DNA of 64,000 bases from Eledone cirrhosa (GCA_964016885.1 OZ024740.1:119164001-119228000), one strand, 5' to 3'. Counted from the first letter of the stretch, positions 1 through 64,000 are shown. Translations and numbers: made by a program. Notes: a model not told the origin generated them from the letters alone.

Positions 1-400
1 TATACGTTGGCCATAGGGAGGATGTGGAGGAGTGAGAATAATTTTCTTTGCCAGAAATTCTCTAATTGAAAGTGCTCTATTTGGGAACTAGTTTTGCAAA
101 AATGTTTCCCATGTACAAATGTAGTGATAAAATTCGGGGAAATTCATGTTTATCCAAGCCTGTTTCTTCTACAATCATCCTATCACTTAATTGGTGATCT
201 TTCACCATCATCGCTTGCACCACTTCCACATTTTGTTCATTTAGTGACAAGATTGGCCTTCCGGTATGAGGTTCATATTTAACATTTTCTCAGCCCTCTT
301 TCAAAGCTTTGTGCCATTTAAAAATTTTACTTCTTGATAGAGTGGCATCACTATAAGCGTGTGTTAGAGAATTTGTTGTTCAATATTTTCCTGCACCTTA
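1..400 (-). mobile_element. Mariner (Tc1/mariner) transposase relic, internally deleted
   Basis: Manual minus-strand translation gives AYSDATLSRSKIFKWHKALKEG*ENVKYEPHTGRP...DHQLSDRMIVEETG...FAKLVPK (mariner HTH region and WVPK-like motif), joined directly to IREFLAKKIILTPPHPPY (HPPYSPDL motif). It has a stop codon and lacks most of the catalytic core. Confidence 0.85.
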
Positions 401-586
401 ACAGAAGTTATAAACATATCTGTACAGAAACAGCAATAACTTATGACTGACTTAATCGATCATGTTGAAACAAGTATGTACGTGCAGCCAATATCATAAA
501 CAACATGTCTATATGCATCAACAATGTGCTACTTTACTATGTCACACATAGGAAAAATCAATACAAGTACATTTGGGATAAATTTT

Positions 587-807
587 GTATATATATATAT
601 ATATACACACATTTTATATATATATGGCAATGGGCCTGCAACGTGTCCTGGGGTCAGATGGTGGATGCACAAATATTAAATATCCCAAGACTCCAAAGAG
701 AGTTCAGAAGGGAGCAAACCATGACAATATATATATATATATATATAAATATATACATATATATATATAAATATATACATATATATATATATATAAATAT
801 ATACATA

Positions 808-841
<34 letters not shown>

Positions 842-897
842 AATATATACATATATATATATATATATATGAATATATATATATATATATATATATA
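587..897. repeat. (TA)n-based microsatellites, partly with a degenerate higher-order unit
   Basis: TA runs at 587-622 and 727-897 with periodic A/C interruptions (TATATAAATATATACATA); these generate the YIYI ORFs. Confidence 0.95.
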
Positions 898-1199
898 ACA
901 ATATATTCAGAAACACACAGATACATGCGGACACACACATATATACATGAATGCATCCGCACCCAACTGTGAGTTAAGGGTGCCAACTTCACCGATGTTG
1001 CTCAATGAATGACTGGGACAGACCAATTCAGTTGAACTAGACTGAACCAGTATCAGAGTTAAAAATACATTATGAAGAGAGAAGAAACATTTAGATATAA
1101 TTAGTAATAAAATGTATCATACCTAAACTGCTCCTAAATTCCTCGACTATGTAGTTTCGTGGCATAAACAAAAACAATATATCAAAGATATAGAGTCCT

Positions 1200-1368
1200 T
1201 GCGAGGTCTGCCGACTTATCAAGAGGTTACCTCATTTTACTAGTCTCAAGAACGCGTCTACACGTTATCAAAAGCACCCAGTCCACACAGTAATGTGGTT
1301 GGTGTTAGGAAGGGCAATCAGCCATAAAAACCAACCCAAAATACGATGATGATGATAATGTTGATGAT
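1200..1368 (+). mobile_element. RTE LINE 3' UTR fragment
   Basis: AAAAGCACCCAGTCCACAC..GTGGTTGGTGTTAGGAAGGGCA motif plus (GAT)n tail, the same as the 3' UTR of RT-bearing copies at 23405-24452. Confidence 0.7.
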
Positions 1369-1771
1369 ATATATATATATCATTTGTCATACAGTCTATG
1401 AGTATACAGAAATATTCTTATTATTGCATTATTATATATAAATTATTAACACCTCTTAATTGAAGTCTGTGTAGTCAACGTGTACAGACTGTATGTAGTC
1501 TATGTTATTTGTATAGACTGCATCACTAAGCAAAAAGTAAAATTATAATTAAGCAACTAATTTTGAACTAGATTATTCAGGCCAATTAATGTTTAATAAG
1601 TATAAAAACATGTTAATTAAAAAATAAAATACTTTTTTATTATTTTCTTATACAATTTCTTACCTGAGATATTGACAAAGATTTTTAAGTTCTCAGAATT
1701 TATGAATGTTTAGTCAAAAATTGCATATGATAAAATGATTTTTATTTGTTGAAAATTGATTAGTGACTATC

Positions 1772-2200
1772 ATCATTATTCTCATTTTACATCTACTTTC
1801 CTGGCTTTCATAGATTGTATAAGTCATTAGGGTCTGGAACGAGACTGGTTGGAAAAACAGAAGAACATGTCTAACATATGTTCCATATTTGGCATGCTAT
1901 CTATAGCTGGATGCCCCTTCTAAAACCAATAGAGTGTACCAGTTGCGTTTTATTGTGTCACCAGCACTACCCCCTTACAAAGTGTACTGGGAATATTTTA
2001 ATATTGCTCCAGCAATATTACCTCTTTGAAAAATGCAGTGGATGCAGTTTAACATAGTACCAGCACTACAGATGATGTCAAATGTTTGATCCAGACTGAA
2101 GAGTCCTCTCTAATCTATTGGCTCTGTTTGATCCCCATTCATTTTACAAAGTATACTGGGTGCAATTTACCATGACACCCATACTAGAGAGTTTGTCAGG
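1772..2200 (-). mobile_element. Degenerate RTE 3' UTR with repeated modules
   Basis: (ATC)n tail, GCTGGATGCCCCTTCTAA motif and repeated TTACAAAGTGTACTGGG modules. Confidence 0.55.
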
Positions 2201-2299
2201 TATTTTATGTGGATATATTTTGATCTACTCGACCAAGATTAAAAGTTGAATGGACCCCTTTCAGTCAGTTCCAATGGTGTGTATTTCAATTATTTGATT

Positions 2300-2600
2300 G
2301 GTGAAGCAGCTTACTTTTTAAATTAATTTGTAAATGTGTGAGTGTTCTGCAGACATGTTTACCCTTAATGTATTCCTTTAGGATATTCAATACAATACAG
2401 TACATGACAATGCTGGGCCTTTGAAATACAAGTACAACCCATCCATCAGGCTTCCAAACAATTTCCATCTTCCTAAATTATTCACAAGATCTAACAGATG
2501 CTAGAGTAAAAGATACTTGCCAAATGTGGTATGATGTGGGGGCACATCTAGAACCTTATGCATATGAAACTAACTTCTTAACCATTTAGCTATACTGCTT
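2300..2600 (-). mobile_element. Degenerate tRNA-headed SINE
   Basis: GATACTTGCCAAA...GAAC...CTTAACCATTTAGCTAT resembles the reverse-complemented SINE head at 37280-37380. Confidence 0.4.
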
Positions 2601-5220
2601 CCATTACTCAACAATAGGTACTGCATATTCAATTAACTATGTTTCACTATTCCCTGTGGTTTCATTGCACACATTCTATACATACTCAATCATAGCCTTC
2701 ATTATTTAACAAATTTCTACATTTTTGCAGTACTAGTGACCACAACGGAAAACAGATGGTGATGATAATGTCACTGCCATCATCATTGATAAACTTGTAT
2801 GATGTGTGGAAAAAGACTTTAAATTAGATAGTTCATATTAAAAAGGAAATTACTTAGAGACATGAAAAATGAGACCTAGAGGAAATATTGGATAACATCA
2901 CAAGTATCTGCAATTACTTTCAATTATAATGTTAGCTGTATCTGAAACACTCAGCAATAGTGTGATTAATCTACAGAAATGTGGTTACTCTAAACATAAC
3001 CATTAGATATCCTAAACTGCCATTAACCTTCTCAGATTCCCTTACATTCGCATATAAGGTATTATCATAAATCAAATGAAAGAGATTGAAATTTTTTTTT
3101 AAAATGAGAATGGCTTTAATTTATAGACAAATAGCTGCCAGCAGTTTATTGTCAACTATTCTCATCAAAGCTGTAATAGCTATCCATCTTGACATTTATC
3201 AATTCAAGTAATCGTCCTGGTTTGCTGTGAGTTATTTATTTACATTAGAATTACTGGAATTTTTAAATGCAAATTTGGATATTATAGTTGTTGTGGCAAT
3301 TAATTATGCATATGCTTAGTCTTCCAAATACAATCTAATCAACTGTAAAGTAGAAGTAGTAACTGTTTTCCATAAGACAGAGTGAAGCAAGTAAAGCAAT
3401 ATTTTTCAGCTTGTATTCGATGCTCAATAAAAGGAACAGCTTGTCATCATGAAATTGAGCTAAGTAATTCAGCTCATTAACCCTAATGCACATTGCATTT
3501 TTCAACCCAATAATTCCATAAAAAGATACAAATAGATGAGAAGGGATATATAAATTAACAACTCAAGTATGACATATCAAAATTGAGAACTGGCTGTGTA
3601 GTGAATGTACCAGTAATATCACAAGTTTTATTTCATTTTTTTGTCATTGTCTCTGTATCCATTATTGTAGTTTCTGTCTGTTTTTTGGGAAATAATTTAG
3701 TTTTGTCTTTAGTTTCTATATAATGTAACGTTCACCTAAAGCAAGGTTTTGGCATTATGTTTAATTCTATGGTGAGAGAGAATTAATCATTTTCTTGTTT
3801 AATATACTTAAAACTTCCCAAATCAGTTTTTGTATGAAGTAAAATAATTAACTCACATAAAATAATAATCTCGAAATTTTATGTTTAGGTTGTGCAACAT
3901 TTTCCAAAGGAATATATTTGACAAATACATTCATTGAAAAAATTATGAAATAGATTTCTAAAAACTTTTATTCAAAATCTAAGCCCTATGCAAACTATTT
4001 TATTAATCCAACTTTATATGAATTTTGGGTAACAAAACATTTTCAGACACAATAGACAGCCTGACAACATTTAACTTCCATAATTGTAATTCCTGATGTA
4101 TTTGTAAAATTCTGAAACAAACAAAAATCAAGATTAACAATTTTAAAATACAATCTAAAACAGAAAATATGGCTTTAGATATGTAGCTGAAATAAGCTAT
4201 TTACAACAGTAACTCCCCAGAGATTAAAATCAGAATTATAGTTGTATCTTTGTAACAGTTAATGACAGTTACTGTAATGAAAAGCTATTTCACTTATTTA
4301 TCAAAAATATTTTAGAAATGTATGTAAAATAGCTATCCACTATAATATCTCTCTAAAAAAGCTTATAATCTGAATTATAGTTATCTATAATAGTATATAA
4401 TAGAGCAAAACTAACAGCACATTTGGAATCAGCATCCTAAATTTAGTAATAAACAATGACAAAATCATGATAAAAAATAATTTTAGCAAAACATGTTATG
4501 TATTGTAATTAAAATTATAATTTTGTCATAGTTGTCATCTTATTACAGATAATTCACTCATTTGAAACAAATTAGAGCTGATTAAAATTATGTAATGAAT
4601 TAATAGGCTCTGCTGGAACTAAATACACAAGAGATCCTGGTAAAATCAATGAAATAAATACACTCAGTCAAAACAATAAATTATGAGAATAACTATCCCT
4701 ATTATTTATAATTCTTGCATTTCCAACTGAAATATTTTATAAGCTTTATTTTTCCATGAATATCATTTTTAAATATTGTATATTTTGTCCGTTGATATTA
4801 CACCCGTCGAATGATATTACACCAGTCAAATGGCAAAATAAAGAAAGAACATTAGGCAACATTCTAATATAATTATTATCTAATTCTAAAATGTATGAAT
4901 TTATATATTTCAATTATTTGACTCGTCAGTTTTGCAATTTTTTTATACAGATTTCAAACATGTAATACACACATTTCAATCATTTATATCAGTCTAAATA
5001 TTGAATGCACACTAGGTGCCAAATATAGGTTATTGAGGTTAAAACTTCAAGCTTTCAAAAAAGCTCATGTTGGGCTTAGTTTCATAGTGAAACTAAATTC
5101 ATATAGATATGACTCCATATATTTACTTAGATATTTTGAGTACTCTTCGATACTTCTTGTAAATTTAAAGAAATAATTTATAGACTAGGAATTTATAATC
5201 TATAAAGAACATTTTGACCA

Positions 5221-5233
5221 TATATATATATAC

Positions 5234-5285
<52 letters not shown>
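5221..5285. repeat. (TA)n/(GA)n microsatellite
   Basis: Direct reading. Confidence 0.95.
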
Positions 5286-5288
<3 letters not shown>

Positions 5289-5297
5289 GGGGTTAAG

Positions 5298-5355
5298 CTG
5301 TCTGAAGAGCTCAGGCTATCATAACTGATAGTTCTCAGTGAAATATGTATAACAG
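5298..5355 (+). ncRNA. Minimal type-I hammerhead ribozyme
   Basis: Stem I CTGT/ACAG; core CTGAAGA (5302-5308); stem II including GCTATCA-TAAC-TGATAGT; GAAA (5340-5343); short stem III T-ATGT-A; cleavage triplet AUA (site after 5351). Confidence 0.75.
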
Positions 5356-6488
5356 AGATTTAAATAAACCTGAATCAACTGAATATGGCCTCTGGTTTTT
5401 TATTGATATATAATGTTCTGAGTTGCACCATTATACAGGTTGTTGAGCACTTCTTCTTATCTGCTTCACAACCGACAGACCATAATGTGGTCTGCGCATC
5501 TCTGTTCATTTAACCCATACTCTAATTAAATGTGCCAATTAAGTTGACCACTTTGCTGAAGCCATAGACAGGTGATGGCTTCATATGCTCTGCCGAAATC
5601 ACACGGCACATAGCAACGGACTTCATTTTGAATACCAAAGCTGACCAGAGGACCCAATTCATCTGTATAGACTAGTAGAACACTCAGGATAAGAATTTCA
5701 TCTGACCATAGACAACACTTTATGGAATTTAACAAGCGGCTGTCCAGGGAATAAGAACACCTATGAGGAGACCCTCTCCCCTTTACCTAATGCACACAAG
5801 CTGGCACACCAGCCAAAATCTCTCTACGGACTCTTTGAACTCTATCCCAACCTCTATCTTAACGTTATTCTCCATATGTTGCTCTATCTATCTTCCTAAC
5901 ACTCATTTTATAGTCGGACACATTTGTACTTGTTTGGATAACCTTGTATGGATCCTGTATACTTCCTTGCCTTTATTATATTATATGTACTTATCATTTT
6001 CTTTGTCTACACCATATCTGTTTATCTTGTATATTGCTGCATACAATGTTTTTCTCTCTCTTCTACAGTATGACTGTGCACAAACCTTAATTAACTCAAT
6101 CTTTAAGTTTAATTTATCTCTTATTCATCCTCACAGGTCTCACTTTGCTATTTCCTTTAAGTTACTTTAAGTCAGCCTACACACAATTTACTGTATTTTA
6201 ATAATCTCTAATCTTTCTTCACATGCCATACTTTGATAATCCCTTTAAATTACCTTAGGTTGGCCTACACTACTTAATTGGTAAAGGAACAGCCTAATAG
6301 CTCTGTACCAGTCAGACATGTTGGTCCAGAGACCTTGATCAGTTTTACAGATATTTGACGCAACCTGCGGGGAACAATCCTACTGCCCTTCCCCTCCCGG
6401 ACATTCCCATTATTTATCATAAGATAAATAATGGGAATGTTCTGAGTTGCACCATTTATACAGGTTATTGAGTGCTTCTTCTTATCTG
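5298..6488 (+). mobile_element. Non-autonomous Penelope-like / retrozyme-like element with terminal direct repeats
   Basis: ~52-bp direct repeat at 5412-5463 and 6436-6488; HHR in the left repeat region; 18-bp perfect hairpin at 6401-6440; no recognisable ORF; microsatellites on both flanks. Confidence 0.6.
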
Positions 6489-6843
6489 ATACAGAAAGTG
6501 AAGATACAGAAAGTAAATATACATACATAAATACATACATACACACACATTCACTCACATATGCACAAACACAATATATATGCCTTTGAAATTATAAATA
6601 ATGAAAAGCATCACTCAATATATCAAATAGAGTTTATTTATTTACATAAACTAGGTTTAAATTCATGGCTTAATCTATTCTTAATTTTGTATGTCTGTTT
6701 TCCAAGGTGTGAAAAACAGAAACATGAATCTCAGTGAGATGATGGAAAGGAACTCCAACTTCAAATGAATTTAAGTATATTTCAAATGGAAAGATATTAA
6801 AATGTTGACTGATGTAAAATCTACATGTAACATCACAGTTAAT

Positions 6844-6844
<1 letters not shown>

Positions 6845-6882
<38 letters not shown>

Positions 6883-6920
6883 GTTCAACGTCTATCTCCC
6901 ACACTAGCATGGGTTATATG
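6845..6920 (-). mobile_element. Very short RTE 3' end with (ATC)n tail
   Basis: (ATC)n followed by CGTTCAACGTC...CTAGCATGGGTT, the terminal motif of the RTE copies at 61366 and 60161. Confidence 0.7.
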
Positions 6921-7589
6921 TTTTCAATATTTCATAACTGGAATGAAAATTGTTGAATGAGACAAATTATATTCTTGCTTTCAATCGATGTGATAATCAA
7001 GCATAGCGATTGAGTTAGGGATGATGGGTGGCACTGTAAATGTCCTTGTGCTCAAATAAAAAAGCATGCAAAATTTCCTTTGACTTATGCTTGTCAATTA
7101 AGTTGTTGGTGTCAAAAATGAGAGCCCTTGCTATCCCACTGTCAGGAAATGATCTAGTTGATAAATTACATCATAGTAATCTTGTGGCAGATAATATGTG
7201 CTTTACTGGACTAAAGATGATATAGAGGTAGGGGAGTCTTTGTAAAGCATTAGTCAGTGTTGCTGTTCTTTAACCATGCAATATAATTTGGACTTTACTA
7301 TCTTATTAATAATTGCATACACAATTTTGTTGAAACTAATATACTTATCAAGCATACAGTATATCTTATTCAAAACTAGATTTCTTGAAATCTGTAGTTT
7401 CTGAAAAATGTATAAAATATGAAGGCTTTTTTGTCACAGGTGAAGGGCAAAAATAAAATCTAATTCTATACTGCAAGCTAAAAGTATATAAGAATGACGT
7501 AACTCCTACAAATTGTTGAGTACTGATCAAGCAAATCTAAGGTGAATGGCATTCTAGCTAGAACTAGCCCATCTTTTATTCAGATGTAT

Positions 7590-7944
7590 CCTGGTCATGT
7601 TGGTGATATGAGAAAAAGTGCCCAGTCAATACTGTAAGGTGTTCAGGTTGGTGACATAAAAAATGTGCAGGTCTACCCTGTAAGGTGGTGGTGTTGGTGA
7701 CATAACAAAAAGCACCCAATCCACACTGTAAGGTGGTCATTTTGGTGCCACGATAAAAAGCACCCAGTCCACATTGTAACATTTTGGGTGTTAGGAAGGG
7801 CATCCAGCCATAGAAAGCAAGCCAAAATACAGATCCATATGAGCATGATGTGGTCTTCGGACATGACTTGTTTCATAATGCAACAACCTGTCTAATCCAT
7901 GCAAGCATGGAGAATGGATGTTAAATGATGATGGTGATGATGAT
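7590..7944 (+). mobile_element. RTE LINE 3' UTR with tandem modules and (GAT)n tail
   Basis: Four AAAAAGCACCC..CACTGTAAGGTGG-like modules, GTTAGGAAGGGCATCCAGCC, ATCCATGCAAGCATGG...(GAT)n. Confidence 0.8.
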
Positions 7945-8266
7945 TCTATCTCTGAGTAGATAAAATAGTAGTGTGTGATTTCACGGAGATTTGGTAGCAT
8001 TTAGAGCCAATTCAGCAACCACAATGAAACATGTCTCATTAGTTTAATTATATCTACATATCTGCAGCTGATATATTCACATGGAAAGTGTTAATTACAT
8101 TGGCAAAATATAAATAGCACAGTTCATGAACCTGTTACCTTTCACATAGATGTTTGACATTTTATCTCTTTTCCACGCTCTGACTCAAGAGAATTATGTT
8201 AAACGAAAAGGAATAAAGATAAGTCTTAAAAAATGAAATTCATGCCCAGAGAAACATTATATTTGA

Positions 8267-8321
<55 letters not shown>

Positions 8322-9101
8322 GATACAAAAGTGAATTGTATATAGGAAATAAATAACCATTATCCTTATTGCAATAAAATATGGGAATAGTTCTAAATTT
8401 CTTAAATATTTTCTATTAAATGTGTTCATGACATGCCTGCTTTATGAAGCCCTATCAATTTCAACAGGTAAAACTTTATTTGTGTAGCAAAACAAAACTA
8501 TTACTAAAAAAGAAGAAATACAAAAGGAAATGTAGTATAATAAATAGAGAAGTTAACAGAATATAAAAAAATAGATTTGGTTATTAAACTTAATATACCT
8601 TAACTAAATGGTGAGGAATACTCCCATAGATGACAGATATGCAATTCTAATAGTTCAATTGCATGCTGTGCTAGATGAAGGAGGGAAATGTGCACACACA
8701 CACACATATATATATTTAGAAAAGGAAAAGAGATGATATTACATATTCAATATCAGTTTATTTCATTATATCACCCCATTATGTACATTTCGTAGGCAGC
8801 AAAAGATTCTTATCCAACATTTATCTAATTCTTTGTTGTAAGACTGGAGTTTAAATGTAAACAAAAATAAGCCTGTTTTGTTTTTGATATGCCTGCCATT
8901 GAAGAGTTGTTTACATTCCAATATCCAGCTACCATATGTTGTACTGACTTTATTACTGGTAAGCTGGGGGACAGGGGAGTGGGAGCTATAAAGGTGGCAC
9001 AAGTAGATGGTGGAAGTAAGTTAGTGCACTAAACAGAGTTGGGCTATTCAATCTAAGGTTATTTGTTCAAATCGCTAAAGGGTTATAAAACAGTTGATTA
9101 C

Positions 9102-10152
9102 TCTATGTATACTATAAAGCTGACGGCCGTATGTAAGTATCAAACTTTCCGCCAAACGTCTGGACCAAACGGCACCAAATTTGCACCATCTTTAAAATTT
9201 TCAAATGTCAATAATTCCGGTTATACAACATTCCTAACGTCTTCACGAACCAAAGTATTATCTCCCTGTTTTATTTCGGTTGCAACGTTTTTCGAAATAT
9301 TTACTTCTGCGTTCACAGATTGATTTTTTTAGTTTCAGAGATCCTGATAAGGGTGAAAGCAGCAATTCTTTGCTTAAACTTTAATCTGTTATTTTAATAT
9401 ATATATATAATTATATATTTGTGTCCAGATATTTTTGCATACACAAAAACAAAATATAAACAAACGTATTTATTTCACGAAAGCACAGACGGCTTATTGT
9501 CATTGTTACTGCCGAGATGCCACCCAAAAAGTCCCAGCCTGGCCGCAAGATCAGATTTTCCAGAAGAAAAAAATGTTATAACAAACGTATTTATTTCACG
9601 AAAGCACAGACAGCTTATCATCATTGTTACTGACGATATGCCACCCAAAAAGTCCTAGCCTGGCTGTAAGATCAGATTTTCCAGAAGAAAAAATGTTACT
9701 AGAGCAACAGAGAGACTAAGCTTCGCGATTACCACCAACAAAGTTCAGGGTCAAACCCTAAAAGTGGCTGGCGTTCATCTGGGAAAACCATGGCCAATTG
9801 TATGTAGGATGCTCTAGGTTGAGCTTGCCAAACAATCTCTTCATCTTTGCTCCCGAGGGCCGAACAAAAAATATTGTATACTCTGAGGGTCTAATAATGT
9901 AATTTATGTATTTTCTGTTACGTGGAATTTCCATTATGGTTGTACAAATTATTTTAAAGTTTGTAAAAAAATGTGTTCTCGGTTCAACCTTTATACACGA
10001 ATACTCACACACACACACATATATATATACACAAACACACACACACACACATACACTGTAAACAAGACAATGCATTCAATACAGACGTTTTCTCTTTTGC
10101 TGGTCTTCTCTTATCATTTGTTAACCTTGGCGAAGCTGGGTACCTCAGCTAG
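9102..10152 (+). mobile_element. Non-autonomous Helitron (internal deletion derivative)
   Basis: 5' TCTATGTATA; 3' hairpin ACCTTGGC-GAA-GCTGGGT then CTAG|T (10149-10152). Retains an MPPKKS..RKIR start and the PIF1-helicase C-terminus FAITTNKVQGQTLKVAGVHL..HGQLYVGCSR..FIFAPEGRTKNIVYSE (9722-9895). Confidence 0.9.
9459..9699 (+). repeat. 2x ~121-bp tandem duplication inside the Helitron
   Basis: AACAAACGTATTTATTTCACGAAAGCACAGAC...CCAGAAGAAAAAATGTTA repeated at 9459 and 9580. Confidence 0.9.
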
Positions 10153-11169
10153 TTTAATATATTGATCAGTTAGCTTCCAGTGTGTGGCAATGTTTGTCCT
10201 ACCCCTATCACTATCATGCTAGTATCAGTAAGTCTATGGAGCATTGACATCTATCTAAGCTGTTGTACAGAAAAAAGAGGGAATGTGCTACAGCTAATAT
10301 GTGGGAATGTTAGCAAATGCATATGTGCAATTTAGATCTAAATATAGTGGGAAGGTGTTGAAGTAACTATGGGTGCATGTGTATAGTCATGTAGCAGTAG
10401 TATGTGCAGACATATGGGAACTAGATTACACACCAGCACATACATGCTGATAGACACACAATCCTTACGTGTTTGTGCACACATTTATGTCTACGTGTTT
10501 CAACATAATTGATGATAGATTGATAGAGGACAGAAAAGGAAGAAAAGGAAAGAAAGAAAAAAGAAGGAAAAGAAAAAGAAATCATATCACAAGTAAAGAT
10601 GAAGACAAAAAGTTTAGTGGAAGCTAGTGGAACTAACTAAAGGAAATAGAGGGCCCACTGTCCAATAGGAGGGATAAACCACTGTAACTATGCATCAATG
10701 TTATATGGGCTTGCAAAATGATGTAATATCTTAGTCATTTACACGATGAAGGAGAGAAGTCAAAAGTTATCGGCTATAATTTATAAACTAACTAAAGAGT
10801 TTTAGGAAGGTTTTAGATATTTTGTGCCTGAATGTGTTAAAAAATAAAAGCATTTATTTATTATGTGGGGCCTCCACCCTCTAGATTTTTCACAGTGTCT
10901 GTGGTGCATAAATCACAGCCACCTATAAAAGATCCTCCCTGATATGGGTGTGCAGATTTAAGAGTAGCCTATGTCAAGGAGTGATGTATTCCATTCTGCT
11001 CATGTCTCCATATAATTTTTGATAGTGTTGCACTGTCCCTCTTGTCTGTTTCGTTAAATAAGTGGTGGTATTTGTACCATTCACTGTCTAACCTATATAT
11101 TTATTATTTTCATTGCTACTAACAAACTTACACTCATATATTAGGTTGTTACAGAGGCATACTCTAAAC

Positions 11170-13632
11170 CTGAAGAAGCAGAGAGATGAAACACCAACCA
11201 TGTACTTACCTTACCAAACTGAGGCCAGCATGGAAAATTAGGACGAACATTGACTGGTACCCCACTCCTGTTGAAACCTTGCACCCCAACACTTCCTCAA
11301 CCCAGGGAAGCCTAGCACACATAAACACCCCTTCAATGCCATTAAGCCAAACCAGGCACACTCCTACAATGTCAGACACCATTCATTTCAAGAACATCAC
11401 AATGACACCCTCTCCAGCAGTGCAATGTCTGTACCCTAACCGCCACCAATGCCTCCTGGGATAGTGCTGGTGCCACAACAAAATGAACCCAGTCCATCCT
11501 ATAAAAGTGGTAGTGCCAACTTCACTACTAAGAGATGCAGCAATGGGTGTCACAGTTAGCTCCAAAGTAAACTCTCACCAGACCAGTGATGTAACTACAA
11601 TGAGATGAGTAACGGCTGTCTCTAAAAATCCTAGTCTTTGTGAATCTGAGAAAAGTACCAAATTGGTGATTGGTATGCAATATGACCAGAAAGAATAAAA
11701 ACATTCAAACCATATTTTCATTTGATTGAAGTAAGAAGGGAAACTTTTAGACCTTAGGTAGAGGGGCCTCTCTGAAAAATATAGTGTGGTCTCCATTTAA
11801 TGTTGCAAACATTGGCGGTGTGTCTACAACTGGTCCTGGGAGGCTTGGGTCATTTCACAATGGTTACATATCCTGAGCCCAGTCTAGAAGGGTGCAAACC
11901 TTGACAAATAGTAACTGGAAAATGACAACCCTTATATCCTAATGGGAGACTTCGATGTGCATGTTGGCACAGATCACCATCTAGTTATCTGCAACAAGAC
12001 TTCCTAAAGCCAAGAAAACCGCCAAAACTAACAGCACTAGCTTAATCTACAGAAAAAGTGGAAAGCACTGGTGGATAAGAACTAGGTATGCAGATATTAT
12101 TGCATCCAAAATCAGAGAACACCCTAAGCAGAGGATGTTAAAAGGGAGTGGAGTTTCTTCAGCTCAGCAGCTTCTGCTTCAGCTATTAAATGCTGTGAGT
12201 GAGAGTGGTAACAGGTGGTAGGAGGAGTCCTTGGCTCAATCAAGGGGCCAAGATGGCATCCAAGCAAATAAGGAAGCTCACAAAGCTTGGTTGGAAATAA
12301 GTCCTGCTTATTGTACTTGTGGTACAACCAGGTGTGAAAAGTAACAGCAAAGTCAATAAATGTGTCAAAAGTTAAGTCATGGGAGGTACTTGGTGTTAAG
12401 CTGGAATCCAATTTAGATCAGCAAATAAAATATTATGGCGGATCATACTCTTACTTCGAACTCTTCCATGGCTGCTATCAGAAACTTGTTGGGGGTCTCC
12501 TCTGATCAGAAACCATACTCCTAGTACATGATGTAAAGTGGTAGGCCGTTGAGATATCGAGAGAGTATTGCCAAGAGGTGTATACTGGTTTTGTTGTCTT
12601 AAAAAAGGCATATGATCAGATTCCATAGGACCTGTTAAGGAAGGTTCTGCAGGAGTATGGGATCAATGGACAGCTTCTTGTTACTCTGATTTGTATTTGG
12701 ATAAATGGTTCTAAGTCAAAACCATTCAAAGTTGACAGTGGACTCTGCCAATGGTGCTTACTATCACCTCTTCTCTTCATGATCTTCATGGACAGGATTG
12801 ACATGCACAACCAGGTTGGAAATGGTATCACGACTGGCATGTGTAGGATCAGTTGGCTGGAATTTGTGGATGACATGATATTACTAACTCATCAGAATGT
12901 GATTCCTGACACATACTTGATGGATTTGCTGCTGAGTGCAGCATGGTAGGAATAAAAATCAGTGCTGCAAAGACTGAGTCACTCAACCTCTCATGGATGC
13001 CTATGCATTTCACTCTACGTCTGAGTTATATTCCAGTGAAGCAGGTGAAGAATTTCAAATATTTTGGGGCTGTGTTCATGAGTAATGGAGGGCAGGAGGC
13101 TGAATTAAATGTAAGATTTGCAAGAGCTGGTGCAGTACTGTGCCAACTTCAGCATTCAGTCATCAGAAGGAATAAGGTAGGCGTAAAAGCTAAACTCACT
13201 ATCTTCAATTCAATATTTTTGCCAACCCTTAACTATGGTTATGAATCTTAGTAATCGCCAAATGAATACAATCACAAATACAAGTGGTTGAATTTCGGCC
13301 CTTTCAAAGAGTCTTTGGCGTAACTTTACTCAACAGACTGCATAGATTGGAGATCAGAGAAACTTACTTCAACAAAATGAGAGACCACAGCTGCTATACT
13401 ACAGATAAGTGGTTAGAATGTCTCGGGAAAGAATTGTTGGAAAGATTCTACCGGCAATACCAACTGTCAGGAAACCCAGGTTTTGACCCTGAGCAAGATG
13501 GTTGGATAACACCGATGAGCTCGGCTGGTCTCGCTTGGTGATCCAGCTGGATTCTTTGGAGACAATTGCTTCTGACAGGACCTGCTGCTCCATGACCCTT
13601 TCAGGAATAAGTGAGTGAAGAAGAAAAAGAAG
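11170..13632 (+). mobile_element. Old, degenerate RTE-clade LINE (endonuclease + RT remnants)
   Basis: APE-like LMGDFDVHVG (~11938); RT remnants FVVLKKAYD (~12590), GLCQWCLLSPLLF (~12740) and EFVDD (~12860); ORF 12943-13251 contains VKNFKYFGAVF...PTLNYGYES; (GAA)n tail. The 5' boundary is uncertain. Confidence 0.8.
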
Positions 13633-13641
13633 ACACACAAG

Positions 13642-13686
<45 letters not shown>

Positions 13687-14478
13687 GCTTATGTGTGTGT
13701 ATATATATATTTATATAAAGAAGACAAATGTAAATAACATGAAATTTAACAGAAGCACTTTCAGCCTGAAAAAAAAATGGTTTTGTTTAATGAAAGTTGG
13801 AGCGAAGCAATTGAGTTGATAAATGAATAGATATGAAGAGACAAAGTAAACGTAGTGTGATATATTGTTTGATGAAATATTAAATGGTATTCAAATTGAT
13901 AAGAATTTTTGAAATAAAAGTGTAAAAGACAACATTTTATCCTCCCTATAAAATTCTACTGCACCTATATATGGCATCTGGATGATTTAATCAGCAGTTT
14001 GAGATAAAGTAGAAGGCTCCCTTGCATTCAATAAAATATGAATATCAGAGCTTTTAAAATTCCAAAACACATGAACTGAATGTAATATATTATGTATGTG
14101 TGTTTGTATATGTTTTCTGTGTATGTGTGTTTTGCATATATACAAAACTCATATAAACGTTTATATGTATATATATATATATATAAATTCACAAATATAA
14201 TCATTTTCATGTATACCTACCTGAACATACATATGCATCATCATAATCATCACCATTTAACATCTATTTCCCATGCTTGCTTGAGTTAGACAGTTGTCAT
14301 GTGCTGAGGCCTGACTGTTTAGGTAACTAAATCCTGCTTATATGCTTATACACTAACATTCTAATTATTACGGAAGCTTTGTAAAAAACAAGAATTTTAA
14401 AAGCTGAAGTAATTTCTAGTATTGTAAAGAAGAAGTTGTTTTTTAGATATAATTCTAGCTACTTTTAGAATGTGCCTT

Positions 14479-14655
14479 CAGTATCGGTAGAGGTTCGGAT
14501 GCCATGCTTTGCAGCACAGTTACGTCCCTTTACGGACTGAGTTCAAATCCCGCCGAGGTTAACTTTGCCTTTCATCCTTACGGGGTCGATAAAATAAAGT
14601 ACCAGTAATACACTGTGATAATTACTGGCCTTGTGCCAAAAGTAGAAACAATTAT
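14479..14655 (+). mobile_element. tRNA-derived SINE (octopus-type)
   Basis: Truncated A-box CAGTATCGG, B-box GAGTTCAAATCC, core TTTGCCTTTCATCC..GGGGTCGATAAAATAAAGTACCAGT, 3' GTGCCAAAAGTAGAAACAATTAT. Confidence 0.9.
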
Positions 14656-15984
14656 CAACAATCCTTAGTGATAGTGAGGCCTATCATTTGGAGTGAACAC
14701 ATGTGCTATAATTGCATGCTGTTCATGTTTATGGGTGATGAGGTGTGGTGAGGTTTTAATTCCATACCCATATTATCAACAAAAATAGAAAATAACAATA
14801 AAAAGGAATCAGATACTTCCTCAATCACTCATCTGGACTGGAATCATACTGACATAAAGTTTTTAAGAATTTCAGCAATCATATTGATCACACCATTTAT
14901 TTTAAACTATGTAAAAACAGACATGGGTACACACACATGCATTGAATATAAGCACAGTGCTCAAATAACATATTCATGCAGAGCTGCAATTATTATTTTC
15001 TAAGAAATTGTTACTGACTGAGTTAGCACTTTCTTGGGCAATGTTGGGTAATCCTGTTATTTAGTGATGTACATATACGCATTTATATATACATACATAT
15101 GTGCGTGTGCGTGTGTGTGTGTCTGTGTGTGTGAATGCTGTAAATGTCTATGCATTAGAATACAGAAGATTTGGTGCCTTAACGAAATTGAAATAATGAA
15201 AATATGGCTTAGTTCGGGGAATAATGTGACAGATAGGTCAGTATCTAGAAGCTTCTTCATCGATTTTTGTAATAAAATGGGAAAAACGAATTCTTGAGTT
15301 TATATAATTGGTTTACAAACATAAAGAATTTTTCCATAAAAGAAAAAAGAAATATACAGCTAAAAAAGTAGTCTGTAGCTATTTTGGTGTAATGCAATAA
15401 TAAATAATAGGAAAATTTTGAAGGGATCACTGACTGCATGTTGTTCAATTTCTACCAGTGTCTTTTGTTATTTTCTGAAGGTTTATCCTTTTATTTCTAT
15501 CTATGATCATGTTGTGTGTAAGCATAATTGTGTACAAGCAAATATATATGTATAAGCTGCCCTCACCCATGCCCATGGTGTAGATCACCCTTACTCCATG
15601 CCACAGCCCTTCTACCAACCGACTGGCATCCCCCCTCCCCTACCACCCACCTACTGTGCCCCTCTAGAAGACCATCTTCTGTCTTTTCCACCGCCTACAG
15701 TCAGATCCCTCCACCTCACACATCTTTCTCCTCCTACACCTTCCTTCATTCAAGTGCACTTGTAATCTTTGAAACCTCCTCATCCACAGCTCCCTTCCTA
15801 ACCGTAACTCATTTCCTGGATCCCACCCCAGTTGCTGACCCCATTGTCATACATGCAGCTTTATCTCCAACCCCACCACCCTTTTCCATCTCAATGACTG
15901 GCCCATCCAGGTTAGAGACTCCTTAGTATCTTTGGGCTAGCACTTTGTGCCGAACCCACTAACTCACAGTGAAGAGAACAGCAA

Positions 15985-16568
15985 CTTATACAAGAGAAGA
16001 CATGATAACGTAACTAATATTATCCACTGTAATCTTTCTGGAAAGTAACATCTGGAATGAAATACACTGTGTATGAACATCAGCCAGAGGGAGTAGTTGA
16101 GTATGATGGTGTAAAGTTCTTATGAGTTATGACTATACAGTGCTATAATATAATAAAAGCAAGGAGACTTCACACAGTTGTGATAGAAAAGAGAGAGGAT
16201 ATGTCAAATTATTGAAATTGTCATTTCCATAGATGAGATGATCTAGCCCACTAAATTGGGGAAAGTTGATAATTGCCAGAACCTTAGAACTGAAGTCTAA
16301 AGAATATGGAACATGAGATAGATTGACATCATACAACTAGTGATAAGAACTTAGAAAAATTGATAGAAAAACCTGGGATTCAGGCAAAGGCAGTATTTCT
16401 CCCGAAAACGACACTCCCAGGAACATTTAAGATTTTGAAAAATAAACCCCTGTAAAAGTAACGAAAAGTATCTAAGTTGTTAGTCATGAGTCATAACTAT
16501 GATCCGTTGTCTAGGTTTAGTAATGCAGCAAAATAACAGCCTGAGAAAGAAGGTAATTATAATAATTA
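15985..16568 (+). mobile_element. R4-like non-LTR retrotransposon 3' fragment (restriction-like endonuclease domain)
   Basis: Frameshifted translation YKRRHDNVTNIIH..YEHQPEGVVEYDGVKFL*..IKARRLHTVVIEKRE..CQIIEI..KVDNCQNLRTEV*RIWNM matches the RHD...RPD..D..K RLE domain of R4/Dong-type elements; TAA-type tail. Confidence 0.75.
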
Positions 16569-17192
16569 GACCCATGGAATTTCCAAGATCATTGACAACT
16601 AAGACACAATAATTATGCTGACATATATTTGAACAATAACACAATTTTGTTGAAGTAATTTATTACCTCTACATGGATGAGAAGGAAAATGAAAAAAATG
16701 TAATTTGCTTCAGCACCTAATAATTAATAACATTACAGCAATAACACTGTGATTTAATATAGTTATTGTATCATTGCATCATTTGAAGCATCAAATATCA
16801 TTATCAAAATTGTAATTCATTTATTTTATACTTCTTTAAACACAATATTTTTTATGATAAATTCCTCTTCTTGTTTTTCTTCTTATTGGTATTAACTCCC
16901 TTAACAAAATCTAGAGAATACAACATCATTTTCCATAAATAAATAATGGTTGTGATAAATAAAACCCTATCTTATTAAATGTTTGACCCTGTGCTTCAAT
17001 GTGCATCACTTCAATGCTACTATAATGTAAGATAACAAAATTTTGCTGAATTGATGTATTATGTAATAACAATACAGCAGATCTAATTTTTAAATCCCAC
17101 CTATATTCAGGCATTTCAGATTCAGTAAATTAATTAAGTAATTTTAATATGTAGCATGTATTATCTGCTTGAAGCTCACTAATAATTTGATC

Positions 17193-18088
17193 TCATCATC
17201 ATCATCATCACCACGTTTAACGTCCGTGTTCCATGCTTGCATAGGTTTGGACGGGGGTATTTCCCACTTGAGGCAAGAGTAATTGTCTTGCTCGCATAGG
17301 ACTGTCTGGCAGGTTTTCTACAGCTGGATGTCCTTCCTATCACCAACCACATTTACAGTGTGGGGCTGGGAGGTTTTTACCGTGTTGCCTACACGGCCAC
17401 ATTACAGCGTGGACTGTCTGGCGGGTTTTCTACGGCTGGATGCCCTTCCTAACACCAACCACATTTACAGTGTGGGGCTGGGAGGTTTTTACCGTGTTGC
17501 CTACACGGCCACATTACAGCATGGACTGTGTGTTTTTTTGTCGTGACACCTACACGATCTCATTTGTTTCGGCCTGGATGTTGTGGCACCAACATAACTT
17601 TACATTGAAAGGGGCGGTGTGGATGGGGTGGGGTGGTGGGATGGGGGTGTATTTTGTTAGAGATGCCTACTGACTGTAGTAGGTTTTACTTTGTTAGGTA
17701 AGGCGGGTCTTCTCTATTACTGAGTACCGCCAAAGGTCTCGGTCCAGTGACATTGTCTTGGAGAGGTATAAGTGTGTGAGGTCGGAATTTATCAGCTCGT
17801 CCCAGGTTTTTCTGGGTCTGCCTACTCCGTGGCTACCGTCTATCTTTATTGCCCTGCACTTTGTTATACAGCTATCGTCTTTCATGCGCATCACGTGACC
17901 ATACCAACGTAGCCTTCTCTCGAGTAAACAACATCTGATCCCTCTTATTTCTAATTTTTTCCTTACTTCGTTTATGCTTTGCCGTTCGCGTATATTACTA
18001 TTACACATCCAGCGGAGCATGCAAGCTTCGTTCCTCTCCAGTCTGCGTATATCCTCTGCACACAATGCCCAGGTCTCACTGCCATGCT
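17193..18088 (-). mobile_element. 5'-truncated RTE LINE (RT C-terminus + 3' UTR)
   Basis: ORF 17694-18065 RRLERNEACMLRWMC...RRLRWYGHVMRM...GRPRKTW; (ATC)n tail. Confidence 0.92.
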
Positions 18089-18154
18089 GTTCGTATTAAC
18101 ATTTTCTGACAGTAGTTTTTAAATCACCTAATTTAAAGAAAAAAATGCAATGAA

Positions 18155-18365
18155 TTTGCAGAGTTGTTAGAATATCGGGAAGAATGACTTTCAGTATTCG
18201 TTCTGACTCTCTGCCCTACCCTCTGAGTTCAAATCCCTCCAAAGTCAACTTTGCATTTCATCCTTTCAGGGTCGATAAAAACGTATCACTCCAGTATTGG
18301 AGTCGTTTGTTTCTCTATATCCATTTTCCTTCCTTTCTCTCACTCCCTCCTTGTCTGATAGAAAT
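18155..18365 (+). mobile_element. Degenerate SINE
   Basis: CTGAGTTCAAATCCC...AACTTTGCATTTCATCCTTTCAGGGTCGATAAAA. Confidence 0.75.
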
Positions 18366-18490
18366 CAGCTCTATTCAGAAATGGAGAGGAGATGGGCTCA
18401 GTCAGGTTTTAAATTGCCCAAGAAACCCGTATGTTACTACAGTGACCCGACAACACTAGAAGCAACAGGTACAAAAGCAAAAAGAATTAA

Positions 18491-18711
18491 CCCATTAGCA
18501 TTTAAACCAGCCATATCCAGCCAGAATTCTGTCACCTCTTTCTATTCAAACAGGCCATAACTGATTGGTCACACTTATGTTAAGGTATTGTTCTCAAAAT
18601 AAATAATATCAAAATCTCGTAGATTCGATATTATGTGAGATAATTATGTTAGATAAAGTGTTTACCATGAATATTCAACAGTAAATATAGAGTAATGTAA
18701 ATTCTAAAAGG
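18491..18711. mobile_element. TTAA-flanked MITE (piggyBac-like ends)
   Basis: TTAA|CCCATTAGCATTT ... ATTCTAAAAGG|TTAA: imperfect TIRs with a TTAA duplication. Confidence 0.6.
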
Positions 18712-19039
18712 TTAAAGAAAAACAGAATTTGTATGTGGAAAGAATCCGGATGCTTCCCTAAAAATAGAATTTACAAAATAATTTTCAATAAATGAAGAGG
18801 GTGGTAATTGTACATGATCATCCTGGCATAGTTGGAGTGATTTAATTTCCAAGCAGGAAGCAATTAATCTGCATTGTTCAATTGTTCTCCTGAGTTTCTT
18901 AAAATTTCGAGTTAGGTGATATTGTCAAAATACTGCAAGAGGTGAGATCGTTTTATACATATATATATATACCCAGAAGTGTTGTGGACTCATAACATTT
19001 TCAAGCTTTTGTCTAATGTGGCCCCTAGGTGTATTTTTG

Positions 19040-19244
19040 GTTAAGAGGTACCTACTGACTGTAGGTTTTGCTTTGTACTTAGGCAAGGCGAGTCTTCTGT
19101 ATTACTGCGTAGCGCCAAAGATCTCAGTCCAGTGACATTGTCTTGGAGAGGTGTAAATGTGTAAGGTTGGAATTTATCAAATCGTCCCAGGATTTTCTGG
19201 GTCTGCCTACTCCGTAGCTTCCATCACTTTTGGTCGCCCTGCAC

Positions 19245-19248
<4 letters not shown>
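19040..19248 (-). mobile_element. RTE fragment abutting (TA)n
   Basis: KKCRATKSDGSYGVGRPRKSWDDLINSNL, near-identical to the 17694-18065 copy. Confidence 0.85.
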
Positions 19249-19296
<48 letters not shown>

Positions 19297-19619
19297 GCAG
19301 TTTGTATTGCTCAAAGATGAATAGGTAACACTTATCTATAATCGCATTCAATAAAACGACCATTCTCCTAAAATGCTTGCTCAAAGTTAGGAGACATATT
19401 ATTACAAATGCTTATATGAATTAAAATTACTGATAGTTTAAATAAGTTATGTAATATCTTATCACGTAACAGTAATGGGGCAGCAATTGATATATAAAAA
19501 AATATTTTCAATATGAGAAATATAAGCTGTTAAATGCTGTGGGAAAAAATGGCTTGATAAGGTATTGGGTGGGAGGAAGGGCCCCTTGATTCAGCCAGGA
19601 AGTTAAAAACATCATTTCA

Positions 19620-20330
19620 GCAAATTTGTAGTAGAAGCTGATGGGAAAAGTCACAGCAAAGGCAGTAAAAATGTCCAAAATTCAAACATGGAAGGACTTT
19701 GTGGTTAAACCGAAATATTTCACCAAAGAAAATATTCTGACAGATCACCTGCCAACTTCATTAAAGATGTCTCCTTCCACAACTGCTATAAGGAATGTAG
19801 CTGGGGTTCTTCTCTACTCAGGTAAGTCTATTGTGACCTAGCTGATAGCTAGATATGTCCTACACGTGATAGCAGTTGTTTAACACAGTTTCACAACTCT
19901 GCAATACATGAGCACTGGGGAATACCATGCTAGATGGTTTCCTCACACTGCATGTATCTGAAAAAGGTCTGGTTATTGGCACTTCCATGTCTGTATAACT
20001 GTTCTTGAACTAGTAGTGCTCTTCTGTAGCACTGTCATTTTAAGGATTTGAAGAAATTTTCCTTAAGCCCTAACCATAAAATCCTCAAGAAGAGCCTGTT
20101 TAGACTGTCCTCATAAATGCCCAGAGACGATACCAGGCCATAATAGCTTATACCTTCCACCAGCTCTCAATGGAACGTGAGTGTTATTTTCTGGCAATCT
20201 ATTCTGTTGTTCAGTTGACAAAGTGCTGTGAGAGCCTGCCAGCATTCTAGATGCAAATCGCCCAACCTTAGTCCATGCTTGATCAAAGTCTGTGGCTCAG
20301 TCAAGGAGACAAGCTGTAGAATGACATGTC
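19620..20330. mobile_element. Old LINE fragments
   Basis: 19620-19830 (+) aligns by eye to 12320-12510 of the old RTE; the remainder resembles a very degenerate minus-strand endonuclease region. Confidence 0.4.
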
Positions 20331-20719
20331 AATAAGGCCACCACTATGTTTACATTTGTGCATATACTAGTATGTATGTTAGAATAAGAATTAAAGAGAG
20401 AGGGAGGAGAGATAAGACTTTTCATGGGAGGTGTAGTAACAGTCTGAGGTAGAAGATCATTTACTTATAACTTACTGACTTTTCTTTTTGGAATTTTGCC
20501 TCTTTTTTCAACTATGTAACATATGGTTTCCACCTCTCCCTTCCATCAACACACAATTAAATGGCCTTCTCTTTCTTTTGCCTCACACTACTACTATCCC
20601 CCTCCCTTCAACATTTCTCTCTCTCTCACTCTCTTTCTCTCTTTTCTTCATCACAACGTTACTATTACAGTCTTTGTCTTCTCGTCAACCCCACCACTGC
20701 CACTTGTATTCAACTGCTG

Positions 20720-21165
20720 CAGTTCTCAGTATACCTTATATGTGTATGTGCATTTGAATGTGCCTTTCCCTCACATTGCACATCTAATTGAGCTTGGTTG
20801 CTTCATTTCTCTCCAGTCTACAGACATCCTCTACATTCACAGCCCATGTTTCAAAAACATGCAGCATTGCACTTCACAAACATGCATCTTACAGTCGTCC
20901 TTTTCTATGTAGGGAGAAAACTTTTGTGGTCAACAGTGTGCGTAGCTCTCTGAACTTTTCCATTATATGCTTATTCCAGCTATTATGCTTTCAGAGCACC
21001 CTCCTCAATTACTAGTTACATCGCCTAGATAGCAGAAGCTATCAACCACTTCTAAAAAAAAAGATTATTTGACTGGAATTGGTTTACATCACTAGCTCTT
21101 TTCCCTTCGATTACACCTGGTCATCTTCTACAAACAAAGTCTTCCTTTCCTGTTAGTCTACTCAT
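20720..21165 (-). mobile_element. Degenerate RTE RT fragment
   Basis: Minus strand similar to VVDSFCYLGD..GKFRELRTLLTTKVFSLHRKGRL*DACL. Confidence 0.75.
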
Positions 21166-22339
21166 TATCTGACGAGATTGATAAAATAAGTCCTGAGGTG
21201 AAAGTGATTGACTAAATCACTCCAGCATGACCACAGACTAATAAGAAAAATAATATATGCGCACAGAAATACATACATGATTATATCATTATCGTCATCA
21301 TTGGTTGCGCTCATAGTTTTTGGCATTAATATATAGTGGTTGGATGCCCTTCCTAAAACTTAGACACCGGTCACTTTTTTGTCTTTACTTAGGCATATAT
21401 TCGTTTTTATATATCTATACTATATATGAGCATTTATAATGTTTTACCATCTTTATAATTATATCTAGTAGTATTGTTTTGGGGTGTTTTAGTTAGTCTG
21501 CAATGGATATTCATTTATTTAATAAAATGTATATTTGTAGATGAAATTCAACATTATATTACTAAATATTATATCTAGTAATAAACTTTATGTTTATAAT
21601 TTCACCCCAGTATATCATACAAAATATTGTTTTTGTGCATTATTATTTTGTAGTTGTAGTTATGTGCTGTTTAAATCAATACAAGTAAAACAATGGAGAA
21701 AGAAACAGCGGAGTGAAAATGATGATAAAGTTAAAATACACTATATTTTTGTGATTAGTTTACTTATATTATACATATAGTTTATTTGAAATAGTTATTA
21801 TTTCCTATACTTTCTAAGAATATGATGCCTAATTGTCAGTTGAATTAGAACTTATTTGTATAATAAGTGAAATTAGAATTCACCTTCTGGTGCCTGAAAG
21901 CTTGTGTACCTAGCTAGTCTATATGATTAGTATTTTGTGTTACAGAATTTATAATTCATCATAATTTTTCTTAACATTACTTGCAGCATTTCAACAATTC
22001 ACTTCTTTTTGAGAATGTCATTTCTTTTCTAATATTTCTTCTTACATATTTCTTAAATATATTATGTCCATGTTCTTTCATTTTATTTCTATTTAGTTGG
22101 GAAAACTTGGAGTTATTATTTGTTCATTTCCATTAATAATCTTAAAAATTTCAATTTAATCCTCCCTTCTTATTTTTTGTAAATTAGTTGCTGTAATTTG
22201 AGTAACAATTGTGTAGCTCTTTCAATTTCTCTTAAATGCAGAGACTGGGCTTGAACACCAACTTACAAATGTGGTCCAAAATATGTCTTGTATAAAATAA
22301 CAAATATTTCTGAGGTTAAATAATTAAAGGAACTTGTTG

Positions 22340-23080
22340 TAAGACGCCTTACGTCCCCCTGTCGGATAATGGACCAGGCCTAGTTGTTTCCCCCTCACGA
22401 TCTTATTCAACTCATCGCCGCCGTAGCCGTTACAAATCATGCTTACAAGTGAAACGACGACCAGAGTCACTAACGGCGGATAGTGCGCTCTGCGAAACAT
22501 CATCCAACCGCCACTTTTTTATTGAGGACCTGCTATCAGGTAGAGCCTTTCTGGTTGACACAGGTGCAGCTTGTTCAATATGGCCTGTGTGTTGTATGAA
22601 GGAGACTCCCCCTGAGTCACCTATTGAGTTGCAGGCAGTAAATTGTTCGCCGATTCGAACCTTCGGACAAATCTCGCTACCTTTGCAGTTTCGTAATCTG
22701 CGGCGTAAGTTTAAATGGATTTTTACTGTCGCTGCCTTGCCGTATCCGATTCTAGGCGCGGATTTTCTCCACCATTTTTCATTGACGGTGGACCTCCGTC
22801 GTAAACGCCTAATTGATGGCATCACTGGTTTAACTGTTGTTGGCAAGGCAGCAGGAGTTCCAACGGTTAGCCCGACCTTTTTTCTTGCTAACACCGGTGA
22901 TACTTACCATGCGTTATTGAACTCGTCCCGCAACTGACTCAGGGAAATTTCCGAGTTGATGAGCCAAGTTCTTCTCAAGAGCAACATACGCACCATTTGA
23001 ATCTTCTTTTCCGCAAAAATGGTAAATAGACAAGGAACCTTCCCTCACGTCTATGTCGATAAACAATCCAACTAGGATAC
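22340..23080 (+). mobile_element. Ty3/Gypsy LTR-retrotransposon fragment (aspartic protease, small RT remnant)
   Basis: ORF 22449-22937 has RAFLVDTGAACSIWP...LQAVNCSPIRTFG...PILGADFLHHF (retropepsin DTG and ILG-DF motifs); downstream SSSQEQHTHHLNLLF resembles post-YxDD RT sequence. No LTR pair seen. Confidence 0.88.
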
Positions 23081-23404
23081 CATCATTTTACCACAAACTC
23101 TTAACGAAACCTAGTATTTAGTTTGCCCTTTTTTACTCTACTCACATTTTCTTATGATTTCAGGTAGGTTGTGATTATTAATCCAAGATTTATTCCTTTG
23201 CTTATTGCTGTCATATTTTTATCCATTAATCTATAACTTGCACAAAATAATTTATGACTACAATGCATAATTTTACATTTTTCTGCTTTAAATCATATTT
23301 CCTACGATTTTTATTATTTTTCAAATCTTTTTAAGTCATTAGGAAGAGGGGTTTGCCGATTTAGTTTAGCAATTTTATGATAAATTCCCTTACCTTTTGC
23401 AAAT

Positions 23405-24452
23405 ATTATGGGTACACAAGAGATGTAGTGGGATCTCAGGAAGCTTAACTAAGAATGTAGGCTTCACATGTAGCAGCTGTGCTGGGACAGCAAGCAGCAA
23501 ACAGCAACAGGAAACAAGTACCACCAAACACTGGGAAGGCTCTGTAGCAACAGTAGACAGCTTCTGCTACCTAGGTGACCGAATTAGCAGTGGAGGTGGG
23601 TGTTCAGAAGGTACAATAACTAGGGTAAAAACGGGATGGAAGAAGTTCAGGGAGCTACTGCCACTGCTAGCTGCAAAAGGCTTTTCCCTAAAAGTGAAAG
23701 GCAGACAGTATGATGCATGTGTACGAACAGCAATGTTTACATGGTAGTGAGACCTGGGCGCTGTCTGTGGAAGACTTGCGTAGATTAGAAAGAAAAGAAG
23801 CCTGCATGCTCCGATGGATGTGTAATAGTAATATACACAAACAGCAAAGCATAAACAAATTGAGAGAGAGACTGAGCATAAGAGGAATCAAATGCTGTGT
23901 GCAGGAGAGGCGGTTGTGTTGGTATGGACATGTGATGCGTATGAAGGATGACAGCTGCATAAAAAGGTGCAGAACACTAGAAGTCGAAGGAAACCGCAGA
24001 GTGAGGAGACCCTAGAAGACCTTGGATGAGGTGATAAAAGCCGACTTTACCCAATTACACATCTCAAAGTCGATGACACACGACCGTGACCTCTGGCAAC
24101 ATGCTGTAATACAGAAGACCCGATTCCCCATGGGTACAAACCGAAGCTGAAGCATATAAACAATATGCCCCCACATCCTCCCACTGCAAAGTGGTCAAGG
24201 AGGTGCCACGGCAAAAACCACCCAGCCCACACTATAAAGTGGACGTTTAGGCGCCATGGAAAAAAGCACCCAGCACTCACTGTAAATGAGGTTGGTGTTA
24301 GGAAGGGCATCCAGCTGTAGAAATCAAGCCAGAATCAGTTCCCGTATGAACAAGGCATGGTTAGCCGACTGGACACTGCCCACAGCAGCACAACCGATAT
24401 AACCCATGCTAGCTAGAAGAACGGACGTAAAACGGTGATGATGATGATGATG
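23405..24452 (+). mobile_element. 5'-truncated RTE LINE with Cys/His insert, RT C-terminus, 3' UTR and (GAT)n tail
   Basis: ORFs 23397-23747 (WVHKRCSGI..VDSFCYLGD..GWKKFRELLPLL) and 23710-24015 (HGSETW..RLCWYGHVMRM). Confidence 0.93.
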
Positions 24453-24689
24453 ACTGACAATACCACTTGATACATCATTTGCAAATATATTGCACACTAT
24501 GGGCTGAAAAACTGACCATTGTTGCACATCACTTTTTACAGTTGAAATTTACACTTTTTCCAGAATTAAACTCTTTCTTATCTGTCAAAAATGCTTGTAT
24601 CAATTTCCCTCTCCAATTAAAAACAAACACCATGGCAGATACCAAAGTTTCTTTTCCTAGGAAGAGCTTCAACATGCAAAACTGGGAAC

Positions 24690-25075
24690 AGCAACATCAC
24701 CACTGTCAACACCATCCCTATAGATACCACCAACATAGCCACCACTATCCACACCAACAACAACAGCAATGACAACAAAATCATTAGAAACAACAAAAAT
24801 GACAACAGCAACAATAATGACAACAGTAGCAACAACAACCAAAACTATGAATATCATCAACCTGGTGATGATTTAATTTTCCACCAGAGCAAAAATCCAC
24901 CATGATGAATGGTGCCATCGCCACCACCACAGCAATGAACACTAGTACCACCATTACCAATGCTACAACAAAAAAATACAACAAACAACAAAAGCGGCCG
25001 TAACAAAATCAAAAGCAACAACTATAACAAAACCAATAACAAATTAATAGTACCAACAACAACACAACAGCAAAC
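24690..25075. repeat. Degenerate (CAA/CAC)n low-complexity tract
   Basis: Direct reading; source of the poly-V/L/Q ORFs. Confidence 0.85.
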
Positions 25076-25199
25076 ACTTTTTATCAGACATTGTTACTAA
25101 AAAGAAATAAATCAATTGACACTACAAAATAAAGCACTCGAATTGTCTCAAGCCAAAAAAATAATAAAATTTGAAGGTCGGAATGCAGCACTAATGGGG

Positions 25200-26120
25200 G
25201 TTACCTGAAATAGTGTAAGAAAGGGCAAAAAAGGGACTCTACAATATTGTGTTTCTGTGGGGCTGGTGAGCCAAACCTTCCTCAGTTGTTCAGGCAGAGA
25301 AAGCTCTAAAAGAGTTAATGCCAGATGTGGCACTTATACAATGAGAAAGACAGTTTACCAACATTCAGGTAGGTCCTCTTCAAAAGTGAAGACCTCATAC
25401 AAAAACATTTCTTGGTCTGCCATTGAAGTGTGGAGTTAGTCCTCTATCTAATATATCTTGTGAGGAGAACTGTTAGGCTGAGATATGAACAAGTTGCAAC
25501 AGGTAATCAATATCATATCTAGATAGGATCTTCTGTCAGGAAGTAGATAAGGCTTGCACAGGCTGTCTTCAATTTAAAGTAGCTGGCTACACAGACCACA
25601 AATTAGTGATCTACTCAGTGAACACTGTTACTAGAAGCTTTACACATTACAAAACCTATAGGGGCCAGATTAGTGAATTAGTTAAGGAGGCATTGATGGG
25701 TGCAATTGCCAACAAGTAGTGGTTTACCCTGAAAAATAATTATTAGAGTAAACTCAATAAGGATTGGTAAAGGAGTAGTGATAGAGAAAACTAACCCAGA
25801 GTGTGAGCTAATTAGAAAGATAGATGAGGTTTTAGTAGAGGAAAAGCAAGTCAACTAACATACTTTTGGTGAGATTAACTCTTGACTAGTTCTTCAATAC
25901 AAAGTACAAAGGCTGTGGTGTCAGATCTAGAGCACTTGCTCTTAGACATGAGAGGATAAAAGCTGCTTGATGGGTCTGAGCAACATAGCAACAAATCCAT
26001 AATCTGGTTTTTGGCAGACCCCAATGGCTACATGTTACTCAACCTCAAATGGTTGTGTGTAGTTTTTCAGCCGTTCATTGCTCAACTGTTCAAGAGTGGT
26101 GCTGGGCTGGATTGCACAAT
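25200..26120 (-). mobile_element. Highly degenerate CR1/Jockey-like LINE fragment
   Basis: Minus strand MDLLLCCSDPSS...RSD (APE C-terminal LDL/SDH-like) and faint RT-like remnants; heavily decayed. Confidence 0.35.
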
Positions 26121-27605
26121 GGACTTTAAAGCCTACATACGTAATTAAAATCCTGAATAACTTCATTGATTATGTAATATCAATTACTCAGTAAAATTCA
26201 ATCTTCTAGTATTTTTTTGTTTATTATTTTCTACTTTATTATTTTTTTTCCGTATTCTGTCTGCCCACTTGAATTTTTGTGTGAGCCAGTCACGTCATCT
26301 GAAAAAAACCAGAGAATCAAAAACATAACCCAAAGGAATAAGCAATTACATTCTAGTAAATGTGCACAATCGAAGGAGCCATTAGTTATTGTTGTAGTTG
26401 TTGGTGGTTGTTATGATGGGGGTAGGTGCTGGCAGTGCTTATAATGTGGCAGTTAGTGAAGTGGGTATTCAAATAACTTACATTCCTTTTTTTTTTACCT
26501 TACTTTGCCTTGAGGATATTATTATTATGAAAGATGAAGCAACACATTGGTACAATTTAAATAATAATTCTCAGGAGATTTCATGCAATTCGACAGAGAA
26601 TTGTGGCTAAATAAGCAGTGTTAGCAATGATCTATTTCGTTTTCTTTCTTTCTCAGTTTTCTGAAGAAATGGCTGAGGTGTTGAACAATACTATTGATGT
26701 ATTTTCTATCTAAATATTATTAGTGCTTACATTAAAATAAACATAATATTGTGCCCTTCAAGCAAATTAAAATTATGATAAAATAACTTAAGAACTATCA
26801 ATAGACTTTTTCTTTTTTTTGAAAGTTGAGAAAAATAATTTGGTTATGTAAGATCACTTCTAAAAAGTCTCTAATGTTAGAAATGATTAAAATTCTTCAG
26901 CTATAGTGTTAAAATCATTCTAAATAACCATACGCTAATCACATGAAATACTACATGACATAAAAGTACTCAGTAGAATAGCTAAAAAGACAGAGGGTGT
27001 TCTGTTCTGGGTAGCTCTTGTTTTTTGGGGGTAGGGAAAATCTGATAATTTTGGTCACTTTTGATGTATATATATATATATATATATATTTTTTGTGGGA
27101 CATTGTTGCAGACTCAAGGACTGACCTTGATCATACAACCTTTAGCTATTTTATTGCTTGTTATCAAGTAGACCTCACAATCTTTCTTGTTTCAAGAGGG
27201 CACACTGTAGAATGAAGTAAATTTAGCTACTATTTCTAGCAGGCTGTACAACCTCATAGAAGCTCTCTCTTGTTAGGACAAATGTAAAACATTGGTCTCT
27301 AAGCCGTGAAATCACTAGTTCATGTATTATTACTGTTGTATAGTATCATCATTGGCATCTTTCAGTGTTAAGAATTTGATTCAATGAAATTAACTAAATG
27401 TTCTAAGATGGTTGTATAAACCTATTCTGATTTAATAGACCCCTGACAATGAGGAAATAGGAATTGTGGTTCACCTTGGTTGCTGCTGTCCGAATAAAAT
27501 GATTAAAATAATCAAATTCTTTGATTATTTGGCAGAAACCATATTAAAGGAACAAGAAGAGGATCAATTCTGTGATGTAATTACATATTTGTAGCTCGTT
27601 GTGCT

Positions 27606-27790
27606 GAAATTAAGCTGTGTATTGTTACATGCAGACAAATGTATAACAAATCATTATATACAACACTATGAAATTAAGCTGTGTATTGTCACTTCAGATG
27701 AATGTATAATAAATACATTACATACCACAATATGAAAGTAAGCTGTTTATTGTAACATACAGATGAATGTATAACAAATATATTACATAC
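27606..27790 (+). repeat. 3x ~63-64-bp tandem repeat
   Basis: GAAATTAAGCTGTGTATTGT.ACA..CAGA..AATGTATAA.AAAT..ATTA.ATAC repeated at ~27606, 27670 and 27734. Confidence 0.9.
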
Positions 27791-28499
27791 ATCTAAGGAA
27801 GGAGCATTTACATGCACAATGTTCAGCCAGATAAACAGCCTCTACACAAGATTTATTAGTGGGGGGTGTTAATGTCCTGGGCACCACTTGTCATATAGGT
27901 ACCTTTCTAGGAACAGCCCTGGACTCTCAAGGTCTAAATATGAACTTGCCTCTACACAATCACTTTTACTACAAGGCATAGCAGTCAAATGTCTTTCAAA
28001 TGACAACCTACTATTCTAAAAAAACAAAAAACAAAAAGAAAGGAGAATGAAATTTTGAAATATGTAGTCGTAGATTGACTCTGCTTTTAGAACAGTGGTA
28101 TGGCTGAGACTGGTAAGCCTTTGATCATAGGATAGTAACTGAGGGACAAATTGGGAATCTGACAACAGCTTGCTCAAATTATCAGCCAAATCATTTTCAA
28201 CAATCTCTCTACAAGTGTGAATGAAATGATTACATGTTTCAAGTCCTAAAACCATATGTTGTCATTTCTACAATAATGACAGGATTGCTACAGTTAGAGT
28301 GTATAGGAAGTTATGTAACAGGGAATAAGTAATGCAATACAATGCCTTCAGTATTTACTTTTGTATTTTGGTTGGTCCAAGAGAAAATAACATTTGGTGG
28401 TAGAGGAAGGAAGATAGAGTAATAAAGACAGGAAAAGGAAAAGGAGAAAGTAACTGATTGTCAAATACTGCACATTATTCTGTCCTGTTCATTAACAAT

Positions 28500-28662
28500 T
28501 CTGTCAATCCACTGCTCATGAATTGGTACTTTATTTATTAACCTCCAAAAGTAGGAAAGACAAGGTTGACCCCTATGGGATTTGAACTCAGTGTGAAGAG
28601 AGCTGGCACAAATACTAACGTATTTAATCTAATGGTTCAATACCTCTGCAAACTTGCCAGCT
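28500..28662 (-). mobile_element. Degenerate SINE
   Basis: GGTACTTTATTTATTAACC...AAAGACAAGGTTGACC...GGGATTTGAACTCAG. Confidence 0.7.
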
Positions 28663-30439
28663 GTAGAATTGTAAGAATGGGAGAGGTATTAACAAAAGGC
28701 CTCAGTCATGTTTTCTGAGTAGAAAGAAAAGTAAGATTTAAAAAGAAGAACTGGCATTACTAAGACCAACCATCTCTCGACTATCAGTAATACCATCAGT
28801 GATCTGAGTTATACACTTTTATACCTAGGAAAGTAAAAATGTCTGCAATAAATTTGCAGTTCTTTGAAGATTCAAGATTTACAATCAATAAATGTATTTT
28901 GTAAAGTTTTCTGAATCAAAAGAATCTAGCAACTATGCTAATAGCATTAATAATGAAGTGTCCTTTGGAAAAGAAGACAGGGACATTAATTGTAGTCAAT
29001 TTACTGTACTTTTATTTGATTATTGAAATTTCTGAAGACAGTAATGTCCTTCCTCTTGGAAGCATTTTCTGGAAATAACATTTATAAAGAACAACTTGTT
29101 TCTTTAGACAGATATTTTTTAAATATATATGGTTTATATATGTTTGCATCAAATGGATATGTATATATGTGTCTGAACATGTGAGTGTATGTTTGTATTT
29201 GTGTATATATATTATTCTAAGTAAATCAAGGTACTGACAGTCGTCATGCTGGTACATGCCCATAAAAAATAAATATATACCACTTTTCTCTCATGCATGT
29301 ACATGAAGACCCTCTCTCTTTTAGACACTGAGCTAGGCAAGACTGGTACTTAGCTGAAATGGAGAGGAACCCCCTTTGGGAATTTACTGTATCTCTATAT
29401 CTATTCTACATCTGTACACAATTCGTGGTCTTCCCAGTCACCAAACCATAAATACATCATCACTCTCTCTCTCTATATATATATAAGATATGTATCAACA
29501 TGTTGATTTTCTACTTGTTGCTAGTTCACAAGATACTGTTTAGTATTGCTTAAATGGGTGCCTAGTTGAGTCAAATATAAAATATAAAATTGATAATGTA
29601 TGAAGGGGTGACTAAATATTAAAGGTAAGAGCTTTACTTTATATAGAATATACATAGCACATGCAACAAACAATACAGGTGTGTAATTCAAAATGATTGT
29701 AAAATTCATTAGAAACCTGATGCTTAGATCAATTTAATGTTTAAAATATGTGACTCATAGAAGCAAACTAGACAATGAGAGAGAGCAAGATAGATAGAGA
29801 GAGGGGCAGAGAGATAGAGAAAGAGAGAGAGATAGAGAGAAGTAATGTGTAGTTGTTTAAAAAGATATTGAATTAGTCAAGAGACTACTAAGTAATAGAC
29901 TTTGTCTATATCTGAAATCTTCAAAGGACTGGGTTAATAGAGTGATAGACATCCAACAAAGGAATCAGCCATTCATATTTTGTCACTAATGTTCAGCTGT
30001 GTATATGCCCAAAACAATTAGCTTTCAAATTTTCAATTCATTTCTTTTTTAAATTAAGAATTTCAGAGTTAATTGTTTTAACTATTTATATATAAATGGC
30101 AAAAACTATGGTGGAAAGTCTTAGTTTGTAAACATACATTAGACAGTGGGATCAATTTATTGTTGTAAGCAGCAATAGTACAGTAAAATATGTTTCATTA
30201 GCCTCCAGAATTCCTTGCAACATACTTTGGGTAGAGCTTCAGGAGAGAAGAAGGAGCTGATTACCAGTTTGGAAGTAAAATACTGTTTTCATTGCTGATA
30301 CTCTCTACTTATCCTAACTGTTGATCCCAACTATCGGCAGAAGGAGAAATGATTTAAATTTAGAAACCACATAGATGGATCATATACCACAAAACATCCC
30401 TTACAACTCTTTAATAATTCTACCAAGCTACCATCTTGA

Positions 30440-30560
30440 GACTGTTATTTTATTCATAAACACATGTATAAAAGGCAAAGTTAAACTTGACAGAATTTGA
30501 ACTTAGAGCACAGAGAACTGGAATAATCTGATGCTCTAAGGATTCTGCCAAGCAGTCTAA
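30440..30560 (-). mobile_element. Degenerate SINE
   Basis: AAAGGCAAAGTTAAACTT...AATTTGAACTTAG...GATTCTGCCA. Confidence 0.6.
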
Positions 30561-30739
30561 CCTTAGAAATACTACTTTAAGGAACAGTGTTCCTTGTTGT
30601 TCAATGGATAAAATAGTGTTATCGGACTAACTATCTATTTATATCTTTCTCATCATTTATGTTTGCATATGTGAGGATGAGCATGTGTTAGGGGAATATG
30701 ATGTGAATAAAACAAGTAAGAAGATAACTATTTCATAAT

Positions 30740-31110
30740 ATTCTCTTACTTCATTCTTTTACAGTTTTCAGTTATTCCACTGAAGCCATGCTGGGGGGCA
30801 TCTTGAAAGGATTTAGTTGGCCATATCAACCCCAATACATAAGATTTCATGTTTGGTACTTATTTTATTGATCTCTTTTGTTGAACTGCTAAATTACAGG
30901 ATATAAATAAACATTAATCATAAGCACATACATACTCACAAACACTTGTACAACAGGCTCCCATACAGTCTTCATCTATGAAATTTCACTGACAAAGCAG
31001 TGGCCCACCCAAGGCTGTATTAGAAGACACTCACTCAAGGTAACACACAGAAAGACAGAACGTGCAAAAGTGTGGTTACAAAGTGCACTCCTTTACAAAC
31101 TGGTCATGCC
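30740..31110 (-). mobile_element. Degenerate SINE of a second family
   Basis: TTTTACAGTTTTCAGT..CTGAAGCCATGCTGG..GGTACTTATTTTATTGATCTC..AAGACACTCACTCAAGG layout. Confidence 0.5.
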
Positions 31111-31282
31111 ACTATCAAATAAAACATTTAAAAATGTAATTATCAAGCTTAAGAAATGAAGTATTAGTATGTGGGATTTTAACAGACTTCCTGACTTCCA
31201 TCAGAAAGATCATAAAAAATACACAGTATGTTTGTCTAAGTGTCTAAGTATACCTATCTATCTATATAGTTCTCTCTGTGTG

Positions 31283-31342
<60 letters not shown>

Positions 31343-31648
31343 ATAATGTGTATGCATGCATGTGCATAGTGTGAAATATAGTGTGTGATAAATTCTCACA
31401 AATTGAGTTTGCAACTAAAATTCAATTCCTGGTTGTAGATATTTCATTTGTGTTATTGGAAAAGACATGACTGTCACAATTTCTATTCCCCTGAAGCCAA
31501 TAAGACTGATTGCCTATTAATAGTTGATTTTGATAAAATAAAATGAAGGAATTTATTCTATATTTACTGTACAGGCATTTAATCTATATACAATAGGGCT
31601 TAGGGAAAAATATCAGATGGGGTGTTCTGTATACATACAGCAGTCTTA

Positions 31649-31715
31649 TATATATAATATATTCAGATCTACATATATAATATATTCAGATCTACATATA
31701 TAATATATTCAGATG
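31649..31715 (+). repeat. 3x 23-bp minisatellite
   Basis: TATATAATATATTCAGATCTACA repeated (third copy partial). Confidence 0.9.
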
Positions 31716-32274
31716 AAAACCTTCAATTAACGGAGATTATAATTACAATCAAAAGATAAATGGTATCTCTAGGGATGTTTAAGATTGCAAAATCACAAAG
31801 GAAAAAATTAATAAGATTAACTAATCCAAAATTTGGGGAAATAAAATCATAGAAACCATGACAAATATGAAAGAATAAAGATATGGTTCTGAAACTGTAA
31901 AGACATGTCCAACCCATGCCAGCATGGAAAGAGGTGGTAAAATAACTATGAAGAAAAACAATGTGGTTATACTTCCATCCATTCGACCAACCATATGTTC
32001 ATATTTATCTACCATTATGAAAATAAGTCTGTTTATTCTGTTCAACAAAGTGGCTTCCTGTTTGGGAAAATATGGAGTAAAAGTCCAATGGATCAACTAC
32101 AATAATTAGTTAGACTCTACCATGGGACCATGACAACAGTTACTTTTCTCCTGTGCATTTATATATATTCAATTGAAGAAAGTTGGTTGATTAAAAATCT
32201 TTAACAGCTGTGAAGCACCCCAGCATTTTATTGCAATAAATAAGAGAGATCGTTTTATTCATACATCCTTATTT

Positions 32275-32348
32275 TATTCGTTATACATATTTCAAAGATT
32301 TAAGGTAGTTTTATAATAACTACCTTATGGGTTCCCTACAGACAAATA
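32275..32348 (-). ncRNA. Degenerate hammerhead ribozyme (core mutated)
   Basis: Minus strand TATTTGT-CTGTAGG-...TAAGGTAGTT/AACTACCTTA...-GAAA-TATGTA-TA-ACGAATA. Stems and the AUA site are present, but the core reads CUGUAGG. Confidence 0.55.
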
Positions 32349-32942
32349 TACACACGAGATGTAAAATTCCATAGACATGTTACTAGTTGGACGTATTATT
32401 CACTTCACCGACCAAAGCGCCCCCCCCCCACACACACATGTATATGCACATATATATATATGATTAAATGCTCCTTAGGTAATACTAAGACATGCACACA
32501 GTTTATGTGTTAGTTTTACTGTTTGCATCATTGAATTTTATATGTACAAATTGCTAATAAGTGCTGTTTATCCATGATAGTTGCACTATGATGTCTCATT
32601 AATAGAGAGGTGTAAACAGTTAAGAACACTCCATGTTAGTTGTATCTATCCAGTATAATGGTGGGGATCAAACGTAATGGAGTTATGTATAAAAAAAAGG
32701 TTACAACAGAAGTTACAAATTCATATTTACTATACATATTTTTTATACATGTTACTGTAGTGCCAGGATGGAGCTGTAATGCAATCACTACAGCAGCAAC
32801 TGGCACTTGTTGAGGTGTTTAACTTTGTCAATATTCTGATATGCCCAGTTCCTGGTTGGGTTGTTATTTCGCTGAGGCCCAGTTCCTCAGTGAAATAACA
32901 ACCCAACCAACATGTGTACTCGTCTCTACCACACTAATTCGG

Positions 32943-32997
32943 ACTGCCTGAAGAGGTCACAGCCAAAGATGGCTGTCACCGAAATATATATAGCAGT
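32943..32997 (+). ncRNA. Minimal type-I hammerhead ribozyme, intact core
   Basis: ACTGC-CTGAAGA-GGTCACAGCC(AAAGAT)GGCTGTCACC-GAAA-TATATA-TA-GCAGT: 5-bp stem I, 9/10-bp stem II, palindromic stem III, AUA site after 32992. Confidence 0.85.
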
Positions 32998-33166
32998 AAT
33001 AAATGAAGCCAAATTTTAAGCATTTGACTTATTTATTTTATTTTATCTATCTATATATATATATATATATATATATAATAAGGAGCAGCAACGATGTATC
33101 AATATAACATCATTATGTTTATTCACATATATATAGGTATATATGCATGTATATGAGTATATGTGA

Positions 33167-33239
<73 letters not shown>

Positions 33240-33274
33240 CACATGCATACTCATACACATGCATACTCATCTAT

Positions 33275-33414
33275 AGTTTTAATATAGATGAGATTCTACA
33301 GGACTAGAACTGTTTCATTTTTTAGAAGTCATCAGGAATCTCATCTTAGATTCCTGATGATTTCTAAAAAGTGAAATAGTTCTAGTCCTGTAGAATCTCA
33401 TCTATATTAAAACT
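33275..33414. repeat. 67-bp-arm inverted repeat with a hammerhead-like motif in each arm
   Basis: Arms 33275-33341 and 33348-33414. Each reads AGATTC-CTGATGA..GAAA-(C/T)AG..CTG-TA-GAATCT on its own strand. Confidence 0.85.
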
Positions 33415-33480
33415 GCTATACTCTGCTATGTATTGAGTACCTTACTTACTGTGGTTACCTCCGATTCAACCCGGAATAAC

Positions 33481-33515
<35 letters not shown>

Positions 33516-33680
33516 TATCTTGTGTATTTGTTTATATTTAAGTTGTTTTTATTTATTCATATACTACTACCAGCTTAATGATCTATATTGCCCCTTCCTA
33601 TTTTTACTATTGGTCGGTCAATCTTAACCTTGTTCTTAAAAGGTTATTATTCATACATGTTTTTATATTCTTCAATAAAC

Positions 33681-33820
33681 AAAACTCATTATTTCTGAAG
33701 ACGGCGGGTAGAGAAGACGTATGTATATTTTCTTACTTTGATAATTTGTAATATATTTTACATAGATCACTAATAGAATGAACATACGGAGAACCCCCCA
33801 GAAATGATTGTAAAATAATG
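33681..33820 (+). ncRNA. Hammerhead ribozyme with ~100-nt stem II insertion, 3' side duplicated by a SINE insertion
   Basis: CATTATTT-CTGAAGA-CGGCGGGT...ACCCCCCA-GAAA-TGATTG-TA-AAATAATG. The full 14-bp stem I AAAACTCATTATTT/AAATAATGAGTTTT is completed by 34049-34062 beyond the SINE. Confidence 0.65.
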
Positions 33821-34035
33821 GTTTCTTATATAGGCACAAGGTCAGTAATTTGGGGGGAGAGGAAAGTCGATTAAATCGACCCCAGTGCGTGACTGGTACT
33901 TTATTTTATCGACCCCATAAGGATGAAAGGCAAAGTTAACCGCGGCGGGATTTGAGCTCAGATCATAAAGAGCCGTAACTCTATGTTGCAGAGCATGGCG
34001 TCCGACCCTCTACCGATACTGCCAATCCACCGCCC
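33821..34035 (-). mobile_element. Full-length tRNA-derived SINE with ~20-bp TSD
   Basis: Head GGGCGGTGGATTGGCAGTATCGG, B-box-like motif and core on the minus strand; flanks (G/C)AAA(T/C)GA(T/A)TGTAAAATAATG at 33801 and 34037. Confidence 0.92.
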
Positions 34036-34114
34036 TCAAACGAATGTAAAATAATGAGTTTTACTATGAATTACCCGTATTTTGTTTAATTTCATTGTTT
34101 TCACTATTTGTATT

Positions 34115-34250
34115 ATATATATATATATACATATTAAAATAACAGATTAAAGTTTAAGCAAAGAATCGCTGCTTTCACCCTTAACGGGATCTTCTGAAAC
34201 ATAAAAAATCAATCTGTGAACGTAGAAGTAAATATTTCGAAAAACGTTAC
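34115..34250 (-). mobile_element. Fragment of the 9102-10152 Helitron family
   Basis: Reverse complement of ~9283-9410 (AACAGATTAAAGTTTAAGCAAAGAAT...GTAAATATTTCGAAAA). Confidence 0.85.
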
Positions 34251-34251
34251 A

Positions 34252-34305
<54 letters not shown>

Positions 34306-34399
34306 GCACTATATATACAAACACACACTGCTACGTCATAATGTAGTAATGCAGACAGCCAGTCATACAGACAGATATTATAAGGGCGCAACGTTATAT

Positions 34400-34617
34400 C
34401 TATGTATCTATCTAAAAAGAGAAAGACTAAGAATTATAGAGAGAGATCGCTAAATGCGGTCCCTAGGGCATTGAACATTTGAAATTTCGTTTGCTCAAAA
34501 CACTCACAGGCCCATAAGTATTACATGTGTAAAATTTGAAAACAATCGGTTGGGTGGTTCTCGAGTTTTAGTGATCAGACAGACAGACAGAAAGACATTC
34601 TGTTTTAGATATATAGA
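34400..34617 (-). mobile_element. Helitron-like 5' terminal fragment
   Basis: Minus strand begins A|TCTATATATCTAAAACAG, then (CTGT)n and CCGATTGTTTTCAAATTTTACAC, typical of non-autonomous Helitron 5' ends; no 3' end seen. Confidence 0.6.
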
Positions 34618-34699
34618 TGACTTTTACTGTTTGGTACTGTCTTGTCAATTGTAAATGGGATTTAAACATTTTTAACTGTCTCCAGGAATAAGTTACTGG

Positions 34700-35270
34700 T
34701 ACAGTATTTCGTTTTAAAAGAAGAACTCCAAGATAAGAAAATACTACTTGGACAGTACCCAACGATGTTAATAGATAAGAGAATAGATTGTGCCAAAGCA
34801 ATAGATATCCAAGAACTACAAAGAATAAAATACACACCCAATATCCTACATTTATCATAACACACAATCCCAGAAATACAAATACATACAACATATACAT
34901 GATTATCTACTAGAAATTCGACTATTCGGATGAGAACCTATAATGAAAACAGCACTCGAAATACACAAAATAATCAAAAGCAAAAGGCAGCCAAAATTTC
35001 TTCAAAAGCTAATCACGAGTGTCAAATTACCCACCACGAACCCAACAGCAACATTCAAAACAACTGCGGTCACCATAATTGCAGGACTTGGATCGACCTT
35101 CTGAAGAAAACATTGTATAAATTTAAATCAGGACAAATTTTAACATAAACAATAATTTCACATGTTCAGCAAAAATATTTATACATTCTAATAAGAGTAA
35201 AAGATGTAATGATGACTACATAGGACAAACAAAGCATATCCTGAGAAACATAATGACAATTTATCGACTA
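34700..35270 (+). mobile_element. Penelope-like element relic (RT thumb, Cys linker, GIY-YIG endonuclease)
   Basis: Frameshifted QYPTMLIDKRIDCAKAIDIQELQR..THNPRN..CGHHNCRTW..YKFKSGQ..NNFTCSAK..RCNDDYIGQTKHILRNIMTIYR. Confidence 0.8.
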
Positions 35271-36010
35271 GCACCACTTTGCATGTTTTTTCACAGCCTC
35301 ACAACCCCAGAGTGGAGCCTGGCTCCATGCCTTACCCTCCTTCTCTACTAGTATGCAGCTGGACAATGATAGCCTGCACATCAGGATTTCCCTGAGGCTT
35401 GGCCTCCGGATCTGTGAGTCACACAAATGGCACTGCAGATTCACTGTGGACTCTTTGGCCTCCACCCGCTTTCCTGTCGCTGTAGTGCTGGCAACCTTCC
35501 ATGCCATGCTGCCCTCAACGAGGCCATAAAACATGGCTTAGATGCTGCAGTCTTCCCCTCCCAGCTCGAGCCAGTAAGGCTAGACTGGGGGGAAGGCAAA
35601 AGGCCAGATGGTTTGACCATCTTCCCATTCTGTGGGTGTAAACCCCTCGTCTGGGATGCCACTTGCAGCGATTCATTCTCCAGTGGCAACCTGGTGCAGT
35701 CTGTGACTAACCCAGGCTCTGCTGCATTTCGGGCTGAGGAAGGTAAACTCTCCAAGTATCGGTAGCTCTTCGACAGATTTGCAGTCGAGCTCCTAGCAGT
35801 GGGTTTCTGGTGTCCTTGACCCTAGGCTACCTTGATAATTACCACCATAGATGCTGAGCTGGCTAGCCACAGGTGTGAGCCTCATGAGATGGAATGGCTC
35901 TTCCAGCACATCTCCCTTACCATCCTCCCAGAAAATGCCTTCTCCATTCTGTCTGCCAGGACCGTGGGGCAACCAGCACGTGGGACCACTTTTGCTCATA
36001 ATAGAGAGAG
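35270..36010 (+). mobile_element. CRE-clade non-LTR retrotransposon 3' fragment (zinc knuckle + RLE)
   Basis: ORF 35427-35765 GLHPLSC...HAALNEAIK...LEP..GKRPDGLTIFPF..PLVWDATC...AAFRAEEGKLSKY, the RPDG..WDxT..K signature of CRE-type endonucleases; GC-rich block. Confidence 0.8.
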
Positions 36011-36159
36011 GTGGGAGGGCGAGAGAGATGGAGGCAATGACAGTGTGATTTCGGCTCTTATGTATTCGAACCTGGTTTGCAGGGCTGTTTTCCCGTAAGG
36101 ATGTAGTGATTCATCTACTGTTATCAAGTGCGCTGCCTACCAGTCATTGCGGGACTTGA

Positions 36160-36465
36160 AGATACATCGTATACATTTAAATCAGGACATTTTTTACTGT
36201 AAAAAATAATTGCAAATATTCATCAAAATAATGTATGCATGCGAATAAGTGTAAAGGATATAACAAAGACTTCATAGGACGAACAACATTTATCCTCAGA
36301 AACAGAAATACTATTCATCGTTAACTGATAGATTCCACTGAGTGGGGATCTAGTCTTATGTGCAACAAATATGTCCTACAGATACAATACCCCAGACCAA
36401 ATATGAATATATAAAGAAAATATATTTATACACAAACAAAAATCATGACTGAATAAACTTTAACT
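36160..36465 (+). mobile_element. Second Penelope GIY-YIG segment and ORF end
   Basis: YTFKSGHFFTVKNNC..KCKGYNKDFIGRTTFILRNRNTIHR...KENIFIHKQKS*LN; a diverged direct repeat of 35110-35268. Confidence 0.72.
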
Positions 36466-37044
36466 TGTTGATATAAGAGCCTTGATTTTTTAATGCACGT
36501 ACGTAATGCAGAGCTAAAAATTGATTAGTCTTTACTCTAATATAGTCATAGTGATCTTTTGTACTTTTCAAGAGTGTTTTGCTAAAGCAGTTTCATGCAG
36601 TACAGAATATTACGTGATTATATCATATATTTCTTATTTATTTTATGAATTTAACTGTTTATTCACTTGTATTTATTGTTCCTACTGGATTGCCATTTCA
36701 GTCACTGGCTATATTTTCCCATAGTTGTTAATATCTTTACAATGAATTCACAGTATACTTTCACAGTATATCTTTTACATATGTCGTCAGTCAAAACAAA
36801 ATAAACATATACAATTCTAATTCTATTGTTATCTATTCCATATACTGAAGTTATGTTTCAACTCTTTTATTTGGAAGCTAGAAAATTAATTTTGCTATGT
36901 GATATAAGTACTGGCTTGGTTGTGTTTAAAGGTTTGATTTCACTGTGGGATGCCTTGGACAAGTAAACCTCTTCTATCTTAGCCTTCAGCTGATAAATAC
37001 CTTTGGAGTAAAATAGGTATATGCCATATACATATACATATCAT

Positions 37045-37215
37045 TTCATCATCATTTCATTTTACGTCCGCTTTTCCCTGCTTGCAAGGGTGGGACGGTA
37101 ACTGATTCTGGCTTGATTTCTACAGCTGGATGCCCTTCCTAACACCAACCTCATTTACAGTGACTGCTGGGTGCCTTTTTGCCATGGCACCTCCACGACC
37201 ACTTTGCAGTGGAAT
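37045..37215 (-). mobile_element. RTE 3' UTR fragment (chimeric terminus)
   Basis: TTTTACGTCCGCTTTTCCCTGCTTGCAAGGGTGGGACGG joined to AACTGATTCTGGCTTGATTTCTACAGCTGGATGCCC. Confidence 0.85.
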
Positions 37216-37219
37216 GATA

Positions 37220-37383
37220 TGGACCCCAGTCTCTATCATCTCATTTCTACAGCTGAGTAAACTGGAGCAATGTGAAATAAAGTGTCTTGCTCAAGGAAAC
37301 AACACATCACCCAGTCTGAGAATTGAACTCACAACCTTTCGATTGCAAGCCCAATGCTCTAACCACTAAGCTATGTGCCTCCA
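37220..37383 (-). mobile_element. tRNA-headed SINE fragment
   Basis: Minus strand GGAGGCACATAGCTTAGTGGTTAGAGC (A-box) ... GTGAGTTCAATTC (B-box) ... CCTTGAGCAAGACACTTTATTTCAC. Confidence 0.85.
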
Positions 37384-37430
37384 TGTATATATAATAATGA
37401 TAATAATGATAATAATAATAATATTCATGA

Positions 37431-37570
37431 ATGTCCTGATGATTTCTTACAAATGAAACTGTTCTTTGTCTGTAGAAGTCATTTCTATAATAAAATAAAT
37501 ATGCCTATACTCTAATAATGTATTGAGTACCTTTTTTAATATTGGTCACCTCCCAACTTACATTGAGGTT
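37431..37570 (+). mobile_element. Second, decayed copy of the 33348-33480 hammerhead-tail module
   Basis: TCCTGATGATTTCT..GAAACTGTTCT..CTGTAGAA...CTATACTCT...ATGTATTGAGTACCTT...GGTCACCTCC aligns with 33352-33462. Confidence 0.7.
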
Positions 37571-37584
37571 CCCCACACACACCT

Positions 37585-37616
<32 letters not shown>

Positions 37617-37617
<1 letters not shown>

Positions 37618-37680
37618 TTCATTTTCATTTCATTTCATTTCATTTTACGTCCGCTTTTTCCCTGCTTGCAAGGGTGGGAC
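37617..37680 (-). mobile_element. ~60-bp RTE terminal fragment inside (TA)n
   Basis: (CATTT)n tail + TTTTACGTCCGCTTTTTCCCTGCTTGCAAGGGTGGGAC with TA repeats on both sides. Confidence 0.85.
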
Positions 37681-38391
37681 ATATATATATATATATATAT
37701 ATATATGGCTGACGTGTACTTCTCATAACTCCATGTTTCTTCGTATTGTTTAAGTAGATGGTGACATTTATTTAAGCATGCCATGCCCTCCAGCCAGATG
37801 GTTTGACATCTGAAGTTCTTAAGAACAAAACTGAAGTAAGATCTGGTGCCAAGAAGAACATTTAAAGATTAAATACTGCTTCAAAAAATGTTGTCCAATC
37901 TATTCTGGCATAGAGAAATATGATGTTAATGATGATGATGTAATGTCAATGTATGCAATGCTAATGTATTTATTGCAGCAAGGCAGCTAAGAAAAATTTC
38001 TTCAGAAGAGCATTCTGCATATTATATGCTAATATGGAATGATCTCTTATATACACTCTGGTGAGTTAAAAATTTTGAATTACTGAGGCTATCCATACAA
38101 TTCATAGACAAACACATTTTTTTTTTTGTTTTGTATGTTTGAAATTTAAAAAGCACGTAAAGAAGATAAGATCCATCAACTAAAATGTTTGAAGAAATAC
38201 AGATGATGCAGATGGGAGAATGCAATGAAGAGATTGATCAATACAATTGAATGATCTAATTGTTCATGAACCAAACAGCTTGCTTATGAATTAATGTGCA
38301 ATTTGCTGAGCACATGTACTTTAACTTTTTTCTCAGGGAGATTCAGCATGACACAGTATGTAATAAAGCAAGTCATTTGAATAGCAAATAC

Positions 38392-38578
38392 TTGTTTCTA
38401 CTTTAGGCACAAGGCCAGCAATTATCCCAGTGTATTACTGGTACTTTATTTTATCGACCCTGTAAGGATGAAAGGCAAAGTTAACCTCGGCAGGATTTGA
38501 ACTCAGACCATAAAGGTCCGTAACTCTATGCTGCAAAGCATGGCGTCCAACCCTCTACCGATACTGCCAATCCACCGC
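38392..38578 (-). mobile_element. Full-length SINE with TSD
   Basis: Same consensus as 33821-34035; TGAATAGCAAATA on both sides. Confidence 0.92.
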
Positions 38579-38637
38579 AAATAATGAATAGCAAATAATG
38601 TCCATCTAATTGTCTCCTAATGTCAATTGGTTCATTG

Positions 38638-40261
38638 GATTACTGACATAAGCTAATATAAAACATTATTGTTCTTACACACATTGCAATATGTAGTATC
38701 ACTGCCAACGTTATTATCACCTTCACATCACTACTGGCACAAAAATACTACCAATCACTACAGTGCAGAGCAGGGAAAATAAGTACAGAGAACATCAACA
38801 GCAAGAGCTGCATTCTCATTAATCTATTTAGATTGCCTTCATTCTGGCTTCTACCAGAATGTGCATGTGTGTAGAAATAGACTTAACAGTGTAGCATTTT
38901 TAGATTGTCAATCTGGGCACTACTCAATTCTTTCTTTTGCCTCAAATCCTAAAGTATGCTCCTTAGCTAGATGAAGACATGGCATGACTATGAAAATCGA
39001 TATGTGAACCATGCCTTCCCTTCTGACTATCTATCTGCATGCTAAATGATTGCTACATCATAATTAACTTGGACCTACACAAAAATAGTTATAATCATTG
39101 GGACCTCCATCAACACGGTTATAATCAACACCATGAACATTTATGTGACAGTAAACATACTCTATAATGTTGTTCTTGCACTATTCTACTAAGAAGATAT
39201 AAAATAACCAATAAAGCTACCTACTTGTAGTTAATTAATTTGAATGAACTGTTAGCATTTAAGCATGTTTCTGGCAGCACACTTTCCTCTCTACTCTGCT
39301 TCAGTTTGCTTATCTCTTGGGTAATTAGAGAATGATGCCTAAAATTAATCAGTGCCCTGCATAGGCATGGATAGATGTATATTTTGTGTGATTAATACCA
39401 TCAAGTACTGCATTCAAAACCCTTTTCACACTTTAATTGGTATTTACATTATTGTCACTTGCCACTATAATGTTTGTTGTAGAGTGGAATTTGGTTCACA
39501 AAATTGAGACTTAGTTTTTATTCTTACTTGTAGCTATTCGATTTCAATATATCCTAATTATCTTTTAGAATGCTATGATTGTCAGTCATATTTTCTTCCT
39601 TATATAAATTTGAATCTTATGCTAATTTATCATTCTTATGAGATAAAGCAAGACATGTAAGGAATAGTAGAAATTTGACTGACCCTTTTTCTGAATAGTT
39701 TGTGTTGCGGGTAGGAGATTCAATAAATAAACATGAAGTAGGGTTAATTTAATCGACTTTGATTGAACATCCTTTGAGAACCAAACATACCACTGGTCAT
39801 TCTTTTGTATCAAACAAATCAAGCTACAGAGTATTATCATGTTGGATGCATTTTGCAGAAGATATGAATTTTACACATTAATGATGATCTAAATAGAATT
39901 CATATTAGATTTAGTGAAGTTGCTGACTTTTTCATGGTTAGAGATCAATAACGAAAGCAGGTTGGCCAATGTTGAATGCCCATCTCTTATGTTCTGGACG
40001 ATTCATTATAAAACAAGAAGAGGATGTTTCAGAGAGAAGAGAAGAATACAATCAACAATATTCACCTCCTATAAATGTATAGAATTTCTTTTGATGTTTC
40101 TTTAGTTTCAGTTAGCCATTAAGCTAAGGCTATGCTAGATTACTGACTTGTGCTAATATAAGAAATTATTTTTCTTACGTGTATTACAATAAGTAGTATC
40201 ACTGCCAACATTATTATCATCTTCACATCAGTATTGGCACAACACATACTAGCAACCACTA
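38638..40261 (+). repeat. Dispersed ~123-bp direct repeat pair (38638-38760 and 40138-40261)
   Basis: GATTACTGAC....GCTAATATAA...GTAGTATCACTGCCAAC.TTATTATCA.CTTCACATCA.TA.TGGCACAA in both copies. Confidence 0.8.
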
Positions 40262-43200
40262 TCACTACTACTTTAGGAATTATAGGAATTATGGTGTCAA
40301 TCTAATATGACATTGATATATATATTATCTTCATATTATATATAACATTACTGAAAATGATCATCAATAAAATTGTTATTGTTTCTCAAAGAAAGAATTA
40401 TATATTCAGTAAAACTGACCAAAATTCATGAGTACAAATCCTGAAAACCAGTTATATATCTATCTGAAATTAAATGTGAAAACATACTATGTTGCTAACA
40501 CTAACGTTTGTCTTCATACTTTGCACATTATTCAGCACAACATTTTTGTTCCTTTTTTACTGTTAATCCATGATTGCATGAATAGAATTGTTCTTCCTAC
40601 TGCAAAGGAAGCAAATATTGAGCAGAATTGTAACAGGCTTCTATTAGTTGGGTATATCAACTTTAAGCCTACAACATCATTTTTCAGTAAGATTTTAACT
40701 TAAAATAGTATGGTCTACAGTCTAAATCACTCTCTGGCATGTATTGTAGAGTAAATTTAATTTAAATGTAGATTTATAATTTATCTCCCTTGAAGCTGAT
40801 TTTTTAGTAAAGATGAGATAATGAGATAGATGTAAGGTAGAGTGTCCCCAAATATATTACAATTTAACAAAGTATCCCAGCTGGATGATTCTCATCCACA
40901 GTTATTGCTTTTTAGCTCTAGATCACCATTGACCAAGAAGAGCTATCATGATCTCCAATAATCATACTGTTTTTAATTTTTTACACAAATTATGTATCCC
41001 AGTCTTTTCAAAAGCGTAGGAACCTTTTGAGGGAGATTTAAGGGAGCTCAAGTAGCCACATGGAAGCCTACTCATTGACAAATTGTGGAATTTGTTCATC
41101 TTTAAGTGACAAACTTTATTGTTGTGTTGTTTCCATGATTAAATACACCATTTATGTAACAAATAAAGTAAAATCTCTCCTGAAAATTGTGTTTTATAAA
41201 ACCTTACTTACAGTGTTATATGTAAAATCAGCTAAGGTTACACAGTAGATGATTATTTGAAGTTATACCTATATATGTGTAAGATATTAGTAGTTGATAC
41301 ACTTAAAGTGGTTTTAACCATAAGTATGTTATCCAACTGAAACCATGTGGTCTAGTTTTACAAATATAATTCTATTTTGTTGCATTTCATCATCATCATA
41401 ATCATCGTTTAACGTCCATGTTCCACGCTTGCATGGGTATCTCTTTACAGTTAGCTTTTGAAATAATTAATTTTGATAATATTGGAAAACCATAACAATG
41501 AAGAGACTAAATTTGAAACAAATAATTCAGCACAAGACTGAGGTTTCATTTCTCTATCTATTTCTTACATGAATTACAGGTTTTTGTATATTTGTATGTT
41601 AACAACAATCTTCTACATTTGTATTTCATCTGTCAGATTTTAGCAGCTATATTCATATTCATAGAAACTTAAGCTACTTTAAACACTTTTAGAATTTAAT
41701 TCCAAAGACTTATCTACAATATTCATTGATGAAATAGATTATAATAAATAGATGGAAGTGTGCATCAGCAAGCTGGTTTTACATGAAAACAAATCTGTGA
41801 AAGATATTTTCTGTATCTTACATAGAAGTGTGATAAATATAGTCAAATGTTTGAATACATGTTTAGAAATGTAATATATATAGCATACTTCAAAACAGCA
41901 ACGTAGTATTTTGCACTTTTAGACAAGTTTTGAAGAAATAACTTAATATTATACATCTATATTCCTTGAAAAATAGAATGTGTAAATGAAAAGAAATATA
42001 CTCATAATTTGCACAGTTAAGGTGAGCTTCTATATTACTTCAAAAGCAAATGAAACACATCAAACTTCTGATGCAATCTGTTGTTACCAGGTTTCATGAT
42101 CTAGAGCTACAAAGGGTTAATTGGTTTGGTTTTAGAAGTTAATTGAAAAGTTAATTAAAACCATACAGCTGCAATATCATGAATATCATTTTCAATTCTA
42201 CTACTAGAAACAGCAGCAACTATGACCATAATAGCAGTAGCAAACTGTATTATTTGCACTTCAACTGCTGAATTAAAAAGACAGGAAGGCTACATACAGA
42301 CAATACTGGTAGACCTGCAAAAAGGACAACATTGAAATGGTAGTTTGTTAATTAATGATACTCAAGAGTTTTAGCTTATAAAGCACAATTTCTCAGTGTG
42401 TTAGAACAGAAATTTAATAATATCTAATTATAAGTATTGTAAACTTGAAGAATAGATACAAGTTAAGAAAAGAAAAAAGTAGATTTAGACAGATATATCA
42501 CATAAAACTTATGAAACTCACTATTTACTTATTGGACAAAATAGCTTTATGATTATGTTGTTTTACATTTTTAAGTAAAATCCCATCAAGATCAACTTTG
42601 CCTTTTCCTCTTTTGGGATGGATAACATAAGTACTAGTCAAATTTGGTCCTGCATTTATGTTAAAAATTATTGTTATCAATAAACATAGTAGGAAAATAA
42701 TTATTATTATAATTTGTATTATTGTTTTACAATAGGAACATATTTTCAAATGAAGGGATGGATTGCAAAATTGTTAAAATAAGATATAAATAATTGAAAT
42801 GTGTGTATCATATATTGAGAAAGGATGAAAGTGACCGGGTGAGATAAAAGATGAAAATGAATGCCAGGATATTAGTGAAAGAGGATGCAGATGTTAGGAA
42901 AAAATTGACAAGTTTTAATAGATAAAATAGCCTTAAAACACTTACTGCATAACTAGCTGAGAGTTTGGTGGTTTAGATCCTCTTATTAGCCGTGCATTCT
43001 CTTCATAGCAAAGATAGTTAACTAACAAATGGTTCAATCTACTTAGATAAACATCATTGTTGTAAACTGCAGTAGTATTGTTCATTTAATAAGGGGTCTC
43101 TTATCTTGCAGTGTTATAAGCAAGAGAAGAGTCCAATGTGAAATGAAATTCTAAAATCAGAGGAAAACTCTATCAACAAATAGTAAGTACAAAACATTAA

Positions 43201-44799
43201 AAAATCAGAATGAATTAATTTTCCATGAAGAAAAGTTTGATATTTTAAACATATACTATATATTAGCACAGTTTTTTAAAGCAGTGAATTTATTAGAGTT
43301 TTAGATTGAATATCTCAGTATATGTTCAAGCTCACTGTGCCCTGAGTTTAAATGTTGATAATATCAACTTTGCCTTTTATCCTTTAGTTATCAATGAATA
43401 ATGTACTTTTCCAGAAGTGGTAGATTGATGGAATTGTTAAAGGTGTTAGATGGGATTGATTCTTTGCAGTATCTGTCCTGGCTTTTTGGGTTCTGTATTA
43501 AAATCCCATCTCTTGTATCAGAAGTTGTGACTAACAGATAGCATTAGCAATGGAAACACCAGTGGTACCGTAGTTTCCTTAATTCAATCAGTTTCTTTCC
43601 TGTTTTCTTAGATGAAAATCCTGACAAGCATGGGGTCAACAAAGATAATATAATCTTAAAAGTTTGGAGATCTTCTACATAATATGTCTTCTACATGAAT
43701 CCATTTACGAACTACCATATTTTCAGCTTTAAAATATCATGCTAGATGTGAAATACATAACAAAATTGATATAATTGTTTTACAGTTTTTCAATGTATTA
43801 AAAAATTTCATGTTTCATGTAATGATTGGATTTATGTTGCTTTCTGGTTCTTCCACTCATATATTAACAAAAAGACTTGAAACTATGATGGGGGGCACCT
43901 ACACATGCATGCTTTATGTCATTTTGAATGTCTCCTAGATAGAACGCTCTACATACAAAAGAGGAGTTTCTTTTGATTGAGTAATAAGTAGGAATTGTTT
44001 ATTGACACCCTAATCCGAATACTGCACCATGATTGCAATCACATTGGTTTTCCTGCAAAGACATATGTCAATCAGTTTTCAGATAACACTTGATTTCACT
44101 GAAAACAACTGTCAAGTGACATGGAAGATCAAGATGAATGAAAGATCAAAATCATGCAAATCTGAACACATTTGTCCCAATAATGATGACATATTTCAGA
44201 AGGCAGACTATATGGAGTAGCAATAATGTAAAGTATACTGCAAATTATTAATCAATGCTCCTTAAGTTACACACTTGTTGAATCATTTATATGTGGTTGC
44301 AGTGCTTGGCTTTTGAACATATAATTATTACTCTAGCTATTGTATTCGGGTTTCGAGAGAAGCAATAGTTCTTGTCTGTGTGGCAGACAACAAATACCAC
44401 TTCATTCTTTTCTTCACAATAAAATAGCATGAAAATGAGGAAAATTCACTAACTGAAAATACATTTTTCCCAGCTAAATGTAAAACAGGAAAATAATTTA
44501 AAAAAAGATAATTTGAAATTAATCCAGTTCTAGAAAAGAACAATTAGCATACATACAGGTCTCCGTTCAAAGAAGGCTTCCAGCAAACTAGTATCCTACA
44601 TATTTTCACTTTTACTTCCTTGTGTCACTTTAAAGTACATTTAAAGAAAATAATAGATGGTGCTCCAGCTTGGCATTTATCTGGATGGCTAAGACAAAAT
44701 AATGAACTAAAGAACCAATATCCTCTATCTCAATGTAATGTAACATAATTTATAACATTTAAAGTACTTCAACAATTGCAACACAACACAGTACATGCT

Positions 44800-45150
44800 G
44801 TAAGGCAGTTAATGATAATAAGGGCATTGAACGGTAGAAACCATACCAAAAAGGGTTGAGAGGAACCTTCAGTTTTGTCAAGGGCATGATATCTAAATGC
44901 AGCCAGTACATTTTGTAATGTGGTTGCTAAACAAAGAGTTGGGAAGACTCTTCTAATGTATCAAAGACATGACAACCTCACTAAGGTTGGTGCCATGACA
45001 ATATCAAATGCAGAAATATGTGAGATGTGGAGCTCTGGCCCATCTGAGACTTTAGTCGCTCTGTTTAAGTACTCACATGATCTATGACAACCCATCCAAC
45101 TCATTTCAGGAGGAAAAGCAGATGATAATGATGGTAAGGATGATAATGAT
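44800..45150 (+). mobile_element. Old RTE 3' UTR remnant
   Basis: AGGGCATTGAACGGTAGAAACCATACCAA...CCCATCCAACTCAT...(GAT)n. Confidence 0.5.
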
Positions 45151-45378
45151 TAAGGACATGAAAGAAAACTAAAGAAAATAGATAACTAAACATGGTATGA
45201 GCACTGAATAACCATATCTGTCATATCTTTCAGGTGCCTCCTTAGCATTTTATTTGACTATCTATAGATCACATTTCTGCTTACACAGAGATGACAGTGA
45301 TACTTGCAAACAGTAAAAGAAGAAATATTAATTATCCTCTTCTTCTTCATGCCATTCTATCCAATCACTGACAATTTG

Positions 45379-45738
45379 CCTCTGGCGTCACACAGTAATA
45401 CAGAAGAGCCGACCCCCCACGGGTACAAGCCGAAGCTGAAGCATATAGACATTATGCCCGCACACCCTCCCACTGCAAAGTGGTCGTGGAGGTGTCATGA
45501 CTAAAAAGCACCCAGCCCACACTGGAAAGTGGACGTGTAGCCGCCACAGAAAAAAAGCACCCAGCACTCACTATAAATGAGGTTGGTGTTAGGAAGGGCA
45601 TCCAGCTGTAGAAATCAAGCCAGAATCAGTTCCCATATGAGCAAGACATGGTCAGCCAACCGGACACTGCCCACAACAGGAAAACCCGTCTAACCCATGC
45701 TAGTGTGGAAGAATGGACGTAAAACGGTGATGATGATG
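45379..45738 (+). mobile_element. RTE 3' end (ORF end + UTR)
   Basis: Collinear with 24090-24452 and 63493-63848; (GAT)n tail. Confidence 0.9.
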
Positions 45739-45754
45739 AATAACATTAATAATT

Positions 45755-46050
45755 CTGGCTTCTGATTTGGGCACGAGGCTAACGATTTCGAAGGAGGGGA
45801 AGTTGATTTAATCGACCCCATGCATTACTGATACTTTATTTTATAATAATGTCAATAATAATTGTTTCTACTTTTGGCGCAAAGCCAGCAATTACCCCAG
45901 TGCATTACTGGTGCTTTATTTTATCGACCCCGTAAGGAGGAAAGGCAAAGCTAACCTCGGCGGGATTTGAACTGAGAATGTAAAGGGTGATAACTCTGTG
46001 TTTAAAAGCATGGTGTCTGATGCTCTATCAATACTGCCAATCCACCACCC
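45755..46050 (-). mobile_element. Partial SINE (45755-45842) plus full SINE (45861-46050) with TSD
   Basis: SINE consensus; TAATAATGTCAATAATAAT at 45844 and 46054. Confidence 0.9.
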
Positions 46051-46349
46051 TACTAATAATGTCAATAATAATGATGCCTCATACTGGCACAAAACCAATA
46101 ATTTTAGTGAGCATTTGTAATTAATTGAATTCACCCAAAGTACATGCCATGTATATATGTTTCCGTAACCTCTGGGTATGAAAAGCAATGTTTCTCCAAG
46201 TAGGGTTTCAATTCAGCACTTAAAGTTGTTTTGTCTGGTGCTCTACTAGTCATAACATATTTCTACATTTTACAATATCAATATAATAACTATTACAGCA
46301 GCTATGAATGAAAATTAAAATAACTAACATCAGTAATACAAATTCTAGC

Positions 46350-46620
46350 TTAACTTCCAGATCCTCCAATGTCCTAAATTTGGATGCATTTGCTGTCTCT
46401 GGTGAAATTCTTCATGCCTGCTTGTACAAGTGTAAGAAGGAGGACTTATTTCCAAGCCAAGCTTTGTAGGCCTCTTTTACTTGGATGGCATCTTTGACCT
46501 CTTGATTGTATCAAGCAGTTGCCCTGCCATCCAGCACCACACCAAACCTCTTTCACCTGCATCATTTAACAGCTGAATTTGGAATCTGACTTTGCATCAG
46601 CAAATAAAGTGTTCTGGTAG
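46350..46620 (-). mobile_element. Fragment of the old RTE family (11170-13632)
   Basis: Reverse complement contains CAAAGCTTGGCTTGGAAATAAGTCCT, matching 12281-12305. Confidence 0.7.
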
Positions 46621-46849
46621 GTAATCCGTTGACTTCATAATAAGAAGTTCTCTACATTTGCTATCAGGAATGTGTTTGGAATTCTCACTTCAGAGAGGTG
46701 CATCCTCACAAGGTGGAGATAATATTTTGCTGATTTGCTAAACCCGAGTGGAACAGCATCTTTTGATGTATATGAGGTTCATCTGGGAGTTGTGAGTAAT
46801 CTCTCACAAGAGTAATTAAAGTGCTCAAATGTGTCAAGGTTGCTGGGGA

Positions 46850-46928
46850 GGAAGAAGAAGAAAAAAAAGGATGAGGAGGGGAAGAAGAAGAAGAAGAAGA
46901 AGAAGAAGAAGAAGAAGAAAAAGAAGAA
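46850..46928. repeat. (GAA)n microsatellite
   Basis: Direct reading. Confidence 0.95.
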
Positions 46929-47864
46929 AGCTAGTCCTAGAACAATAACTAACTATTGCATTCATACCACATAATATATAATACATTACCATTACTGTCA
47001 TCTCCCATACTTGTACTGCTGCTTCAAGAACTTCTATCATCATGTTATATATATTTATGCACACACATTACAAATTGCACCAGCATCAATATCATTATTA
47101 CCATCACCCTCTCTGTGTACAGTGAAAACTAGCAGGAACTGTCTAAATTGAACGTATCATGTCCGATCATAATGGTGATGCTGATGAAGATTATGTCTGA
47201 ATTAGAAGAAACAAATGAGTGTAAATAATCCTCTACTATATCCTTGCATTTCAGTTTTCTTTCCTCTCAATTCAGCTTCTTAATAGAAGATAACACCATT
47301 TATCCACCACCTTCACCATCACCATTCCAATTGGCATAGCTATCCCAACCAACATGAGCATCACCATGGCCATCATGACTAAAACCGCCACCACTGTCAT
47401 GATCATTATCAGAAATAATGTGAATTATTGTTTGCACAACTGACTTATTTGCTATGGTCAACATAATTCTCCTCCTTCATCTTATCATTGGCATCATCAT
47501 CTCCATCATCACAATCATCATGAGAATGTTACTAATAATGTCTGATTTTGATGTTTGTGCACTGTGGTGTTTATGGCTGTAACTACTTGTTTGTGTGGTT
47601 GGGATGTAGTTGTTGTTGGCGTTATTGTTGTGATTGTTGTAAGTGTATTGGTGGTTTGTTTGCTTCTATCTAACAAGCAATGACAATGTAGTCATATTTT
47701 ATTGTTCTAGACAGAGCTCACGGCTAAAATCTAGTCAGAAATCCTTACAGAAGAACTAATTTCACAAATTCTAGTAACTCTTCTAATTGTTATTATTTTC
47801 TCTATTTCTTTGGATATTTTTATTTTATTTCCTAGTGCGCACACACACGTGTGTATGTATATAT

Positions 47865-48840
47865 ATCATCATTATCATTATCGTTTTAACATCTGCCTTC
47901 CTTGCTAGCAAGGGTTGAATGAGTCTACATACACCAAATCAATACTGAAGTAAGGCTACTGATCTCCCAGACAGACGAGGGATCTGTGTCTCAATCATGT
48001 ACACTTTCACATTCTCCCAAGTGCACAGGAAAGGTTGTCCTGATTTTGACACAACTCAGGAGACCTCCAAAACCTTTGTTTGTCAAGCTTTCTATGGTTA
48101 GAAGCCTTTCCTACCACCAACCTCTTTACATCATATGCGTTGTGCCTCTATCATGTAGATCACCATCACTAGCGTGGGTGTTATGTCCAGGACTTTACTG
48201 CAAGGTTCTCCCAACACTTTGTTTGACAAGCTTTCTATGGCTAGATAACCTTTCTATCACCAACTACATTACAGCATGTTATACATGCATTTATCATGTA
48301 GATTACCAACACTAGACAGGTTACGGTACTGGGGCATGACTGAAGGCTTTTCTTGACCAACACCCACAAAGTTTTTCTCTCTTTCTCTCTCTCATGGAGA
48401 TGAGAAGACTCAGTGCAGGAAATGGAAGTTATAGTGATGTAGAGAATAGCTAGGGAGTGACAGTGAAGGGAGAAACTACTAGGGTGTAATAGTGAGGATA
48501 TTTAACGGCTTATCTTTGAAGCTAAAGGATGAATACAGGAGGAGCATGTAGTGATGGTGGCGATAGCTGTTAGGGAGTGCATGTAGAGGAGGCGTGGGTG
48601 AGGTATATAAGAGTGAGGAGTGTGCCTATAGAGTATGATAGTGAGGGAGTCTAAAAACCTGAAACTTTAAGGGGACAGTGGCTAGGAGTGTGTGCTGAGG
48701 GAAGGGCATATGTGTGTGATGACGGTGGTGTAGTGATGTTGAGACAGCTTTTAGTGAATACTAGTAGAAGAGAGGGACAGAGATAGGTCAGCTCTTTGTT
48801 AGCACAGCATAGCACCAGCCCTTACAGTCCTTAGTCGTCA
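47865..48840 (-). mobile_element. Old composite retroelement: RTE-type 3' UTR preceded by a pyrimidine-rich body
   Basis: (ATC)n tail and GCTAGCAAGGGTTG terminus at ~47870-47917; duplicated AAGCTTTCTATGG.TAGA modules; purine-rich plus strand at 48400-48790. Confidence 0.45.
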
Positions 48841-49088
48841 TCTTCTTCTTCATTGGTTATTCCAATAATTTGTAATAACCTATTGTTTCTTCCATGTTCG
48901 AAACCATGAATAGGAGATGTTTATATAAGTGAGACTAGCTTAATTTTGTTTGTCTGGCTTATACTCCCATATAGATTTTTTTTCGCTTAAATTTAGTATG
49001 TTATATATATATATGTGATGATGATGATTGATATATATATATACATATATGTGCATATATATTTTTATATATATATATCTTTTATACA

Positions 49089-50152
49089 TCTGTATATATA
49101 TAAAATTAAGTGTGTGTGTGTGCGTGTCTGTGTGTCAGTGTATTACCTATAGGGGCCTACATCTTACGACCGATTTTCATGAAAGATTGCAGGCTCATAG
49201 ATGAGTCATCGGGGAGTGTTTTCTATATGTCAGCGTCTTGTTTTTTTATTCCGTGGTCATTCTGCAGATAAAAATCGATAGGGGGTCACCTTCTTTTAGG
49301 TATCGAAAAATAAGATTTTTGGCTCTAGCTCCCACATTTTGCCACCGATTTCGTTCAAATTTTAAAGAAAAATAGAATTCATCATTGCACATCCTGTAAT
49401 GGCTTTATATTTTGCAATTTTTGTTCAGGGGACGGCGTTGCAGCCGCTTAAATATTCAAATATACCACTTCTAGACGCAAATTTCCACTTTTTCGGCTCT
49501 AGCTCTCACATTAATCGAGCTACTTTGTTCAAATTTTACACTACGCTAGATCTGATTATTTTACGTCTTAAAGTCGCTTTACATTTTGGATTTTTGTTCA
49601 GGAACGGCGTGGCAGCCGCTTAAATATTCGAAAATACCACCTTTTCGTTCAAATTTCCAACTTTGCGGCTCTAGCTCCCATATTTTTCAACCGATTTCGT
49701 TCAAATTCGAAACTTCGGCTCAACCTCACACATAAATCAATTTATTTGGTTCAACTATTATACTACGATAGAACCTATCATTAGCTCCCACATTTTTCAA
49801 CCGATTTCGTTCAAATTCGAAACTTCAGCTCCACCTCAACATAAATCAATTTATTTGGTTCAACTTTTATACTACGATAGAACCTATCATTGCACATCTT
49901 ATTGCTTTTCACTTTGCACAGCTCATTGCTTTACAATTTGCCATTTTTGTTCAGAGACGGCGAGGCAGCCGTTTAACGCTTAAAAATACGATTTTTCCCC
50001 CTCCCACATATTCCATACGATTTCACTCAACAATTCGCCATTTGCTACCCCTTACGACCGATTTTCAAGAACTCGCCGTCGCTAAAATCAACACCTTTTC
50101 ATCAAAGCAGATATTATTTTACCTACCCAGGCAACGCTGGGTACTGCTGCTA

Positions 50153-50153
<1 letters not shown>
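49089..50153 (+). mobile_element. Non-autonomous Helitron with internal tandem repeats
   Basis: A|TC 5' end, (GT)n, CCGATTTTCATGAAA motif; 3' hairpin TACCCAG-GCAACG-CTGGGTA then CTAG|T; ~173-bp units at 49317/49491/49663 and a 110-bp duplication 49672-49891. Confidence 0.9.
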
Positions 50154-50195
<42 letters not shown>

Positions 50196-50203
50196 TAAAG
50201 AGT

Positions 50204-50277
50204 CAGGACCCCGACAGTTGAGCTCCGGCCATTTCGACAGGTTGATTTAGCTGTAGAGCTCAGCCGTCGGGGTCCTG
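50204..50277. repeat. GC-rich 22-bp hairpin in a ~175-bp module flanked by (TA)n
   Basis: CAGGACCCCGACAGTTGAGCTC / GAGCTCAGCCGTCGGGGTCCTG. Confidence 0.85.
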
Positions 50278-50387
50278 TCCCTTTTCCTATTACCCACTCT
50301 ATTACCCTAAGTATTGAGAACTCTGGTGCATTGTGGTCCACCTGGTATCGTACCACACCTTCTTTGTATATATATATATATATATAA

Positions 50388-51488
50388 TCATCATCATCAT
50401 CATTTTACGTCCACTTTTCCCTGCTTGCAAGGGTGGGGCGGGTCCTATTCAGCACAGTATCTCTCGACTTGTCATGGTCTTTCGTCATCTCCTCCGCGAG
50501 CTTCAGCGATATGTGGTCTGCTCTCACTAACTCCGCCCATGTTTTTTGTGGTTTTCCTCTACTGCGTCTTCTTTCTACTGGGATTTCTTGGCACATCTTT
50601 ACCCACCGCTCATCCTCCATGTGCTTCACACGTCCATACCATCTCAGTCTTCTCTCCCGCACACCACTACTTATCCCTCTTATATATAGTTTCTCTCTCA
50701 ACTCATCTATGCTTGGACGTTCACGCACATTGACATTGCACATCCAATGGAACATGCTTGCTTCATTTTTCTCCAGCCATCACATATCCTCTGTAGTTGC
50801 TGCCCATGTCTCACTAGCATGCAGCATCGTGCATCTCACACAGGCATCATATAACCGGCTTTTCATACGCAGGGAGAAACCCTTCTTTGTTAACAGAGGA
50901 AGCAGCTCCCTAAACTTCTTCTAACCTGTCCTTAATCTAGATACTATGGCCTAGGAACACCCCCTCCCCTGCTAATCTGATCACCTAGGTACCGGGAGCT
51001 ATCAACCACTTCTATAGAACCCACCTGCATTTGCAAAATGTGTCTATCACTGCGATTACTAATGTCAAATTTTCCTGTACATCTACTGCATACATAATTT
51101 CCCCTACCTGTTAGTTTTCCTGCTATCCCACTACCTCTCTTGTGTACCCAAGATTAGCATTGTGTACATTTTATAGAATTTATGCCAGTTCCTTTTCTAC
51201 ATATTGAACATGGCCATTTCCCTGATGGAATCAGAGTTTTTTCCTCGTCTCTTCTACCTATCAACACTTTTGTTTTAGCTATATTCACTCTCAAGCCTCT
51301 TTATACCAACTGGTGTTTCCATAGCCAGAATTTATTCTCTAGCTCCTCTACTGATTCTGCTATAAGAACCAGATCATCAGCATAGAGAAGTTCCCATGGG
51401 CAGCCAGTCTTAAACACCTCTGTTATGGCTTGAAGGACTATAATGAACAAGAGCGGGCTGAGGACCGAACCCTGATGTACTCCTACTT

Positions 51489-51490
<2 letters not shown>
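50388..51490 (-). mobile_element. 5'-truncated RTE LINE (subfamily with very short 3' UTR) inserted in (TA)n
   Basis: VGVHQGSVLSPLLF...WELLYADDLVL (RT YADD) through RRLRWYGRV; (ATC)n tail; TA repeats on both flanks. Confidence 0.95.
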
Positions 51491-51560
<70 letters not shown>

Positions 51561-51696
51561 GAAGTTTGAGGGCCACAACAATTCAAATTGGATGAACAAG
51601 AAAATAAGATGAAACAAGATGTTATGTGTTACCTTAATTATTTATCCATCCTGATTTTTTGAGATAAAATCTTTTCTTCAGAATATAACAAGTGAG

Positions 51697-51735
51697 CAGT
51701 CCGGATTCAGTAGGGTGTTTACCGAATCCGGACTG
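51697..51735 (-). repeat. 16-bp hairpin upstream of a decayed CTGAAGA motif
   Basis: CAGTCCGGATTCAGTA / TACCGAATCCGGACTG; the single mismatch is G-U on the minus strand. Confidence 0.7.
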
Positions 51736-53740
51736 GTCAAGAATGTCAGTGTAAGGAGGAGATCTGGCATAGGTTGGATGGGGGAAAGGTAATTACAGAT
51801 GTAAGTGTAGTGAGGAGCACATTGTGGGAGTCCAGATATCTGGTCTTTCCATGATGGCATGGGTTGGACACACATAGTTACATACACACTGCAATCTTCT
51901 GTAGCTACTACAACACTTTAAGTTTTTTTAAATTATATGTAGTGCACTCTCAGATGTACCCACCTCTTCTTTTTCCATGACCCAGTCTATGTTGCATCTA
52001 CAAACCCTACTGTAACTTCTGTTGTTATTGTTCAATCAATAACTGCTTCACAGAATGTACTGGGTACATTTTATCAGAGACGTTTTCTTGTCTTTGATGT
52101 AACTGGAGAGTTCACTCTACCTTACATTTTTTATTTTCAATCGCTAATACTTTCTCTCAAGAATTTCTCCAATACACATCATTTTTCCTGCAGTCATTAG
52201 CCTGTTGCATCCAAGAAAATATCAGCTACATAGATCACCAGTCTCAAAATACCTGCATATGCCATGAATATAGCCACATCTTCCAGACTTAAACATTAAC
52301 AATAATTATTCAATTGCAGAATTCATGATGAAACTCAACTACACGGACACTGGGACTAAATAAAGATAAAATAGTCTAAATAATAATATATCTACTAGAC
52401 ACATAAAGAAACCACACAACAATAAGGCAGCCTACAATTTTTTGTTGCTTGAATACCTTGAATTTATTTCAGTACATGAGAAGTATATCAGTTTGGAAAG
52501 ATTTGTATTTGTAATAGGATCATACTTTCTTTGTAGGTTATCAACATATTGCTTTCTTGATTGTATTCTGTTCATTTCATCAGAACTGACGTTAAAACTA
52601 GCCTGAAGTAGAGTTTATGAACTCTATAGATTGAGTGCTATGTAATACTTTTTCTGAGATGTAACCTTTCCAGGATCTACGTTGTCCTTTCAAAAAGCTC
52701 ATAATTTTGTAACAAAATACAACTATATAAAATAATATATCAAAATACAATCATTTGTTCACAGGAAAAAGAAAATTCCCAAAACATGAAGCAATCGGAT
52801 AAGTAAAAGGTTTTAGGTATAGGAAAATAGATTATTTTTCATTGACTTTCATTATTTTCTGATAACTAAATATGGAAGTCTTGCTATGGAAAATGTTTCT
52901 GTTAGTTGTCATGATTGATTGACATTTTGTGTTTTCTCTTCTCTAAATCAATGTGTCCACTTTGGAATGTGCAGATTATTGGTTAATCTCATAGAATTCA
53001 TCTTCATTTACATCTTTCTTGCATCAAGTATATATTGTATCCTACCATGAACAAAATTTGAATTCCGTATATTCTCCAGAAAAAAGTTTAAAAATGGAAA
53101 ATACAGAAATAAATACTGGAAAATAAAAAAAAGTGTTCAGAATAAAACAATAGGTAAATATGATTTAATACAAAATTGTATTCATCATCCATATTATCTT
53201 TCATCTTCGTTACCACTTATAATCCATAATTCTATCAGGAGTTACTAACAACACTATGTACTTCATAACCACTGCTATTATCATTAACAGCACCACCATG
53301 TATCAGAGACATCTCTTTCAATAGTAACAGTACCACTACTAACATTACAAAAAGTGAAGCAAACAAAGGAATTGAAATTCTTTTCTCTAAACAAAGTATA
53401 TCAAGACAAAATACTCATTCTATACAACACACAATATTCAAATATATGGGTTGTATTTTATTTATTCATTTCTTTCTTCTTATCAACAACATTACGCTTG
53501 CATAAGCTATTATTATGTTATATTCTAAATTGCTATAATTCCATCTCCCATGTTTGACTCTTGTTTACCTTTGTCTTATCTCCAACTGGTGAGTAACCAT
53601 CTCTTATGGTTCATTTAGAAATATTTTCAAAATATTCTTTTATAATTTCATTTTTCAAAATAATTTTGAATATATATTATTCTTTTTAGGAATCAAAACT
53701 TACTGCACATTAACATTAATTCTCTTTCAGATATTCATAA

Positions 53741-53925
53741 TAATTGTTTCTACTTTTGGCACAAGGCCAGCAATTACCCAGTGTATTACTGGTACTTTAT
53801 TTTATCGACCCCGTAAGGATGAAGGGCAAAGTTAACCTCGGCGGGATTTGAACTCAGAATGGCAAGGGGCGTAACTCTATGCGTCAAAGCATGGCGTCCG
53901 ACCGTCTACCGATACTGCCAATCCA
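53741..53925 (-). mobile_element. SINE
   Basis: Near-consensus copy; extreme 5' bases missing. Confidence 0.92.
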
Positions 53926-54337
53926 AATGACAGAAAATCATAATCATCATCATCATTATAGTATTCTTTATTTAGGCATTCACAACACTGATTTCATTGA
54001 AGATGAATTTTATTAAAGATTTTGGGTATAATTAGGAACATTTTTCTATTTCAAATATAGGAAAGTTTTCCTTGCTTCTCCTCGTACAAATGCTCTACTA
54101 CAGAAAAAATTAAAGTAATACATAATGAAAGACACAAAGAACTTGAAGCTGCTTCAGTCTTATTCACAACCACAAGCTCTAATTAAACCTTTTCACTATC
54201 ATATTTCTAATGAAAGACCTTCCCTCAGCTTTTCAACTCACTTAAATAAAGATGTTTAAGGGATATAGTATAAAACTAACTTTCTCTTTATTATGCTGGT
54301 ATTTGGAACATAGTCTTTATTATTATTATTATAAAGA

Positions 54338-54980
54338 CTAGATGACGTACCCAGCTTCCCCCGGGTAACGCTGTAGTTCACTGTTTGATAAAGTCGAATT
54401 GCTTTTATTATCAGTATTCATTTCGAGCAATTGTCAAAAAATGACACAATAATAAATATAAAAGGTCCCTATTTACTCCCTTCACAACTCTGTGTATGTT
54501 AGACTGACAGACATGCACACAGACAGATAAACTGCGTGGCGATTGTGCAACGCCGCACGGACACACACATACACGCTTGGAAACGCGCACACGCACGCAA
54601 ACTTACACACGCACACGTGCACTTACGCACACACTCACACATGTTGATAGTTTTTACTTTCTGTGGAACGCTGCACGCACGCACACACACATAAAGATAC
54701 GCGCACGTACATACACACGCGCACATGTTAATAGTGATTGCTTTCCTTCCCCTCTTATTTCCACACACATCACACACACACACATATACATAGTGTATCC
54801 AACACAGCGTTCAATTGCCTCTCTGTTTCTTACTCTACCCTCTCACTCCCTCATTGGCATTATGCATATTAATTTAAGTTTGGCGTCGTTGAGGTGGGCG
54901 GAGTCGTTTGAAACCTATGAACCAATGATAATCGAGAATTATGACACACGGAATACTGACATTGTTGAAATTAATATATA
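54338..54980 (-). mobile_element. Non-autonomous Helitron, short copy
   Basis: Plus strand A|CTAG..GTACCCAGCTTCCCCGGGTA (3' end and hairpin); body collinear with 55533-56101; 5' end lacks the terminal TC. Confidence 0.9.
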
Positions 54981-56103
54981 CTAGCTGATGTACCCAGCTT
55001 CGCCCGGGTAAACAGATGATAAGAGAAGACGGGTAAAAGAGAAAATGACTGTATGGGATGTTTGTCTGGTTACAGTATGAGGCGAGTCCGTGGTGTCTGT
55101 GTGATACAAAAGACAGTAAAAAAAATCTTCCAGATATACCAGATACTTCGTTATTCCGTTTGTGCATAGTATATGAACAATTCTAGGTGCTCCCACCTAG
55201 AATATTGACCTCTAGGAGATGGTTCATCTTCTGCTTGACTGTAAAACGTTTATCATTGCATAGACGTGGTTGTTCCACGTTCCTCAAAAGGATGATGGAA
55301 GTTCCAATCTTTTATATTATATGTAGATATAGATAATTAATATAAACGATGATGCTCAGCCAGTTCGTCTTCAACCATCGCAGCACTCCGTCGCTGTTTG
55401 GCTCCAGTCTTTCGTTGGCGTTGTTTAGCCAGCTCCTTTTCATTCATGGCGGCACGTCTTCGCTTCTGATGTTCGGCGTTCCGATGGCGCTGTTCGGCCC
55501 GTTTTTCTTCATTCCTGGCTGCACGCCGTCGCCGCTCTAGTTCACTGTTTGATAAAGTCGAATTGCTTTTATTATCAGTATTCATTTCGAGCAATTGTCA
55601 AAAAGTGACACAATAATAAATATAAAAGATGTCCGTCAATGTAAAAACGGTCCCTATTTACTCCCTTCACAACTCTGTGTATGTTAGAGTGACAGACAGG
55701 CACACAGACAGATAAACTGCGTGACGATTGTGGAACGCCCCACGTACACACACATACACGCATGGAAACGCGCACACGCACGCAAACTTACACAGGCACC
55801 CGTGCACTTACACACACTTACACACTCACACCTGTTGATAGATTTTACTTTCTGTGGAACGCTGCACGCACGCACACATAAACATACGCGCACATACATA
55901 CACACGCACACATGGTAATAGTTACAACGTTCACTTTGTATCTCTGTTTCTTACTCTCCCCTCTCACTCCCTCATTGGCATTATGCGTATTAATTTCAGT
56001 TTGGCGTCGTTGAGGTGGGCGGAGTCGTTTGAAACCTATGAACCAATGATAATCGAGAATTATGACACACGGACTACTGACGTTGTTGAAATTAATATAT
56101 AGA
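54981..56103 (-). mobile_element. Non-autonomous Helitron, long copy with RepHel remnants
   Basis: CTAG..TACCCAGCTTCGCCCGGGTA 3' end; 5' A|TC at 56103; basic repeat ORF 55337-55594 (RRRRAARNEEKRAEQRHRNAEHQKRRRAAM) and helicase tail VGAPRIVHILCTNGITKYLVYLEDF. Confidence 0.9.
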
Positions 56104-56142
56104 TCTCTACACAAAATTATGATCGAAGGTTTTTATATATTA

Positions 56143-56178
<36 letters not shown>

Positions 56179-56744
56179 CACTTTAGATTAAAGAGGCTTG
56201 TATCATGGTTTCACATTGTAGTGTACCAAAAGTGTTAATCCTAAACAAGCTTCTTAGCAAGGCTAATACATATACATTTACAGATAACTGTAAATTAGAA
56301 ACATACATAGTTACTCTACACTGTTGTAAACTTTGAAAATACTGTATACGCATTGTGTTAGCTTTCAATACTAAGTTTATATGCTTCTATTGGATGCATG
56401 AAGTGCTTCCACAATGCTACACCTTGTATTCTATTCTACTAACTGAGTAAGAACGAATCCTCTAAAAAGCTATATTTCTTTAAACTATAGAATAAGATAC
56501 ATTGACAAACACTAGTACAGTATGAAAAGGTTAGAGCCAATCAATGATAAAGTCTTTCTTGAGCCTTGAGGTGCAACAGACTGGAGCCTATCCCCATTTT
56601 CATTCAACCTCATCTAGAGTAATTTCTTTCTTCCTTGTTTTCATTTTCATTTTCTGAATAAGGAAATGGATCAAAAGTTCTGATTTTGCTATACAGGATA
56701 AGATTACTGATATTGAGAAACATATTGTTAGATAACATACATGA

Positions 56745-56895
56745 GAGCTTGACTGGACTTGCTTGGAGACTCAACTGGATCAATTGGAGATGGTTGCTTC
56801 TGACAGTACGTGCTTGAAAGTGTGTTTCAGGACTCGGTCCATATGACCCTCCCAGGAATAAGTGGGAAAAGATGATGATGAAAAAGAAGAAGAAG
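56745..56895 (+). mobile_element. 3' end of the old RTE family
   Basis: GTTGCTTCTGACAG...ATGACCCTCCCAGGAATAAGTG + (GAT/GAA) tail, matching 13520-13632. Confidence 0.75.
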
Positions 56896-57129
56896 CATAT
56901 TAATTTCTTTCTTCCAAATGCTTGATGTAACTATTAAATAAAATATTTCAAATTTATACTGAAATATTTGGAAAACTATTCGAGACAGATATTCAATCAT
57001 CCAACCAGGTCAAGAAGTAAACTATTATTTATCTGTTTATGTAATTCATCAACGTCTGTAGAGAGCTAGTTAATCATGACAGACTAGGGGAAGTTTCTAG
57101 TACTTCTACAGTTGAGAAAAAAAAAAAAA

Positions 57130-57375
57130 TTACACAGTCCACACTGTAAAGTGGTCATGTAGGAGACATGGTAAAAAGGCTCCCTGTCCACACTGTAAAT
57201 GTGGTTGGTGTTAGGAAGGGCATCAAGCCATAGAAAACCTGCCAGAGATAGTTCTGTACAAGCAAGACACGGTCACCCAACTAATCTACTCTCAAGTGGG
57301 ACAAACCCTTCCAATCCATGCTAGCGTGGAAGATGAACATTAAACACTGATGTTGATGATGATGATGATGATGAT
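57130..57375 (+). mobile_element. RTE 3' UTR
   Basis: CCACACTGTAAA modules, GTTAGGAAGGGCATC, ATCCATGCTAGCGTGG, (GAT)n. Confidence 0.85.
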
Positions 57376-57491
57376 AATTGTTTTTTTAAATAAATAAAAA
57401 TGCTAAAAATTATAATTATGTAACAGTTTCATCAATTAGGAATAGAAATACAGTTTAAAGCTTTTTCAAAAATCAAAGCGAGCTAAATAAT

Positions 57492-57980
57492 ATACCTGAT
57501 TAAATAATTGTTTCTACTCTTGGCACAAGGCCAGCTATTATCCCAGTGCATTACTGGTACTTTATTTTATCGACCCCATAAGGATGAAAGGCAAAGTTAA
57601 CCTCGGTGGGATTTGACCTCAGACAGTAAAGAAATGTAACTCTATGGTGCAACCCATGGTGTCTGACCCTCTACCAATACTGCCAATCCACCGCCATCAT
57701 ACCTGATTAAATAATTGTTTCTATTTTTGGCACAAGGCCAGCAATTATCTCAGTGCATTACTAGTACTTGATTAAATAATTGTTTCTACTTTAGGTACAA
57801 GGCCAGCAAATAGCCAGTTCATTACTGGTACTTTATTTTATCGACCCCGTAAGGATGAAAGGCAAAGTCAACTTCGGCAGGATTTTAACTCAGACGTAAA
57901 GGGACGTAACTATGCTGGAAAGCATGGCGTCCGACCCTCTACCGATACTGCCAATCCACCGCCCTACTTGATTAAATAAT
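57492..57980 (-). mobile_element. Three tandem SINE copies (full, 3' fragment, full) separated by one repeated target sequence
   Basis: Copies at 57507-57695, 57714-57764 and 57780-57964; TAC(C/T)TGATTAAATAAT occurs four times (57493, 57700, 57765, 57965). Confidence 0.92.
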
Positions 57981-59940
57981 GAAATTTGTTTTACATCAAA
58001 TATACGAATCTTAAATTTTAACTTCTAGATATTAGATATTAAACATTTAATGCATCATATTGCTTGTAATTAAACTAATGGCTCATGAATAATGAAATCA
58101 GATCTTTCTCTTTCTTCATTTACGTCATCATTATCTATCTATGGTATTACTTTGGGCATCATTCTAATCATATTTATATTTATCTCCTGATTTAGCTAAA
58201 GTGCAGCTTAATTGTTTATTATTGTAAAATATTTGAGCTAAGAAGGCAATGAGATGGAATATATATCATTAAGGCATTTTGAACTACAACACTTCTTACT
58301 TCATTGGTTACTTTTTTATAATTGTAAAAATAAATCTACAGCAATGTCATGTATTTTGTTTGATGTGAAATTAATCCTCATGAGGGCTTTTCAGCAACAC
58401 ATGATGTTATTTTAAAATTCATCAGTATCTGCTTACTTCTCCTTCCTTAGATGCCGAGAAAATGTAGTTGAAAATTATTTGCTTATTCAGATATGTTCTT
58501 AGACCCAACTTTGTTTCATAGTGGTACAAGAGTGATATAATGTTTCTATTGTTACTCTAGTAACAACTGACTGGCCATTAACCTTCTACCATTATGTTAA
58601 TCATTTTTATCTTGGTATCTACTTGTTTACATATGAATGAGTAATCAATATAGCCTCAGCATTGTGGGAAGTTGTCCCCAAATGTCTACAATTATATATT
58701 TATGTTGCCATATGGGTACTTTTCCTATAATTATTCTTTCTCTTTCCCTGAAGTTAATAAAGCCTGTTTTTTTTATGATGATGATGTTGACGATTGTGAT
58801 GATTGTGGTGATGATGAAGAGAATAGAGGAGGAGGAGGAAGAGGAGGAGAGGGGACGGGCAGAGGGATGGTGGTATGGTAGACGAGGGGGAGTGGAGGTG
58901 GTGGAGGAGGAGTACGATAATTATGATGATGATCAACATTTTCCAACATTAATTAAAATTACTACCCAACAAGAAACATTAACAACTATTCATGCAACAG
59001 CCATGACACTATAAACATATTCAAAATCATCATCAAGATCATTGTCAATACAAGATTTTATTGTTAGTTTTTTACAATGGACTGATGTAATAAGAAGTGA
59101 AAAGTGAAAAGAAATTTTGAAAGTATACAAAAAATAATAAATTCAATTCTTTTAAAATGCTTAGATGTGTGAACATGAAAGAACATAATAAAAAAAATTG
59201 TATTACAACAACAATACCTAAAGACATAATTCTTAGTTTATAGTACGTTATATTTGTTTTATTGAATCAGTTAAAGAACAATTGACTTTATGATGAAATA
59301 AAAATAAAAGAAATACTAAAAATGTAATAAATGGGACCAATCTTGCAAAAAGTAATTTATAAAACAATTTCTTTACTTATCAAATTTGAGAACTTAGTCC
59401 ATTAAAATTGTTTGAAATCAATATCTTTTGTTAGTAGTACTAATATTGCTGTAGCAGAAGCTAAGTGATTAAGTAGATCAGACACCTGACAGCCACCCCA
59501 CTGATTGTAAGTTCAAGATTTGGTGCATCTACTTTCCAAACTCAAGAAAACATCGAAATAAAAGTATTTAAACCAGAGGCAATAGAAAGGGGTTCCAGCT
59601 AGATCTTGTCAACAAAATCTCCATACGGTTTAAATACATGAGTCTCAGCTATCCGAATGGCTAAATGTCAGCAGAAGGGCACCCAGGAGACATGATCTGG
59701 CAGTGATGTAGATAGAATATGTGCCGCCCAGAGCAGCCCTTCAGTTTGCCGCTCCCGGCCACAACATAAAACACATATTGCTTTTAACACACACATATAT
59801 ATATATATAAGCAAAGAGATATTTAATTTGTTGGTTATTCAACAACTTTATTTATAACAGATTCAAACCACTCTACAAGTTTTCCGGAGTATAATATCAA
59901 TGATATTAATAAATGGAAACTATAGTTTTAAAACCATATT

Positions 59941-60000
59941 TATTTTATAATATATATTTCAAAGGTACCAAATCTTGGTATGCTCTCATCAGATAAAATA
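59941..60000 (-). ncRNA. Minimal hammerhead ribozyme (core intact, AUU site)
   Basis: Minus strand TATTTTAT-CTGATGA-GAGCATACCAA(GAT)TTGGTACCTTT-GAAA-TATATA-TT-ATAAAATA. Confidence 0.7.
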
Positions 60001-60035
60001 CAAACTTTGTTTTATAAACTGAACCTGAAATTTTG

Positions 60036-60096
60036 TATTTTATCTGATGAGAGTGTACCAAAATGTTGGTACCTTTGAAATATATAGAATAAAATA
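60036..60096 (+). ncRNA. Minimal hammerhead ribozyme (cleavage triplet mutated to AGA)
   Basis: TATTTTAT-CTGATGA-GAGTGTACCAA(AATG)TTGGTACCTTT-GAAA-TATATA-GA-ATAAAATA. Confidence 0.6.
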
Positions 60097-60160
60097 AATA
60101 TGGTTTTATAAATATAGTTTCCATTTATTAATATCATTGTTATACATATATATATATGTA

Positions 60161-61310
60161 TCATCATCATCATCGTTTAACGTCCATCTTCCATGCTAGC
60201 ATGGGTTGAACGGTTTTGTCCCACTTGAGAAGAGATTGGGCGGGAGACCATGTCTCGCTCATACAGGACTGTTTCTGACAGGTTTTCTATGGCTGGATGC
60301 CCTTCCTAACACCAACCAGTTTTTATCACCTTATCCCAGGTTTTCTTGGTCTACCCACTCCGTAGCTTCCATCAATTTTGATTGCTCTGCACTTTTTTAT
60401 ACAGCTGTTGTCCTTCATACACATCACATGTCCATACCAATGCAATTTCCTCTCCTGCACACAACATTTGGTTCCTCTTATGCTTAGTCTCTCTCTCATT
60501 TCGTTTATGATTTGCCGTTTGCGTACATTAATATTACATATCCATTGGAGCATGCAAGCTTCGTTTCTTTCTAATCTTTGCAAGTATTCTGCACACAACG
60601 CCCAGGTCTCACTACCATGTAATATCGCCGTCCGTATACAAGCATCATACAATCTGCTTTTCATTTTTAGAGAAAAACCCCTTTGTGACAAACAGCCATA
60701 TTAGCTCTCTGAACTTTTTCCATCCAGTTCTAACTCTGGAAACTGTACTTTCAGAACACGTTCCTCCACTGCCAATTTTATCACCCAGGTAACAGAAAGT
60801 GTCTACTATTTATTTCTATAGAACCATCTGGGCAGTTGAAGGAGATATCATCCAGTGGGTCCTTGCTACTTACTGCACCTGAGCATCGGCCACATATAAC
60901 ATCTACATTCTTAGATAGCTTACCTGTGATCCCACTACATCATTTGTGTACACTTAGTTTGCATTTGGGGCATAGAATGGAATTTCTACCTTCTCCCTTC
61001 TTACACACTGAGCAAGGCCATTTCCCAGAGGGCACCTGTGCCATATTCTCCTTTCTACATACCAGAACTTTAGTCTTAGACAGGTCAACTTAAGGCCTTT
61101 CGAGTCTAGGCCATGCGTCCATGTTTTCAATTTACTCTCTAGTTCAGCCATAGTTTCAGCTATGAGAGTTAGATCATCTGCATATAGAAGTTCTCATGGG
61201 CAACCAGTTTTAAACTTTTCTGTTACAGCCTGAAGGACAATAATAAACAGGAAGGGCTTGAGGATGGAGCATGATGAACACCTACTTTTATGGTAAATTC
61301 TTCACCATAT
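60161..61310 (-). mobile_element. 5'-truncated RTE LINE with internal 3' deletion
   Basis: ELLYADDL (RT) near 61180; ORF 60326-60691 LYDACIRTAILHGSETW..WYGHV; (ATC)n tail. Confidence 0.93.
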
Positions 61311-61365
61311 TGATATATGTATATGTATATGTATATATAAATATATATATGTATATATATATATA

Positions 61366-62139
61366 TCATCATCATCATCATCATCATCATCGTTTAACGT
61401 CCATCATCCACGCTAGCATGGGTTTGGACGGGAATTTTTCCACTTGAGGCAAGATTGGTTGTCTTGCTCGGATAGGACTGTCTGGCGGGTTTTCTACGGC
61501 TGGATGCCCTTCCTAACACCAACCACGTTTACAGTGTGGGGCTGGGAGGTTGTTACTGTGTTACCTACACGGCCACATTACAGCGTGGACTGTGTGTTTT
61601 TTTTGTCGTGACACCTACACGACCTCAATTGTTTCGGCCTGGATGTTGTGGTACCAACATAACATTACATTGGAAGGAGTGGTGTGAATGGGGTGGGGGT
61701 AGTGGGACGGGGGTGTATTTTTATTAGAGGTGCCTACTGACTGTAGGTTTTGCTTTGTACTTAGGCAAGGCGGGGCTTCTGTATTACTGTGTAGCGCCAA
61801 AGATCTCGGTCCAGTGACATTGTTTTGGAGAGGTGTAAGTGTGTGAGGTCGGAATTTATCAAGTCGTCCCAGGTTTTCGCAGGCTACCGTCTATTTTTAT
61901 CGCCCTGCACTTTTTTATACAGCTGTCGTCTTTGATGCGCATCACGTGACCGTACCAACGTAGTCTTCTCTCGAGTAAACAGCATCTGATCCTTCTTATT
62001 CATAATTTCTCCCTTAGTTCATTTATGCTTTGCCGTTCACGTATATTGCTATTACACGTCCAGCGGAGCATGCAAGCTTCGTTCCTCTCCAGTCTGCGTA
62101 TATCCTCTGCACACAATGCCCAAGTCTCACTGCCATGCA
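61366..62139 (-). mobile_element. 5'-truncated RTE LINE (same subfamily as 17193-18088)
   Basis: LHGSETWALCAEDIRRLERNEACML; full 3' UTR; (ATC)n tail. Confidence 0.93.
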
Positions 62140-62169
62140 ACATTGCTAGAGGAAAAGCAGAGGAAAACA

Positions 62170-62354
62170 TTGCTAGGGGAAAAGCACAAAAATAATGGGC
62201 GGAGGTGTTGAGAGTAGACTCAGATTGCTGATGCTTACGGAGGAGATGACGAAGGACCGTGACAAGTGGAGAGGTGCTATGCTGAATAGAACCCGTCCCA
62301 CCCATGCAAGCAGGGAAAAGCGGATGTAAAATGATGATGATGATGATGATGATG
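62170..62354 (+). mobile_element. Short RTE 3' end (short-UTR subfamily)
   Basis: GAGATGACGAAGGACCGTGACAAGTGG...GCAAGCAGGGAAAAGCGGATGTAAAA(TGA)n. Confidence 0.88.
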
Positions 62355-62364
62355 TTTATATATA

Positions 62365-62480
62365 TCATCATCATCATAATCATCATTTTACGTCTGCTTT
62401 TCCCTGCTTGCAAGGGTTGGACGGGTCCTATTCAGAACAGCATCTCTCCACTTGTCACGGTCCTTCGTCATATATATATA

Positions 62481-62572
<92 letters not shown>

Positions 62573-63266
62573 TCTGACGTCTGCTCTCACCACCTGCAAC
62601 CATGTTTTTGATGGTCTACATTCTATTGCATCTTCCTTCTACTGGGATTTCTTGGCACTTCTTTACCCAGTGGTCATCCTCCATGCGCATCATATGCCCA
62701 TACGATCTCAGTCTTCTCTCCTACACACCACAACATATCCCTCTTATACACAGTTTCTTCTCAACTTTTCCATGCTTGGTTGTTCACACACATTGACATT
62801 GCACATCCAACGGGGCATACTTGCTTCATTTCTCTCCAGCCGTCGCATATCCTCTGCAGTTGCTGTCCATGTCTCACTACCATGCGGCATTGCGCATCTC
62901 ACACAGGCATCATATAACCGTCCTTTCATACGCAGAAAGAAACACTTCTTTGTAGACAGAGAGAGCAGCTCGCTAAACTTCTTCCAACCCTTCCTTATTC
63001 TAGATACTATGGCCTTGGAACAGCCCCCTCCCATGCGAATCTGATCACCTAGGTACCGGAAGCTATCAACCACTTCTATAGAAGCGACCTGCATTGTAAA
63101 AATGTGTCTATCACTGTGATTACTACTGCCAACTTTCCCGTTACATCTAATACATACGTAGTTTTCCCTACCTGTTAGTTTGCCTGCTATCCCACTACAT
63201 CTCTTGTGTACCCAAGATCTGCATTGCATACATTTTATGGAATTTATGCCAGTTCCTTTCCTACAT
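62365..63266 (-). mobile_element. 5'-truncated RTE LINE (short-UTR subfamily) interrupted by (TA)n
   Basis: ORF 62744-63316 CRKGTGINSIKCMQCRSWVHKRC..VDSFRYLGD..HGSETW; TA tract 62470-62573 within the coding region. Confidence 0.93.
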
Positions 63267-63322
63267 ATATATACATATATACATATATGTATATATATGT
63301 ATATGTATGTATACATACATAT

Positions 63323-63361
<39 letters not shown>

Positions 63362-63364
<3 letters not shown>

Positions 63365-63848
63365 AAAAGGTGCAGAGCACTAGAAGTCGATGGAAACCGC
63401 GGAGTGGGGAGACCCAAGATGACCTGGGATGAGGTGATAAAAGCCGACCTTACCCAATTACACCTCTCAAAGGCGATGACACACGACCGTGACCTCTGGC
63501 GTCACGCAGTAATACAGAGTACCCGATCTCCCTTGGGTACAAGCTGAAGCATATAGACAATATGCCCCCCACCCCACTGCAAGATGGTCGTGGAGGTTCC
63601 ACAGCAAAAAAGCACCCAGCCCACACTGTAAAGTGGACGTATAGGCGCCACTTAAAAGCACCAAGCACTCACTGTAAATGAGGTTGGTGTTAGGAAGGGC
63701 ATCCAGCTGTAGAAATCAAGCCAAATCAGTTTCCTGTATGAGCAAGGCATGGTCAGCCGACCAGACACTGCCCACAACAGGACAACCCCTCTAACCCATG
63801 TTAGCGTGGAAGAACGGACGTAAAACGGTGATGATGATGATGATGATG
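63362..63848 (+). mobile_element. 5'-truncated RTE LINE 3' end
   Basis: KRCRALEVDGNRGVGRPKMTWDEVIKADL; 3' UTR; (GAT)n tail. Confidence 0.93.
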
Positions 63849-63874
63849 TATATGTATGTATATATATGTATATA

Positions 63875-64000
63875 TCATCATCATCATCATCATTTTACGT
63901 CCGCTTTTCCCTGCCTGCAAGGGTGAGACGGGAACTGATTCTGGCATGATTTCTACAGCTGGATGCCCTTCCTAACACCAACCTCATTTACAGTGAGTGC
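63875..64000 (-). mobile_element. RTE 3' UTR (chimeric terminus), running off the window
   Basis: Same fused terminus as 37045-37215. Confidence 0.85.

Follow-up and report, generated by a model that had tools for sequence, protein, structure and literature searches.

The 64,000-nucleotide stretch of Eledone cirrhosa DNA analyzed here, referred to as the window, contains dispersed hammerhead-bearing repeats of several families (A to H), many of them inserted as two copies head to head. The features are as follows.

5291..5523, plus strand: family C pLTR with a type-I hammerhead (core 5302, predicted cut 5351/5352), an inner 3′ end and a tail of ~113 nt; the bulged tail hairpin is present, its 5′ side mutated in this copy
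5521..6418, plus strand: body of the 1.8-kb non-coding family C unit, directly 3′ of the tail and head-to-tail with it
6401..6496, plus strand: family C tail-only piece, a locus-specific fold-back (6401-6439) joined to tail (6436-6496)
32167..32411, minus strand: family E pLTR, the hammerhead core decayed in this copy and intact in the family
32807..33046, plus strand: family A insertion with an inverted arm (32807-32877), which creates the hairpin at 32853, and a forward arm (32879-33046) with an intact hammerhead (core 32948, predicted cut 32992/32993), a short end and (TA)n
33275..33483, plus strand: family B head-to-head pair, a short-ended arm (33275-33341, minus) and a tailed arm (33348-33483, plus) with its tail hairpin near 33419-33439
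33551..34116, plus strand: family F 3′ end with a long-stem-II hammerhead (core 33695) and a short end, interrupted by an unrelated insertion at ~33825-34037
34121..34260, minus strand: hammerhead-like end with a CAGAAGA core (34196-), with 8 relatives among the genome loci retrieved
34666..36465, plus strand: decayed Penelope-like element (PLE) fragment, by its motifs of Neptune/Nematis type, with RT thumb, Cx4CxxC linker and a GIY-YIG with internal CxxC, interrupted at ~35270-36150 by another element
37431..37560, plus strand: relative of family B at 75% identity that keeps the tail hairpin but has a decayed stem I in its hammerhead
50191..50362, plus strand: family G head-to-head pair, a short arm (50191-50246, minus) and a tailed arm (50256-50362, plus), both ending inside stem II of a U3-A8 hammerhead
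51575..51745, minus strand: family H end; its hammerhead is a variant and decayed (core 51681-), and a fold-back lies at 51697-51737
59804..60143, plus strand: family D head-to-head pair, a tailed arm (59804-60018, minus) with an intact hammerhead (core 59992) and a short arm (60028-60143, plus; core 60044) whose cut-site U is a G

The first-pass annotation had listed nine hammerhead-like motifs. A strict type-I descriptor run over the window returned three sites (5302+, 32948+, 59992-), compared to a mean of 0.03 in 100 block shuffles, with 60044+ as an additional type-I hammerhead carrying one mismatch. A second descriptor permitting a long or bulged stem II found four type-I hammerheads with a strict core, 33354+ being the addition, and none in any of 60 shuffles; with variant cores it found six sites, adding 1222- and 34196- (shuffle mean 0.17, maximum 1). 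Shuffled sequence thus gave far fewer motifs throughout, and part of the original list is real. The other five sites named (32275-, 33290-, 33681+, 37431+ and 60036+) all failed the second descriptor as window copies. Majority sequences of all seven families A to G pass a hammerhead descriptor, four of the five sites are members of such families and 37431+ is the family B relative; judged from sequence, these five are decayed copies of hammerhead-bearing repeats. The minimal stem III reported (TATATA, TATGTA or TGATTG) was correct, TGATTG being a CpG-decayed CGATCG that closes the ~100-nt stem II of family F. An Rfam scan of the window found no hammerhead family, only microsatellite-driven miRNA-type matches and one tRNA-like match, and in minimum-energy folds stems I and II formed unaided in only one of five hammerhead copies. 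A minimal-core pattern had 239,495 matches against 45,860 for its reversed control, a pattern-only count, unfolded and with duplicates kept, which points to a very large hammerhead load in the genome.

Six of the seven families traced (A, B, D, E, F and G) run upstream into Hydra-type Penelope RT/GIY-YIG coding sequence, which they reach through a ladder of 5′ ends. In family A, one locus (L031) has the order inverted pLTR, RT (YRDD), CNCRNPGSC linker, GIY-YIG, UTR and hammerhead, with ~3.3 kb separating its two hammerheads; the GIY-YIG matches Pfam PF01541 at E 3.5e-4, below the curated cut-off, and Pfam otherwise recognizes little of these ORFs. In family B, the order endonuclease-UTR-hammerhead is seen in two loci (L373 and L375), the tail leads into an intact 713-aa ORF with RWRA, DKT, YRDD, CxCx5C, YIG and CxxC in all three loci opened, and dozens of copies are 97-99% identical. 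The four long family D loci are all collinear with coding sequence, family E is collinear with a Hydra-type endonuclease in one locus (L203), and family F has its coding link in two (L278, L279). For family G, the UTR after the endonuclease in L264 matches the family's upstream sequence at 74%, the forward copy there being interrupted ahead of its hammerhead. In contigs of three runs, the family B pLTR was covered far deeper than the ORF start, contig depth being no copy number.

These families share the features of the Hydra clade: a single ORF with RT and C-terminal GIY-YIG (713 aa in B, same order in A, D, F and G), RWK/DKT motifs (RWRA and DKT in B, DKT in D, and in A DKT with RWKA, read from L024 DNA), a CxCx5C linker with CxxC/CxH (A, CNCRNPGSC...CKLC...CRH; B, CNCLNKEAC...CDLC...CMH; D, CNCRDDSNC...CNLC), and a 3′ hammerhead with (TA)n. 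On inspection, the GIY-YIG cores of A, B and D have no internal CxxC. Family B exceeds the clade's usual size of <3 kb because of a kilobase-size TA/TG tract in its 3′ UTR; in L373 and L375 the endonuclease lies ~3-4.6 kb from the hammerhead. Family A, at ~3.3 kb from hammerhead to hammerhead in L031, is also above that size. Compared by eye, the ORFs agree with the Hydra alignment that PMC8557442 gives in its supplement, where Hydra-1_Obim is listed with a canonical hammerhead and (TA)n. By motifs compared by eye, the six are assigned to the Hydra-clade PLEs, and the modules are very probably 5′-truncated, often 5′-inverted pLTR ends of protein-coding Hydra-type PLEs in (TA)n, plus a likely non-autonomous relative, family C. 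This anatomy fits published PLE anatomy. The idea that an RT/GIY-YIG protein spreads Penelope-type hammerheads was right, and that of several independent non-autonomous families fails for six of seven, which come close to being only the pLTRs of autonomous Penelope elements.

Three other assignments were dropped: family A as a Naiad, since in Naiads the endonuclease is N-terminal and canonical hammerheads are missing; family G as hammerhead-less, since its long copies carry a U3-A8 hammerhead; and family G as starting at the ribozyme cut site, which lies downstream of the truncation hot spot. A CUGANGA pattern search for family G gave only seven unrelated joins. One alignment was computed with repeats masked.

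Family C (5291-6496) is likely a candidate non-autonomous Hydra-type element, the only one of the seven families to look so. It is a multi-copy, pLTR-bounded 1.8-kb unit without RT or endonuclease: its longest stop-free stretch is 119 aa, and no ORF and no tblastn or Hydra-profile match were found in it. All 30 mid-region loci map to this unit, and the tail-to-body junction occurs in 5 of 20 loci, window included. No autonomous partner with the family C 3′ end was found in 105 loci (some the same place twice); among four nearby Hydra matches, three were opened, one being another family's and two separate fragments. The relic at 34700-36465 had been proposed as a possible mobilizer. Its better-kept relatives, at ~70% DNA identity, carry a CGRSNCGTC linker and CKGC in the GIY-YIG core, the Cx2-5CxxC linker and core CxxC of Neptune/Nematis, so that the relic (34666-36465) reads as a Neptune/Nematis-type element of a different clade from families A-G. 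Sequence downstream of 14 other copies leads to none of the seven hammerhead ends, and the relic was rejected as parent or mobilizer of these families.

The four long upstream hairpins (6401, 32853, 50204 and 51697) exist as described. They are not conserved RNA elements, because their junctions recur at 0/29 (32853), 0/49 (6401), 0/88 (50204) and 1/14 (51697) other loci. They mark 5′ inversion junctions, of which almost every insertion has its own, and the suggestion that they act as a cis-signal was rejected in favor of a by-product of insertion.

The junctions of head-to-head insertions are variable, and the arms pair by a near-strict rule. Among 181 classifiable insertions, tail-only arms admitted, 174 joined a short to a tailed arm, 6 two tailed arms and 1 two short arms; 32 further pairs had one arm unclassified, and counts as loci accumulated had been 136/4/0 and then 145/3/1. 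The loci are top-scoring matches and not a random sample, and queries including the tail cannot return two short arms; with tail-less queries, short-with-tailed pairing was found in 12/12 family A and 16/17 family D pairs. The two arms of a pair agreed at 435 of 477 subfamily-diagnostic comparisons (91%), compared to 60.5% between loci, an agreement that could alternatively stem from gene conversion between arms or the fold-back of one cDNA. Together, the pairing and the shared alleles suggest that the arms are one RNA copied twice. Where arms abut, 44 of 72 junctions overlap by at least 3 bases versus 7% at random, a figure inflated by alignment extension; 79 further short-with-tailed pairs have unassigned bases between the arms.

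The 3′ ends are bimodal, with two discrete ends in each of the seven families, and a TA run then follows 277/314 short and 319/400 tailed ends (596/714 in all), bearing out the report that the modules abut (TA)n. The TTGAG(T/C)AC-like tail motif is present at 5443, 6468, 33433 and 37523 and mutated at 50314. As a shared signal it is real: it forms the 3′ side of a bulged hairpin, RCTC-stem-loop-stem′-NN-GAGY, found just past the inner 3′ end in all seven families and in seven held-out clusters. By eye, the hairpin is seen in three of five published Hydra tails, and the same arrangement in coral and sea-cucumber Hydra consensus tails; the Hydra-1_Obim tail has no clear hairpin by eye. With a descriptor defined after families A-G had been seen, it lay downstream of 86/285 hammerhead matches versus 22/1425 shuffles and 150/3000 random windows. 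Since the descriptor itself requires pairing, only changes of pair type between families are informative: over 13 clusters, the outer pair is A-U in 10 and G-C in 3, and the first inner pair C-G in 8 and U-A in 5. No match lay downstream of 31/39 held-out clusters, many of them short-ended arms and several apparently other kinds, and in two of nine held-out clusters with a match it fell beyond the TA run. The 2-nt bulge is kept in two of three tails folded (minimum-energy folds). This hairpin likely tells the copying enzyme where to start. We found no account in the literature of the hairpin or of short-with-tailed pairing with allele-sharing arms.

It is also unlikely, in our estimate, that the tail motif lacks RNA structure and any part in priming, being either sequence retained since a shared Hydra ancestor or an element of the pLTR that acts as DNA or as promoter. 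The CTC/GAG core is invariant and so gives no covariation, the tail in tandem copies is also the leader just 5′ of the ORF, and whole-tail folding z-scores are strong in only two of seven families, all of which such a motif would fit. The outer and inner pair types nevertheless change together between families, the loop ranges from a few to ~70 nt while the spacing to the inner end stays fixed, and the arrangement reappears in the coral and sea-cucumber tails.

Taken as a whole, we give slightly better than even chances to the following mechanism. An element protein, probably a dimer, would dock where the tail begins, on the bulged hairpin, and cut both strands of a TA repeat, and reverse transcription would be primed from both target ends on the same RNA, one start being the inner site just 5′ of the hairpin and the other the tail end. 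Both cDNAs would mostly stall early, often within hammerhead stem II, and either join each other through short palindromic matches, producing the "upstream hairpin", or one would join the target to leave a solo arm; the hammerhead would be copied through uncut. In vitro, in the experiments described for a Poseidon element in PMC11167929, both strands are cut and extended, two RT starts bound the tail, a dimer is predicted and hammerhead cleavage is unnecessary. That in Hydra PLEs of corals, sea cucumbers and this cephalopod alike the hairpin docks the telomerase-related RT and sets the inner start, with a dimer copying one RNA twice onto two cut ends, seems to us possible, at somewhat below even chances.

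The mirror arm might instead come from a single cDNA, started at the tail end, that uses a palindrome to fold over and serve as its own template, or from an antisense template that self-primes, the endonuclease then resolving the product at the inner site; in that case the hairpin would mark the place for the endonuclease or for resolution and would not dock the RT. PMC3846280 suggests self-priming, PMC8557442 has the endonuclease mediate tail formation, the D. virilis endonuclease needs the tail according to PMC11167929, and allele agreement and palindromic junctions are predicted here too. Weighing against it, arms standing alone are short-ended about as often as tailed (131 vs 148), either arm may extend further 5′ (short 31, tailed 22, equal 19), and RT starts at both ends in vitro, though in another clade (PMC11167929). 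We hold this route to be rather doubtful. Far less probable is the first-pass view, in which the families are self-amplifying retrozymes or non-autonomous mini-elements of hairpin, hammerhead and tail, perhaps with a circular RNA intermediate. Short forms do far outnumber long ones (family G has 1,525 exact 22-mer matches, and by eye 7 of the 100 listed reach the hammerhead core), in family B the 5′ ends gather at stem I, though with a bias from the query, no ORF was found in family C, and some family G junction positions recur; the recurrent ones, however, fall in a run of short palindromes, and most family G copies lack the catalytic core. With the coding ladders of six families, the nearly private window junctions and the absence of short hammerhead tandem arrays within the window, this reading is largely refuted for A, B, D, E, F and G.

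Hammerhead-bearing PLE ends, an octopus Hydra family included, are already in print, and the origin of the optional tail and inverted 5′ copy is named as an open question in PMC8557442 and PMC3846280. The value here lies in mechanism: the genome offers countable rules (one short and one tailed arm; allele-sharing arms) and a candidate RNA signal covarying across phyla. If one RNA is indeed copied twice, tail, mirror-image arms and palindromic junction would be explained in one step, and non-coding RNAs such as family C could ride along. In family B, the many intact ORFs, 97-99% identical, provide material at hand for in vitro work.

Like the Hydra-clade PLEs of Craig et al. 2021 (PMC8557442), such as Hydra-1_Obim of Octopus bimaculoides, these families have a C-terminal GIY-YIG, RWK-like and DKT motifs, a CxCx5C linker, CxxC/CxH, a hammerhead near the 3′ end and a (TA)n target, and they share with PLEs generally the 5′ truncation, inverted 5′ copy and optional tail. 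They differ in numbering at least six families versus one octopus family listed, in tails of ~68-135 nt versus the 30-40 bp quoted, and in the bulged tail hairpin, of which the available text of that paper makes no mention; variant hammerheads occur in G (U3-A8, long stem II) and F (~100-nt stem II). Like Poseidon of Anolis (PAc; Frangieh et al. 2024, PMC11167929), they have two 3′ ends bounding a tail, an AT-rich target and a hammerhead that is not the 5′ limit of copies. In PAc, of another clade, an AC-rich stem-loop within the ORF holds the starts, whereas the tails here come ahead of the ORF start and bear the RCTC/GAGY hairpin; the near-strict pairing of genomic arms is counted here, with no count in the available text on PAc. 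The minimal metazoan PLE hammerheads of Cervera and de la Pena 2014 (PMC4209133) are likewise type-I with a short palindromic stem III, a U3-A8 variant and massive copy number, and most occur singly or 100-700 bp from one another on opposite strands; families B and G differ in a stable stem III of 3-4 bp, predicted from their sequence. Non-LTR retrozymes (Cervera and de la Pena 2020, PMC7229834; Li et al. 2026, bioRxiv 10.64898/2026.07.22.740005) are also short dispersed repeats, related to PLE pLTRs, with type-I hammerheads, but they consist of non-coding 150-450 bp monomers arrayed head to tail and are expressed as circles. No such arrays were found in the 64-kb window, nor short tandem arrays in the retrieved loci, and the retrozyme identity first proposed does not hold for A, B, D, E, F and G: unlike retrozymes, copies here stand alone or head to head and run on into coding elements. 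The nearest approach is the head-to-tail 1.8-kb unit of family C, alone among families A to G in showing no continuous coding parent.

The window, set in a 3.0-Gb genome with ~35% GC and many TA microsatellites, contains real hammerhead motifs. A strict type-I hammerhead descriptor found 3 sites, where 100 block-wise dinucleotide shuffles averaged 0.03, and a descriptor tolerating a bulged or long stem II found 4 (5302+, 32948+, 33354+ and 59992-) against 0 in 60 shuffles; with variant cores admitted, 6 sites were found against a shuffle mean of 0.17. The remaining five of the nine sites listed in the first-pass annotation are decayed in their window copies. Searches of the organism's own genome assigned eight of the nine to six repeat families (A-F), and the hairpin at 50204 to a seventh (G). 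The majority sequence passed the descriptor in all seven families, as did 41/50 distinct copies spanning the ribozyme in family A, 33/44 in B, 24/79 in C, 54/77 in D, 10/22 in E, 8/20 in F, and 3/10 in G. Stem II is ~100 nt in the family F hammerhead, and the family G core is U3-A8, a variant already known from PMC4209133. Genome-wide, the minimal-core sequence pattern matched 239,495 times, compared to 45,860 for the reversed control, and 285 distinct hammerhead hits from all fetched loci formed 46 clusters, several with a very long stem II. Further sequences resembling hammerheads in the window are:

1222, minus strand: type-I hammerhead with a U3-A8 core, passing the relaxed descriptor
34121-34260, minus strand: end with a putatively cleaving hammerhead-like motif, core CAGAAGA (U4 to A); 8 relatives
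4929, minus strand: CUGACGA...GAAA-TATATA sequence, failing the descriptor

The hammerhead at 1222 has 5 relatives in the fetched loci, two 3′ ends, and a near-match to the tail hairpin described below, while the sequence at 4929 has no relative among those loci.

Copies of the families show a ladder of 5′ ends, and the longer loci connect six of the seven families to coding sequence. In family A, one locus (L031) carries an inverted pseudo-LTR (pLTR), RT, a CxCx5C linker, and GIY-YIG, with a long UTR leading to the hammerhead. In family B, the endonuclease leads to the hammerhead through a UTR that includes a long stretch of TA/TG (L373 and L375), and tandem copies have an intact 713-aa ORF after the tail in all three loci examined. 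Dozens of family B copies share 97-99% identity, and the same 758-codon open frame is common to many of them. The 3′ UTR of the young family B (L271, L273, L373, L375) holds a degenerate, kilobase-size TA/TG microsatellite tract, and in this way the element propagates the type of site it targets. Collinearity with RT-EN was seen for family D in 4/4 long loci, for family F in 2/3 long loci fetched, and for family E in one locus. For family G, locus L264 has an inverted G end plus a forward RT-EN, and the G upstream sequence matches the UTR of that RT-EN at 74% before a satellite interrupts. This continuity into Hydra-type coding sequence in families A, B, D, E, F, and G rules against the retrozyme system of independent non-autonomous families that had been proposed; the modules are truncated ends of Hydra-type Penelope-like elements (PLEs), a known kind.

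The non-autonomous reading does fit family C, a 1.8-kb unit in which the tail leads directly into a non-coding body (5/20 loci). No long frame was found in the unit, neither PLE queries nor a profile built from 60 Hydra-type proteins matched it, and 105 loci (some repeated) yielded no coding partner. Family C is the sole candidate among A-G for a family that is probably non-autonomous. Its copies are mostly 79-90% identical to their majority sequence, which marks it as older than family B.

A decayed PLE fragment at 34666-36465 had been suggested as the mobilizing element. It carries a Cx4CxxC linker and an internal CxxC, as in Neptune/Nematis-type elements, and the sequence downstream of 14 other copies reaches none of the A-G ends, which excludes it as the parent of the hammerhead families. 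Inserted in this relic, at 35270-36150, is a fragment without a Pfam match whose KRPDG...LVWD frame is typical of restriction-like endonuclease non-LTR elements. Other elements in the window are:

10873-11082, minus strand: decayed Hydra-type endonuclease fragment
15608-15880, plus strand: weak match (E 4e-4) to the non-Hydra PLE ORF of another locus (L035)
22320-22937, plus strand: 205-aa frame that weakly matches an aspartyl protease (Pfam RVP, E 0.016) and likely derives from an LTR retrotransposon
37312-37375, minus strand: tRNA-like match that exceeds the Rfam gathering score and is probably the head of a tRNA-derived SINE
62246-62471, 63665-64000, and 63786-63932: inverted repeats of LINE-like 3′ ends with (ATC)n tails, centered on or flanking TA runs and, as far as seen, unrelated to the hammerheads

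The long hairpins upstream of the hammerheads had been read as a possible cis-signal. In family A, the stem at 32853 consists of the element's own upstream region in reverse complement, joined at a breakpoint that varies between copies, and the junctions of the four window hairpins (32853, 6401, 50204, 51697) recurred in 0/29, 0/49, 0/88, and 1/14 other loci. Such near-private junctions rule out a conserved element. Fold-backs are the rule in family G (23/30 loci, which were picked by pattern) since its copies are mostly truncated within stem II, which is made up of successive short palindromes.

Every one of the seven families shows two discrete 3′ ends, ~68-135 nt apart, which we call the short and tailed ends; TA follows 277/314 short and 319/400 tailed ends. 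Stacks of PLE insertions in TA tracts are common among the fetched loci; in one (L435:670-4300), at least six insertions of four or more families share a single tract. Head-to-head pairs numbered 213, and the 181 that were classifiable comprised 174 short+tail, 6 tail+tail, and 1 short+short, where the tail-containing queries bias against short+short pairs; in families found with tail-less queries, short+tail pairs made up 12/12 in A and 16/17 in D. The two arms of a pair agreed in 435/477 subfamily-diagnostic comparisons, compared to 60.5% between loci, although family A alone showed little excess (16/24 vs 59%). Abutting junctions overlapped by at least 3 bases in 44/72 cases, a count inflated by alignment extension, against 7% at random. 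According to PMC11167929, a Poseidon protein in vitro cuts and extends both strands and starts at two sites bounding the tail, is a predicted dimer, and can dispense with hammerhead cleavage. The simplest joint reading of the pairing, allele agreement, junctions, and Poseidon data is that a single RNA would be copied twice, from two starts, onto both ends of the cut. A serious alternative is that one cDNA folds back and is then resolved by the endonuclease.

The TTGAG(T/C)AC motif noted in several tails proved real and common to the families, as the 3′ side of a hairpin in which RCTC and an inner stem lead into a loop of a few to ~70 nt, followed by the partner stem, a 2-nt bulge, and GAGY. 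It begins a few bases past the short end in all seven majority sequences, a position suggesting that it may be an RT dock. In the loci used for this count, it lay within 200 nt downstream of 86/285 distinct hammerhead hits, mostly from the families that defined it, compared to 22/1425 shuffles and 150/3000 random windows. Among 39 held-out clusters, a match lay downstream in 9 (7 ahead of a TA run) and upstream in 3, and where both ends were present the hairpin started directly after the short end. Many non-matching clusters are short-ended arms, and several have long 3′ regions without the hairpin; these may represent other PLE clades. Across 13 clusters, the outer pair was A-U in 10 and G-C in 3; at the first inner pair, 8 clusters had C-G and 5 had U-A. 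Energy folding gave the outer stem in 3/3 tails and the bulge in 1/3.

Neither this hairpin nor the counted short+tail pairing is described in the accessible literature, which leaves their absence from print provisional; both are additions open to test. PMC8557442 and PMC3846280 report inverted 5′ copies joined through palindromic junctions, as well as an optional tail. When the tails of the six Hydra consensus sequences newly given in PMC8557442 were scored by eye, the hairpin was not evident in Hydra-1_Obim, partial in Hydra-1_Crog, and complete in Hydra-2_Amil, Hydra-1_Ajap, and Hydra-2_Ajap, with the apparently tail-less Hydra-1_Amil outside the comparison. One element protein had Argonauta as its best match bearing an animal name, which makes it plausible that the host is a cephalopod. 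The coding-sequence motifs are those given for the Hydra clade in PMC8557442, whose supplement lists Hydra-1_Obim as preferring (TA)n and carrying a canonical hammerhead.
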